From Ophelia neglecta (taxonomy: Eukaryota): DNA of 64,000 nt. Of the stretch, positions 1 through 64,000 are shown one piece after another. The notes under the pieces are model-generated. The model was not told the DNA's origin. It ran no database searches and worked only from the letters and a program-made list of their open reading frames with translations. The stretch spans positions 24,056,001 through 24,120,000 of the forward strand of contig OZ260663.1 in NCBI GenBank assembly GCA_965285935.1. Reading direction: 5' to 3'. The position numbers were made by a program, and so were the translations under genes. Within the stretch, counting starts at the first letter, position 1. Each line of letters opens with the position of its first letter.

Positions 1-409
1 GGCTGGTCGGTGTGGTTTGAAACTGAATGAAACAAGGTTCGATCAAACTTTGGTTAAAGCACATTTCAATCGCATACTATAATGCATATTTAAATCGCAT
101 ACTATTACGTCCATTTCAATGGCATACATAAAAAAATTGTAAACGAATAGACACAAGAAAAACATAAAAACCCTGGCACATCTACGTCAGCCGGCTGTCA
201 AAAATATGGTATGACGTTTTGCGACCTTTGTAATATAAAGCCATATTGGCTGCTTCAAGTTTACTAGGGAGCAGTTGTATGAATTAATATCAGGCATGCA
301 AAAAAAAATTCCAAAAGCTGAACCCGCAAAGAAGAAAAAATTGGCTTAAAATCCCGTCATATGTGATTACAAGTCTACCTCCGGGACCTTCGCGCTTTCA
401 ATAATCTAA

Positions 410-507
410 TACATGTAAGTGCACAGCTCCGCGAGATTGTGCTTATACATGTAAGTGCATAGCTCCGCGGCCCGCGGAGCTTATACATGTAAGTGCATAG
501 CTCCGCC
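410..507. repeat. Three tandem copies of ATACATGTAAGTGCA(C/T)AGCTCCGC with short variable spacers
   Basis: Directly visible. Bracketed by a TACCTCCGGG direct repeat at 376-385 and 512-521. Confidence 0.8.
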
Positions 508-832
508 GAATTACCTCCGGGGTTTAGGTTCTACCACAAAAACCGGCGACTTAAATCGATTGGTGGCGCCCTCGTGCATCATAATGAGACTTTTCATAAT
601 ACGAAGTAGAACTAACATAATGGCACACCGAGAATGGCATTTTGCATGATGCACCGTTCATAATACAAATAACAAAATGTAAATTAGATAATGAAAATAC
701 ACTTGTGAATAGCGTAATGGAATGTCAGCAGTGCCGTAATACACGGAGCACGTAACAAAATGGAATGGCCATAATGTACATGTAGAATGCAGAATAAATG
801 TGTACAATGCTGCATATTGACATATTAAGAAT

Positions 833-1115
833 TCATAATATGATTGTCATGTTGCGTAATGACATGTTCATGATACGATTGTACGTCTGTCATGTTGCGC
901 AATGACATATTCATAATACATAATAGGATTATCATGTTGCATAATGACATGTTCATAATACATAATAGGATTATCATGTTGCATAATGACATGTTCAAAA
1001 TACATTATAGGATTATCATGTTGCATAATGACATGTTCATAATACCTTATAGGATTATCATGTTGCATAATGACATATTCATAATATATAATAGGATAAT
1101 CATGTTGCATAATGT
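833..1115. repeat. 42-bp minisatellite, about 6.5 copies
   Basis: Unit ATAATACATAATAGGATTATCATGTTGCATAATGACATGTTC; it explains the repetitive ORFs 868-1170 and 892-1224. Confidence 0.92.
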
Positions 1116-1387
1116 AATGTTGAATATCACAATAGAATATTGGCAGGCATTGTACCCCATAACCAGTCACTACTGTGTCGCCCAGGTTCTAATAAGTTCC
1201 AGATGTGGTGTGTCGTGGTCCTGACAAGGCCTGCATGTGGCTTTTGTCCGCCCTGCGAACCGCTACCCCATAGCTACGCAGTCTCTCCCAGGTTTTCTAA
1301 TGGAGAGGGGCTGGAATGGACACAAAGATGTCCACTTATGGGCATAGACAGATAGGGGTAGATTTACTGGGGTAAATTCAAGCAAGG

Positions 1388-1680
1388 TGCGGCCCGGCTA
1401 TTTGATATCAGGGGGCAGGGGAATGGGGGATAGGCTTTTTTTATACAAACACAAAATATGTTAAATCTGTTATCGAATCTTTTCATTTTATCTAAAAAAA
1501 CACATTAATAATACAATCACTTCACCATATATAAAAGATTCCCAGACAAAAATCAGACAGTTTAAGAAAACACTAAAAGGAAAATAAGATGTATTCTAAA
1601 AAGTATGCAAACTTATAAATGTGTTCCTTCAATGGTCCTGAAATCACCGACCCCTCCCCTGGCCATCAAATGGTCCGCGT
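1388..1680. mobile_element. Degenerate MITE-like element
   Basis: Imperfect inverted ends GCGG...ATTTGAT..CAGGGG and CCCCTGG..ATCAAATGGTCCGC around an AT-rich core. Confidence 0.35.
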
Positions 1681-3574
1681 TTATCAGTCTGGTTTCTGAT
1701 ACAGAACATGACCTCCATGCCCTGGTAAGAACGGGTGACAAAGTGTCCCCTGTTCACCGTGGGAGGTCTGGGGGTTTGTCTAGTTTAGGTTTAGATGCCA
1801 GGTCCTGTTTTTCAATTTTTTTTGATTAATAAAATCTTAAGTGGAATCTACAATTGTGCAAGTAAGAATATAAAAAAAAACACTCAGAAATGTGATAACA
1901 ATCAAGTTTGGCATGCCATATGCTTTAGCGGCTTTCCATGAGATCCCCCCGGCGGGGGGGGGGGGGTAGATGGGGGGGGGGGTTAGGGGGGCACTCCCGT
2001 ATATGGTGGGTCTACGAAGGTTCCTTGGGAAGCCCCCCTCCCTCTTCATATCTCTAAATTAATATCCGCTACATTTGGTAATACTTTGGTTATACTTTCA
2101 GCATGGACCCGCTCTCTATGTCACCACAGATGAGCCCGCTCGATATTGTGATTTTTCCAGAAAAAAAACTCTCTTGAATGAAACTCGTTGCCCCTTCCCA
2201 CCAGTTCCACAGGGTAGTACTCCGTCCCCCTTCCCCGCCCGGATTCAGCTCCATATGCAACCTAGAGCTCATGGTCCTATACTATAGCTCCTTACATGAC
2301 TATCTCAAACTCATGTTACCTTATAAAGCGCGTCCTTAAATTAGCCCTCCATTTTTTCATTGCATGAAGGGACGTAGCACACCCAGGTCAATATTTTACG
2401 CGCTAGCGTTTAAACGAAAAAGGGCTTGCAAGTGTACAGATGACACGACACTAAAACACAAAAAAGCTCAGAGATAACCCCTCGACTCGCTAATTGACAG
2501 TTCTCAGCTCCTCTCTGATGTTGTGGGAAAACCCTGACTATCAGTGCGGTGTGGCTAGTACTGTGAATAACGACTTCTCCCTTTCACTCAACAAGTGGGA
2601 CAGTGCTCGCTCTTTGGCCAGGGAGCTGTCGACTCCATATCTGATAGGAATTGTTGGTTCATTCTGACATCGAAGCCTTGTTCGTCTGTGTATAAAACCT
2701 GCAAATGAATGCAAATCATGCAAGGCCACAAATATTTGCTTTTTTCGAGAGAAATTAACAAGATGCCCCGGCAAAATGCTAACAAGGAACCCTGATAAGT
2801 TATCCTGGACTTTTTACCAATATGTAACACGGGGCAAAGTACCGAACTCTCCCTATCAATTGTTTTGTTTTATTTCTATAAATAAAGTATCTTATAAATA
2901 TAATGATGGAGCAAAAAGATCTATCGTACGTATAAAACCCACTGAGGTACGACACACCAGTGATGGTCTTTTAGATGAAAACATGGGGCAGATAAATTTA
3001 ACGATTGCATCAAATTGGGGTTGTGTGATTATGAAGAAAGCATTGCACTGCTACCTGCTTTAAGTCAGAACTTGTTCTCCCACTGTTCCACTTCAGTAAG
3101 AGGTTGGAAATATATCTCTCTCGCGCACTTGAGGTGATTATGATCAGATATTCATACATCAGTTCTTCTCATAACAACCACAAACTCCCGTTCACTTAAC
3201 AAGATTAAAGAAAATTCGCCAGGCTCTTGTAAAACTTACTTTTATCAAACCCATTTCGAGTTGTGCCTTATCACTAAATACATTGGCGTCAAACAGTTCA
3301 GCCTGTTTTTTTCCGGATTAGCTAACGGCCTACGAGACAACGATTATACAATATCCATAGGGTTAGTATTCGTTGAACGAAAAGCAAACTATGCCTAGAA
3401 ATTGAACTGATAAAACACTGTCCAAAGTCTGACTTTTAACATTAAAGAACGGAAGAACAACAATAAGAATATTCCTAATAGCATCGAGGGCCTTGCACCC
3501 TCGCCAACATCCAAGAAACGAGGAAACTATCAATTACAGAGTAGGCTATATCAATTTCGAGAACAGACTGCAAG

Positions 3575-3772
3575 ATATCAGCATCTGTTTGTTCTACTGA
3601 ATCTGAAGTGAAGCATGAAAGACAATAAACGATATCCTTCACAGCTAGAAATCATGTTTCAACGTGGCGCTGTGTCAAACCACGTGTTTCCAACAGATCA
3701 AAGCCTGGTGAGTTGCAACGATTTGAGACATGTATATCTATAGCAATGAATCCTTCTTAAATTGGAACTTCC
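3575..3772 (+). promoter_or_regulatory. Module D (other copies 16225-16440, 35434-35510; weak 47005-47050)
   Basis: Shared core TATCA...TGTTTGTTCTAC...GA.GTGAA...TGAAAG..AATAAAC. Confidence 0.62.
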
Positions 3773-4960
3773 TGCTGCAACGTACACCCAGGAGTTTCCA
3801 GCTATATTTAATTCATACGGTCACTTTTGAAGGGACTGGATAATCAAAAGACAAAAATAAGACTCAGTCAAATGCATCAAGTCTACCCATTTTCAACTAC
3901 AACGGTTTTGGTGAACTGTTCTTCCAATCCTAAGAACTCAGGGCACGTCGCTGCTTACAAACTCATTATATAATCATGTGTAGCAGGGTATGAGGTAGGT
4001 CCAAATCACAAATAAGGCTTGCCTGCGTCCAAGTGTTAGCACCATGTTACATTAATGCGCAGTCCAGCTTCGTGTTTCCTTATTGTACTGCAAATAGCGC
4101 TGACATCTTTATTTGAAGAATAAAAACTTGTGTAGAATACTTCTTGAGTAGTTATCAAAAGTAAGTCATAATAAAACATCCATATTCAACCTACCTTTGG
4201 TTTACCACTGATTCGTTTGCTTCATAAAATAATTCATCATTCATACTCACAAAATTCGACTCATTTCTGACGTTTAACCGCAAAATCCTTAAAGAAACTT
4301 TAGTTGTGAAACTATAAACATATCGCCAAGTCAGTAAATAAGGTCAGATGCTTGGTTTTGGGCCTCTGGTCAGGTTAAAAACCCACTTCTACGGCGGTGA
4401 TCCCAGGACCAGACGCTACCCATTACACTGCCTAGGAAATATGTTTGCTCCGAAATCCCTTCTTGGGTGTGTATTGTCAGGGATGGGTTTGCTTTGCCAC
4501 ATGTGTTAATGTACAGACAGACGTCGGCAGAAATTGACTGTGGTTAACCAGTCTGAGAATCGTTTTAGGAAAATGAATTACAAAACTCGCTTTTCTAGAG
4601 GCAGAATTTTACCTCTGAAATTGGATTAATAATAAACAAAAGACATTCAACACCCGAAACAAATACAAGGGTATATATATTTTAACGAACATTTTTACAT
4701 TCACTTGCTTGCAAATTAAGGCCTAGTTTATAGTATAAAAACCTCAAAGTGAAGTTTGCTTCATTTGGAAAATCTTCAGTTGGTATAGGCCCAGCTGCCT
4801 AGAAGAACATGACCGACACCTAAGACATCAATGAGGTTTTGTGTGTTCAATTCTATCTCATTTTCTCTATTTATCACTAAGTTACTATAACTAGTTCAGC
4901 TATATATTTTCTCTTTCCTTCATTGACTGACGGCCTAATCAAACAGGCGTCTTAAACACA

Positions 4961-5150
4961 CCCCGCGGGAACATCAAGGGTAACTAGCGAAGGATTCTGA
5001 AGAAGCCGCAGGAATTTCTTATCAGCAATAATAATATTCTAACTGAAATGCCTCATTAAGTCTCAATCCAAACAGATGCCCCTGGATGAGCCTCCGGGTA
5101 ATACAGCCCTCTTTGATGTCTCTCGACAGATAAGGTCACAGTGGATCTAG
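4961..5150 (+). promoter_or_regulatory. Paralogous conserved non-coding module A, copy 1
   Basis: 54 bp (5005-5058) identical to 37469-37522; further homologs at 38267 and 48259. Confidence 0.7.
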
Positions 5151-6057
5151 ATTTATTACAGAACAAAGTCATATCTAGGTTAATTATATTCCGAAACTAG
5201 CAATTAATTTATTTTCCTATTCAAGCAGCGAGTTAATTGTTCAGCCTTGCTTTCCATGATCATTCCTATTGTTTATTTAACTCCATGTGCTGAGCACATC
5301 TCCCCATAACAGTTTGAATCAACAGTAGCTGGTGGGTAGCGAGTATATGGTTAACGCTTATAGGAAACGTTTGACTTGTTCTAGGTTTTAAAAATGTGTC
5401 TTGTGCAAATATTCGCCCCACCGAAGCACATTTTCCCCCCAAGAAGCTTAAGGACCTGTAATCTATAACATCCTTTTATAATTGATGCTGCTATGTTTAA
5501 ATGTCGTTTATAATTATTGTAATATAACTTGTATGAATTGTTTCAATGAAAATATCCAAAACAAGCTGAACATTATTTCCTAGAAGATTCAGTTATTAAA
5601 AGTTATAGAGAGCTAGCCATCGATTCTTCAGTGAAGCCAAACAAAGTCTAAAAATGTCCGACCTGCTTCCATTATACAACTCTATTAATCCATATAGTTT
5701 TCTTTGCATTGATTTGTGCGGAACTAATACAATTCCGTTTGGTCATCAATGTATGCTTCACCAATAAACGGAACAGCCATAAGCTGTTTGTAATCCTTTC
5801 CTTTTTTTATATGTGATGGGAACGCATGCACCCCCCCCCCCACACTAAAAAAAGGGGCATCATATTCCCCCCCCCCCACACTTTTTAATGATGCCCCTCT
5901 TACTTTTTGCTCTCTCAAAATGGTGCAATGCAGGAGTGGTCAAGCGCCTTTCCTCAGTTGGCTTGACCATAATCATATAGTTACCTGTGGGCAGGTTATG
6001 TACAAGCCCATTACACACCCAATAATTGAATGTTTTTGCCATGTACAAATCAATGTA

Positions 6058-6179
6058 CAGTGGCGGGGGTGGGGGTGGGGTGTTGCCTGCCATCATATGT
6101 TTTGCCCCCCCCCCCTCACTTTTTATGCCGCCAATGCAAAGTTGGCCCCCTCACTTTGATTTTCCTTCCTACGCCTCTG
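6058..6179. mobile_element. Short hAT-like MITE remnant
   Basis: Ends CAGTGGCG...CGCCTCTG with G-rich/C-rich subterminal tracts; no target duplication seen. Confidence 0.4.
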
Positions 6180-6767
6180 TTCCACATGCCTTCAATTTTG
6201 ACTACTGAATTAGGCAATACAAGTCCCGTTCTAGAGCCAGTAATCTTATCTTTTTTTCAATATTTACAATCCAACACTCTCTGAATACAAACAACAATTA
6301 TAATCCCTCATAAACACCAGTTGTAACAGCATCAAATCACCCTGCGGGGAATATTTATTTGAGAACCCATGATAGTTTACGCTTTCTTCAAACATTTATT
6401 TTGAAGGTGTTCTTGATGTTAGAGGGCGCCACCTTCTAGTGAGAAGTCAGTAGGATTCACTGCTTGTTTAATGTCTTGCCCTGGTTGGCCACTAAGAGAG
6501 TCTTGTCTTTCTCCTTGTGAGTTCAAAGCCAACAGAAAATGAACCAGTTGTGAAACGTTAATACCACTTTAAATAGAAGCTTGATAACCGAATTTTGTGA
6601 AAAGCGGAAGCGTGGAGCCTTGCGATGGTAAATCCTGAAATTAGAACTGAGCACTAGACCTATTAAACATGTCCCTAACCCGTTCAATAGCCCTAAAATT
6701 AACATTCAACCCTAACCCTTGCCTTGCTGACGATTGTTTCCTTCGTGCCACTCAGAAACATCCATGA

Positions 6768-6957
6768 CCTCCGCCTAACCTCCGCCTGGCCTCCGCCTGG
6801 CCTCCGCATAGCCTCCGCCTGGCCTCCGCATAGCCTCCGCATAGCCTCCGCATAGCCTCCGCATAGCCTCCCGCCTGGCCTCCGCCTGGCCTCCGCCTGG
6901 CCTCCGCCTGGCCTCCGCATAGCCTCCGCATAGCCTCCGCATAGCCTCCGCATAGCC
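6768..6957. repeat. 11-bp minisatellite (CCTCCGCATAG / CCTCCGCCTGG), about 17 copies
   Basis: Directly visible two-variant tandem array; it explains ORF 6699-6953. Confidence 0.95.
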
Positions 6958-9900
6958 TTGTTTAATCAGTAGCCTGATGACCTTGTGATAGCTGACCTTA
7001 CTGAAAAAGGCCCACTTCTTTTATAATATTTTGATTTAGCGAATGATTCTTTAATTATGATGACGTCAGGTCATAATACGACATGAAAAAGGACACTTAT
7101 TACACAGCTACTAAATTATCGCACGATCCTGGATTAGATTAGCTTTCGTTGGGAAGATTAAACTTGACAATGGTTCCCCTCAGTATCCAGCGGTGATCTG
7201 ACTTCTCTTGGGTATAAAGCTCTGTCTGTTCATCGTATTATTATTTTTGTTTATTTATCGTTGCTGATGTTTTCCTGGCTTTGTTACACCATGCCAGCTA
7301 CGATATAAATTACTATAATGTGAAACTTCAGTGTATCAGTGTTCTTAAAGTTTAGTTGTTTTGCTTATACAGTGTTACATGTTTTATATTTTAAACTCTA
7401 TTTACTAAAGATAACGCTTTTACACAAATGTCCTGTGATTTGCTTTACTTGTTGTAGATCTAAAAGGGTGGCCACACGACAGAAATCCTTGATGGATCTT
7501 AATGTGATCTTCCTGACCTTTATATAGTTAATATGATTTCATAAATGTAATTATTATTCTATTTAATGTATTATTTATACTGATTGTTAATTTCCGGCAA
7601 CTGCATATAGTAAAACATTAAGCCTGATAAAGTTTGCTAGGTTTCATGGCGGCACACAGCTTATAGGCGAAACTATAGCTTCAATTGGCAGTTTAAGAGC
7701 CTGTCTAGCTGGTGCAGCCCACTTTCACTGAAGTGATTTATCAGGTGAAAAGAACTTACAAACATATAACTCTGATCCCATTGAAGCTGACCCTCCTTTC
7801 CATAGGGAGAATGATTCAGTGTATATGTCTTGACCTTCTCTAATGTGATACAGTGAAAGCAGTGAAGAGGGCAGCACCACCAAGATTAGTTCTATGCTGA
7901 GGGTAAACGTTCTTTTGAACTCCCTCATTAGCATGTGCTTAGTTCGTCTGTCTCAAATATTAACTACTTTGAGATTAGTTATTGGCGGGTGTTATCTTTC
8001 AACTTAACTCGAAAACGAAACATCAGAAGGCTGTATAAAAGGTTGATAACCTATTTGACATTCTAATTGACACCATTCAACTGCCTCCATTCTGGAATCA
8101 AAACGATGACTCCCTCTGACTCCTTGTATATACGTACCAGATGAAAACATCGTCATTGCCAGGTCCACGCATTTTTCAACACCCCATTAGGCGTGAACAG
8201 TTGCCGCCTAACTCCCAATGGTCAATTATATAACATAATAGCTGAAGTATGAATACATGGATACTAGATAATCTGTTAAAAGCTGCAGGTTTTTTGCAAT
8301 CATATCTATTTTGCAGTATAAATCGGGAAAGTACATCTATATTGCGTATACTTTGAACAAACAGACAACTCTATAATGGATAAGCAAACCGTGTTGTCAG
8401 GTCCCTAATATTACGTGACAGCTTAGAACAGGTAGAGGAATTCGTGCTCAATTGTATACCCGAAGTTTTGAGTTGTGGCTAATGCTATTCTTACCCAGTT
8501 ATGATTTTTTTTTTGCGAATATGGCAATAATAGTGGTACTTCTTATAGTATTGTATATAATCAATATTACCTGTATAAGCCAATCGCCAGCGCGGAATGA
8601 TCTAAAACATAATGGAGAGGTGGTAATCACAGCACCCCCCCCCCCCCAGCCTCCCTTAAGTTTTGCACTTACTGATTTACACGTTATGTTGTTTCACCTA
8701 CTGTCACCATGCTTACTTTAAAAACCTCATCACATTTGTATTTTGATGTTTTGATACATGCCTTGTTTTTAGGGGTCAGATGAAATAAACTGTTAACTAT
8801 ACCAATATCTCTTATATGTTAACTAAACTGATATCTCATACTTCTGGCTAAACTACAGATCGAGTTTAAAACGGACTGTTCGCACCGATTTCAGGCACGT
8901 TTATATATTAAAGATTTCGTTTTGTTCTCCGAGTATTCTCTCTCGTTTTTTCCAATGAGAGCCGGCGATATTCCAACAACCGTAAAGCTGGCCGAGTCCA
9001 CAGTGATCATCTTCGACATCAGCCAAAACCTACCAACCATTCTGTCGTCGTCGTTCTAAGATAACATCCAGATTTCAATGTATAAAAGTCCAGACAGGCC
9101 TGTTGGTTTCTGCCTGACATTTGATCCTAAATAGCTACTTTGAAACTGTTGGTCCACATTTAAACATGGCTTCGAATCGAGAGATTGGAAAGAAAGTCAA
9201 ATCGTGGGAGCTATTCATATTCGTGGCCTAGTTTGCCTAAGGCTAAATATTCCTTTTTACTGGTAGATGTGTGCTTCAAAAACCTCCGACAGAAGCTTTG
9301 AAACTTATTGGACAAGGTAAATAGTTTCTTCAACCAATGATTATGACAATGCTAAATCGTGTATTGTACGCTACTCGTAAATGAACAACCCTGTAACATT
9401 AACCGACTTTTTGTGATTCTCCGTGTCCAAATAGCAATGTGGTGTACGTGTATAATTTCTCAAAATTACTAGCGCTTTACGACTCTACAAGTCCTGGGCA
9501 ATGATATTGGACTGGTAGAAAGCGTGGTACCATATCTATTAAAGCCTGAGGGTGGTTCAGTTAATTTAAGCGATGCTCTTGCATTACTGGAAAACAATAT
9601 CTGGGTAACAGATAGAGTTATCTCTGAAACAAACTATAAGCAGGTTCTACTTACATGATACAGATCCATCGTAACTCATCGGAATATGAAAGTGGGCAAT
9701 CTAGGAGCAATGACTTTAAATTTCAGAGGCAATCGATTGGTTTGATTTGAGTTTCAAATTCTTTTCCTGATTCAAAAGCTTTTTTATTTTGAAGCACAAA
9801 GGCGCGGTTTATAAGTAGTCCATTCAAGGTTGCGTGCGTCTGCTAAATTCAAGGTCCATTGTTGGCATATCAAGATGCCCTCCACCCCGCCCCTCCCAGG

Positions 9901-10814
9901 AAATCAAATACTAGACCCTACAATCAACAGTCACTTTGCAAGGCCATTAAGTGTAAGTCAGAGAACAGTCATTCAATAGTACACAGCCAACAGCCAATGC
10001 CACTAAGCTCAAGAAACTCGCCAACATCTCGACTCTGTAATTGGCAGTTATAACAATTATAATTTTGTATTCAAAAAAAGTTTAGGTTCATAAGTGGCGG
10101 CGAATTAGAATCTTTTGAAGGAGCCCAAGCACCTGACAGTCAATGTATTTTGCCGTTGCACAGATCTGAAAATGATTCAGTTGCAATGAAATCGTGGGCT
10201 CCCGAAAAAGCTTCTGGCGGTGTCTGATCAGAACAATATTTAATGTGTCAAGTAGTCGGTTGTCAAAGAGTCGAAAAGTAGATAATGACGAGAATTATTC
10301 TCTCAGTGGACGCCGGAAGCCCCATTAATATGGGATTTCTGGTCGCATTTATCATTTAGTTATTCTATTCAATCAGTATTGTTCACTTTCACGATCATAT
10401 TTTTTTGGTGGAGTGCTGTGTTCCCGGCCACCGACACTGTTGACGGTAGTAGTCCCTCTACATGTGTTTTAGATTGAACCAGTCCCTGGCTTGGTCCGCA
10501 TGGCATCCATTCCCTATCTCTGAGTTTGTGGTGTTACTGAAAACACTTCCAGAGGGATCTACTGGAGTGCGAAGTAGTGAGGGTTTACACCTTAACATCA
10601 TTATTGCTGATAAAACAGTCCTGAAATATTATGTCGTATTAATCGCATAATTTGTAACCTCTATGGGATAACCACTGCACCCGCTGATTGGAGTTTATTT
10701 CAAGGAATTTCAACAAACCCAAGGAACCACAACAGCTCTTATTGAGGTTAATATCATGAAAACAAGACTGTTCGCACTTTCACGGCTGTTCAAGGCTGTT
10801 CCACTTAACCCCCG

Positions 10815-10890
10815 GCCTCTGACACTGAATGTCACCTACCGCGAAGGCGACGATTGGTAAATAGCTCCACGATTTATAACCTGCCATTTT
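10815..10890 (+). promoter_or_regulatory. Module I (second copy 27077-27150)
   Basis: GCGACGA...AAAT.G...CA.GATTTATAACCTGCC; roughly 70% identity over about 70 bp. Confidence 0.55.
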
Positions 10891-11649
10891 CAGCTAAAGC
10901 CCATGTTAACAAGGAGCCGGTAAAAAGAGACATCTGTGACAAATCTGCTCATAATACTGTTTGACGTAGATAGGCCATAACAAGCACAATAGTCAAATCG
11001 TACACATACAAGTGCCAATCAAACAGCTACTATATAGCAAGTGATTAGCAAGTCGCAAACATTTATTCCACGCTGTCATGGGAAAGCCTCTTAATTTTTG
11101 GCATTTTGAGAAATATATACATGATTTGTTGCTAAGAATAAAGAAAACTATGTTTGTCATTTAAAAAACAAATAAAATTTAGAAGCTCTATAGATTTTTA
11201 TGATTTATCAACTCAATTAATGTTGAAATGATGAAAGAAATAGTTATTTTGATTACCACAACGAACTCTGATTTCTGATTTGCATGTTTTTCTTGTTGAA
11301 CGTAGTCAAAGTTTGGTTTCGCAGACAACATGGCATATAATTTTATAAGCAGCGCTCCATTTATACGTCAGTAGTTAAATTTTGACAAACGTTAGCACGA
11401 CATGCAGTTTTTTACACACATTATCCTCAAAAGAAAACTCTTAATAGCTTGTGAAAGAGAAACGCAATTCCCTTTAATCCGACTTTTTTGGCACCCCGAT
11501 AATTTATGTTTCATTTGATTAAACAGACATTTGGTTCAACAATTTATATTGATGGGTACGATATCGGACCTTCTTGCCTAGATGGGCTCTTAGAGATGCA
11601 GTGTTTGAATGTATAACGCATCATATCTTTATCGCGGATGTGTATAATG

Positions 11650-11830
11650 TCCGTCGCCTGTCAAGTATGATAAAGTGGGTCGGGTCAGAGGTCAGCTCAT
11701 TATCCAGTAAATAGATCTAGTTATTGTGGAGAATAGAAGCACCATAGTTGGCATAAATGATAACCTTGTCAACCGTATGCCTGATCCTTAACTAGGCGTG
11801 ACTCGCCCGAGATAAGTAGGTCTGAAATTT
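11650..11830 (+). promoter_or_regulatory. Module F (second copy 21885-22070; weak 27970-28035)
   Basis: About 115 bp at roughly 85% identity: GGTCAGCTCATTATC.AGTAA.TAGATCTAG...GATAACCTTG.CAACC.TATG.CTGATCCTTAACTAGGCGTGAC. Confidence 0.62.
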
Positions 11831-12453
11831 CATATATGTGACCTAAAATGAATACCGGTTTCTGTTCTCAGTAGCATGTGTTTTATGCTTCTCAGGCATA
11901 TTCAGTTCCACAGTCCTTCGTCCCACGTATCAGAAATAACCTCAGATATCAAACTAAACAGTTATATTATCTAACTGTACATGTATAATACATGATCTGG
12001 ACACAGCACAGAAATATAAAAGTAGGTGGCTGCATGCCGATGAGGAGTTCGGCTGTTGCGAATTTCACGTCATTGGGCCGTAGAGGTCGTAAATATCTCG
12101 GTGTCATAAAAACTGGGTGATTGGAAGCGACTGGGTGTTCTTTTTCTCGTCCGTTACTGAAGAATAAGTCGGATTGTTACGTGACGTGGATAACTCTGCT
12201 GCCTTTACTTGTCTACAAACGGAATTAGAAATATGTCTTAAACAATAACAAAACAACTTGGAAGTTTAGGGGCTTGTCAACCAATCATTGTAGCTAGTAT
12301 GTTTCCCGTGTTTAAAAACTTATACATCAACAGTTAGCTTAATTCATCCCCGATATCCAATTATTACCTTTAATGGATTTTCTATTTATATTCCGAATCA
12401 CCAATCTAATAAGGATTAATCTTAATACGCTTTTAGAAGGGTAGTCTTAAGAA

Positions 12454-12575
12454 AGTGATGAATTCAAAGTGACAGCAACCTGCAAATAATCTGATAGCGA
12501 CATTCCTGACCGATGACAATGGCTTTCTGCGAACCATCAATGTCTATTGGTTTGGAGTGGATAGTATCAGGCAGG
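12454..12575 (+). promoter_or_regulatory. Module E (other copies 28465-28545, 31801-31918)
   Basis: AGTGATGAATTCAAAGTGACAG.AA.CTGCAAATAATCTGA shared with 31801; GTGACAGCAA...ACATTCCTGACCGATGA shared with 28475. Confidence 0.6.
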
Positions 12576-12803
12576 CTGGTACTCTTGACATTTCGGTCTA
12601 GATCTGTTTAGTGCCTGGTCGTGGCCGGATAATGGTATGATCATGCTACGCTCCAGGAGTGAGTAGAAAAAAATAATTTTCATTATTACCTCCTTGGTGC
12701 TTTATTCTTAAAAATCTTATCATTGTTCTTTCCGCTAAGCGCGCGCAATCAAATGCCTATAAACGATGGGTTTTAGTCCTTGAAAACCTATTTGATAGTA
12801 ATA

Positions 12804-12981
12804 CAGTGAAACCTGTGAATTAAAGCCACCCAAGGGACCGGAAAATGCTGGTCTGATTTTGGAGGTGGTCTGTTTAGACAGGTTATTTAACATTGAAAGT
12901 ATATAGCATGGTCATCATGTTAGTGGTCTGAATTGGCAGGTGGTCTGATTATAAGGGTTGTCTTTAAGGCAGGTTCCACTG
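12804..12981. mobile_element. Tc1/mariner-pogo type MITE
   Basis: TA|CAGTGAAACCTG ... CAGGTTCCACTG terminal inverted repeats and repeated internal GGTGGTCTG motifs. Confidence 0.7.
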
Positions 12982-13188
12982 AACTTTCAAACAAAGAGGC
13001 ACTAGTCTGCTAATATTCACCGTTTCATGCCAACAGGAGCAAAAATAATTGCACCATAGTTTCTTTGCAAGTCACATGCTTAAGCTAGGATTTTCCTTGC
13101 TCAATCATAGAAAGGCAAAATATTGTCAATTGAATTACACTAGTAACGTATTTATGTGAGTAGGTTACCTATTTTATAGAGTTGAAAT

Positions 13189-13298
13189 CATCAATTGCCA
13201 CGGGAGGCTGACAGAAACCCATAATGGTTAGAAACGGCTGGTAAATCTACAAGACAAGAATTTTTATCACCTGCAAATAGATGTTAAACAGTTCAGCC
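13189..13298 (+). promoter_or_regulatory. Module J (other copies 33321-33440, partial 3268-3303; weak 23053-23112, 46311-46386)
   Basis: CATCAATTGCC...GGCTGACA...TAATGG...CTACA.GA.AA...TTTATCACC...AAAT.GATGT.AAACAGTTCAG. Confidence 0.6.
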
Positions 13299-13817
13299 AA
13301 GGAAATCTCTTGGAATTTCAGTGAAAGAGCAGATGTTAAGCGCCCACCCCACTTCCCCCGCCCCTAACCCCCCCCCCCCCCTGGAGGCAATATTTAATCA
13401 GGAACTATTAGCGGTACTGCCAAAGGTCGCTCAGTAGTCATGGCTTTTAATTTAGATACGATTCACGCTTTGGAAGGAAGGTATGATAATCTCAATAAAA
13501 GAGAAACCATATTATTCCAAAGTAATTTTTTCTTTGTGATGTTCTCAATTTTCGGAATATAAATTTAAAGTGACAGGAGTGCAGTTGGAAATAGTTTATC
13601 AGAAAAGGGATGCAATAGCGAGTTCTATATGTCTATGTCAAGTTAGACATTTGACGTTTTGTCTGGAACTGAACGCGTTAAATCTGGATACAATTAGTCC
13701 AATCGTCGCCACCTCAGTTGGCGGTACATGATGTAAGGGACCAATAATGATTTGGGGGTGAGATTCTTCAGCTGCCGATAGTCGGTTCACACTTACACAT
13801 ATGTCACTCATATCCAA

Positions 13818-14006
13818 CAGTGGCGGATTGAGGGGGGGGGGGCAGGGGACCCGCCCCCTTTTGCCAAAAAGTTGGCCAGGACCAGGGCCTGTTTCTGGAC
13901 CCACGCAAACTGGTTTCAGAGGTATCGTGAACAATCTAGACATTTGCCTTGTCAGCCTTGGAAAACTTGCCCCCCACCCCTTCCTGAAATCCTGGATCCG
14001 CCACTG
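13818..14006. mobile_element. MITE with CAGTGGCGGAT terminal inverted repeats (hAT-like termini)
   Basis: CAGTGGCGGAT at 13818 and ATCCGCCACTG ending at 14006, with TCCAA directly repeated on both flanks. Confidence 0.75.
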
Positions 14007-14009
14007 TCC

Positions 14010-15180
14010 AACCACGAGTCAATTTGACTCGAAGAGTAGCCGCCAGTTAGACTTGCCTGTTCGCCAGGATATAGCAACGGCGAGCTAGTTTACTCGTTCA
14101 AATACTAAGAAGAGTGAAAAAACAAAACTGGAGTAAATTGACTCTTTTCAGAGTACTGCGTGTTTAATATTCATACTGCGAGTCAATCTGCGCCAGTTTG
14201 ACGCCTTTACTCGTAGAGTTAGAGCAAAGGGTTAGTCAATTGGCTCTTTCACATATTACGGGGAGTCATAAACCCAAACCAAAGTATATGGACTCCTATC
14301 AAGAGTCATTGCAAGCAAGACACTCATAGAGCGAGTCAATTTGACTCGGGCATTGCGCTAGTTAGACTCGCTTAGCAAAATAGCCCCATTCTGAAACATA
14401 GACAATACCGAGCATGTGCAATAGCTCACTTTCTTTGGGCGGGAAATGTGGTGACGTTTGGATCGTGCGGTCGTATGGATCGTAAATAATAAAAACTTAT
14501 ATAAAATTTCAGGGCAAATATTGCGAAAGCGGCGTGTTTCTGATTCTATAGCTATTCAAGGAACAGGATGATATAACATAGAACCAGATCATGGAAGAGA
14601 AGCGCCTAAGAAATGAAAATACGAGTACACTACCAAAAATTTTAAGACTTGGTACAGTCGAGTGCAATTTTGAAGCAAGTATCCTATTATATTCCATCTT
14701 CTTTTTTGTCGGCTCCAGAGGAAAAGACATCGTATGTTTACGACCTAGAGAATTATTTAAAAGAGACTGGCATTAATTGTTGTTTATAAAATGTCTATGC
14801 TATATTGGCCTATAGATATAAATAAAAACATTGTCCTATCATGTGCTCTATTCTTCTCATACCTAGAATGTGTTAACTTATAATAAATTAGGTTAAAGGA
14901 TAAGAACATGTTCACCTTGCACTAATTGTTAAATTTACCCCGATCTGTTGGATCTGATTTTCACCGTGTAGCAAGCAGAACCTCTGACTCTGATTCAGAT
15001 GCCTTCAGTCTGGTGAGAGGTCAAATGACTATGGCGAAGAGTCAAAATGTGTTTTAATGGTCCAAGTGACTGGTTAGATTCAACTCTGATTCAGAGGCAA
15101 ATTGACCTTGTTGAAGAGTCAGTTTACTCAGTTTAGAGAGTCACCTAGTCCAAAATGACTTGACTTAATTTTAAAAGCAG
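14010..15180. mobile_element. Degenerate non-autonomous DNA transposon with subterminal GAGTCAAWTTGACTC repeats
   Basis: Many GAGTCA/TGACTC palindromic motifs cluster at 14016-14370 and 14985-15165 around an unrelated core. Confidence 0.5.
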
Positions 15181-18100
15181 CCTTTCTGCATAACGACATT
15201 ACAAGCTTTCTCGCTGGCGTTCAATGGTATTTTGTGTCATATTTCTTCTCTGTTAAATAACAGGCGAATATTGGCCCTGGCAACAAATGATTTGCTTTCT
15301 TCTTGCCGCGGGCCAATAAAAATGATGAACATTGTCTTCTGGCATGCCAGAGATATGTTATCGGACAGCTTTGTTCGAATTAATTCCTTCAAACGTTGTA
15401 AAACATCTATAATTTCTCCAGACTGTTAACGCTTTTGAATGACAATTACAAATAAACCAAATCTTTCAAAGGACATATAGGTTTCTTTAGAAGACAGGGG
15501 GTGAGGCCCCGTGACAAGTCCCTCCTAAGTATTTCTCTTGTCACTGTTCACTGTTTTATTCATTTCTGACACGTTTTCCAAGAAATTCTTTAATGATCAG
15601 CATAATTTTATTAACTTGGGTTAGAGACGCTAACATGTTTTAAATGGTTTGACTATGTCTATTTGAGCATGGCATAGAGATTATCTATACCTAAAGCAGC
15701 GGAGAAGAAGGGTGTGTAAAAAGAAATAATCTGGCCTTAATATATATTTTAATGAAGCAGCGTCTTTTTTAACGAAAGACAATAACCTTTATCATGAACT
15801 AAATGGTAACATCACCTACGTGATATAATGACAATAGTTGTATATTATTAGCTACTAGTCTAACAGGCGTTCTTTGATAACTTGTTCTATCATAAGCATA
15901 GCTCATTGGTAACTAAATAAAAAAAGCCTGGAGACCGATATAAAATAAAAGTTTAGATTGATGCGACTTATACGGTTGAAGACTTTACTTATTTATTAAA
16001 TGCCTTATCCTGGGTAGCCCTATCAATTTTTAAACTGTTATTCTTAGATGACTAGCTAACAATGTACACGTGAAAAGGAATAAAGACTAGAACATATTAA
16101 GAATTAGAATCATTACTTTTCAATAATATCCATGTCCTAACCCAGTGCATGTAATAAGTGTCCAGGAAGTGGCGTTCTGTCACTTACAAAGAAAGTAGGA
16201 TCTATTACAGCAGCCGACTCCGAGCTATCAGCTTATGTTTGTTCTACGAAATTAGAGGTGAAGCATGAAAGGAAATAAACGATATCTCTCACGGCTAGAA
16301 TCTCGTTTCTGGAGTGTGCTGTGTGATGATATGTGTTTCCAGAAGGTCAAGTGCCAAGGGGCAGCGAAGGCTTGCTCGTAAGATATGTATCACTTTCACG
16401 AGCTTCTATGGTGACTCATCCTCAAATTAGAACGTTTCCTTGTAAAAATAAGGTGTTTTTTTTCCGGATTTCTCACCCGATTGCAAGGACCGTTTTGCAC
16501 CTTAAATTAGTTCTGTGTGGATGGAGGGATGTCAGCAGAGAATGCATTTTAATAAGAGAGAACATATTGCAGACTCTTCTATGGCATATTTCATCTTCGT
16601 ACTACGAGGACTATGGACTGGTTTATTTTAATTGTTGTTTTTACTCACAACATAAAAGCGTTGACTATTGCGAATTTGAGTGATATAACATCCTATTACT
16701 TTTCCTGAAATAATTGTGTACCTAGGGAGACACCATTAGCTAACCAGGGGCTTGGGGGGGGGGGGTTCTCAGTATTCAATTTTGTTTTAAGAGTGAGAGG
16801 TGTTTTCTGTTGTGTGAAGTCCGGCCTCCGGATTCCTTTGTCAGGTGATAAAGAAAAACCTTTGCAGAGTTTATGTGCCTTTTTCTGGGGTATATTCCGT
16901 TATCTGGTCGGGGATTTGGTTTGAGCAGCCTTTGGTTAAGACAATATGGCCGCCAGGGGCACGAAAGCCTTTTTGTTTGTCGGCCTTTAAAAAGAAAACC
17001 AGTTTTCAGTTTGTTTTTGGCCACCTAGAATATACCACATCTGTTAAGAGGTTGTTTAGGGCAACCTCTGTTGTCATGGCAACAGGAAAATAAAGATGAC
17101 AGCATTATAAGCTTAATATGCAGTCTGTTAGCCAGTTAGAGCTTTAATTACAATTGAAAGGCTAAAGAAAAGTATTGTCTGCGAATACAATGGTGCTTGC
17201 AGATTTGATCTTAGCGTACGTGATGAAGGTCGAGTCATATGCGGTGGCCGCATTAAGGTAGCCCAGTGATCATCTGTAATGTAATTTATGACTGAAAGTC
17301 AAAGATAGTCTGGCATATTTCGTGCATATACACAATGTCCATGAACAGGTGAATAGTATTTTTATTTCCTTCCGCTAAATTGGTGTGATGAGCATGCGAG
17401 CTTCATCAGATACCTGGCCCCTAAAAGGCATGAGCCATATACACCATAAAACATTAAATCTTGTGTAAACTGCTTCAAATTTGCAAAACTTAATTATCCT
17501 GTTTTTAATTACGCCATCCACTTATGCAAGCGATCTATTGCACAAGTTCGCCGTTGGCACGATACGGCGACTGCTAATGCCTCGGTCACAATTGTTCCTA
17601 TTCTGAAAAAGGAGCCCGGCCGATGTGTTTGGTTTTTTGGCTAATATCAGGCGGGCACCGGCGATGTCGTATGATTTTTGAGTACTTATTCCAATTTAAT
17701 GAGCATTGAATGCTTGGTTTTGTGGCTTATGTTGAAACAAAAAGACGCATCTTCATTGCAAGTAAAACGGTTTGAGTTTGTTATTTAGTTCAAATTTGGT
17801 TAGGACTTTGTTCGCAGTTATTTGAACGAGTGTTGGTGTATTGCGGGCATTCTGTCGGAGGTTCCTGATGTACGTATAATTACATTGATCAATTCTTGAT
17901 GACGTAACGTTGCCCGTCGTGTTTTCCCTCCAGTTTAAAAAGAATGTTTATATACTACTCCCTCATTGACGTGGCACAAATCGCAACTCCGGAAACAGGG
18001 GAGGTTTTGACATGACAACAACGTCTTGTGACATGTCACACCGCAACATTCCAAATAATGTGCATAAGAGCGTTCTCCTTTATATAAGACCTTTTGTGAA

Positions 18101-18411
18101 AATGACAAGGGATTATTTAATTTATAAATAGCTATTTCGTCTTGCTATCACTATGACCAAATATACCAAAAAATCATTCATAGGCGAATACGAAATGTGA
18201 GGTAATCATTTGTGCTTGGTTCTCACCAAATCTTAAAAACCTGTCATACATCCTACCACCAATAATTAACAACACCACGAAATCAGCAATTCAATGAATA
18301 TTTATTCTCCTCTGAAGGCGACTGGTCGACCCAAACTGGAGTGAAAGATGGGAAGACTTGAAATAAACCCAGAAGGCTCTGTGTGCCATCAAGAGAAGAT
18401 CGGTTTGCCGG

Positions 18412-18522
18412 CAGACCCCGTCTGGAGAATGTAAAGTCAGGTATAGATTACAGGGACACATGATTGATAATGTTCAGAAAGGTAGAAATCGACTGCCCCT
18501 GACCTGTTTGAGAAATCGGTTT
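18412..18522 (+). promoter_or_regulatory. Module C (other copies 4452-4566, 24328-24380, 36668-36775, 47582-47695)
   Basis: Consensus core CGTCTGGAGAATGTA...TTACAG.G.CANNTG...AATGTACAGA...AATCGACTG...TGAGAA; the 24328 copy is partial. Confidence 0.65.
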
Positions 18523-19317
18523 AGAATTGCAGTAAATAAAAGAGGCAACTCTCTCAGCATCAACTCGTAGGTTTTTCTAGCTGCATGCTATACGAGGCGT
18601 GATAATTATGAACCATTAGTATATTATAATCTCAATGCTAAAGAAAATGAGAAAAAAAGATTATACTTAAATAGGAAAATTAGGTTTTTACCAAAATGAG
18701 ATATATGATGAGATGTGCAAGTAAATTTATACTGCCTGTGAAGAATGCGACACAAGTAGCACCTGATATTTCTAATAGAACAAAATATTGACATCATCTT
18801 ACTTGCAATATGTCAACGTTTTGCGTCCACTGTTCCTTTCCACCACACGTTTTTGGTTACACCATAACCCATAGGAACATTGCGGAAAACTAAGGCAGGA
18901 CTATGAAGATGCCAATCGATATTTTAATTATGAAAAGAATCTTTTTATCCAAACTACCTCAAGTCTAAATATAAATAAACGATGCATTGGATGAACTTAT
19001 TGAGCTCACTTTGGCCTATGATGTCGGCTGATAAACTGGTCAATCTAGTCTATAATGGCGATATGTCTTCTCAACTTTTATTATGATACATGCCCATAAA
19101 GTTCCTTCGATAAATAAAATTGATATGTTTGTATATCCAATCGAACATGGTCAAAGGAGGGGTAGGAGGAGGAAGTCGTCTGATAAATGAATATGTCTCT
19201 TGCTAGTTGGATCACACTTGCTGCTAAATGCTAGCCTTACAGCTTATGTCAGCACGATTAGCACGGTAGTCTAGACTTTGTCGGCTGTCAGAAACCGTGG
19301 GTGTTGTCAGGGCTTTA

Positions 19318-19410
19318 GCACGTCGTCAATCACTGAGCAATTTGTCTAACCCTGGTGCCAGATGTAGGCACCCCGAGGGGTCAGAGATCAACCTGTGTGT
19401 GCTCGGGTGA
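19318..19410 (+). promoter_or_regulatory. Module B (other copies 24714-24760, 37876-37975, 48838-48925)
   Basis: Shared core GTCGT(A/C)AATC...ATT(T/G)GTCTAA; three copies continue to GGTCAGAGA. Confidence 0.62.
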
Positions 19411-22400
19411 ACACCTGGCGCTTACTAGATCACACATATATATGAGTGAAATGTTCCTTCATTGCTTACCAAATACAAAAAGTGGACAGTTAATGGCAAT
19501 AGGCCTGTCTTTTATTATAAGCTATTTGGAATTCCTAGATTAGGAAGGCTGCTAGGCCTACATCTCACATTGGTTATTCATTCCTCTGAAATGTTTATTT
19601 CCTAGAATGTTTAATTTTTTGTTTTGTTTATTCCGCGCGTCTACAGCTGCACCATGTTAAAAGGAATAAATGAATCACTGGTCAGTGTAAAAATCGTTCC
19701 AGCCTCCCCGCAGAAATAAGACAGCTTCTCTGAATAGACAAAATAAGAAGTCTAACAGATATCTATCACGCAATACGTTAACATTTGACTTAATTTCATT
19801 GAGCGCCTGTCCGTATATGTAGCGGCCACGACCCTAGTACAGCTTAATACTATTTAGGCAGACACAAGCAAAGGGTCGATTTCATACCGGTGAAAGTGGG
19901 CGAAAATATATCCAAGCAAGAGGGCGACACCGATTGTGGGTTGCAGTAAAAAATATGTTAAGGTCAAATCGGAGGTACATGTAGATAAATCGGCAACAAG
20001 GACAGCATGCAAACGAAGTGAAAATCTCCTCTCTAACTTGGCCTAGACTAAAAGCAGACGTGTTGGTAGAAATACTTAAGGCAACAAAAAAAACAGCTGC
20101 CCGGTAGTATTAGCTTTGCGACCGTTTGTTCGTTACCGAGAGCGAACGACACAAGGGCGGCGACACAGCCTCCCCAACAGATGTGCATACTTGCAAAAAT
20201 ACATTGTTCAAACCTAAGAACTCACGGGCGCAATTGGCTAAATGTATTGTTCAAACCTTAACGCCTAATATACAATAAGGATGACGAAAGGAAGAATAAG
20301 GATATACTACGATAAATGAAAATGCTAATTTGACACCCGGATGTGGTGATTAAAGAATATACTGCTGAGAAGTGTTTGGTATTTTCCACTGATACCAGAT
20401 GGTTTTTTCCCCACTGCATACCTTTAGCTGTATTTCTTCTATCTAAAACTACATAATCAGTCCGGAGAGAGGATTGGTGGTGGCTCCATATGACTATGAC
20501 CAAGGTAAAATTGCCACTTATTCTGCAAAAAACTATGAAAAATTCCCTTTTATTGATGGCAATAAGTTCAAATTGCATCTCTAAGTTGGTGATCCGGGTT
20601 CGGAAGAGAAGCCTCATGACTCAGAAGGCTACCTACTCAATTAGAATAGAAGTATCCCACCCCCTCTTTGCCTGGTCTGCCAGATCTGGGTAATATCAAA
20701 GCCAACGCTCAAATCGCCGGGAGGCAGAAACTCGGTACAACAACCGGCGATTGTTCGTGGAGTGTAGCGTGTCACGAGACCTCCCACTAACACCGAAAAA
20801 AATTAAATCACCTCTTAATGAGCACAAAATTTCCGAAATATAAATCTATATTGTATATAGTGTATAAAACAATATTATTAGATGACGTGACGATTGAACA
20901 ATTATTGATTTTTGTTTGATAAGTCATCAATAGCACCAGCAAGTTGTCATCATACTTAAACGAACGATCATTAGAGTTGCCCTATTGCTTAATTTTATCA
21001 AATATTGTTATGTTGATTTGTATATTTACCAATTATACTTTTACGGCCGGGTCACCTGCTATCTATTGAAATATGATACCATGGCGTATTTCTTCAAATA
21101 TACGTGTTTACGTGTCAAATTGTCAGTAACCTGAAATGTCTAAATAGAAGATTAGTTAGTGGAATGGCTATTCTGAGCTCGATCTTAGTATTATATGATC
21201 GCCATCACTGGCTTTGTAACTGTGATCCGTTGAGTTGGACAATCTTTAACATATAAAAAAGGAAATATGATTCATCAGCATAGAGATTATAATAGTAGTT
21301 TGATATGCTGCCGCTTTTTTTCAATATTTATTTATTTCCCATGCTTAAACTTTGAATGTCGGTCGGGAGCCAACAAAACGGTCGTGTCTCTCAACCTTAC
21401 AAAATGTTACACGTCCGACCAGTCTGGTGTTTTCAGCCCGGCACCGAAACATTTGGTACCAAATTCCAATCGGGGTTGTCTTGAATCGACCTGACTAGAA
21501 CTCCATATCTGGGAATTTACAAATATCGAAACTTGAGGAACTGCTCTTATAATAAGTTAGTGAACTCTAGGAGCTGGGAAGATTGGTAGCATATGCATGT
21601 GTCTCTGATACACCATGGGAGGTCTTGGGAGGTGTTTACTGTTACCAAACGCCTCCTGTTTTATAAAATTTGTTTTGGTCAAGCTGTGCCTGAATTGTAG
21701 GTAGATCCTGTATTGGTCAATTGTCAAAAAACTAAGTAGCCTTGCATGAAGGAGGACACAATTTTATTATTGAAAGATTTTCAAGCATTTGTGGTGGTGT
21801 ACCTTTCTTTCCCTTGTCTATTTCACTACTTATTGATATGCACTGTTTTCATGTGAATTTATTTTCTATATTAAGCATTTGTGTTCTGTCTGTCGTCTGC
21901 CAGGTGTTATTTACTGGGCCAGTTGAGGGGTCAGCTCATTATCAAGTAAGTAGATCTAGGTATTGTGAACAGAGAAGCACTATGGTTGGCGTAAACGATA
22001 ACCTTGCCAACCTTATGTCTGATCCTTAACTAGGCGTGACAATGCAGACATAATTATGTCAGGAATTTCGTATTACTGCCCAAACTGTAATGCTTCCTTT
22101 ACCATTAACACAATGTATAATATTCGATGCTGTTAACTTCTCTGTGTAGGCCACACTCCAATCAAAGTATTGAAGCTGCTGAGTAATACGTCAACGTAAC
22201 GTGCAGAAGAAAGTCAAACGTAAAACACACAAGAAGTTGTGCAAGTTCCTAATTATGGGCGGTTGTAAATGTCATTTTAAACTTAAATCTGTATTAAAGG
22301 CGTTTACACGGTTTATGGGTAATATCGTTGGCAGGGCGGATTAGTAGACCATTTTATATTCTGCATGCCCACGCATCGTAAATTTGTCCGTCATGACAAG

Positions 22401-25400
22401 AACGTCTTTGGGAAAACTGGTTTCCTCACCACCTGTGTGGTCTTACCAAATAAGCATCCTATAAAATTAGTCGACTTCCAATGGTCCATATTGGTGATGT
22501 GTTTACAAGAAGAAAAATATGTTATTTCATTGATGATGAAGAAAAAAGATAGGGATATCAGGTTGTAAAATCTGACTGTCTTTGGCCTCTTATAATGTAT
22601 TATTATACAATAACTGTTTATGCAAATACATTCAATATCATGTCTAACTAGTCAAATAGCAGTGCTAAGCAGTAAATTTACTATTTATATTCCTAACTTG
22701 CGGGTCTAGAGAACGGTAAATGAGAGCATGCCCATTTCTCCAGTTCCTCGTTTTAGTCTGCTTATTGCTGAAATGGGCCCCGGTCTCCGCATCAACAATC
22801 CAGGATTACACTGACACCACCAAGCATCATCTCGAACATCGATAATCAGTCATTGTATCTATGATCATATCCACGGGCCAATCATTTTAAGCAACACTGA
22901 AGAAGTTTTGTGCGGAATGTATATTATTCAGTTGATTAAGATAAATTGGAAAGAATGAAGGAATCCCATAACACACGACAGCGAACAAAGGTGATATTTA
23001 CACAATCTGAAAAATCATAAACATGCCGTTTTAATAATTCTCCATACCACCTTGAGGGGTTAACAGGTTGATTTTATGCAACTGAAATTCCTGCGAGTTT
23101 CTACATACAAGCATGCAAAGGCATAAACCAGCTGTAGGCCCAGGTAATGTCGAATTTACCATTTCCCACTGTATATCTGTGCAAATATATCTGTGCATAA
23201 TAGTGGATGATATGCGTATCTTAATGGCATTATTGCTATATGACAGCCAATTTCTGTGCCCTACGTGCTGATGTGCTCATTAGTTACTATTATCAGGGAA
23301 GGTATCCTCAACGAACTGTTGCTTAAATCAATGTATGAAGGGACAGGGATGCCAACATAAAATATATGCTTGGATATATATTGCGTTGCACAAGTGTTGA
23401 GGAAAATGGGTATGTGTCTATTGAAAATATCTGACATCAAATATGTATCCTATTGATCTCGCCAGGTTCTCACATTGGAGACTTGCGGTGCATGTTACGG
23501 TTTACCTAAACACTCAAAACGTAGAGTCTTTTTTATGTCAGGACATACCATACGCGTGATCTATGCGAAGAAAACTGAAACAGAAAGATTGAAGAGAAAT
23601 AAAATATGTTGAGAAGTTTTATCTTCCTACTTTTACAGGTTTTGAGATATTAATGTATAGTTCAATTGATGTCAAATGTAACGGAAATATCGGAGAATAT
23701 TGCAAAACCTCCCAGTCTAGGCCTACAAAGAAGTCGACGCATTATTGTTGTCTGGTTCTGTTAGGCTATAAATCATGCCGCCACAGTAGGAGGAAATCAG
23801 TGTCAGGGGTCGATCATGACTTGTGGGACGAGAGTTTCCAGTTGCCTTTAGATGACATCAAGTTTGACCTGAGCAAGCTGCTACAGAAAACTAATCAACA
23901 ATAGGGTAAATGTACGCGACGTTTCCTCTTTCAAATGCTGTTCTTCACATGTAGAACTCGATTGGTTGAAAACACAAGATTTGACACAACACACTCCAGT
24001 AACATGATTTCTGATGCAAAACGAGATTGTTTATGTCCTTTTACGCTTCCCTTCAGATGCAGTAGAACTAACGGAAACTGATAGCTTCCAGTTGGTTCTT
24101 GAAATTGAAGAAACTTTATGGATATCCTCAGGCAACACCTCACATATACTCTACTCCCCTTCCCCTACCACCATGATCATCAAGCACCCCTTATCCTTGC
24201 TTGGTTTATACAAATTTATTGATTTCTCTGTGGCGCTAACTTCTGCCAATATGGTGACACATCCTCCTCCTACTGTTTTAAAACTTCTGAGAGAAATTTC
24301 AAGAGAATTTTGGTTAGTCAACAGATGAAGCCTGGAGAATAAATGTTAAGGGAACGATTACAGGGACACCTGTCTTAATATATAACACACACACAACAAC
24401 AAAAAAGGAAGTAAAACTTGTTGAGGAATGTTAAAAAATATAATGGGTAATAGAATAAATACGAAGGAATGGTCGACAGGAATGCATCTCTCAATCCTGA
24501 AGCCTAAGCATCAATTCTCAGCTGCCCAAAAGTAAATAAACAAGTTATTAAGGTATCTATAATAAATTAACATTGATATCACTTGCAATGGATTTGTTTA
24601 ATAAAGTATACTTCAAAACACCCTATCATTACTATATGAGAAAGCCCATTCGAAGGTAACGATTCTGTGCCAAGAATTAGCAGCCAGAAAACATTGAAAA
24701 TGTCAGGTCTTTGGCAGGTCGTAAATCAGGGAGCTATTTGTCTAATTATCGCCCCAGTGGCAAACATCCTGTGGAGAGTAATCTGTGCACGCCGAGGATG
24801 CGCAGATATGGTTCGGAAGGTACGCACTACAGGACTTTCAGGAATCTTCATTCCTTGGTAAGAACATATTTGAAATTACCATAATGCTTACCACCTTCTC
24901 AGAATAAACATGTATTTTATTTTGACGATAACAGATACTCCCTTTATGGTAGCAAATACTGGAATGCGAACAATCATTGAATAGCCAGTAACTTTGTGGG
25001 AGTATGCACTGTGCAGTTTCTTCACAATCGCTTATTAGTGTAAGTACTTGTATATAAATGTAGCGCGGTTTGCTAATTGAAAATATATAGAATGAATATT
25101 ATTATATTAGACAGACTAAAATAATCAGAAAAAGGGGTCATATCGGTCTTATGACATATGTATTTTAATTATCTGACGCCGAAATCTCTTCACCGTAAAC
25201 TGTACATTATTATGAGAAAAGGGCTAAACACATTAAATACGTTTGCATTTGCTCGAATGCCAAATTGCATTTCCCCAATGAACGAGGCAGTAATCGCACT
25301 GCAAGAGAGGCGTGAATCATATCTTTGTTTTAATATTTACATTTCAACATACACCGACTATTTACAGATGGTATACCGCGTCAAAAACACTTGTTGTAAC

Positions 25401-25460
25401 AGTTTAAAGTCGCTCTGCAGAAAATATCTATTTGAAAACCCTTTTCTTACAAACATTTAC

Positions 25461-25483
25461 ATATATATATATATATATATATA
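25461..25483. repeat. (AT)n microsatellite
   Basis: Directly visible. Confidence 0.85.
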
Positions 25484-28400
25484 TGTCACATTGGTATTAT
25501 ACGGGGGCGCCACCGACTAGAGAATTGTAGTCGGCTTTAACCATATGTATACCTTAACTATCGATAAAGGTATATATAATATTTTGAAGAGGAGTCGAAA
25601 TTAATATGTTTATATGATTATATCTATAAACTAAATTTGCCTCTGTTCTTTGCCTAAAAAACCGAGAGACCCCGAAACGAAGAGATTTTCTGCCCAGCTA
25701 GATCCGATTTTCCAATGAATCAGACTTGTGAATATACTCGCAGGATGGATAAGTAACAAACACTTAACTGTTTTATGACAAATCGTTAGAGATGATCATA
25801 AATAAATAAAAAGTTGGGTATTGGGTCTTGCAAGGTGCACTTGAACGTTCCTATCTTCCGTCAAAGTGTGATTTGACCTAGAATGAAACTAACAGTTGGT
25901 TGACACAAGACCTTCTACAAACGGGGATTCTTTGGCCGGTAAACTAAGTGTTGATTATGATAAATACCAAGCCCTTCTTATCATTTTACTGGAGTGGAAT
26001 TCTAAGCGGAGAGCACTTGGTTTGCACACGTGATCTTTGTATAAATTTACAAGGTCAAATGTGAGATAGATAGATGCATTATATTATTATAAGTCGTTTC
26101 TGTGTTAAACACAATTGCTTTAAAGTGTATATCAGCGTAAATATAGAGAATATATTGTAAACTGTAGTAAACTATACCAGAAGTGTCTTTACCACCGCAA
26201 TGAGCTCACTGGAGAAGAGTGTATCTGTGAAATGGATCTTCCATAACAAGTCATCGGGTGCATAAACATTGAGAACATTAACACTCTTTATGATGTAATG
26301 TTCTACAAGTAAAATTTACTATAGCCATGATGCATATTGTCTGTGTTTTTGTCAAGACCTGAATGTGATGATGTAGTATGTAATATTCTAAGTTTTCCCC
26401 ACCATTATTTGATTCACACAAGGGCCAGTGTTTGAGCATCTGGTATTAAACCGAAATGTACAATTGTTTTAGTAGAATTCGATTGGTGTGAAACTCCTCA
26501 TCATTTTAGGTATTTTAAGGGACCATACGTCATTTTATCAGGCATCAAGAGTTTCTATCATTATCACTAAGTACGAAGGTAAAGCAGTACATAAGCAACA
26601 TATAAATTCAGCACATTTTAGTAAGTAATGCTCATTTACTATGTTAGTTGCATATTTTTCAAGCACCAGTTGAAAACTGGGCCCTAATAATAGGGATTAC
26701 TTTGTTTAAAACCAGGCAATCCAGTTGCACCATGAATTGTTTTTCATTCTGAATATATCAGAGGACGAATTGTTAACTGACATAAATTTACATTGTTAAA
26801 ATAATAAAGTCGACAATTCACTAAAAAATTAACACGAAACAGCCGCCAAGCAAAGAAACAAATTACTCAATAAAAATAGTTGCATAGTGAGTTGTGGTTT
26901 GCATAGGATAGACCACATCCGTGAAGACGATATACCGCACAGGAGACTTACTCGAATGGCCAATTCACTTATATATAAACTGCATTTTATACGCCGCCTA
27001 ACACACACATTGCTTTAATTCTTTTGGAGCTTGGAACCACTACCGGCTGTTTAAAATCAGTTTGCAAACTGGATCGACCTTTGGCACCAAATGCCCCCTG
27101 CCGGGGAAGCGACGACTTGTCAAATTGTTTCATGATTTATAACCTGCCGTTATCGGGTTGACAATCGCTATATTGGAATTTGACACTTGCTACGATTACC
27201 GCATAACGGCGTTAGGCAAAACAGAACATTTTCACGCCAACTAATCTTACAACTTAGAGAAGAGGAAACATGAACTTTGTAACCAGCGCGGTGTTAAGAT
27301 ATATTCAGTATATTTATTAGGCATATAATCCATACACTTAATTACTGCTTCCTCGGGTTTGCAGGTGAACATAATCAGTTATCATCAGATGATAGGCAAT
27401 CCTCATCAGAGGTTAATCCATTGCCAAACAGGTATACCCGTTTACAGATATAAACCCCATGGATAGCGCCCTTTATATGTCTGGTCCTCTGGTGACATAG
27501 TTATCATATTTGAAGGTTTGTGATGCACCAACAAGTCCCCAGTAGGAACTAAAGCTACATTTTAACTGGATTTTTATTAGTTTTGAAATCATATTAAAAG
27601 TCAACAAATCATTCGCCGAATTTGCAAAATTGCAGAAGGCATTGTACAGTCAGTATTCTAAATTGGACTATCATATCCAAGGTCACTTGCAGATATCTTC
27701 GCGTAGGTCTCTTAATCAGTGGCAAACACTCATAGTTGTGTAATAACGAGAAGCAATTAAACAGATTCCTCTATTAATTTATCTAGGAATAAATTCAATT
27801 TGTACCGTATTTTTCGTGCGTACGAATTCATATTCCTTGTCAAAATATATTTGTCAGGTCTATGCTTATCTTTTCCGCGTTTAAACAATGAGGTCTTGAA
27901 ATATGACAGAACATAGTCAAATAAATCAACTACACAAATACACTGTAGTATATTAGTAGTACAGAAGTTTTCTAAGGCCAATGTGGTGAAAGTACGCAAG
28001 CTTATATGATTTAAAAAGCTCTGCGCGCTCAACTAGGCACGTGTACATATTATGGGAAATCATTTCGGCAGTGTGGAAAGCCGAACTCAGTACTTGGGCA
28101 GATCTGAGAGGTCGTATACACATGTCAGGGACAGAACGAATGCTTTTAGGTGTCTGGCACCGGCTGGGTGGTCTACTTGGCACCATGCATCTCTGTGAGG
28201 CTGGACTATTTGCGGTTGTTGGCTTTCTATATGTAACCGATGAATTATCTTGACTTATACTTGGGAAATATGCCTTACCCAGTTATTAACAACTCGAAAA
28301 TAGAAGATACAAATGAGGTCAATATGTCTAATACGTCTTGCCAATTAAAAACGAGCGGACCAAGAAAACTGGGTTATTAGATGTATTTAATGGTAATGGG

Positions 28401-31400
28401 ATCTTTGATGGACGATAAAGTTACCCTAATGACGGTTTGAGGGTACGCAAAATTGGGACTCGTATAAATGCAAGGTGACAGCAAACTGATACTTATCCGA
28501 TATCAACATTCCTGACCGATGAGAGTTGAGGTCTGCAAACCATCTGTACGCCTGACAGTCGGCCCAGATCGGCTCACGACTAAACGGTCGAGGGGCCTCA
28601 AAAATAATAGCAATGTCACGCTTATTTGGAGGTTTCTTTTTAATGAAATCATCATGCAATAAAATGTTCTCATAAATTTGAAACATAGGCATTTTAATGT
28701 ATGCATTGTGTATTTTTTACCCTACAGCCTATATATCCACCAAGCCACAAGCCGCAACAATTTGAAATTGGGGGTAGGGGTGGGGTGCGGGGGGGGGGGT
28801 TGGGTGGTTATTGCACAGGGCTAGAGTTGTGTTAACCATTCACAAGTCCCATTGGTACACGGATTTGTTTCCAAAACCATCATCCCGTCGTGAACAAAAT
28901 TGTAATTTTTGTTTTCAATTTATTTTCCTTGTTTCACGGACAATTTCTACAAAAGAGTGATCATAGGAAAAAGGTTGCATTCCCTTCAATCTAATGCTAT
29001 GAAGCAGATGGCGATAAAAGATGGCAATAATTTTCATTGTTATGGACAAACGTAAAGTCCCAAGTGGCAGTTGTATGAAACGATTATCCCGATGGTCTTG
29101 AATGCCCTTCCTCTCTTCTAGTATGACATGCTGTCTTTGTATGAAACTTGAATGAATTGCGAAATATCGATCGTTCAGGTAAACCTGATCAAAGCAACAA
29201 GAACAATGATACCTGTCTTAAATGAAACAACCAGATTAATGCCGTCTTCGTTTAACATAACACTATCGTTCGTAGAGACAAAATGATGCATGAGGTAATA
29301 AAAAACATATAAGAACATACACAACTCATGAAATTGGAAATAATATTTCCGACAAATAACTGGCAATTCTTACCATTCTTACCATTCAAGGTGTAATCAA
29401 CGTATACTTGTTGGTTAATGAGAAAGGCTCACCGTGATTTACCTTTGGTAAGGACTGAAGCCAGCTCCCACAAACCCTGGAGTTGTCTGTCAACAACCCT
29501 GTGTCTTAACATGCACATATCCGAGGTAATTTCTCGGCATCAATCTATTTTGCAACTTTGCTATTTATGCGCGTTTCCGTGACTTTAAGTATCAGCAGCT
29601 CAGAAACAAAAATCTCAAACAGGCAACACTCCAATAACAATTTTTTAAATAGTCTGCTATGGTCGCATTGGACACTGTGTAACTTTACATATTTGAGTGC
29701 GGATTGTCAAGGGTAATACAGGGATGCTATGGGTGATTCAAATTTAAGAGGATTTTAATTTGCAATCAGAGTTCGATTGCCGAATGTATAGCCTGGTGTG
29801 GGTATCAGTGGCATCTATGTATATGTTTGGGTATCAGTGGTACATGTGTATACAGATTATATAGAAAGAGTGGAGCTTATTTGAAAATGAGTATCAATCC
29901 ACAAAAAAAGACCAACGTATGGTTTAACTGGGGCCAAAGAATACCTTTGTATATTTACAATGTGCCACCAATATTTTCTGTTTCAGTATACAAACTGAAC
30001 TTCAACGTGAAATGACAGTACGAAACAGATTTTTCGGTTTTTCATAAGCAATTATGAGTAATCGCAAAAAGACTATGTCATTGTTTAAACATCTTAAAGG
30101 ACTTTCTGAGTGGCAATTGATAAACAATAGAATATATCGTTTAGGACAAGTTCAAGATGCCATTGTCTAATAACTTCCAGCCAAATGTTGCAATTACTTG
30201 ATTAGATCAAATCCTTGTCTTAGCGCATTGTGCAGGTGCTAATTCTGTTGTATGTTGCAGATTCGCATGTACAGTCACCATAACAGCGTGACCAATTCAT
30301 TTATCAAAGTTGACCATATGTTATTGCACTGCCGAGGATACCTAAACCAATATATATTTTTTTTCAGAATGCAAGAAACTTTTACATCATTCTTTGATTA
30401 TGTGCTTATCGAGACAAATTCTTCTGTATTTCCCCATGTTTGAGACAGCTTAATGCTAGTCAATTTTCATTGAGCAATTTTTTTTCTTTTCCGTAGTACG
30501 TTGATTTTTATGGTTTGTTTCACATTATGGTAAAATGTTGACGATATCTCATTCAAATTCGTAAAACAGTTCATGTTTTATTCGCATTAATATCAGACGC
30601 CAGGAAGATTCTCAATTCTGCATGAAAAAAGTGTGTAAAAAAACCATATTACTAATAGTGTTGATAATGATAAACCTACTTTTTATGAGTTCTAGTGAAA
30701 TTTTCTTTCTGCCAGCGATAAGGAGGGGCTGTATATGACTTGTTTAAACTTGAATTATTTGGCATCGGTAATTTAGTTTACATTTATGCTTACCAAACAC
30801 TCTCCGCGTGATACTTGTACACACGCTATTAGAACTAGCAAATCGAGGCGTTGTTTGAAACAATTATCTTCCATAGTAAATCACAGTAAATAAGGGGAAA
30901 CTGAAGTAATCTATGGTAAATTAAACAAAAATATATAGTCATATGTAGTGAACATTTATCATGTGACTTGCAATTATTTTCTAGGTCACTAATATCCCTT
31001 GACGAGTGTGCTATATCATTCCGATGCCTCCTTTTTCAAGAGCCTGGTGCCTAAAGCTTTCGACTGAGGTTTCTTGTCAGATTCGGAAATCCGACCTTGC
31101 CAGTGTTACTCGGTTACTCGTGTCTACGGCTCTGGCTTTGGGTGGTAACTGTTAAATTAAGTTGATAAAAATACAAATAATTGTATTTGATTTATATACA
31201 TGTTTAACAGAACTTCAATGACTACGTGTATTTACATGTGTACCATTGGAATAAATTAATAAAAAAGAATATTGGTGATATTTGAGAAAGTAGCTCGATA
31301 TGACATTGCAGAACATGGTTGGAATTTCTAGTAAGGAAGATAAAAAAAGTATAGGCTTCTACAGCTTTCTGCTGCATCCAGGAAAGGCGTGAGGTCCGAA

Positions 31401-34400
31401 AAAGTTGCAGGCTCCATCCAAAATAAATCCTCAGTTTAAATCCTATTTACATGACTAGGCACCTACCTTTCTGTGGAAGGCTTATCCATCACATACAGAT
31501 TGTCACACGACATTTGACTGCCCCTATTCAATCACATGGGGTGATGTGAAAATACGAGTTTAATAAAACTATTTTTAAGAGGACAAAGGGGCCCCCTTCA
31601 ATCAGTCAATTTGGATTAAATTCATGTCCACAACAAACGTGACCAATAACGTCTTAAATAAAGTGGTAAATGTTGTGTTTCTACTTTTTGAAGAAGAACT
31701 TGTACTAGTTATCCAATTATTATGAACGCTTAGTGGCAATGTGGTGTATAAATGGACAATAAATGCTCCAAGTACCGAATAAAACTAACTATCGTGCTCG
31801 AGTGATGAATTCAAAGTGACAGTAATCTGCAAATAATCTGAAAGGAGCATGCATGTCTCATGGCACTTGTTGTGTAGAGTCCATCAATGGCGTCAGGGTT
31901 CATGTGGATCATGTCAGGTTGAGTACGGTGTCCAGTATCCTGACAAACGTCAAGTTGCATTATAGTTCAATGAAATTAAACCGCAAAGCTTTAGACAAAC
32001 TCGTTTCATTTAATTATGTTTGAAAATGTTTTGATGATAATTCCCGTGCCAAGCAACAATTGTTTTGTCAACTTTAGTTTGATTTTGAGTTTGATATAAC
32101 TCATATAATTTCATATGAATGAGTTGATACCTTGGTATGTTTTCCTATTAATATAGTGGGAGAAGAGAATGACTAAGCACCTAGTAAGCGATTTTATGGG
32201 CTAAACATTTCAGTCAAGTTGTTTTCATCTCAAATATGTAAATACGTAAATACATACATTGTATAGTCTATTTTAACAATGTGTCAATTGTTTGACGATT
32301 ACCGTTTTATCGCATTCCTTTAAGATTTACACTGACAGCGACGACTCCAGTAGAACCTACTGGCCAAAATCAAATTTCATTGCTACACGCCAAAGATAAG
32401 GCGGGCGATGTGACGCCATGACTGGGCTGGTTATGGAAATTAATCTTTAAGTTTAATGCATCTTAGCATTCTTGAGTCCGTAATCAAAAAGCATACGACA
32501 CAAGACGTGTTTCCGGCTACGTGTTCTGATCACACCAACAGCCAAGAAACAAATGTATGTTTTGCTACATTGGGTACTGTTGAAATATATACATTATCAT
32601 CTTTGCACTTGGATTGGGATTACTGGAATATCTCGTATACATTCCGCAGATTTCAAACTTCTTTTGCTAAAAAAAAAACATTTCAAGTTTCAAGTCTTTT
32701 ACAAGGCAAATGATTCCCCGCCATTAAAGGCTACTATTACTGAACGTATTCCTTCACATATATAAATGGGTCTATAAATGTATAGTAACATGACAGACAT
32801 GATCATGAAGGAGTACATATATATGTTTATGTGAGGGATGTAAAATTGGAGCACTGTGGTGACGGGGGTCTATAAACGGACTTAAAACCTAAATTGTGTA
32901 CAAAACTCATTATTTAGTCGCTTTTAACTACTGACCAGATCATTCGTCTTTTCATCGATAAACTGAACTAGGACTACCTCGAATTTGGTCAAATAGTTAC
33001 GCAAAACATATTTTGCAATGTCTTACCTTAATTTGATATTGTGGCTTGATGCGTTTCTTCCAAAGACCACCCTAGAGGAATTCCGGTGATATAATATTAG
33101 TATCACTATTTGCTAATTGACTGCTGCGCAGTATATTTTTTACATGGACCAATAGGAATTGTCTAATAGTATACAGGGTTAGGGCAAAACGGTTCAGATT
33201 TTTTTTGCCATACAAATGTAAAAGATTTGCATTTCTGTACCCACACTTACAAAGTCAGGGCACATAACCACATTGCCTTAGAGGTTTATTTATCTAAGTT
33301 GGCTTCCATATAATTGGTACCATCAATTGCCGCAAGGCGCCGAGGGGGGCTGACAAGGCTCCCTAATGGCTGGAATTCTGGGTAAGACCTACAGGATAAT
33401 TGTACTTTATCACCCTACAAATTGATGTCAAACAGTTCAGATCAGAGGTACTAATGGAAATCAGATAAAGAGCATACCATTAGTCTTGGCAAGCAGTGCA
33501 AGTAGACTGGAGTTCGAACCTGTTGATGGACCCCCGTCCTCCACGACCAGGTCAGTTAAATGTGAGTTATCATAGAGAAGAAAATCTGAAATTTACAATT
33601 ATCTTTTGTGTTGTGCTAATAGGAGACCAGTTTCACGATTCATCTGTTTTGCCGTGAAGTGTACAATTGCAATAATTGAATAACTTACTAGTTGTTTAAT
33701 ATTATTTAGTGGAATGATAAAGATGTGACCCGATCTGGAGCCCAAGACGGTATGTTTGAATCGGCTCTGGCTGGTCCTCGTATATATAAAAAAAAAACTA
33801 TAAAGTGACTTTTCAACCTAAGTCCTAGAAAGGATGCATGCAGATGTTTCGTGGCAGGATATACAGTATTCTAAACTATGTCAAACCTTGTGTCCCAACA
33901 TGACTGCTAGATACTATTTTGTTCACCAAGGAATCACGTTTCCGCTAAACGACATTTATTCTCATGGGTGAACCTGTTGCAATTCAGCCACTGCAGAGTA
34001 CATGTCGTAAATCTTAGGAATGTGTCATCTGTACATGCTCTTCTTTTATGATTTCTGATGTCCGTCCTACGAGTCTGGTTTTGTCTGCCTCATATCGGGT
34101 CTCATGATTAGACAAACGAAACACCGTCCGATTTGCACCACACTCGCGGTGGTACAATTACATTTCTATAGTACCCGTTATTGTACATAAATCATTTGCC
34201 ATTAATCGATGATTTTACTCTACACATATGTCATGACTGTCAGTAAAAATATAATTGAATTGCGATTTTTGCAAAACGCATCGCCTAGTAAAATTCTTCT
34301 TTGAAGAAAGAAAATGTAAACAGGCTCATATCTTGACACAGCACAGACACCTATTTAATGCACTTTGCTGATGTGATAAGTACATAGGCGGGTGCCGACG

Positions 34401-37400
34401 TTCTGAATGTAAAAAACTCACCATTTCAGCCCACCAACACCGACAATCGGAAGAGGCTGTGCATGATACGGTTTATCGGGTGACAAGAAAACATTGTTAA
34501 ATATTTTTAAAATGCGTACGTTTCAAAGCATATAGTACACCTTGAGATCGCGTCGTGAATAGTCCTCTTCGGAATATGCATAAATGGCTTCATTTGTGTG
34601 CGGTTTCGCGCACTTGTCTCTCGGACATACGATTTTTATCTGATGCTTCCGGGTTTTCAAAATACATGTTATTGAAAATATTTTATGTCGCTTCATTTAA
34701 CCTAATACAAATTTCAATGTTCAAAATCAGTTTTGATTTAATCAAATTAGATGATGTACAGATGCCAAATAGAACCCCAAAACTAGTTTAAGTGTTTAAC
34801 TCCAGTTTAAACAAATGAACGTTATTTTTATGGAGAATACAATCAGGTAATAATCATCTAAACTTGAAAAAAGGAGGAAAAGATATGTTTTTTTGCCAAT
34901 ACTATAGACAACTTCCAAGTGGAACAAAGCATAAACAATTACGTGGTATTGTGTTTGTTAAGCTTTATTCCCGACTGGTATAATAATGTTGCAGTAAGAC
35001 AGTGCCGCTCATCCATGCCACCCATATGTATGTAAATAACAACTTGTTTTTTATAAGTTACACAGCATTTGTGTTTATCGGTAAAAAAGGTATTTATTGC
35101 ATGTAAACTTCACCAATTAAAGCTAGATGTATAACTTAGGTTAGTTCCTCTTTATCGAGCATATTTCCCATCTGTTTTATATTGTACATGTTATGTTAAG
35201 TAACACTTGGCAATCTTAAAATTTCGACATCGTGTGAAACACAGACATATGTTCGCCCTTTCCATCTTATTTGAATCTTCATCCGCTTCGATCATATGTG
35301 TAATAGCTATATGATGGGTACGGCACATAGGGAGAAAAAGGCCCTAGGTGTTGGAATGGATACCAGTTGTGAATGAAGAAAGAGAAAACGAAGAAGAAGA
35401 TTAAGCTATCAATATCAGGAACCAAATGCTAAGTATCAATTTCTGTTTGTTCTACTGGGCCTGAAGTGAACCGTGAAAGGAAATAAACAAGTCCTTCACA
35501 ATTGACGTTTCCGGCGCGTGCCATGTCTAACCCACTGAGCCTGACTATTTCGATACCATCGATAAATGTGTTGTGAGATACGATAACAAAAAGCTTGCAT
35601 CTCATATTGACAATATTATAAGAAACAAAATACATCGAGTGGGGCTGTGATATTCAAAACATTATTTAAATACCAGCCATCTCCATCACTTACCAAAAAG
35701 GCAATAAAGGAAGCATGATATTTAGTCCGTTTCAACTAGGAAGTTTATCGGTTTTATTTTACTTTATTTTTCATAGATTGTATCACTATCCTTATTCGGA
35801 TTCCTGCCACAGAGACTGGCATTCAAATCAACTCAAAGTTGTCACGCATGAGGTACGGAATAATGCATATCATATGATATGTAATATGTAAATGACTTGG
35901 CGTTGAAAATCGCATCACAGTCAAATCCAAGATGACATTGAAGTGCCCCTCATTCAGATACGGTTCTGTCATCGGATACGGAGCAGAGGTCTATAAGTGG
36001 GGTTTGTATTAGAATCAGGACCTAGGCCTAGTCGTTCCATTTTCAGAAATGATAGAGGAACCTGGTTTTGAGGGTCGTCTTTGAATCAGTCGAGTCTGGC
36101 GCTGGCAAGTCTGTATACAAAATTGGGGTTGCAATCTGACTCGGGGTTAAATTGAATTAGAATTTTGAACACCGAGGTCTGGACATATCTGCTGCTTACT
36201 CCTCTTACCTTCTTGTGATAGTACATGGGTACACATTCGTCTTCGAATAACATATATGAAGCACTAGTCGTGAAACACTTACTAGACTGTGAAAAGAACA
36301 AAACAACGTTTTACTTCTGCATAAAACTTAGCGGTCAAATAAATTATTTTGTTATTAAACATTTCGCCTGTTTCGACCAATACACGTACATCAGTCCACA
36401 GCTAAATGAAAATAAACATTACGCTGGTTACTTTTAATTAAACAACATCTGAAGATAGAAGAAAAGCATTCTGATTAACTGTGATTGTAATAAAGCAGAG
36501 TTGTTAAGTAGATAAATCAATAAAAAACAAAACGACAGACGCTTAATGTCCATTTCGGAGGTCGTCAGTGATGTCCACATTAAATCCCCACTCGAGTTCA
36601 TCTGATGGTAAACTGCTGACTGATGCTCGAAGGATCTGTAAGATATCGCGAGGAGATTGGCTTGAGATCCGACCTCGTCTGGAGAATGTATTGCTCGGGA
36701 TCAATTACAGTGGCACATGTGCTGATGTACAAACCGCTGTCGACAGAAATCGACTGTGACCTTGTTGAGAAATGGAGTTCAGACAGGGAATGACTAACTG
36801 GGTTATGGGTCTCTCTACCTTATAACTGTCCCGTGTGGTGGTCGCTCATCCCAGCACTGACTACCGTTATCATGGTTCGTATACCATCTACAACCTGTAT
36901 AGAATCTCGTACGCAAAACGTTATGTTGGTATCATACTAAACAGAAATACTGGGAATGCTTCATTTGTCATGGTAAAAACAGGCTCGGGATTTGGAGTTA
37001 TAAATCTAGTTTTGTAAATAAATTATTAAACCATTCCAATAACTGTGTTATAGAACAAGGCGACCACGCTTAGCAAACCATATTTACAAACATTGAGTCT
37101 ATAATGGAATAATATGAATCCAACCTAATTACGCTGAGATGCTGAGAACTGTTGAGAGGATCCATTGAAAACGATAGCGGCATATTGTTTCCCGCAAGCT
37201 TAGTCTCAAAGGTTCATGCCTGATAGAACGCCAACTTAAATCCAACATAGACGTTTTCTTATTGTGAATGTTTTCCAGCAATAGGCGCATACGCCATATA
37301 TGCTCTCTAACGTGTCTCTGATAAAGACGACAGTAAAAAGTCACATTTCTCTATTATATTTTACGAATTTTGGCATACGCCTGCACTGAGGTTTTTCCAT

Positions 37401-37424
37401 TATGGTACTCTGATCGCAGTAATA

Positions 37425-37615
37425 CCCCGTGGGGACATCTGAGAAACTTAATGAAGGATTCTACAGACGCCGCAGGAATTTCTTATCAGCAATAATAATA
37501 TTCTAACTGAAATGCCTCATTAGGTCGCTATTTAAACAGATGCCCCTGGTAGTGCCTCCGGTAATATCTCTACCTCTGATGTCTGCCGATAGACAAAATC
37601 AGGGTGGTAGCTAGG
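37425..37615 (+). promoter_or_regulatory. Module A, copy 2
   Basis: Core GGAATTTCTTATCAGCAATAATAATATTCTAACTGAAATGCCTCATTA...AAACAGATGCCCC. Confidence 0.7.
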
Positions 37616-38266
37616 TTATTTGGCAGCTCCGATAATATCCTTGCAATTAAAATATGAAAGAACAGAAAAGCTAATCATATGTCTGGGATAGCTTTTGAGG
37701 AATATTAAAATGGGTCAATGTTACTGATCACTCTAGTTTCTTGTAATCACTCCGCAGTCAAATCCACACGTTCTATATGACAGCATAGCGCCGCACGTGA
37801 CATGCGTTCTGAAATACCGAACACGCCTGGCTGTTAAATACATACAAGAAAACAAAGGAGGTTTCAGGCGGTGAGCTCGTCGTAAATCACAGAGAGATTG
37901 GTCTAATCCTCGCCCTGGTGTAACGCGCCTGCTGAGGTCAGAGATCAACGTGTGTGGGGTCGAAAGTGTACAGCTCATGCAGCTGTCGAGCCTCGGCCCT
38001 CTAGACTCGAGGGCTGAAGGCTTTTGTCTCGCACTTTTATCAAATACATAGACATATAAAACAAAACCACCCCACCAGTAGTTGCGACTCGTTTTTTCTC
38101 TATAAACCGCTTACTGTAATGAAACAAAAACAGTTTTCTCTTCTCACAAAGCATCCGTCATTTACTTGCGAAAGTCTGCGGATTATTCCAAAGAAAATTA
38201 TAAGACTCATATTTAGATAATATATATATATACATGTAGATAATTCAGTCGATCTCTCTTCCGCGT

Positions 38267-38395
38267 GCCCTGCGGAAATGTCCAGAGGAATCTAATGAGA
38301 ATTTCAAAGACGCCGCTTGAATTTCTTATCGGCAATAATAATACAGTTAACGAAATGCCTCATTAGGTTTCTATCTAAACAGATGCCCCCGGATA
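38267..38395 (+). promoter_or_regulatory. Module A, copy 3
   Basis: GAATTTCTTATCGGCAATAATAATA...GAAATGCCTCATTAGG...TAAACAGATGCCCC. Confidence 0.65.
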
Positions 38396-39019
38396 TTTAT
38401 CACAGTATATGACCCGTCGAAGACACGACCCACTTTGATCCACGTCATAACTACCCGGCCTGGTACTATGTACATGGCCTTTACATATAATTGAGTCTTC
38501 AATGTGAATGTTTACAAAGAAAAGTCCTGAAGTGAAGGTTAAACTTCTGTTTTCCAGGGTCATCATTGGGTATTGGTGGTCGAGGTAGACACAAATTGCC
38601 GAAGTTTAGAGAACCAATTCAGCTCCTGATGCTGTAGGTTAGAATAAATGTGTTGAAAACATCTTGCTTGGCGTTAGCGAACAACTTAAAATGTCTTACA
38701 TCTTCCCAATAAATGCTTAATTGTGCGTGCCTTTCTTCAACTTCTCCTGTTAAGTAAACAAAGGCTTAGAAATATCAGTTAATATAAGCGGGCCTACTTC
38801 GTTATTTATCACGCACTTCAGAGCTTTCCACTGTAGGTGGAGCCACTTATCGGCGGCGCTGGTCACAAATAAGTTTGCACAATTTAAGACTCATCTGCGG
38901 AACTAGGAACTTGGGTGAGAGGTCGGTTTTCACTGTTGTGATGTATGATAGGCGGGCTCTCCGGGAGGCTGGGTTAGGAACTAAGAGGAGCTGGAACCAT
39001 CGACAACCTGGTTCTGGCT

Positions 39020-39690
39020 TTAGGAGGAGCTAGAGCCACCACCTTCAAGGAGAGACAGAGGCTGGCGTTAGCTCTGAGAGGAGGTAGAGCCAGCTACCAC
39101 CTTCAAGGACAGAGGCTGACTCTGAGAAGAGCTAGAGCCAGCCATCACCTACAAGGACAGAGGCTGACTCTGAGAGGAGCTAGAGACAGCCATCACCTAC
39201 AAGAACAGAGGCTGACTCTGAGAGGAGCTAGAGCCAGCCATCACCTACAAGAACAGAGGCTGACTCTGAGAGGAGGTAGAGCCAGCCATCACCTACAAGG
39301 ACAGAGGCTGACTTTGAGAGGAGCTAGAGCCAGCCATCACCTACAAGGACAGAGGCTGACTCTGAGAGGAGCTAGAGCCAGCCATCACCTACAAGGACAG
39401 AAGCTGACTCTGAGAGGAGCTAGAGCCAGCCATCACCTACAAGGACAGAGGCTGACTTTGAGAGGAGCTAGAGCCAGCCATCACCTACAAAAACAGTGGC
39501 TGACTCTGAGAGGAGCTAGAGCCAGCCATCACCTACAAGAACAGAGGCTGACACTGAGAGGAGCTAGGGCCAGCCATAACCTACAAGAACAGAGGCTGAC
39601 TCTGAGAGGAGCTAGAGCCAGCCATCACCTACAAGGACAGAGGCTGGCTCTGAGAGGAGCTAGAGCCAGCCATAACCTACAAGGACTGAA
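39020..39690. repeat. 48-bp minisatellite, about 14 copies
   Basis: Unit CTGAGAGGAGCTAGAGCCAGCCATCACCTACAAGGACAGAGGCTGACT; it explains ORF 39314-39796. Confidence 0.95.
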
Positions 39691-40853
39691 TGTGATTCCA
39701 GCTTTGACAGGAGCTGCAACAAGCTACTACCTTAAAAAGCTTTCTGGACCAAATGGTAAAAAGAAAGAAAGAAAGCAAGTAAGACGACAGACTTAAGTGA
39801 AAAATGCGTCTGGGTTTTTTCTCTCTAATATAAGATAGATAAAAACAGGATGTGTAGAATCCTGTTTATATATTATACCAATGCTGATATTCATGATCTA
39901 GCTAACTGGGAATGATAATATGTCGAGTTATACTATAATAAAAGTATAAGCTGATGAGGGGCACTACTTACTTTTCTTTAACGGTCATATGAAGATATAT
40001 TTATGGCCTTTTTGTTAATTAAACCTTAGATAAATTTGTTTTTCTGGTTAAACTTAATCGCGTTTAGAATAATTAAATACCAGTTTATTTATTGTTGCCA
40101 GATAATATAATAATGATGCTTCTCACAATCTATGGCGGCAAACAGCAATTAGTCCCCAACAGGTGGTCGTTTACGGGTTTAATCGGCCAATAATACTCAT
40201 TAATTACCCACTGGATATCTACTCAGGGAACTTAATGATACATTTTGTGTAAACTCTGAGACGATGACATGCCAGATACCCGTGCATGACCTGGGAAACT
40301 GTCGGCCAGCCTGCCTCGCCCAGTATTATTTGGGAATCGGAAATAAATCTGAACATTGATGACATTTTGAGCTTTGTTTTAATTTCAACGATACATTCAA
40401 TCAATAAAAGTAACATATTTACGATCACTTACATGGCGTGTTTTCGTACACTTTCTAGCATGAAGATAAAATAGTCTCAGCCGAAATTTTCTTACTGGCA
40501 TTGACATGTAAAACCAACTCATCCGGTTTATAATTAATAATCCATGTATGATTGTTCCTCTATTCACGCACCTGTTGTACAACAAACAAATATTGTGTTC
40601 GGGGCCTACAGGCCCAGTTGCCAGATACTCGCAGCTAAGACGCGGCGTAATCGCGGGTATAATTTCTGCGGGGAGGCAATGATCTACCTCGGCCGCGCGT
40701 TCCTCGCGACTCAGGCAATAGTTGTCCATGAAAGTACTCACCGCAACCACAACAGGCGCGCATCGGCCAGGATACATGAATAACCGATGATCAAAAATAA
40801 AACCTTGTAGTTAATGTAATATAAATGTAATTATCCTAGCATGTCCTAGGCAT

Positions 40854-42265
40854 TTACTGTCTGTAACTTCCCCCTGATTGGGACAATCCTGTACATTGAT
40901 ATTGTAATTGGTTGTCGTTAAATGGCGGTACAGGATAGTAGCAGGGTTTTTGGTTGAACTCTGAAATCGGCATTGTGTCTGGAATGAAAAGAAATAGGCA
41001 TTTAATAATACAAATGTGCAGAGGATATGGATAAAGCATGCAGTATATTTAGACAGTAAACACCTATATAATATATTGGGCCACTTATTAAACGGGTAAC
41101 ATATTAATATGACATTTGATATATAAACAGGAATTTTATTTTAACAATACATGCTTTTGTTCCCAATTGGACATCTATATGCATTACATTATATAACACA
41201 GGTCGTAAGTTCATACTTCCAAGCCAGGATACAACCAATAAAAGTACACATACCTTGTTCATATTCGTTTTTGATATGGACAGATTTCCCGGCAATGTTC
41301 TGTCCGTAGCCTGGTTCAATGGGCGAGGCACTTGGATATGATCCTGTGCTGCCCGACGGGCTGAAGCCAGCCCGGCAGTATGGGGATTGCCAGTCTCTTG
41401 AGGAGGCCTGTTGGACACACGTTCTGTTATGCCCAGCACTGAGATCGTGGGTATAAGTATAGTATTGGTTTCGGTCGACACAGTTTGAGTACTGTGGCTG
41501 ACTCATTTCTGTAGAATAATGTCCGGAGACATTCCCTGAGCTGTAGGTTGTCTCGCCGCTTGTTATAGACGACATTGGGACAGCGGTCCCCGGATAGGAA
41601 AGAGCCGGTGCCATGTGAGGGCCTTGTTGGATGTCATAATAACCGCCAAACATAGCCGGAGAGACGGACATATTGCTGAGCAGCCCGTACGATTTGAGTG
41701 CCTGACATTTCCTACGAAACCCTCGGGGCCGTCGCCGGAATGATCCCTCCTCAAACATGAACTCCGCTGAGGGGTCCACCGTCCAGTAATGTCCCTTTCC
41801 CGGCCGTCCAAATCCCTTAGGCAGCTTGATGAAGCACTCGTTAAGCGAGAGATTATGTCGCAGTGAGTTTTTCCAGCCTTGATAAGATCCTCGGAAGAAA
41901 GGAAACTTTTGTTGTAGGAAACTGTAGATTTCATTGAGAGTAGATCGTTTGGTGGGCGAGGCCTGTATGGCCATGACTATTAGAGCTATGTAGCTATACG
42001 GGGGCTTCTCCTGTCGCCGGAGGCTCGCCGCGGCCTTGTCCTTCGATACTTTGCTGTCCATGTCACCAGCAGAGTTGTCTCCATCGGTGGAATCGCAGTC
42101 AGTCTCTGTTATTCCTTTGTTATCGGGCGTTTGTTCTTCCTTTATCACTGGATTGTTAACATCTGAGTCGAGTTTCTCAGATTTAACTATTGGAATTTGG
42201 CTGTGAATAGGCAAGCCTGCTGTATAAAAGCTGGTACAGCGTGGTGGTACGACTTGGCAGTCCAT
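40854..42265 (-). CDS. FoxF: Forkhead box F transcription factor, two exons (42265-41254 and 40978-40854), 378 aa predicted
   Basis: The ORF contains [22 protein letters not shown]...[67 protein letters not shown], diagnostic of class F forkhead domains (domain about 41708-42010). Donor CAAG|GTATGT at 41254/41253 and acceptor TTTCTTTTCATTCCAG|AC at 40979/40978 join in phase 1. This adds [41 protein letters not shown]. Exon 2 is also conserved at codon level in the paralogous pseudogene. Confidence 0.96.
40979..41253 (-). other. FoxF: 275-bp GT-AG phase-1 intron of FoxF
   Basis: GTATGT donor, polypyrimidine tract plus CAG acceptor, AT-rich interior and frame-compatible junction. The acceptor is conserved in the pseudogene (TCTTTCCATTTCAG ending at 51393). 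Confidence 0.88.
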
Positions 42266-42509
42266 CCTATTTAACTTTTCACTTTTGTTACAATAAAATC
42301 ACTCCAAATCGTGACTGTCCGGGCACTAAGCAAGCGAAGTTCCGGTATATTTGAGCTACAGACTATTGGTGGTTGAGCTAAATTTTCTAGGCCGCAGTGA
42401 AGTGAACTGCAGTAGAAGGCAGACATTTACTAAATACGCCCCAGTGACTGCTGCTCATGGGATCCATTATTATTGACTACCTCACAGCTGGAGTACAGAC
42501 CGCCATACA

Positions 42510-42590
42510 ACGCCAGGGGGCGGAGCCTACGAATACGTATCTCACCAATAGGAATTCACGAGCAGACGACAAGCAGAATGTCGGTGATCT
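42510..42590 (-). promoter_or_regulatory. Putative FoxF proximal promoter (GC box plus CCAAT box)
   Basis: GGGGCGGAGC at 42517-42526 and CCAAT at 42545-42549, about 250-280 bp upstream of the ATG. The same pair with near-identical spacing lies upstream of the pseudogene (GGCGGAGC 54777, CCAAT 54802). Confidence 0.55.
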
Positions 42591-43347
42591 GCGGCGTGGA
42601 AAGGCGAGAGTTATATTTATGCATATCAATCGCCGAAAAATTCGTTTGGTATTTTATTAAAGTTAATTATAAGCAAAGTTAGCATTTGGCTCCGACAAAA
42701 TACAATATGGCCTTGCGTTTCAGTCCAGATATGTCAATTTTGTCTAAATAAATTTGAAACACTGAAACCCAGTGAGAATAAAATGTTTACTTCTCATGAC
42801 AGGCTAGTTTTTGTAAGAAGCCAGAATAAAGATCTGAGAACACTCGCTGTTGACAACCGTGGCACTGTGCCGTTGACACTCGACCAAATTATGGCCGCTG
42901 TATAATCATTTCAGGCGCCTTTGAGTTCACTTAAATACGATAGAAAATAAATGAAATACAATATAGAACAGTAAACATACTTATACAACATGTACATGTG
43001 TAAATTACGCCAAAGTGTCTGCTGATATAGTCTACACGTCCTTCGCACGTTGGTTAGGCGCTTTGATGTGTGCCAAATATATATGATGTAGGCTGTTATC
43101 GTTTTATCTGTCTAGTCCTTAAAGCAAAAGAAAATTGTTTCATATAAATAGTTTTCCCCTTTTCATAAACATTTATATGTGTGGTCTTGTAAAACACAGA
43201 AAACGCATCGTATACAGCCTAAGGTAAGGGCATGGGCAATCCATACATCACTAGGACATAAATATATTAAATAGGTCGGGGACTACGCTACGAGTTAAGC
43301 CGGTGTGTTCAAAGATTTCTCTCCGAGGTTTTTCTAGTTTTTATTAA

Positions 43348-43610
43348 AAGCGTAGGTGCGGAGCCTCGTGGAGCTAAACCCCGAGATTAGGACACGGCAC
43401 TAGACCTATATAAATATGTCCCTAACCCTTTCAGTAACCCTTAAACCAAACCCCAGTCCTAGCCCTAGCCTTGCTGAAGATTTTTATTTGTTTCGTACGT
43501 GCCCCTCAGGAATATCCTTGGCCCCCGCCTCCGCCTTACGTCCGCGTTTTATCGATGGCCGTTTTCCTCGGGCCGGAAATAAGGCCATTCTACGTTCTGA
43601 CGACGTAATT
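43348..43610 (+). repeat. Module M, homologous to 6600-7075
   Basis: Shared GCACTAGACCTAT..AAA.ATGTCCCTAACCC.TTCA.TA.CCCT...GCCTTGCTGA.GATT...CGTGCC.CTCAG.AA.ATCC. Confidence 0.7.
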
Positions 43611-43694
43611 TCTTGCAAAATTTCTCTTACGGTCGCTATGAACAAACGTGTTTGAATCATAATTGTTTCTGTCTCATAGAGAACGGGAAGTGGG

Positions 43695-43850
43695 TTTCTC
43701 TCCCGGTGGTCCCAGTAGCATCACCCCGTGTGGTGCCTTGTGTCTACCCCCGGGGGATGGCGTGTGCCCGTGTGAACACCGCCTACGCACACCCAGCTAC
43801 CAGATGGCTACACCACGCCGATATTCGTGTATAAAGAATGTGGGATGCCA
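43695..43850 (+). promoter_or_regulatory. Upstream module G (second copy 55277-55430)
   Basis: CTCTCCCGGTGGTCCC.GTAGCATCA.CCC...CCCCGGGGG...CGTGTGCC..TGTGAA...CCAGCTA.CAGA.GGCTA...AATGTGGGATGC, upstream of both FoxF copies. Confidence 0.62.
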
Positions 43851-43907
43851 AGCTACTGTCTGAGATAGGAGAACTCTTCCCATACGGATGGCCAACAGAC
43901 TCCCGCT

Positions 43908-44020
43908 ATTATGTAAGCAGATCGGGGGATCTGAGCCTGGTGTTAAGTCGGTTTAAACCCCCGGGTTACAACAATAATCACTGCTTAGCTGAACAAACAG
44001 TTTCTTAGGCCATGAGATTT
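43908..44020 (+). promoter_or_regulatory. Upstream module H (second copy 56983-57095)
   Basis: TTATGTAA.CAGATC.GGGG...TGTTAAGTC.G.TTA...GGGTTA.AA.AATA...CACTGCTTAGCTGAA.AAACAGT. Confidence 0.62.
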
Positions 44021-45562
44021 CCATTGGTCTGCTGGCTCGCATGTTTAAAATAAGCCCCATCACTGGAAAATTGTTCAAAGCCATTTTTATACCAATTCAA
44101 CTGTAGCGTCTGCAGACTTTTTACTTCAATAATTGCTATTATTAACATCCGGGGAAGGGGTGGGTCCAAAGGAGTTAAAGCCCCTGTATGAGGGGGGGGG
44201 GGTTACAATGGGAGAGTGGATGAACACGGATTCGCTCATACACTGCATGGGATCTCCGGACCTGCTGTGTCGCATTGCATATCCCCCACACTTCAATCCG
44301 CATATAGATACATATAGGTTTTAAGAATTGCGTCTCCTACCAACTTATTTCGTTCAAAATCCTGGGCCCTGTCACATTCCTTGTGCCTTACATTGGTTTA
44401 AACTATGCCTTTATCTGGGGGCCCGCATGCCGCAGTGCGCTTTATTTTCTTCACTTTGAGTGCTCGTGTTTCTCCGGTCTATTCCTCTATTCCCACTTTG
44501 TTATGCTAGGCGAGCACGAATGACACGCAAGGCGCTCACTTCATGACACTCACGTCTCTTAAAGCTAGCACGTTACAGGAGTTAGAATCATACATATACA
44601 GGTTTTAATGGGTTCTATTTGTCAGTTAAATGATCATAAATAAGGTGAACATTGCGGGTGTTTGTATTTAAGCCGCATGTGTTCTGTATGGTTCGGATAA
44701 TGTTTGGTGTCTTACACCAGTTGGTCTCGTCAAAATGCCTTGTTACCAGAGTTACAGACACTCTTGTTCAATTGAATCAATATTCTTGCCTATGGCAGTT
44801 CATAAACTAACATATGAAGTTAAATTTTGAGTTTTTTTGGAGCTATTGACTAGGCTATATTTAGTAGTCTGCAGTTTGATCCAAATATAGCAATATCTAC
44901 AATTATAAGAAAGGTCTTGTCTCTTTCACCAGTGCCTCGAATATGTTCCAATGACCCAGGCTGAAATCGAGAAGAAAAGCTATGTGATCAAGCAAAACTA
45001 CCTATGCCCCCTCAATCCCTTTAAAACACTGTCGACAGGAAAGGATCTCTACCTCCCAGCCAATGTACGAGTCTGACACAAAAATTAGGATAGAATTATA
45101 GCACTTTGAATGTGTTTACGAAAAAAGAGAAACAAAATGCTTACCTAAGGGACCTACAGTAAAATTTGCATTGAATTGGTTGTTCAGACTTAACTTGAGA
45201 TCTTCATTATTCATATTTTTAGATAAATAAAAGCGCATAATACTAGTAACTAGAATAACAAGCTTTATTTTGCCAAAAGAACTGCTGAGCATGTTGCGTG
45301 TTTTTAATTACCTCTTAATGCCTCAAATAGCTTAATATTAAAACGGCCTTTCCATAATTCACAAAATGCGAATTTATTTATGACATAAACTGCGGCCAAC
45401 AGAAGATTGTGTGTTTTAATATTGTATGTGTAATAACTGTCTACATAACCCATTGCAAGTGTTTTTCAGTAATTTTTCCAGTTAAAGAATGATATATTAT
45501 ACGGTAGCTCTTTCTCTAAGGCTTCGCCACTAGAAATTGGGGCTGGGGGTTTGATAGAGAAA

Positions 45563-45588
45563 AGAGAGAGGAAGAGAGAGAGAGAGAG
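45563..45588. repeat. (GA)n microsatellite
   Basis: Directly visible, imperfect. Confidence 0.8.
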
Positions 45589-47469
45589 GCGGCCAACGCT
45601 TTGTCTCGCGCAGCCTCAACCCTGCCTTTTGTGGCAAAACAAAATACATGATAGATGAGGATACATGAGCGAGCTCTAACATTTCTGGTCATTCACTCTA
45701 AAGATGGTTTCTTACCAGTTACATACCAGATGGTTGTTTTCGCCCAATATGTTTCAAGTCAGTTTCAGCAGGTCATGGTTCTGAGATCAATTTGATCCAG
45801 AAACTCCTCGGATCGCATGTCTGGTGCCACGGAGCGAGAGGGGCTGCTTCGGTGAGTTTGTTCAGCTGTCGCCTGGAATGTTCTGGACAGAATGTCAATA
45901 ATATATGTTGTGATTAAACGCTGCACGGCAGCAGTGTGGAGGATGTCGCTTTTAGCTTTTTAACAAACAAACAAAATGGCTCTCAAAGGAGAGACACCCA
46001 GAAGAGGGGGCTCTTAGACTCCCAGAGTTGGGGGTTCCGTGACTCAAGTGTGGAGAGGCACCGAGTTGAGGGGTTGACTCCAAGATGAGCGGGGGGGGGG
46101 GGCTCTCAATGTTAGAGGGCCTCTAACAGAATGGACTTCGGATTTCGGAAGGCTCAAAGTTAGTCCGTGAAAAAGGACTCCGTGAAAAACAGGGGCTCCG
46201 AGGGATGGGACCCGGGAGGACTCGGGAATACTCAAAGAAATTACGTCAATCGACAAGTAACTAACACATTGATTCTATATCGGCTGCGAACGCTTCTAAA
46301 AGGACGTTCGACCCATTGGCCACAGGCTCTTGGACGATCTACAGATATTCGATGAATAGCACCTGCGCTTGTTGGTTTTAATAGCCGCTTACTAACTTGG
46401 GGAGGACCTGTTGACGTCTGCTACTTCAATATTTACAATCAAAGCGTGTAAGAACACAAACAACAATCATTACACCCCGTTAACTCATTGTAACAGAATC
46501 ATAATCGCCGAGATAGAACTATTTATGTGATCACCACTGATAGTTTACTTACACTTCAAATATTTATTCTTCTAGGTACTGCTCTGCATACAGATGGCGC
46601 CACCAGCCTGTGAGCGATGTAAACTTTCATTGCTCGCTGGCCACAGAAACAGAGAGAGTGGGCAACCGGAACAACCTTAAAACAGATAACTCAATGCCTT
46701 TTATTCGGATTTGGATTCGCAAATACCTTGTCTGGTATTTCTTATTTCGAAGTGCCGCATTTTCTATATTTCTTAATACGCATCATCGCAAATTCATCGA
46801 GTACAAGTCCTATCTCTGTAAAACAATACAGCGTCCTGAAAGTCTTTACACAACTTTGATTATTTGAGTGTCAGTGCCCGTGACGGTTGGAAAGCACAAA
46901 CTATGAGAATGCAGGTTTAAAACCATCATTTGAAGTTGCCTGCCCCCCCCCCCCCCTTCACATAAACCTGAAAATATAGCTTATTATATGGAAAGCCCCT
47001 ACACTACACATTGTAGAGTTTGAAGCATGTGAACATAATGATTGATATCTAACCATCCTCATTTAATTAAAAAGCTGATCTGACCATGTCAGCGCTGTGG
47101 CACTACTTTTTGAGAACGAATTTGCAAATACAAACATATTTATACTGTGAAAATATTATACTTTAAGAATAAAGTTGTGGTTTGTACTCCCCTGGAAAGA
47201 ACCTTTAATAAAATGACATGAACGCAGGCACGAATGAAATTTATATGTCCGCAAAGTCATCATCTCTAAGCCAGGTTACAAGAAACCTGCAAATGCGGAC
47301 GTTTAATTACTAACCATTGACCAAGCTAGTTCTTTTTTAGTTTATTTATCTTCAAAGTATTTTTGGTATCCTCGTCAGCCCACCAAACACGTGAAACCGC
47401 CATGGTCTTTCAACTTACTCTTTGATCTATAATGTATTTGAGCAGAATGGGGTTTGAAGGCAAGTTGAT

Positions 47470-47555
47470 GAGACGACCCCTGGGAGGTCTGTCGTCTGTC
47501 GAGATGACCCCGGGCAGGTCTGTCGTCTGTCGAGATGACCCCGGGGAGGTCTGTA
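47470..47555. repeat. Approx. 31-bp tandem repeat (GAGATGACCCCGGG.AGGTCTGTCGTCTGTC), about 2.7 copies
   Basis: Directly visible. Confidence 0.8.
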
Positions 47556-47907
47556 GTATGTCCATAGCTTATAGGTATACCGCCAAACCCCGTCTGGAGT
47601 TTGTATTGTCATGGGAGGCTTTACAGTGGCAGATGTGTTAATGTACAGACCTACGATTGTGTCAGTCGACTGTGACTAAACTTGTTGAGAAATTTGTTGC
47701 AGATATACAAATCAGAACTGTTCAATTAGCTCAAATGGAAGACAGGTCGTCTTCACTGGTGAGCATATTGCAATTGATGAATCAGACCTGAGACTTAGAT
47801 ATATACTGTTAACGACAAAAAAGCTTACAATCATTTTATACAGTTCGCTGATTTAAAAACAATATGATTAACAATCAGCTAGCTAAAAAAGCAAGAAGGT
47901 AAAATGA

Positions 47908-47990
47908 GACATGGTTTGGTCTATAAAAGTAGTCCAGAACATGTGCGTGGAAATACATGGTTTGGTCTATAAAAGTAGTCCCTAACATAG
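47908..47990. repeat. Local tandem duplication of ACATGGTTTGGTCTATAAAAGTAGTCC
   Basis: Two identical 27-mers 47 bp apart. Confidence 0.8.
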
Positions 47991-48258
47991 TTACTCGGTA
48001 GATTAGTATTTCTTAAATGAATAAACTATACTATATATGATTCATAATATCGTGATTATATCATTTCGAGCAGTGAATAAAATGGTGATCGGAGTTTATT
48101 AATATAAGGGGAACAATATACGAGGAAATCACAAACATCCGAACGATATTATCATTAAACAAGCGAAAATAACCATTTGCGCTCATTATTATAGCCATAC
48201 TGAACTTCAAAAGTTTCTTTCCATAACAGTTTTGGAATACTCTGCAAGGAATCGAATG

Positions 48259-48402
48259 CCCCCGCGGACATTTTGAAAGGAAGCAAGCAGAGGAATTTCT
48301 TATCGCCAATAACAATATTCTAGCTGAAATGGCTCATTAAATCTCAATCTAAACAGTTGCCCCTTGATGAGCCACTGGGAGATAGGGCTGTCTTTGATGT
48401 CC
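48259..48402 (+). promoter_or_regulatory. Module A, copy 4
   Basis: GGAATTTCTTATCGCCAATAACAATATTCTAGCTGAAATGGCTCATTAAATCTCAATCTAAACAGTTGCCCC...CTTTGATGTC. Confidence 0.65.
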
Positions 48403-51400
48403 GAGATGTCTCATCTGGATTAACAGCGGCCAGTCCCATAGCTCGACTGGTCTGTGAGCAATGATATCTCTATCTTAATTATTGTAAAGATGACATTAAG
48501 CATACCATTTGGAATTTTGATATATTTCGTATTAAAGGATTAGTTTTGATAATATCGTTATATCAAAGAAGCATCTTTAAACAGTTTCAGTAATAAGTTA
48601 TTTATTAGCCAGCCATTCTTACTCACGAATCGAATGATTTTGAAGTAAAAATGTATTTCACCCTAACACTTATTCACCTGTGATGACCGTTCTTGACAGC
48701 TGAAATTACATTGCAATAAACTGTAGCTATGCTAGAAGGTTCTCGCCTGGTACACAGGTAAAGACGCTGTACGTTGTATCGGGTCTTAGATGTTTAGCAG
48801 GCATACTACATGGGTTGTCTTATTTATCCGCGCGTTTGCACGTCGTAAATCTCACAGCAATTTGTCTAATCCTGGTCTGGTAGGCGCCCGCCGAGGTCAG
48901 AGAGGTGTACCCTGAGGGGGTACAGCTGGCCGCGGCCGACTCACATTGCAGTTGATATGGATTGTCTAGCCCTATAACCATGAAACATTGGAATTTAATA
49001 CTGATAACTATAGCATTTCAGAAAGATAAATTATCTTGTGACACTTCCATGCGACATGTTATCACAGTTCTAACCAAGTTGTGTTTACGATACATGTGAT
49101 TTGGAAATTTCCTTCGTAACGTTACATGTTTAAGGCAAGCTTCCATTTAGAGCTCTTCATTTAAAAGTCCTGAAATTGAGCACCGTTGATCAGGATATTT
49201 TACACAGATTGGACAATTCGTAGAGTCAATCACAAGGTATTTTGTCACCAGGATCGCTTTCGCTCTTCTAGACCTTGTCTCGTTAAGAAGTTCCACGAGA
49301 TAGGTCCGCGTAGTCCAACGAAAGATCGGCCTGAAGGCTAGAGCACTTCATTACAACGTGGGCGGACATTTTTCCTATAACTGAAGGAACACCTAATTAT
49401 TTCTTCTCTCTTTTTTCATAATTTTTTTATAAAATTTATGTATACCTGCTCACTGCCCTGTCACCTAATAAAGTCACGCTCCGTCTAGATTCATGAGAAA
49501 AGTATCTTGATTAGCCAAGATACGCCCCATAATCATAATACAATTGTTTAAGACTCGCCGGCTACGAACCATTATTTGCGTACAATTTTCCGTTTCATTT
49601 TAATTAGGTTTTTTTGATTAATTAATCGTTATTGTTACTTATTTATTCTTTACACATTTCTCGCGTATTTTAATGGCGTATCCTGTTGATAACCACAGTG
49701 TGTGTTGTTGAATTCCTGCTGAGAACAGCTTGGCCATGCAGATAACCAAGTTTGACATGCGTCCATTCAGAATACCCGATAGGGCCTCTCTGTCCTTGTA
49801 ATAATTATATCCACAGAATGTATGGGCTACAATATAAACCGCAACATACCAGAATATGGCCCATAAACGGACAGCTACCTATTCCATCAATGCAGTGTAA
49901 ACAGTAACAGAGATGGAGTTCGAGTTGAGATATTCATTTTTTTTTTATATTTAACCAAAGTAGATGTGTACAAATGCAGACAATAGCGCCGAAACAGACA
50001 TATTCTCTTACTGTGTAAAGGACAAAAAAAAATATAACTCGACAATAGTAGTAATAGTAATCCAAGCAAAAGCAAAAAGTGTACCTTAATTATGATCTAA
50101 TTGCCTGCCACCAAACATCAATACGTATGTAATGAGATTGATCAAAGATAGCTTCAATCAAACAATAACATCAACAATTTTCAAACCAAACATAAACCAA
50201 TACCCATTGTAATAAACCAGTATGCTCACTGGCGACCGAAATACCCGCACCACCCCACCCCACCCCACCCCACCACGCACCACCCCCGTCGCAACACCAC
50301 TACATAGGTTTGTAGTATATGGTACCACACCGGACGCAGCGCGCGGCAGGACGGAGAAAGAGAGGAGGCAGCAGCGCACCCGGGCGCCCGCGAGCACATC
50401 TAAGCACATACACAAGGAATCTAGCATTGTTTTACATGAGCACGTAAACACAAACATTGACAAATATATATAATAGATAGAGACACGGTCATTCGTACAT
50501 AGACTCTAGGCGGCCAATAAAGAGATATGAGGGCACACCAATATTTCACATCCACACGTACAAAAGTCAGAATTGCTTTATATCGAAAATTCAGTCCCCA
50601 ATCGACCCCCCACCCCACTCACCCCCCCCTCCACCCCCCCCCCCCCTCAGGGGAAACATTGCTATCCCTCGCCGTCACTATCATAGCAGAACCCCCTTCC
50701 ACCGTAAACGAGACCATATGAATGAGACAAGGCCTTGTCGGGTCTTGTTCCCATTAGTAATGTATATTTAATACACGGAAAAGCTGGAATTTTCATTTTT
50801 AATTTGCTACAACTTAATAGATTTATCAATATTTGGGCCTAAACTATGGTATCACGTAAGTGGTATCACGTAAGTGTGCGCATGCTTGTGTACACTAATT
50901 TATCTAGATATACTTATCTTCTTTATAAATTAACTTTAATTAAGAGTTTCTCTGTATACAAGGGCGTCCAATAAAAAGAGTACCCACCAGTGTTGGCATC
51001 CGCTCAGACTAGGGTATGTTTGTTTTCGTTTTAAGTTATGCGTGTATATATTTATGTCTTGTCCGACAAAAAAGATTTATTAATTCATTCAATAGCATCA
51101 ATTTTATATTATAATTCATGTTAGTATCAATAGCTTGTTAAACATGAAACTTTCTCCTTATTGAACAAATTGTATCCACATTCAAGTACAATTTATCCAT
51201 ATATTATATATAAGGCACCCTTCTTCACAGGATGAAGAACTCGAGAGACGAATTTCGGGGACAACCTCAGAATGTCATTAACCGTTCCCACATTGCGGTA
51301 ATCCTGCCAATGGATAATGTATTTTATTGCCGTTAAGCGGCGCCACAGGATAGTATGGTAGATTATGGTTGAACTCCGAGACCGTTTTGTTGCTGAAATG

Positions 51401-51804
51401 GAAAGATACCTTACAATTAATTGCATGTTGTCTTTTAAAGGTACGAACAACACGCAGCAGCTGCTCAATTTATTAATCCTTCCATTTTTAGTCATCTGTG
51501 CCATTTCATTGCCTAATAAATTAGTTATATTGTAACTGTTACAGAGAAATAATAATAAAATAAATTTTCAAACACACTAAATTGATTCCATAAAAACATG
51601 TCTGCCTGTGTGATTTTCATTTTGATGGTAAATTAGAGTATAAATAATTTATAACATTTGAAGATAAGGAAATGTTTTTTTGTTGTAATTGAAGACAATA
51701 GCTCGAACACATATACATATAATATATATATATTAGTCCTCCAAATTTCGAATACTGTAGCCGTGGATTTCGGGTACCGTTGGGGACGCAATGGGGTAAG
51801 ATCC

Positions 51805-51926
51805 CGAGCTGTCCGACGAGCTGTCCGACGAGCTGTCCGACGAGCTGTCCGACGAGCTGTCCGACGAGCTGTCCGACGAGATGTCCGACGAGATGTCCGA
51901 CGAGATGTCCGACGAGATGTCCGACG
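51805..51926. repeat. 12-bp minisatellite (CGAGCTGTCCGA / CGAGATGTCCGA), about 10 copies
   Basis: Perfect tandem units in two homogeneous variant blocks, inside pseudogene exon 1. Confidence 0.95.
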
Positions 51927-51960
51927 TTTTATTAGGGTATTGCGGTTCCCAGTCTCTGGA

Positions 51961-53885
51961 GGTTGCAGGGAACTAAATAAATCTCCTATCTCTTACATGT
52001 TAAATCGAGGCTTTTCGTCGTCATTTTTCGTATTTTCACAACAATAATCTGCATATAGCGACTAGTTCTGCCTAGAGGCCTATGTATTAGGGGAAAAATA
52101 TCAAAAATTCAGCATAGCAAATGTACAAAAAATTTTTGCTAGAGGCTCGAGAAGAAAAAGTGGCCATTTTACTTGTTTTTGTCACATTTGGCTGCCATAC
52201 CGCACAAATGAACCCAAAAATATCCACATGGGTCTTTCTGAATCCCACAATTCCAAAACAATACCATCCCCGGTCAAAAATTATTTACTATTCATAAGCA
52301 TACTATCTAAATTTTACTATTAACACATAAACCAGGCAACCCGGGTATGTTTTCTGCCTTTTTTGGCCAATCACAGGCCAGCTTGGCCAACTTTATTATT
52401 GCCCTGAGAGCTCTGGAACACCTACCAGGGGGCAGCACTGCATGGAAAAACTGCTATTTAGTTCACTGCAACCTATAAGGGGAAATTTTTTTTCCGGGCT
52501 TTCTAAAAAATTGCGTTAAATGGTAGCTAATGATCATTGCAAATCTATTTCCAATGTTTTTTGGGCAAAAAAATGGGTTTTTCTGCCTCGCCTGGCCATT
52601 TGAAAATGACATGTCTACTCGGTACGGGCCCAAATAAACCCCCTGATGACGCCTCATAGGAAAATGTAAAAATGTTGAATATCTATCGTCATTATTATGA
52701 ACCTAAAGTTGTATGTCCACTTCTCATACACAACTGCTCATGCAAATGGACCCCCCTCGTACCCGATACACGAGTATATACATCATGCTACTGCCATCAC
52801 GACGGTTGCCATGGAAACCAAATTTCAGCCTAGACTGGTTACTGGTTGTTACTTTTGTCATGGGCAGGCGTGAATTAGCCCAGTGAATACCCAAATGTAT
52901 AAGAAAGTAGTCAGAGGTCAAAGTTGATATCATCCCTGAATAGTTGCAACAGTCATTGTGCACTAGCTACATAGTTGCCATGGTTACAAAGGACAGTAAC
53001 AGCCCATAGAGCGGCGTGTTGAATAATAATAAAATGTTCTTACTTGGTGGGCAAGGCTAATTGGCATGCATCTACACCTCCAAACAAAGTGAATTACCAC
53101 ATACGATTTGCCTCAAATTCGGAGGACAGTTCCTGAAAATATGGCCAGCTCTACCCATCACCACCGACCCCTCACCCCCTCCCCCTTCCCATCACTGCCG
53201 GCCATACTTTTCGTCCACTATACATCAATTTAAGTGGCCTTTGGCCCTTGTTATCCCCTAGAGTCTTATTATAAGTATACAGAAGCACATTTTCACCAAA
53301 AATAACTAAGTAGCAGGGATAAATTACACAAATTTAGGTGAAATTGTCCGATTTTAGCTAATTCTGCCTATAGGTTGCAGGGAACTAAATAAATCTCCTA
53401 TCTCTTACATGTTAAATCGAGGCTTTTCGTCGTCATTTTTCGTATTTTCACAACAATAATCTGCATATAGCGACTAGTTCTGCCTAGAGGCCTATGTATT
53501 AGGGGAAAAATATCAAAAATTCAGCATAGCAAATGTACAAAAATTTTTTGCTAGAGGCTCGAGAAGAAAAAGTGGCCATTTTACTTGTTTTTGTCACATT
53601 TGGCTGCCATACCGCACAAATGAACCCAAAAATATCCACATGGGTCTTTCTGAATCCCACAATTCCAAAACAATACCATCCCCGGTCAAAAATTATTTAC
53701 TATTCATAAGCATACTATCTAAATTTTACTATTAACACATAAACCAGGCAACCCGGGTATGTTTTCTGCCTTTTTTGGCCAATCACAGGCCAGCTTGGCC
53801 AACTTTATTATTGCCCTGAGAGCTCTGGAACACCTACCAGGGGGCAGCACTGCATGGAAAAACTGCTATTTAGTTCACTGCAACC
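51961..53885. mobile_element. Non-autonomous DNA transposon with 513-bp long terminal direct repeats (KolobokP-like)
   Basis: Direct repeats at 51961-52473 and 53373-53885 are nearly identical (one difference noticed). Each begins GGTTGCAGGGAACTAAATA and ends TATTTAGTTCACTGCAACC (19-bp inverted repeat, 1 mismatch). TGGA is duplicated at 51957-51960 and 53886-53889. Both inner junctions are TATA, and the 899-bp interior has no transposase ORF. Removing the element restores the FoxF-homologous frame (HSRDW). Confidence 0.9.
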
Positions 53886-56800
53886 TGGAGTGGCTCAGGT
53901 AAACACATGGTCCCTCATACATAGGGTTTGAAGTGTGTTGATTTGGAATATATCGGTCGTGATGTCCAAGGATTTGGTTTGCCATGTACTGAGACTGGCT
54001 CGGTGGTTTAGGATATTGTCCGGGGACAGTTCCGGCGCTGCGGGCTGTCGCTCCGCTAGTCATGGGCGACAAAGGGACGCCTGAACCCCAAAAGGACAAG
54101 AGTGGCGCCTTCTGACGACCTTGTGACAAATCATAATAACCTCTAAACATGGCTGATGAGGAAGCCATACTACTGGCCACACCGTAATGTCATAGAGACC
54201 GCCACTGTCGGCGGGACCCTCGGGGCCGGCGTCGTAAAGATCCCTCCTTAAACATTACCTCAGCGGAGGGATCGCTCGTCCAGTAATGTCCCTTTCCAGG
54301 GCGTTAAGAGTAGATCGTTTGATGGGTGAAGCCTGTATCGCCATGACTATAGCAGGAAGCCTGTATCGTCATGACTATCACACGGGGAAGTGTCTCCAAC
54401 GCTCGAGTCGCGGTCGCCGTCCAATATTCCTTTAGTACCGGCTGTCTGTTCTTCTCACACATAATTGAGACCATCTTCCACAGATTTTTCCGATTTGACC
54501 TGTGGCGTTGGGCTATAATTCTGATTTCCGCCCGTGAATAGGTTAGCAGTAAGTGCTGAGGGGATTTCGCCGTTCATCAAACACGATTGCGCTGTCTAGT
54601 ATTTATACTTTTTATGTGCGCAAAAGTGTATACTTCCAAATAAAGTAAGCAGCGTGCCAAAAGGCCATAAAAATTTTACTAGTTGGGATTAAACAGCTAG
54701 CCTATTGTCAAAAAACGATGCTTCAGTCAGGTGAGCACGAGCGTATAGAGGCGGATAGTTCCAATCAGCACGAGAAGGCGGAGCTAGCAAGTAGCTTATG
54801 GCCAATGAAATGTGTTTACGAGCGGTCAGAATTGTAACTTAGGTGTTCTACACGCACCGGGTGATCCTTCGATCTGTCTACGATATATAGGCAGGTCCCG
54901 AGGTAACATTAATATGTACATATATGCTGCTACATTCATGGCTTCACAGCAGAGCATAAAAAAGAACCAAAAGTCTAAGACCTATTCTATTCAAATACAT
55001 CATGATACGAACGTTTGTATTGAAAATAACAATAGCATAGAGGAAAGTGTTAGGCCCGGTAAGGAATCACGACTTACCAGATTCAATGTGCCCCTTGCTG
55101 TGTCATCCAAATTTGCTCAGCAGGAGTTATTTTAATAATATAAAACCTCTCATGACAAACTAAAGTATAGAAAAATATTTCACCCTAATTTTGCGTCATC
55201 AAATTAATGCAGATTGTTTTGTTCTTGTAGAGCATTTTCAGTTGCAATCAACAATAATGTTTAAGGCTTAAAAGAGTTCCTCTCCCGGTGGTCCCGGTAG
55301 CATCATCCCCGGAGGTGCCTGGTTTCTAACCCCGGGGGGTGACGTGTGCCAATGTGAAAACAGCAGACGAGATCCAGCTAACAGACGGCTAAATCCCAGT
55401 GGAGGTCATGTATCAGCAATGTGGGATGCTACTGGCGCTACCCTTAGTGCCTAGGGCGGGAAGGGGGCGGGATGGAGGGGGAGGGGGGGGGGGGTAGGGG
55501 GTGCACCGACCATGGTTTACTGTATATGGACGCCTATAGCAGGGAAAAACTAGTAGTAAGGAGTTAATCTTAAAACAACTTCACAAATGGCAGAGTCTGC
55601 TTTTACCTCCTTGCCAATGTTTGTAATCTAATTGATGTCTACGTCAGTAATTCTGGTCGCTTTATACTGTTTTATCATATTATGGATTTTCATTACATTT
55701 CTCATTTCATTCATTGATTCGCCATTTATATATATATATTTTTAATCATCTTTGCCTCGTTTGGCATCTAATTTTCCCAGCATTTGTGTAAACAAGATAT
55801 ATGCTTAAGTTAAGACACGTACCTTTATCCATTCTCTTTCGCAATATGTGTTCTTATTCTGTTGGCGCATGTAATAATTGTACTATAATCATTACCGTTG
55901 TTTTTCACGTGATACTTACGCTTTGTTAAAATTTGCTATTGTAAAAATCACTTTGTAAATAAATATGTTTAAACCAAATGGCAGAGTCTAACATATATTT
56001 TAGCTTACACACTGCGGGTTTATATTATAGAAATATGAGAGTATGTATTACAACATATATATTTTATTTATCTAACAAGGGGCCCATGTCTAGGTAAAGG
56101 TTTTCCAGTGAGGACATTATGGGAAGCGTATATATCATATCATCTGTCACAATTGGGTGCATATTTACAAAATCTTTTTGGAATTGTGCGGCTATTACTA
56201 TTGCATATACTTGACGAAAAAGCGACTCTCGAAGAGTGCCCCTAGCCAGCACTAGGGTGAAGTAAGGAGTGGGACAGGAGTGGGAGGGAGGGGGCAGAAG
56301 AAAATCCGTACGAAAATTGCTTGACCGATAAGATGGATTAACGCTTTGAACAACTCCTTTAACCAGTGGGATACTTCGTTTAATGTCTGCCAATGTTACG
56401 GCGGGCATGTGTTTGTGTTGTCGTCTTCCTCTCCCTGAGGAATGTCCATAAATCTATCGGCTAGTGTAACAGCAGACACATTTTTTAAGAAAAACAAAGA
56501 GTGATGTCTGCATTAGATTACATGCCATTAGATTCAAAGCATGCGCATGCGCATTGAATGCTCGACTAGAAGCTCGAGTGGCAAAATAAACTAGAGCTCG
56601 CATGTCTGTACAGGTCCAATGTTTCCCTTCCACTCCCACACTAACCCCAAACCCCTGTCCAGGAGTCGGTAAGTACTGTTTTGATGTGACCGTTCCATAC
56701 CCATAACCATCACAAATTCCATCACCGCCAGGGCGTCTGTACATTTCCAATGCGCTCCTCCTCATCCATAACTATCTATTGCCCGGATGTCTGAAAAGTT

Positions 56801-57390
56801 CCAATGTGCCCCTTTCACCCTCAAACATATGCCAATCTCCTGTCAGGGTAACTTCTATAGGCCTACGAATACTGTTCATATGTGCCCCTCCACATCTATA
56901 CCCATCCCAGCCCTCGCCCGGCGATCAGTGACCCCGAAACTTCAACAACCGGCTAATGGCAATGGCTCACCAACACCTGAAGTTATGTAACCAGATCTGG
57001 GGGTCTTTTACTGATGTTAAGTCAGCTTAGAATTCAGGGTTAAAATAATACGCACTGCTTAGCTGAATAAACAGTATCTTTCGTCAAGAGGATTTGTATT
57101 ACAAAGCTGTAGTATGGTGCAAAGTAATCAGCATCACTGTAAGTATGAATATAGTTCTTTCTTATTCCCGGCGGGAAGCGGCGAGAAACCTACATTTTCT
57201 CTAGAAGCTGGTGTTCCTCTGTCCCCCACCGAATGCTGTGGTTCTTGTCACGGAATGCCTGAAGTGGTTCGAAAGAGAACAGGCGAGGTATTGGTCGGGA
57301 ATATCATGCGGCGTGCAGTCATGATATATTAACAATTCGGGAATCCACCTAAAGCAGCCGATCCGACAACGAGGACATAGTTATGATTAT

Positions 57391-57824
57391 TATACATCAT
57401 TGAAAAATCCCGCCCTGTGATTGGCTGAATGGTGTTGGTTAGAATCGCCTAGTTTCCCAGCCGTACGCTAGTTTCACGAACTAGTCCCGGGGACTAGTTC
57501 GTGAAACTAGCGCATGGCTAGCAGTGGCGGCCTCGTGTGGCTAATTTACGCACTTCACTACCGAAACCACCATTTTTATTGTCGTATTAGTATTTTCCAA
57601 ACAAACTACAGTCAATTGTTTCAGGTTTATAAAAAGTAAGATAATAAATAAGAATATACATTATTCAAATATATTTGCACGTTTAAAATTGGACTATGTC
57701 ACCTCGGGAGGTGACCAGTGAACTATTTCCCTCCACCTTCGGTCTCGGGAAATAGTTCACTGGTCACCTCCCTCGGGGCAAATAGTTTGGACTAGTCCCC
57801 TCGGAGAAGTTTCTTAGTTGTATA
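57391..57824. mobile_element. Palindrome-rich non-autonomous element (Crypton-like appearance)
   Basis: 47-bp palindrome at 57466-57512, 26-bp perfect stem with 15-nt loop at 57706-57772, and TATACA...TGTATA ends. Family assignment is tentative. Confidence 0.55.
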
Positions 57825-60800
57825 CTAGATACTGCAAAATATAAAGAATATTTGTTGTGTGTGTATGTGTATAAATGTATCGTTTTCGTCCATTGCCTCA
57901 TATTACTTTGGTACCGAATATACAGATATCCGCCGCTTCCTTTATTAATCAACCATCCGATTGTCTCTCTTCGCAAGAATTCACTCTTTTCACACATCTT
58001 CGAAAGCACGAAAATAAACATCTTAATCAATATCTATGGAATGATTAAGTCTTATTAATTGACCGTTTATTAATAAATTCAGTTAATTATAACAATGGCT
58101 GGGACGCCAACAAAAGATACCTGTTTTACTGGGCCCTAGACTATGGACAATTTGTTGAAATAGTCTAAATTCTATCTGATTGTACGATGAGGTAGTTATA
58201 ATGTCTAGGTCACATGAGATCTGATAGTCTCGGGCCCGGCCGTAGGTACACGCGCTCCTATCTACGGATTCCGATATCGATTAAGGCTCTATTTCCTTTA
58301 AGTAAAGCTAAAATGTAGATTTAATTGATTTGACCTTGAAGACTTATGTCAAAGTCAATCCTCCAAGCACCCTTCAAGGCATTGAATTCGCAGACCTTAC
58401 AGTTCTATACCCTCTGAATAGTAATTTAAGGTTAACATAAGTGCCATATTAAAGAAGTTAGACTGTACATTATTCAGTAATCTGTATATTCCCGTTGCCA
58501 TGGCAAAAGAGATTGCACAAATACAGTCTCTAGCTGCCCAAAAGAACAGACTAAAAAAAACCGCATCGAGGTCTCACATTTGACATTGGTGTCCGTTTTC
58601 AAGGACAAATCACTAAAATCATTGTGTTTAATTGTCAGGGTCTACCTTACCTTGGCAGTCATGTTTTCTGGTCAAATGCCTCGTGTGTAGATTTCATGAA
58701 TATCGGCCTTTTCGTTTTATTCCATAATCATTATCGTTGTGTATTTAATGCATATTTTTTCGCAACAGCATTTTTTCCAAGTCTCGAACCAGGAGTATCA
58801 TACAATACTGATTTTGAAGAGATCTTATACCCAATTTCATCTAAATAGTAGTGCAGTATTAATGTCCCTGTCTTCTCACACTGTACTTTAAACCCCCCCC
58901 CCCCCCCCCCATCCTTATATGATTTCAAATACATGCACTTTGTGTGGAGCAAAATAAAACTGTCAAACTACTCTAACTAGCTCCTGACCACTTACATATG
59001 ATCTTCAATCCAGAATTTTACACTTCTGGGGCCCTCTTCCTTGGCCCACCGTTCAGGGTCTTACACACCTGCCAATGTAGACATTTGTAGTCATAAAAGG
59101 ACTTTACCATCACTGTCAGGCAAAATCCAGGATAACTTTGTCTGTCTTGAACCGAAAATGAGCACCCATTCAATTAACAATCATGAAATGAGGCAAAGCC
59201 TATATTTTGTAATAGAAAATAGCTTTAGCAACCTCAAAATGTTGCAGAGCGTTTACCCCGAGCACTAGCCGGTCAACTTCTATGGATCCGGTCAACCTAC
59301 AGCAGTTTCATCCCTCGATTGCGACCTGATCCCATTGAAACTTACCAAAGAATAAGAGGATTCCATTAGAGAACACAGATAGCGGCCATTATCACTAACA
59401 AACAATATCACGATATCAACCGAAACCTATTGTCACAACATCATAATGCAACTAGCTATTTATTTAAACCTCATTGATAGTTTATTCATTGGTGAAAAAG
59501 TTATTCCAGAATCTCTGAATATAGATGGCGCCATCTGACGGTAATATATAATATGGTGCTTTCTTGTCCTGGACCTTGACTTAGCATTGGTGAAGAGGTC
59601 TGGGTTTCACCTGTCTATACCAACATTAAAGCCAATTTATTAATCGCAGCAGATATAGTCAAAACAGCCAGTAACGCGACCTCGCTTTACACAGAGGTTC
59701 CTATATCGACGGAGAGACGAACGGATTCATTGGAAGATACATTGAAAGATTGTATTTAATGGATTAGAATGGGCGTGAAACCGCTGCAAAATCATTACTA
59801 TAAAATAAACTATAAAACAGCAATTCATTCCCCATTGGTGACCATACTGACATTCGTATAAACTGCGTACATTTCTAACGATGCAGGCCATTTACTGCTT
59901 TGCTATCAAATTATGTTCGTCCAATATCAACATAACATCAGAAATGCATGGTTACCAAGTATACATTTCACTAGAATCATTGAGATTTCAAATCAGACGC
60001 AAATAATGAACATGATCTCCAATACTGCCAACTTTTGTATTCATATTCGAGCAAAGCTGCCATGGAAAAGCGATATTCTTATTTGGAATATTGAAATAGA
60101 ACAGCATTAGTGAAATACGTGTTTCCATATTGATGAATCTGAAAACGATTCTTAAAAGTAGTATTTTTCAATTACTTTTCGTGCATGGATACTCATTTTT
60201 GGATCATGTGCTCACCAAACAAACACACACCGAACACACCCAATACTGATTTTAGCATTATTGAAATTTTGATCTTCCCTTAACCAGCAAATCAAACGAA
60301 TAATACCGTCAGCTGACAAGGCCTAATGAGTGGTGTAATGCAAGTTGAGCAAAAAATTTGAGCCCCTTGTCATGTTTCGTGGACGTTGATCAGTAAATAT
60401 AAGTGTCTATAATATTTTTCACGCTTATTAAACTTCGTTCACAAGTCACGAAAAATAATATACGTCAATCCTTTGCCACAGTTGATGCCGCTATCACAAT
60501 TCACGGGAAATTATTTACCTTGTTCATCTATCACAAGAAATTTAAATTTCATAGGGGGCATCGCCAATATAACCCTTCAACCCTCACTTGTTACTCTTAA
60601 AATCATATTGACGATAACAATCTTACACCAACCCCACGGCATACTGTAAGAATGAAACGGATTTACTAATTTCCAACTTGAAAATGGCCCATGCACCAGC
60701 AGAGTCGTGCTACTACGCAGACGTTGGATTGATAAACTAAAAAGGCACATACCGTACTACTTTTAAAAGTCGGTATCGTGTGGGCTGCTGTCAGGGAAAT

Positions 60801-62227
60801 ATGCCTGTTACCCAAGTAATCAGGAAAAAGTTCCACTTAAATTGAAAGTTTTATCAAATAATATGATATGACAATTATTTTACCATTTGTGGCCGAATCC
60901 AGTCGCGAAAGAAAACTTCGTTGGGATATAAGACTAACATGGAATTGTTCGTCTTTATGAGATTAATCAACTGAGGAGTAGGGAATTGTATCATCTTCAT
61001 CTTCTTTTACGGTATTTGTCCTAGAAGCTAGTTACTCCCATTGCAGAGGCTAATATTACGTTTACCTGCATGGGAAGAGTAGCGGTATGGAAATACAGCT
61101 TAGAACAAATTTATTTAGTTTTACCAACCCAGATTAGAACAATTTCTTTTGAGTTCTACCAAACTGAAATTAAAATACCATTCAATAAATATTCACTTCC
61201 TATGTCCAATGACCCATATATAGTTACATATAGGACCATGCGATGGATTGGCTTATAATTGACCAATTAATGTCGACTCAACTTTCCTAACTAGCTCATA
61301 TAGATGTTTTCAGTTCCTTATAAATTAAAAAGAGGAAGCTATGTGATTAATAAACATTTTACCCTTAATTAAGTCTTTACTGTTGGGCTCGCTAAATAAT
61401 TACCGAGGATCACATTTGTGACTAATATGCTGGCATCTGTACTGCAATGGGAAGCCTAACACCATGGATTATACTAGAGTATTCCCGATACTATCGTCAT
61501 AGTGTTTTTATGCTTTCAGAAGAACAGAGTAAACATCCGAAGTCTTGCAAACAAATAATATGAACTAATATTTATACTTCACATTTGCCCTATTATCACC
61601 GACAGAGGTATCGCATCAAGTCCGAGAAGGCACAAAATAGCATTTTTTAGAAAGAAATCTGTATATGCCCTGACTAGCTTCCCTTTCCGGAGAACCATCA
61701 GTTTGGAAATGGTCTCAACCGAATGTCAAAAATGTCTTTTTTTTCATATGAAACTGGATGGCTGCTTTGATTACAGGTAGGGTTAGGCAAGAAAACAGAG
61801 ATCGTAGATATTGTTTACGATTGTGCTTTAAGTTGGCAATACCGATTATGTTGTATGTAATCAAAATATAATTCCCACTAATGATCCCACTGATATCTAT
61901 CCGATTTTTGACCAACATTAGGCCTAGGACCAACCAAATGGACGTGTAGTTTATAAGTAGCAGGAATGAAAAGTACAATTTTCTATGACGAGATGCTTCA
62001 CAAGATTTGGTAATGGGATAAGCGAGCATAAACAAGACTGCAGCTTGTTAACAATTTTTGGGACAACTTTCCCTTTCCTGCACATAAGCGAACCACTTAA
62101 CCTCTATCGAATTGAAGGTTTCTACTGGTCTTTTATTCGGCTATTTTTTTTTCCTTTTTTCAACAATAGCCGAAGTCGCGTCGGAATGCTCCAAATTTAG
62201 CCCAAGGGCCGATCAGCACAATTGGAG

Positions 62228-63079
62228 CAGTACAGGCCCGATTTTCCGAAAGGCTCGGGGGACAGTAAATTTTGTAGGATAATCAGATGTTCGTAAAATA
62301 GGGCTTCCGGATTTTTAGCGAATTGTGTACATTCAAAGCCATTAAGCCTTTATATAGATACACAGAACATGATTAGGGCGATTTTATAAGTGCGCAACTT
62401 ATCGGTAACGATAATTAGATCATTTAGACTACGCCTTTTCTATATGACAAACACCTGCCATACGTTTCAAATCATATTTAAAGCAAAGCATGCAACAATG
62501 AAACATTCACAGGCATATATACATGTGTTAACATGGTTGTAGAGTGCCATTAAAATGTGTCAAAATCGCTTGGCTCATATGTCCATACCGGCGCTGAACG
62601 ATAATATGACCGCCGCTGAAGGGCGCCACCTATGTACCATGATGGGTGTAAACATTGTTTTTCGCGAGTTTTAGTGTCACTTGGAAAAAGTTGTAAATTT
62701 GGCTCATCGATTGGATTAAGTACCCCGCCATAAGACACATCAATAGACAACAGAACAAAGGTGAAAACATCAAAGACCTATAGTCGTAGGGTATTTTATG
62801 TCACACTGTGAGCAGACTGAAATAAACATAATGTTAAGCAAACAACGTGGCCGAGGTGCGACTCGATCAGTTCTGTAATCAATATGATTTCGTTTGAAAC
62901 AGTCCATACATCACAGATCATAGCACAAATTTGAATGTTCAGTCAATTCATGTTTTTAAACTCATATTTTCTGATATAGGCCTATTCGAAAAAAAATAGA
63001 AAATTTCGGGGGACATCGATTTTGTCCGGATAATCCGATATTTCGGATATTCGGAATCCGGATATTCGGGCCTGTACTG
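62228..63079. mobile_element. 852-bp non-autonomous DNA transposon (Tc1/mariner-pogo type termini)
   Basis: TIRs CAGTACAGGCCCGATTTTCCG and CGGATATTCGGGCCTGTACTG (19/21 match), TA on the right flank, subterminal TCCGA/TCGGA repeats. Confidence 0.75.
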
Positions 63080-64000
63080 TATGCGACTTTATGTAACGAC
63101 TCATTTATTTCCTTCTTTCGCGTCCCTTTTCATCGATTTATTTTTCTATAACAGAACTGAAATGAGCGTATTTTCAGGCAAAAATGAATAGTAGTAGGCT
63201 TAGTCGGCGAGAAGAAAATATGCTAACTTCCAGCACAAAGTAGTAACGGTTTGATGCATTGTCGACCTAAGCATGTTGTAGGTAGGTATATTGCTGTAAT
63301 AAGCACTGCATTGTAACTGTTCATCAGACAGAGAACAAATTGACAGTAAGGTAGAGGACAAATGTAAGATTGGTCCAACTATCAATAAGCGAGCAGTGGG
63401 GTACCAGCCATGCACAGTTATTTTAGTGTTTCACGGACATTTTCTTTTGGCCAGAACAATGTTCCTTTAAGTACACTTTTTGGTTTAATGAAGCTAATTT
63501 TAATTACTTCAATTGCACTTTTTGCATTGAAAAGCGTGGGGAGTAGACCTGTTGGGGTTCCAGTCGATAATTATCAGTATTTCACTTACGTGTATATTTC
63601 TAATGCAAATTTCTACCACACAGCGAGTGGCTGTCATTAGCATTTTAGATTTAAACTCATATATTGGAAGAATTGCGTAGAATGTTTGAAAATATTACTT
63701 TCTGTATTTATTTGTTTATTCTTTTGTTAACTTCCCTAAGAAAAAAAGTACATGCTTATATCTTATAAGTTCTTAAGATACAAATGATGTTTATATTGTC
63801 TACTACGACTTAATCAGGTCAAAAAAGCGGTGATATTTGGAGAGAGTTTACATAATCATGTTATTCTCTTCGTGCAGTTTTCGATACGTTGCTTGTATTT
63901 CATACAGGACTTTCACAACAACATTAGTACTGGTCAGATGGTTATATAATAAACAAGATTTCGATTTGCAACGCAAGACTCTGCAATATGATAGGAACAG

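Follow-up and report, generated by a model that had tools for sequence, protein, structure and literature searches.

The stretch of the Ophelia neglecta genome analysed here (64,000 nucleotides, the window) is the right arm of a FoxF array of about 129 kb at C5:23.987-24.116 Mb, which in window coordinates begins near -69.5 kb, well past the edge of the window, and ends near +59.5 kb. Three of its FoxF paralogues, each with two exons, are intact; beside them it contains one pseudogene, one 5' vestige and several units without a gene. Its four forkhead-bearing copies and the vestige, with their collinear flanking markers, identify it as a segmental (tandem/inverted) duplication array, and an old multi-copy duplication of the FoxF unit is supported. 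The reading that we favour, and hold to be moderately probable, is that ancient FoxF-unit duplication produced the array and that the short modules repeated along it are paralogous cis-regulatory modules under purifying selection.

FoxF-c, the intact gene of the window, lies on the minus strand. Its exon 1 (41254-42265, an open reading frame of 337 codons plus one base) encodes a forkhead domain at amino acids 86-171 (Pfam PF00250, E=1.9e-34) and ends at the splice donor CAAG/GTATGT (41254/41253). Exon 2 (40854-40978, minus strand) is preceded by a polypyrimidine-CAG acceptor and joins exon 1 in frame; the matching frame is open in the pseudogene copy. It lies inside X22, a further conserved block found at 40834-41016 and 51248-51425, which is FoxF exon 2 and not a non-coding module; related exon-2 peptides were found 3' of FoxF-a, FoxF-b, FoxF-c and the pseudogene. 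A 5' flank/5'UTR block, P5 (42396-42553, minus strand), has four nhmmer copies (E 1e-27 to 1e-42), common to FoxF-a, FoxF-b, FoxF-c and the vestige at -59.8 kb. Among the best 120 database matches of FoxF-c, those that are named are FoxF, FoxF1 or FoxF2, apart from one labelled Forkhead box protein C2. They span molluscs, nemerteans, brachiopods, hemichordates and vertebrates, and FoxF-a and FoxF-b match the same proteins. By PF00250 and best-match orthology the genes are assigned to the FoxF class; the canonical C-terminal YYEKC motif is absent.

FoxF-a and FoxF-b are located 14-35 kb to the left of the window, on the strand opposite to FoxF-c. Each has an intact exon 1, the conserved splice donor and an exon 2, and the exon-1 reading frames of FoxF-a, FoxF-b and FoxF-c comprise 351, 362 and 337 codons, respectively, up to the shared donor. 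With open exon 1, splice sites and exon 2 in place and a dN/dS of about 0.25 among them, the three paralogues are intact and under purifying selection. The earlier proposal of one surviving FoxF is not supported, as two more intact genes lie just outside the window.

Decay of other coding copies, proposed in the same preliminary description, is borne out by a pseudogene at about 51.3-54.6 kb, the 5'-end vestige at -59.8 kb and the gene-less units. The exon-1 remnant of the pseudogene (53884-54577, minus strand) was recovered in three tblastn pieces (54577-54386, 54350-54297 and 54303-53884); about 40 forkhead residues including the recognition helix are deleted, and the frame changes at 54303. 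Exon 1 is split by an insertion (51957-53889) flanked by 515-bp direct repeats that are 99.8% identical (self-BLAST, 51960-52474 versus 53372-53886). The 3' part of exon 1, block X13 (51710-51879, minus strand, nhmmer), is found beyond it with a 12-bp tandem repeat at 51805-51926 (TRF), followed by the exon 2 remnant (51278-51395, minus strand), which is 71% identical to the FoxF-c copy.

The modules were mapped by comparing the window with itself using BLASTN (word size 7) and iterated nhmmer profiles. All previously listed copies were recovered within a few bases, and the map now holds 63 copies over the whole locus, 39 of them in the window, as short blocks of 80-230 bp in ten families that occupy constant relative positions, with one or two copies to a unit. 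About eleven unrelated modules had been described; their recurrence stands, but not all of them are unrelated, since I and B are one family of about 110 bp in opposite orientations. This I/B family, often paired with A, was mapped by nhmmer and a genome profile search in the B orientation (plus strand) at 13672-13777 (a copy not listed before), 19315-19420, 23765-23846, 24711-24776 (partial), 37874-37975 and 48835-48930, and in the I orientation (minus strand) at 10783-10885 and 27043-27148. Family N, also absent from the initial list, has plus-strand nhmmer matches at 6231-6439 (185 bits, local only), 25303-25520, 46402-46610 (also genome BLAST) and 59392-59541, the rightmost module of the array.

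Module A occurs on the plus strand at 4961-5117 (80% identical over 196 bp to 37424-37617; profile match, restricted to the locus), 37425-37580 (self-BLASTN, genome BLAST and profile), 38268-38407 (a second copy 3' of FoxF-c; self-BLASTN, genome profile) and 48260-48398 (genome BLAST and profile), and inverted at 10532-10625 (minus strand; nhmmer 55 bits, genome profile E=3e-10). Module D was found by nhmmer at 3534-3725 (186 bits), 16183-16374 and 35392-35532 (also genome BLAST) on the plus strand and inverted at 23942-24126 (minus strand; 170 bits, with BLAST minus-strand matches). The plus-strand copies of module C are at 4409-4583 (137 bits), 18367-18533, 24287-24382 (partial), 36625-36793 and 47540-47714, all by nhmmer and the last two also by genome BLAST. 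Modules E (12439-12557, 28443-28564 and 31788-31891) and F (11626-11856 and 21865-22094) are likewise on the plus strand and were detected by self-BLASTN and nhmmer, the first E copy also by genome BLAST; the first F copy, local only, is 79% identical over 188 bp to 21887-22073. Module J required direct Smith-Waterman comparison, which aligned 13060-13332 with 33200-33475 (z=22.6) and a 42-bp core at 3261-3304 with 33400-33441 (z=8.8), all on the plus strand. On the 5' side of FoxF-c, module G (43676-43864), about 1.1 kb 5' of P5 and about 1.4 kb 5' of the start codon, is followed by module H (43876-44034); both are on the plus strand and were found by self-BLASTN, genome BLAST and nhmmer. Their plus-strand counterparts 5' of the pseudogene are at 55254-55449 (G) and 56949-57109 (H; both by genome BLAST and nhmmer), and a partial inverted G lies at 20678-20761 (minus strand, nhmmer 58 bits).

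On the plus strand of the window, with the gene on the minus strand, the order of a unit is (E-J-D)-C-A-B-[exon 2, exon 1, 5' block]-G-H-N. Recurrent oriented adjacencies are far above chance, 26 against 11.7 expected for 60 copies across the whole locus (P=5e-5) and 9 against 3.5 expected in the window alone (P=9e-4), which confirms that module order and orientation are kept. The modules had been placed on the same strand; this is so for most copies in the window, and the inverted A, D and G copies had been missed. Module strands are 25 plus and 3 minus in the window versus 2 plus and 14 minus in the left arm, and the two arms of opposite polarity are joined at an inverted repeat (-2033 to -1100 and 247-1163, 82% identical over 970 bp), inside which a 42-bp tandem repeat lies at 807-1121 (TRF). 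Between 10 and 32 kb the two polarities form a mosaic. What holds of the old tandem duplications once suggested is that a FoxF unit was duplicated long ago into several copies; a purely tandem, single-stranded history does not hold, given the inverted arms and the mosaic. Instead of having lost their gene, the gene-less units may be partial duplications of younger date.

Between syntenic modules the spacers are no more similar than shuffled DNA (z -0.9 to 2.0, versus 9.5-70 for modules), so that, as had been claimed, they fail to align as the modules do. Pairwise module identity is 67-92% (medians 71-78%), and between the FoxF-c and pseudogene units modules are 70-85% identical and coding exons 68-71%. 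Among the paralogues, pS outside the forkhead is 0.58-0.82 (dS above 1) and 39-50% of 4-fold sites differ. Module identity that equals or exceeds coding identity, with synonymous sites saturated, argues for constraint on the modules, which appear to evolve more slowly than neutral sequence of equal age. Conserved columns are clustered within modules (P≤0.005 in 7/9 families).

The modules are also non-coding and give no RNA structure signal. In most copies of N, D, C, A, E, F, G and H each of the six frames is interrupted by stops; the open frames of I/B are inconsistent from copy to copy, and indels are not multiples of three. No Pfam domain was found in reading frames overlapping modules, no Rfam match was found in the window at gathering thresholds, and folding showed no excess stability over shuffled sequence (mean z between -1.1 and +0.9). 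The modules are enriched in E-boxes (CANNTG, 136 versus 69.5 expected), among them CAGATG (22 versus 3.9) and CAGCTG (12 versus 2.2), and in CAGAC (39 versus 14.9), in a post hoc count that treats homologous copies as independent.

Families A, B/I, C, D, E, F, G, H and N are restricted to this locus in the 762-Mb genome. Whole-genome BLAST of D/C/A/B, G/H, I/F/E and N matched only in C5:24.017-24.113 Mb, and among the best 150 first-look candidates scored in the genome profile search 16 I/B and 9 A copies all fell in C5:23.992-24.105 Mb, the next-best match having an E above 1. The expectation of matches only near FoxF thus holds for these nine families and fails for module M, which has to be removed from the array: it belongs to a repeat dispersed over several chromosomes, and its two copies here each resemble copies elsewhere more than one another. 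The M copy at 6568-6798 (plus strand), with 81-87% matches on C9, C7, C1 and distal C5, carries an 11-bp satellite tail to 6958 (TRF); the second (43314-43554, plus strand) is 74% identical to 6593-6776 (self-BLASTN). R2 (12784-12994, minus strand) is a high-copy SINE/MITE-like repeat and not a module, with six copies in the locus and 2822 candidates genome-wide at 89-94% identity. Locus restriction, non-coding character and above-neutral conservation are what selected cis-elements would show, consistent with the earlier suggestion that selection kept the modules.

The same similarity might have been maintained without function, by short-tract gene conversion among some 60 copies that keeps the last recombinable stretches alike. 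Conversion does seem to be at work in the locus, as suggested by a forkhead dS (0.28-0.64) far under that of the saturated rest of the gene; copies are densely packed in the array, some of them inverted, and a private 54-bp identical core, a figure from the initial sequence reading, unites the A copies at 4961 and 37425 and is lacking in the others. Most module pairs, however, are just 70-78% identical and too divergent for efficient conversion. Moreover, an identical set of ten segments and not random ones survives in every unit, module edges coincide between copies, and conservation is patchy around short motifs, not uniform over tracts. Gene conversion could contribute to module similarity, but as the explanation of it we regard it as unlikely. 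It is still less likely that the modules are transcribed, as exons or UTR of FoxF isoforms, exons of tandemly duplicated lncRNAs or small RNA precursors. X22 did prove to be an exon, and A', B, A and C sit 2.5-4.3 kb 3' of FoxF-c, conceivably inside a long 3' UTR; yet the stops and the Rfam and folding results speak against transcripts of these kinds, none of the frames stays open from copy to copy, and modules are found in either orientation and also where there is no gene, with G, H and N 5' of the genes.

Architectural elements, that is, insulators or boundaries, or replication- or recombination-associated sites placed one per unit and partitioning the paralogues, would suit the fixed relative positions of the modules and the two orientations of I/B with its frequent pairing with A. 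Ten families with differing motif content exceed the needs of boundary function, however, and enriched E-box and CAGAC motifs are typical of tissue-specific enhancers, so that we give this explanation little credence. Least credible of all is the independent insertion of transposable element fragments or locally amplified non-autonomous repeats, with order as the by-product of a few recent segmental copies. M and R2 are truly dispersed repeats within the region, and I/B reaches 16 copies in both orientations. But the unalignable spacers indicate that the module copies are not recent, order and orientation are conserved, and the nine families have no significant match outside the locus in the BLAST and profile searches of the genome. 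No terminal inverted repeats or target-site duplications were visible in module alignments with 15-25 bp of flank, and no coding capacity in the form of open reading frames was found in the modules. Restriction to the locus, kept order and the absence of such termini largely refute a transposable-element origin.

Selection on duplicated regulatory DNA stays our preferred explanation. On this view the lineage-specific array was built by old segmental duplication, both tandem and inverted, of a unit made up of the two-exon FoxF plus its flanking regulatory DNA; FoxF-a, FoxF-b and FoxF-c stayed intact, at least two copies decayed (the pseudogene and the 5' vestige) and several units carry no gene. 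Neutral DNA between units is saturated, but about 60 short blocks remain 70-85% identical, most likely preserved by purifying selection on clustered transcription-factor binding sites, for which E-boxes, CAGAC/Smad-like sites, TTGGC and forkhead-like sites are candidates. G and H may act as proximal, and N, C, A, B, D and others as distal, enhancers or silencers of FoxF, and we propose that modules in gene-less units have been retained for their continuing action on the surviving paralogues. The modules are strong candidates for multiplied regulatory elements; we infer from their sequence an enhancer or 'shadow enhancer' function, and likewise which gene each would serve. If so, the three FoxF genes would share a regulatory landscape that is multiplied and in part redundant.

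Duplicated conserved non-coding elements (dCNEs) reportedly flank paralogous developmental regulators of vertebrates (McEwen et al. 2006, Genome Research). As with these, short non-coding blocks beside paralogous transcription-factor genes outlast saturated surroundings and keep their order relative to the genes. In contrast to them, the FoxF paralogues did not come from a whole-genome duplication but arose locally, by tandem and inverted duplication; copies are far more numerous, a single family reaching as many as 16 within 129 kb, and many copies lie in units with a dead or absent gene. The usual definition of CNEs also includes cross-species conservation, whereas the present modules are known from one genome. 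No modules were detected within ±10 kb of FoxF in the nemerteans Tubulanus and Lineus, which are distant relatives, and metagenome seed matches were at chance level. Shadow or redundant enhancers, reportedly treated by Hong, Hendrix & Levine (2008) and in later work on enhancer redundancy, offer a further comparison. Classical ones are identified by the overlap of their activities, and what they have in common is usually binding sites, not alignable sequence. Like these, the array places several separate, sequence-related candidate elements near the same gene or genes, which could provide redundancy or robustness; unlike them, its modules are defined by homology and owe their multiplicity to unit duplication and gene loss. 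In length (80-230 bp) and identity (70-85%) the modules resemble old short interspersed repeats, and they differ from dispersed SINE/MITE families in being confined to one locus, ordered and oriented.

Our literature search found neither a FoxF array nor a map of retained non-coding modules. A local, lineage-specific expansion within a Fox class has a parallel in the tandem duplications of foxQ2 in Spiralia, a lineage-specific expansion of developmental transcription-factor genes; the same survey reports a single foxF in Owenia fusiformis and no foxF array (PMC9539403). In the O. neglecta genome, a 9-copy forkhead cluster is also present on C12.

Comparing the window with itself by BLASTN at word size 7 yielded 53 non-trivial self-matches, nearly all of which are the short recurring non-coding modules named in the preliminary description. 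They lie at 4960, 37424, 38285 and 48280 for module A; 4453, 18372, 36629 and 47585 for C; 3551, 16216 and 35407 for D; 19304, 24701, 37875 and 48824 for B; 11648 and 21887 for F; 12454, 28464 and 31801 for E; 10813 and 27075 for I; 43694 and 55276 for G; 43909 and 56983 for H; and 6593 and 43339 for M. Module J was recovered by direct Smith-Waterman alignment (13060–13332 against 33200–33475, z = 22.6), its unit 1 copy being reduced to a 42-bp core (z = 8.8). Since the modules were recovered by these two methods where they had been placed, the observation is real. The window corresponds to C5:24056001–24120000 of a 762-Mb animal genome and has a G+C content of about 39.5% and zero N. Three sequencing runs, all DNA-like and from one study, contain the locus; none is an RNA run. 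An assembly artefact or uncollapsed haplotypes were ruled out because module copies differ by 15–30% and the rest of the sequence is saturated.

The module catalogue was built by clustering HSPs and then iterating nhmmer profiles. Over the whole locus it holds 60 non-coding copies of nine families, together with three copies of J; 36 of the 60, and the three J copies, lie within the window. Modules I and B, at first taken for separate elements, form by nhmmer profiles and alignment one family of about 110 bp, with 16 copies in opposite orientations. An additional family, N, has nine copies, and inverted copies missed at first reading were found for A (10532), D (23942) and G (20678).

The sole forkhead domain of the window (PF00250, E = 1.9e-34) is encoded by a minus-strand open reading frame at 41189–42265, here called FoxF-c; the 18 ORFs of at least 90 amino acids in the window include no credible Pfam domain besides forkhead. 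The top database matches to FoxF-c, searched with exon 1 alone, are FoxF or FoxF1 proteins of molluscs, nemerteans, brachiopods, annelids, hemichordates and vertebrates. The closest reaches only about 53% identity over 72% of the length, so there is no close relative among them. Exon 1 ends in a canonical donor (CAAG/GTATGT at 41254/41253), and exon 2, which is the conserved block X22, starts in frame at 40978 after a polypyrimidine-CAG acceptor and runs to a stop at 40854. Exon 2 was located via its conserved open frame; tblastn with homologue C-termini gave noise only, and a search for the motifs YYEKC and CDRKPY a single chance match (651–665). The C-terminus CDRKPYF...YYEKC, present in FoxF of molluscs, brachiopods, annelids and nemerteans, is missing in all copies of the array, whose exon 2 encodes a divergent peptide of about 30–40 residues starting around EFNQKP, EFEHAP or VFETKP. 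A 48-bp minisatellite (39072–39686, 12.8 copies, 94% matches) lies between FoxF-c and the extra module A copy, at a distance of 1.2 kb on the 3' side of exon 2, and yields a spurious 160-aa ORF (39314–39796).

A whole-genome forkhead scan identified two further matches on the plus strand to the left of the window, where coordinates are negative. FoxF-a has an intact exon 1 ORF of 351 codons (−34915 to −33869) followed by an exon-2-like ORF at −33457 to −33350; FoxF-b has an intact exon 1 ORF of 362 codons (−14190 to −13105) followed by an exon-2-like ORF at −12747 to −12658. Both share their donor position with FoxF-c, and the three proteins are 52–59% identical. The proposal of one surviving FoxF is therefore wrong: FoxF-a and FoxF-b are intact beside FoxF-c, and there are three intact genes and at least two dead copies. 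The copy at 51.3–54.6 kb is a true pseudogene: about 40 forkhead residues are gone, recognition helix included, the reading frame shifts at 54303, and exon 1 is interrupted by a 1.9-kb insertion (51957–53889). The 515-bp direct repeats of this insertion (51960–52474 and 53372–53886) are 99.8% identical, so the insertion is young, whereas the pseudogene that it entered is old; beside it stands a 12-bp tandem repeat (51805–51926, 10 copies, 99% matches). A fifth copy is known only as a FoxF 5' block at −59798.

Extending the self-comparison by 110 kb on the left side of the window and by 40 kb on its right side placed the limits of the modules at −69.5 kb and +59.5 kb, and the resulting array consists of two arms of opposite polarity. 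On the plus strand of the window, the recurring unit reads (E-J-D)-C-A-B-[exon 2, exon 1, 5' block]-G-H-N; as this arm has its genes on the minus strand, each gene has G, H and N on its 5' side. The left arm carries this series in reverse complement, with A-B-C-N-FoxF-a, then H-FoxF-b, then D-B-C-N and the 5' vestige. When I/B is left aside, 25 modules in the window are on the plus strand and three on the minus strand, against two and 14 in the left arm. The region 10–32 kb is a mosaic of polarities, in which groups of left-arm polarity (A(−) I F E; G(−) F; I E E) occur together with groups of right-arm polarity (J B D C B; B D(−) C B N). The arms join at an inverted duplication (−2033 to −1100 against 1163 to 247, 82% over 970 bp). 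This duplication of about 0.95 kb contains a 42-bp tandem repeat (807–1121), and an orphan promoter-proximal H-G pair (−3825 to −3472) faces the junction, as if a FoxF copy had once stood there.

Module order was examined by shuffling module labels across positions 20,000 times. Over the whole locus, 26 recurrent oriented adjacencies were observed against 11.7 expected (P = 5e-5), and seven recurrent oriented triples against 1.2 (P = 3.5e-4); for the window only, the adjacencies numbered nine against 3.5 (P = 9e-4). The array structure itself is established. Beyond it, 20 kb to the right of the last module, lies a satellite with a period of about 467 bp (+79343 to +104000, 83–95% between repeats), which includes an inverted block at 79343–80702. 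Three short palindromes of 28–67 bp, 87–100% self-complementary, were also found (57459–57519, 57706–57772 and 25453–25486), two of them just past module H of the pseudogene unit.

Whole-genome BLAST with the stretches 35300–38500 (D, C, A, B), 43560–44100 (G, H), 10780–12580 (I, F, E) and 46380–46630 (N), with all first-look candidates scored, returned matches only in C5:24.017–24.113 Mb. As weak copies are invisible to BLAST at genome scale, I/B and A were searched for with sequence-only covariance models. Among the 150 best first-look candidates scored, 16 matched I/B and nine matched A, all in C5:23.992–24.105 Mb (E from 1e-6 to 1e-31), and the next-best match in the genome had an E above 1. 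The expectation that modules would be found only near FoxF was borne out for A, B/I, C, D, E, F, G, H and N, and on the strength of these BLAST and profile searches a transposon origin was rejected for them. M, originally counted among the modules, is a dispersed repeat with copies on C9, C7, C1 and distal C5, to which it is 81–87% identical, as against 74% between its two local copies. The repeat at 5828–6182 is likewise dispersed (more than 3800 first-look candidates genome-wide, 77–85% identity). It lies adjacent to the M copy at 6593–6975, beside a module N; the two belong to different families, and this M copy ends in an 11-bp satellite tail (6768–6958). A further repeat, R2 (12784–12994), about 190 bp long, has thousands of candidates genome-wide that are 89–94% identical, and additional local copies at −53230, −37725, −15097, −5166 and 67503. 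None of these three repeats (M, R2 and that at 5828–6182) belongs to the array, and they alone are confirmed as transposon-derived. Its profile matches the FoxF flank of Lineus longissimus (positions 1381–1468 of the piece, E = 5e-7), hinting that a SINE core in R2 may have been kept across distant spiralians.

Outside the forkhead domain, 58–82% of synonymous sites differ between the paralogues (dS above 1); over the whole exon, 39–50% of fourfold sites differ, and overall dN/dS is about 0.25. Forkhead dS is 0.28–0.64 (41489–42053 compared with −34718 to −34260 of FoxF-a and −13973 to −13439 of FoxF-b), other parts of exon 1 being saturated. The lowest value is that of FoxF-a against FoxF-c, which lie in opposite orientation and are, of the three pairs, the least identical in protein sequence overall. 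This suggests either that gene conversion has acted on the forkhead box between paralogues in inverted orientation or that the box is under strong constraint at the nucleotide level. The spacers do not align as the modules do, in agreement with the preliminary description: local alignments of syntenic spacers (D-C, C-A, A-B, H-N, N-C, 5' block-G and B-exon 2) are at shuffle level (z −0.9 to 2.0), compared with z of 9.5–70 for modules. Neutral decay was rejected because spacer similarity is at chance. When the FoxF-c unit is compared with that of the pseudogene, identity is 70–85% for modules G, H, N, C, A and B, 71% for exon 2 and 68% for post-forkhead exon 1. The modules thus form islands in a saturated background and change at a rate no higher than that of protein-coding sequence. 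Units without a gene behave likewise, A at 4961 and A at 37425 being 80% identical while the adjoining C-A spacers give z = 0.6.

Most copies of N, D, C, A, E, F, G and H are interrupted by stops in every one of the six frames, and in I/B the open frames differ from copy to copy, with indels not in threes; by this frame analysis coding exons were rejected for all modules, X22 excepted. ORFs overlapping modules contain no Pfam domain. Known or structured RNAs were also rejected, as a search of Rfam gave zero matches at gathering thresholds and folding stability showed no excess over shuffles (mean z −1.1 to +0.9). Conservation within modules is patchy, with conserved columns autocorrelated at P ≤ 0.005 in seven of the nine families. 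Invariant patches include TTATCA and CAGATG in A; CCAGCTG, TTGGCAAAT and GATTTAC in I/B; and CATGTG with an inverted CCAGAC...GTCTGG pair in C. Relative to equal-sized random pieces from the array, modules contain 22 CAGATG (3.9 expected), 12 CAGCTG (2.2), 136 CANNTG (69.5), 39 CAGAC (14.9), 29 TTGGC (16.5) and 30 RTAAAYA (17.5), and GATA sites are not enriched. Because the motifs were picked with the alignments already in view, and because the copies share ancestry, the enrichment is no more than suggestive. E-boxes bound by bHLH factors, Smad-type CAGAC and forkhead sites are plausible inputs of mesodermal FoxF enhancers.

We think it probable that the array arose by duplication, with selection on cis-regulatory modules that act on the surviving promoters. 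The ancestral FoxF unit would have carried proximal elements (5' block, G and H) and distal ones (N, C, A, B, D, J, E and F), and would have been copied repeatedly, in tandem and at least once inverted, long ago, since dS is saturated. Three genes would have been held by purifying selection, the others losing their coding sequence through deletion, frameshift and insertion. The predicted binding-site clusters would have been retained by selection in live and dead units alike; the simplest reason would be that they act on those promoters still present in the same neighbourhood of about 129 kb. The more specific proposition, that enhancers of dead or deleted FoxF copies were kept by purifying selection because the three surviving paralogues had captured them, is one we put forward tentatively.

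Concerted evolution driven by conversion, among modules without function, is in our view unlikely: the low forkhead dS and a 54-bp identical core in two A copies (a count from the preliminary description) speak for it, whereas the typical module identity of 70–78% and the motif-like patchiness of conservation speak against it. Transcribed exons or UTRs are a less probable reading still. We give even less credence to architectural elements, and least of all to repeats restricted to this locus. If the modules of dead copies were indeed captured by the surviving genes, they would make up an 'enhancer graveyard' that has become a super-landscape held in common, in which a single element, in up to 16 homologous copies, serves a family of three genes; this would be a rare case, directly dissectable and in a non-model spiralian, of selection on enhancer copy number and redundancy after gene death. 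If the modules are inactive, the locus would clearly exemplify short non-coding tracts undergoing concerted evolution over a long time. Its three divergent but intact paralogues, its two dead copies and its roughly 60 candidate cis-elements, homologous and of known genealogy, make the locus a ready-made experiment on the partitioning, sharing or redundancy of regulatory DNA following duplication, with subfunctionalisation set against shadow-enhancer robustness, and it bears on whether enhancers can outlast their original gene. For reporter and deletion assays, the catalogue supplies short and exactly placed targets.

In invertebrates FoxF, whose role in regulating the visceral and lateral mesoderm is conserved, is as a rule a single-copy gene. 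In Owenia, foxF is a single gene with an intron (PMC9539403). Our literature search found no description of a FoxF array, nor of an array whose regulatory modules outnumber or outlive its genes. Among known systems, the array comes closest to duplicated CNEs beside paralogous developmental genes and to shadow enhancers. No modules were detected at two nemertean FoxF loci (Tubulanus and Lineus, ±10 kb), a result of little weight for such distant animals. Scanning metagenomes for a 22-bp core of module A returned 36 matches, each confined to the seed at about 17 bits and so due to chance; two of the matching contigs, labelled as gut-metagenome assemblies, were scored with the profile and then set aside. 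The remaining forkhead genes of C5 are megabases away from FoxF, so that the classical Fox microsynteny, FoxF-FoxC-FoxL1-FoxQ1, is seemingly broken. A second, larger Fox tandem array, with nine forkhead domains within 94 kb, is located at C12:45190613–45284194 and may be a foxQ2-type expansion, of the lineage-specific kind documented in Spiralia (PMC9539403).

Follow-up and report, generated by a model that had tools for sequence, protein, structure and literature searches.

Repeated non-coding islands in a tandem FoxF cluster of Ophelia neglecta, two of which share an identical 54-bp tract

The FoxF gene cluster

The window, a stretch of 64,000 nucleotides of the Ophelia neglecta genome, covers the right-hand half of a FoxF cluster that is specific to its lineage and contains three intact genes and one pseudogene (Table 1). 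Among the 120 relatives listed for FoxF3, the closest named ones are mostly FoxF proteins from nemerteans, molluscs, annelids and brachiopods. The three intact paralogs form a single clade (SH-aLRT 100) within Lophotrochozoa in a rapidly computed tree of 54 proteins, which was made up of the three proteins of the locus and 51 of the 120 listed relatives and which places them no more finely than Lophotrochozoa. This single clade implies that the cluster arose by a lineage-specific tandem expansion. Other tandem groups of Fox genes are present in the genome, with three copies at C9:28618819-28633063 and seven lying close together at C12:45.19-45.28 Mb.

Repeats of other kinds are also found in and around the cluster. 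Two direct repeats of 515 bp (51960-52474 and 53372-53886), which are 99.8% identical and 1412 bp apart, sit within the insertion that splits the FoxF pseudogene, and probably represent a mobile element or a duplication of recent origin. An inverted repeat of 970 bp (82%) that carries a 42-bp tandem array is formed by 247-1163 and approximately -2033 to -1100, and the orientation of the cluster flips there. Tandem arrays of 48, 11 and 12 bp are located at 39072-39686, 6768-6958 and 51805-51926 respectively, and a long satellite of ~465-bp units starts to the right of the cluster (~+79 kb to +156 kb).

Table 1. Genes, modules and module A copies at the locus, in window coordinates (negative positions lie to the left of the window)
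Feature	Position	Strand	Remarks
FoxF1	-34915		intact; ~35 kb left of the window
FoxF2	-14190		intact; ~14 kb left of the window
FoxF3 open frame	41189-42265	-	358 aa with forkhead domain; probably exon 1
FoxF4 pseudogene	53904-54520	-	deletion in the forkhead box, and stops; 3' remnant at 51755-51823
Module G	42394-42534	-	immediately 5' of the start in each of the three intact FoxF genes; likely promoter
Module D	3537-3702	+	precedes A1; its paralog at 35399-35537 precedes A2
Module F	4429-4563	+	upstream of A1; paralogs at 18370, 24287, 36627 and 47542
Module F	36627-36773	+	upstream of A2
Module A copy 1 (A1)	4960-5153	+	80% over 196 bp to A2
54-bp tract, first copy	5005-5058	+	identical to 37469-37522; longest exact run in 286 paralogous island pairs
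Module B	6230-6443	+	9 copies in the cluster; others at 25303-25523, 46403-46614 and 59381-59541
Module A, diverged inverted copy	10516-10625	-	adjoins a module E copy; nhmmer E 2.5e-4 with the A1-A4 profile
Module A, candidate decayed copy	18864-19027	+	E 0.013; lies between F (18370) and E (19296), as expected from the module order
Module E, further copies	19296, 24692, 27037		16 copies in all
Module A copy 2 (A2)	37424-37617	+	3.6 kb downstream of FoxF3
54-bp tract, second copy	37469-37522	+	maximal exact match to 5005-5058; read-derived contig starts at 37493
Module E	37852-37990	+	between A2 and A3; TGATTTACGAC on the minus strand
Module A copy 3 (A3)	38267-38443	+	carries a 15-bp insertion; core 45/54
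Module A copy 4 (A4)	48241-48403	+	occupies the F-A-E slot that follows the FoxF pseudogene downstream; core 47/54
Module E	48822-48932	+	adjoins A4

Repeated islands across the cluster

A self-comparison of 264 kb exposed many short islands present in multiple copies. Using iterated profiles, 83 copies of 60-250 bp, belonging to 16 families, were identified between -70 kb and +60 kb (E < 0.002, a value that is circular for the members that built a profile); with the dispersed repeat J left out, they total 12.3 kb of the 130 kb. When the profiles were applied to reversed sequence, 16 of 18 gave no match and the other two gave one each. None of eight island families tested could be found beyond -70 kb to +60 kb within the 264 kb, and module profiles were without a match in all eight cases at two other Fox loci. 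The density of local-only islands, obtained with the same filter, is 64 per 100 kb at the FoxF cluster, compared with 14 at each of two other Fox loci.

The islands differ from the sequence between them in that module pairs align (3/3, with 0/100 shuffles as good), whereas none of six spacer pairs scores above shuffles. The preliminary description of this DNA regarded the surroundings of the 54-bp tract as unrelated; this holds for the spacers, but modules D and F precede A1 and A2 alike and do so in the same order (D-F-A). Two further orders recur, namely F-A-E downstream of both FoxF3 and the FoxF4 pseudogene, and B-C-G upstream of FoxF1 and at one gene-less place. At the latter, a copy of module G follows B and C at about -59790, representing a promoter without a gene. 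No FoxF coding remnant could be found behind this copy or behind other B-C units, and it is probably the trace of a lost FoxF copy. Not all islands may be distal elements, given the promoter position of family G and the possibility that family Ae is a second exon.

A half site that we take to be CTCF-like is present in seven of the nine module B copies, compared with 0.5% in the background, and the copies at -6350 and 6230 have an exact run of 40 bp in common. Module E ends in GATTTA(C/T)GAC; the pattern GATTTAYRAC occurs in 5/16 copies against a background of 0.4%, CAGCTG is found in 7/16 and TTGGCA in 8/16, and both occurrences of TGATTTACGAC in the 130 kb fall within this module; these motifs, too, were noticed post hoc. 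In the available excerpt of PMC6532930, ATGATTTACGAC is the selected HoxA9:Pbx1 site, and the module E motif matches the optimal HoxA9:Pbx1 site given there. Binding of proteins by the islands would be better supported by the neighbouring module E than by the motifs of module A.

Module A and its copies

The identity first reported for this locus is exact: 5005-5058 equals 37469-37522 at 54 of 54 bases and cannot be extended as an exact match in either direction. The homology between A1 and A2 nevertheless continues past the tract, over ~195-196 bp at 80%. With 154 of 195 columns alike, a run of 54 arises in only 1 of 100000 shuffles, which is far beyond uniform chance. Across A1-A4 the core is the best conserved part of the module, 39 of its 54 columns being invariant as compared with 10/44 and 29/61 in the flanks.

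The four copies described initially are all real, including those at 38267 and 48241-48259, but the count was too low. A profile built from A1-A4 detected four further copies (E 1e-10 to 2.5e-4), one in the window and three to its left, while the best E in a reversed-sequence control was 0.93. With iteration of the profile, a marginal copy at -24.8 kb is gained and the candidate at 18864 is no longer recovered. The FoxF cluster thus contains at least eight copies of module A. What had been overlooked is that module A is part of a duplicated unit comprising numerous other modules as well as several FoxF genes, and this unit explains most of the observed repetition of module A.

A high genome-wide copy number had been named beforehand as an observation that would speak against a constrained enhancer core. 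No such number emerged: a search of the 762-Mb genome returned four candidates for A, four for B, four for F and one for E, all within the cluster, whereas the control repeat J (~190 bp, 12790-12990) returned 2825. The genome searches are word-seeded, skip common words and missed the distant A copies, so that these counts are a lower bound; the profiles covered 464 kb. When one mismatch was allowed, a core pattern of 22 bases likewise matched four places in the genome, all of them in the cluster. A metagenome scan with a core pattern gave no match, a result that is uninformative.

Sequencing reads also bear on the identity of the tract. Contigs derived from three public runs of one sample, possibly the assembly's own, were compared with A2 and A3. 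The contig at A2 begins at 37493, the first 31-mer to leave the repeat, 31 bases presumably being the word size of these contigs. As it starts where the repeat ends, the reads themselves would fork at this point, which argues that the 54-bp identity is no assembly error.

Motifs in module A

The sequences CTTATC, CTCATTA and AAACAG(A/T)TG, to which the preliminary description had drawn attention, do occur in all of A1-A4, as does CTTTGATGTC in copies 1 and 4; CTTTGAT is found additionally in copy 3. At the position of AAACA, which had been labelled Fox-like, RYAAAYA, which we take to be the canonical forkhead pattern, is unmatched in each of the four copies. Background frequencies were estimated from 3000 windows of 165 bp, with patterns assumed to stand for GATA (WGATAR, 42%), homeodomain (TAATKA, 24%), Fox (AAACA, 62%), E-box (CAGWTG, 12%) and TCF (CTTTGWW, 13%) sites. 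The combined background for four motifs is 0.8%, a figure that was set aside as evidence because the motifs were picked post hoc.

Five distant copies of module A retain the GATA site in two cases, the E-box in two, and CTCATTA and CTTTGAT in none, and no named motif is kept in every distant copy. Agreement of these copies with the A1-A4 majority is higher in motif columns (101/141) than in other columns (242/438; p 6e-4, with cells that are not independent). Restricting the comparison to columns invariant in A1-A4 leaves a marginal difference (95/131 against 121/195; p 0.056, the cells again not being independent). The proposal that module A is an enhancer core survives in part: a cis-regulatory element of FoxF is still the best reading, but the particular grammar of named motifs gains little from sites that occur in 12-62% of background windows. 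A mesodermal role for module A would be a reasonable inference and no more, the label being applied because FoxF is mesodermal in other spiralians, as it is in all those studied according to the available part of PMC9539403.

Gene conversion and constraint

The 54-bp run goes only moderately beyond what shared constraint on the core would give. Allowing for such constraint, the run has a p of 0.016 on polymorphic sites and of ~0.09 over six pairs; simulation under the constraint estimated from A3/A4 gives p 0.003-0.005, uncorrected. The longest exact runs among the 286 island pairs are 54, 40, 38 and 31 bp, such that the run of 54 tops a continuum. The pair A1/A2 is the extreme of the 271 pairs that do not involve J, and is the closest pair of module A copies anyway (0.78).

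Gene conversion operates among the FoxF paralogs at this locus. The paralog that is the odd one out switches in blocks (3 runs of 31 labels, seen in 0/100000 shuffles), exact tracts of 101 bp and 74 bp are shared by FoxF1/FoxF3 and FoxF1/FoxF2 respectively, and the resulting patchwork of forkhead boxes links genes of opposite orientation that are separated by as much as 76 kb. Synonymous differences number 18/97, 16/96 and 27/94 codons in the forkhead box and 51/78, 36/55 and 40/89 in the C-terminal part, although the low synonymous divergence of the forkhead box could partly reflect codon constraint. As conversion is evident in the coding sequences, conversion acting together with constraint is the likeliest cause of the 54-bp run, although the balance between this and constraint alone is about even. 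An enhancer core and local conversion had been offered as alternatives; probably both processes act.

It is possible, if rather unlikely as an account of the whole, that module A is the same regulatory element and that its 54-bp identity results from constraint alone, with A1 and A2 keeping the ancestral core and A3 and A4 being relaxed. The concentration of invariant columns in the core of all four copies is what this predicts, and of the 15 variable core sites, 14 vary in A3 alone or A4 alone. No shared derived base could be found in A1/A2; at the one site that sets them apart from A3 as well as A4, the distant copies agree with A1/A2. In addition, one p of ~0.004 is expected among 271 pairs. 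The 3' flank of A1 is slightly nearer to that of A4 (50/62) than to that of A2 (46/61). It is harder for constraint alone to accommodate the contrast within the A1/A2 pair, in which 29 of 106 flank sites differ, motif-adjacent ones included, and none of the 54 core sites does, even at positions outside the named motifs. The conversion seen in the neighbouring FoxF genes also tells against it.

Origin and function of the array

The FoxF unit has been duplicated repeatedly, some of the gene copies have been lost or have decayed, and the same short islands survive. On this pattern of sequence, module A is probably a cis-regulatory element that was multiplied by duplication of the FoxF unit and kept by selection, after which conversion probably homogenised the 54-bp core of A1 and A2. 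Each duplication of the unit would have copied module A, and selection would then have held the islands while the spacers decayed, including at places from which the gene copy has disappeared. The islands may bind transcription factors and act on nearby or remaining FoxF promoters. Several module copies would serve genes other than those with which they arose, because the modules (at least 8 of A, 9 of B and 16 of E) outnumber the genes (three and a pseudogene). The core is already ~85% alike between copies, a retained similarity that may let occasional non-allelic conversion even out such short stretches, as is suggested for A1 and A2.

A more far-reaching version of this history can be put forward only tentatively. 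It would have the FoxF unit duplicated about nine times to give a 130-kb landscape from which the genes were mostly discarded and the modules (8-16 per family) kept, with conversion transferring binding-site cores from one enhancer to another over tens of kilobases. If true, the enhancers of a multicopy array would be evolving in concert.

The islands might be constrained without being enhancers, acting instead as boundary, tethering or Polycomb-type elements or as exons of an unstructured long non-coding RNA, which we regard as improbable. The CTCF-like half site so frequent in module B would fit such a role, as would the fact that, to either side of the inversion point, the copies mostly share one orientation, but the copies at 10516, 23956 and -8056 are inverted relative to their neighbours. 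The Hox-Pbx-type site of module E and the promoter position of module G likewise point away from it. No conserved fold was detected either: ten folds, covering both strands, gave z from -1.3 to 0.8, the alignment yielded no consensus pairs and Rfam no match, which led to a structured RNA being rejected as the identity of module A. A scan of NCBIfam gave no match.

It is very unlikely that the islands are neutral relics of old duplications, that is, random alignable fragments kept alike by conversion while the spacers were replaced through insertions and deletions. Indel turnover in this genome is high (many allelic indels and loose ends are present among those listed), conversion is active, and decay is evident in the pseudogene and the gene-less promoter. 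However, random survival would leave differing fragments in each unit, and instead the matching conserved blocks are the same 100-200-bp cores in 5 to 16 separate copies. Furthermore, the islands are still 60-86% identical, while the synonymous sites of the FoxF C-terminal part are 45-65% diverged. Finally, that module A is a transposon fragment, a small coding exon or an assembly artefact can be dismissed almost entirely: one frame is open across the core in A1-A4 and ends in a stop at a common position, but distant copies carry 7-bp and 1-bp core indels and have lost the stop, there is no codon periodicity (0.35, 0.29 and 0.32), A1 and A2 have no synonymous difference, and the four genome-wide candidates (against 2825 for J as positive control) and the fork of the read-derived contig at the repeat end are at odds with a transposon or other interspersed repeat and with an artefact respectively.

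Comparison with known systems

Module A has the traits of a paralogous conserved non-coding element, in that it is non-coding, lacks RNA structure and is more alike between copies than its flanks are; it is also low in copy number and confined to the vicinity of paralogous developmental genes, as far as searches of limited sensitivity reveal. Non-allelic gene conversion between tandem paralogs is recognisable by brief stretches of identity within otherwise diverged sequence and by patchwork affinities. Such conversion is demonstrated here for the forkhead box, and only suggested for the 54-bp non-coding tract.

A close parallel is in amphioxus, where paralogous non-coding blocks of the Irx-Sowah region were reportedly duplicated along with a tandem cluster of developmental genes, a case ascribed to Maeso et al. 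in 2012. Elements 1a, 5b, 6a, 6c, 9d, 10b and 10d of that region are tabulated among previously verified cis-regulatory elements in the accessible portion of PMC5010895. The array described here differs in that the genes are FoxF, there are 8-16 module copies for three genes and a pseudogene, conversion is seen in the genes, no bystander gene is known, and the islands are known from sequence only.

The vertebrate duplicated conserved non-coding elements (McEwen 2006, as cited in the available text of PMC3826495) are similar in that paralogous islands lie near paralogous developmental genes; they go back to whole-genome duplication and are spread over different chromosomes, whereas the FoxF array is local, tandem and of high copy number. 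According to the same portion of that source, conserved non-coding elements in one genome otherwise bear no relation to each other, and segmental duplications are depleted of them. The tunicate Ciona has a known Foxf enhancer, as far as the available part of PMC6952182 describes it; its likeness to the FoxF islands is by gene only, and no homology is claimed.

No FoxF tandem cluster with paralogous elements was found in a literature search that covered listings, the openings of abstracts and passages of open papers. By itself the 54-bp match is a modest curiosity, and the array is the finding: one locus provides up to 16 natural variants of a single element, from which binding-site footprints could be derived without a second species, and it makes testable both the idea that duplicated enhancers outlive their genes and the idea that conversion keeps enhancers alike. 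The array is real, and paralogous elements of this kind are already known elsewhere.
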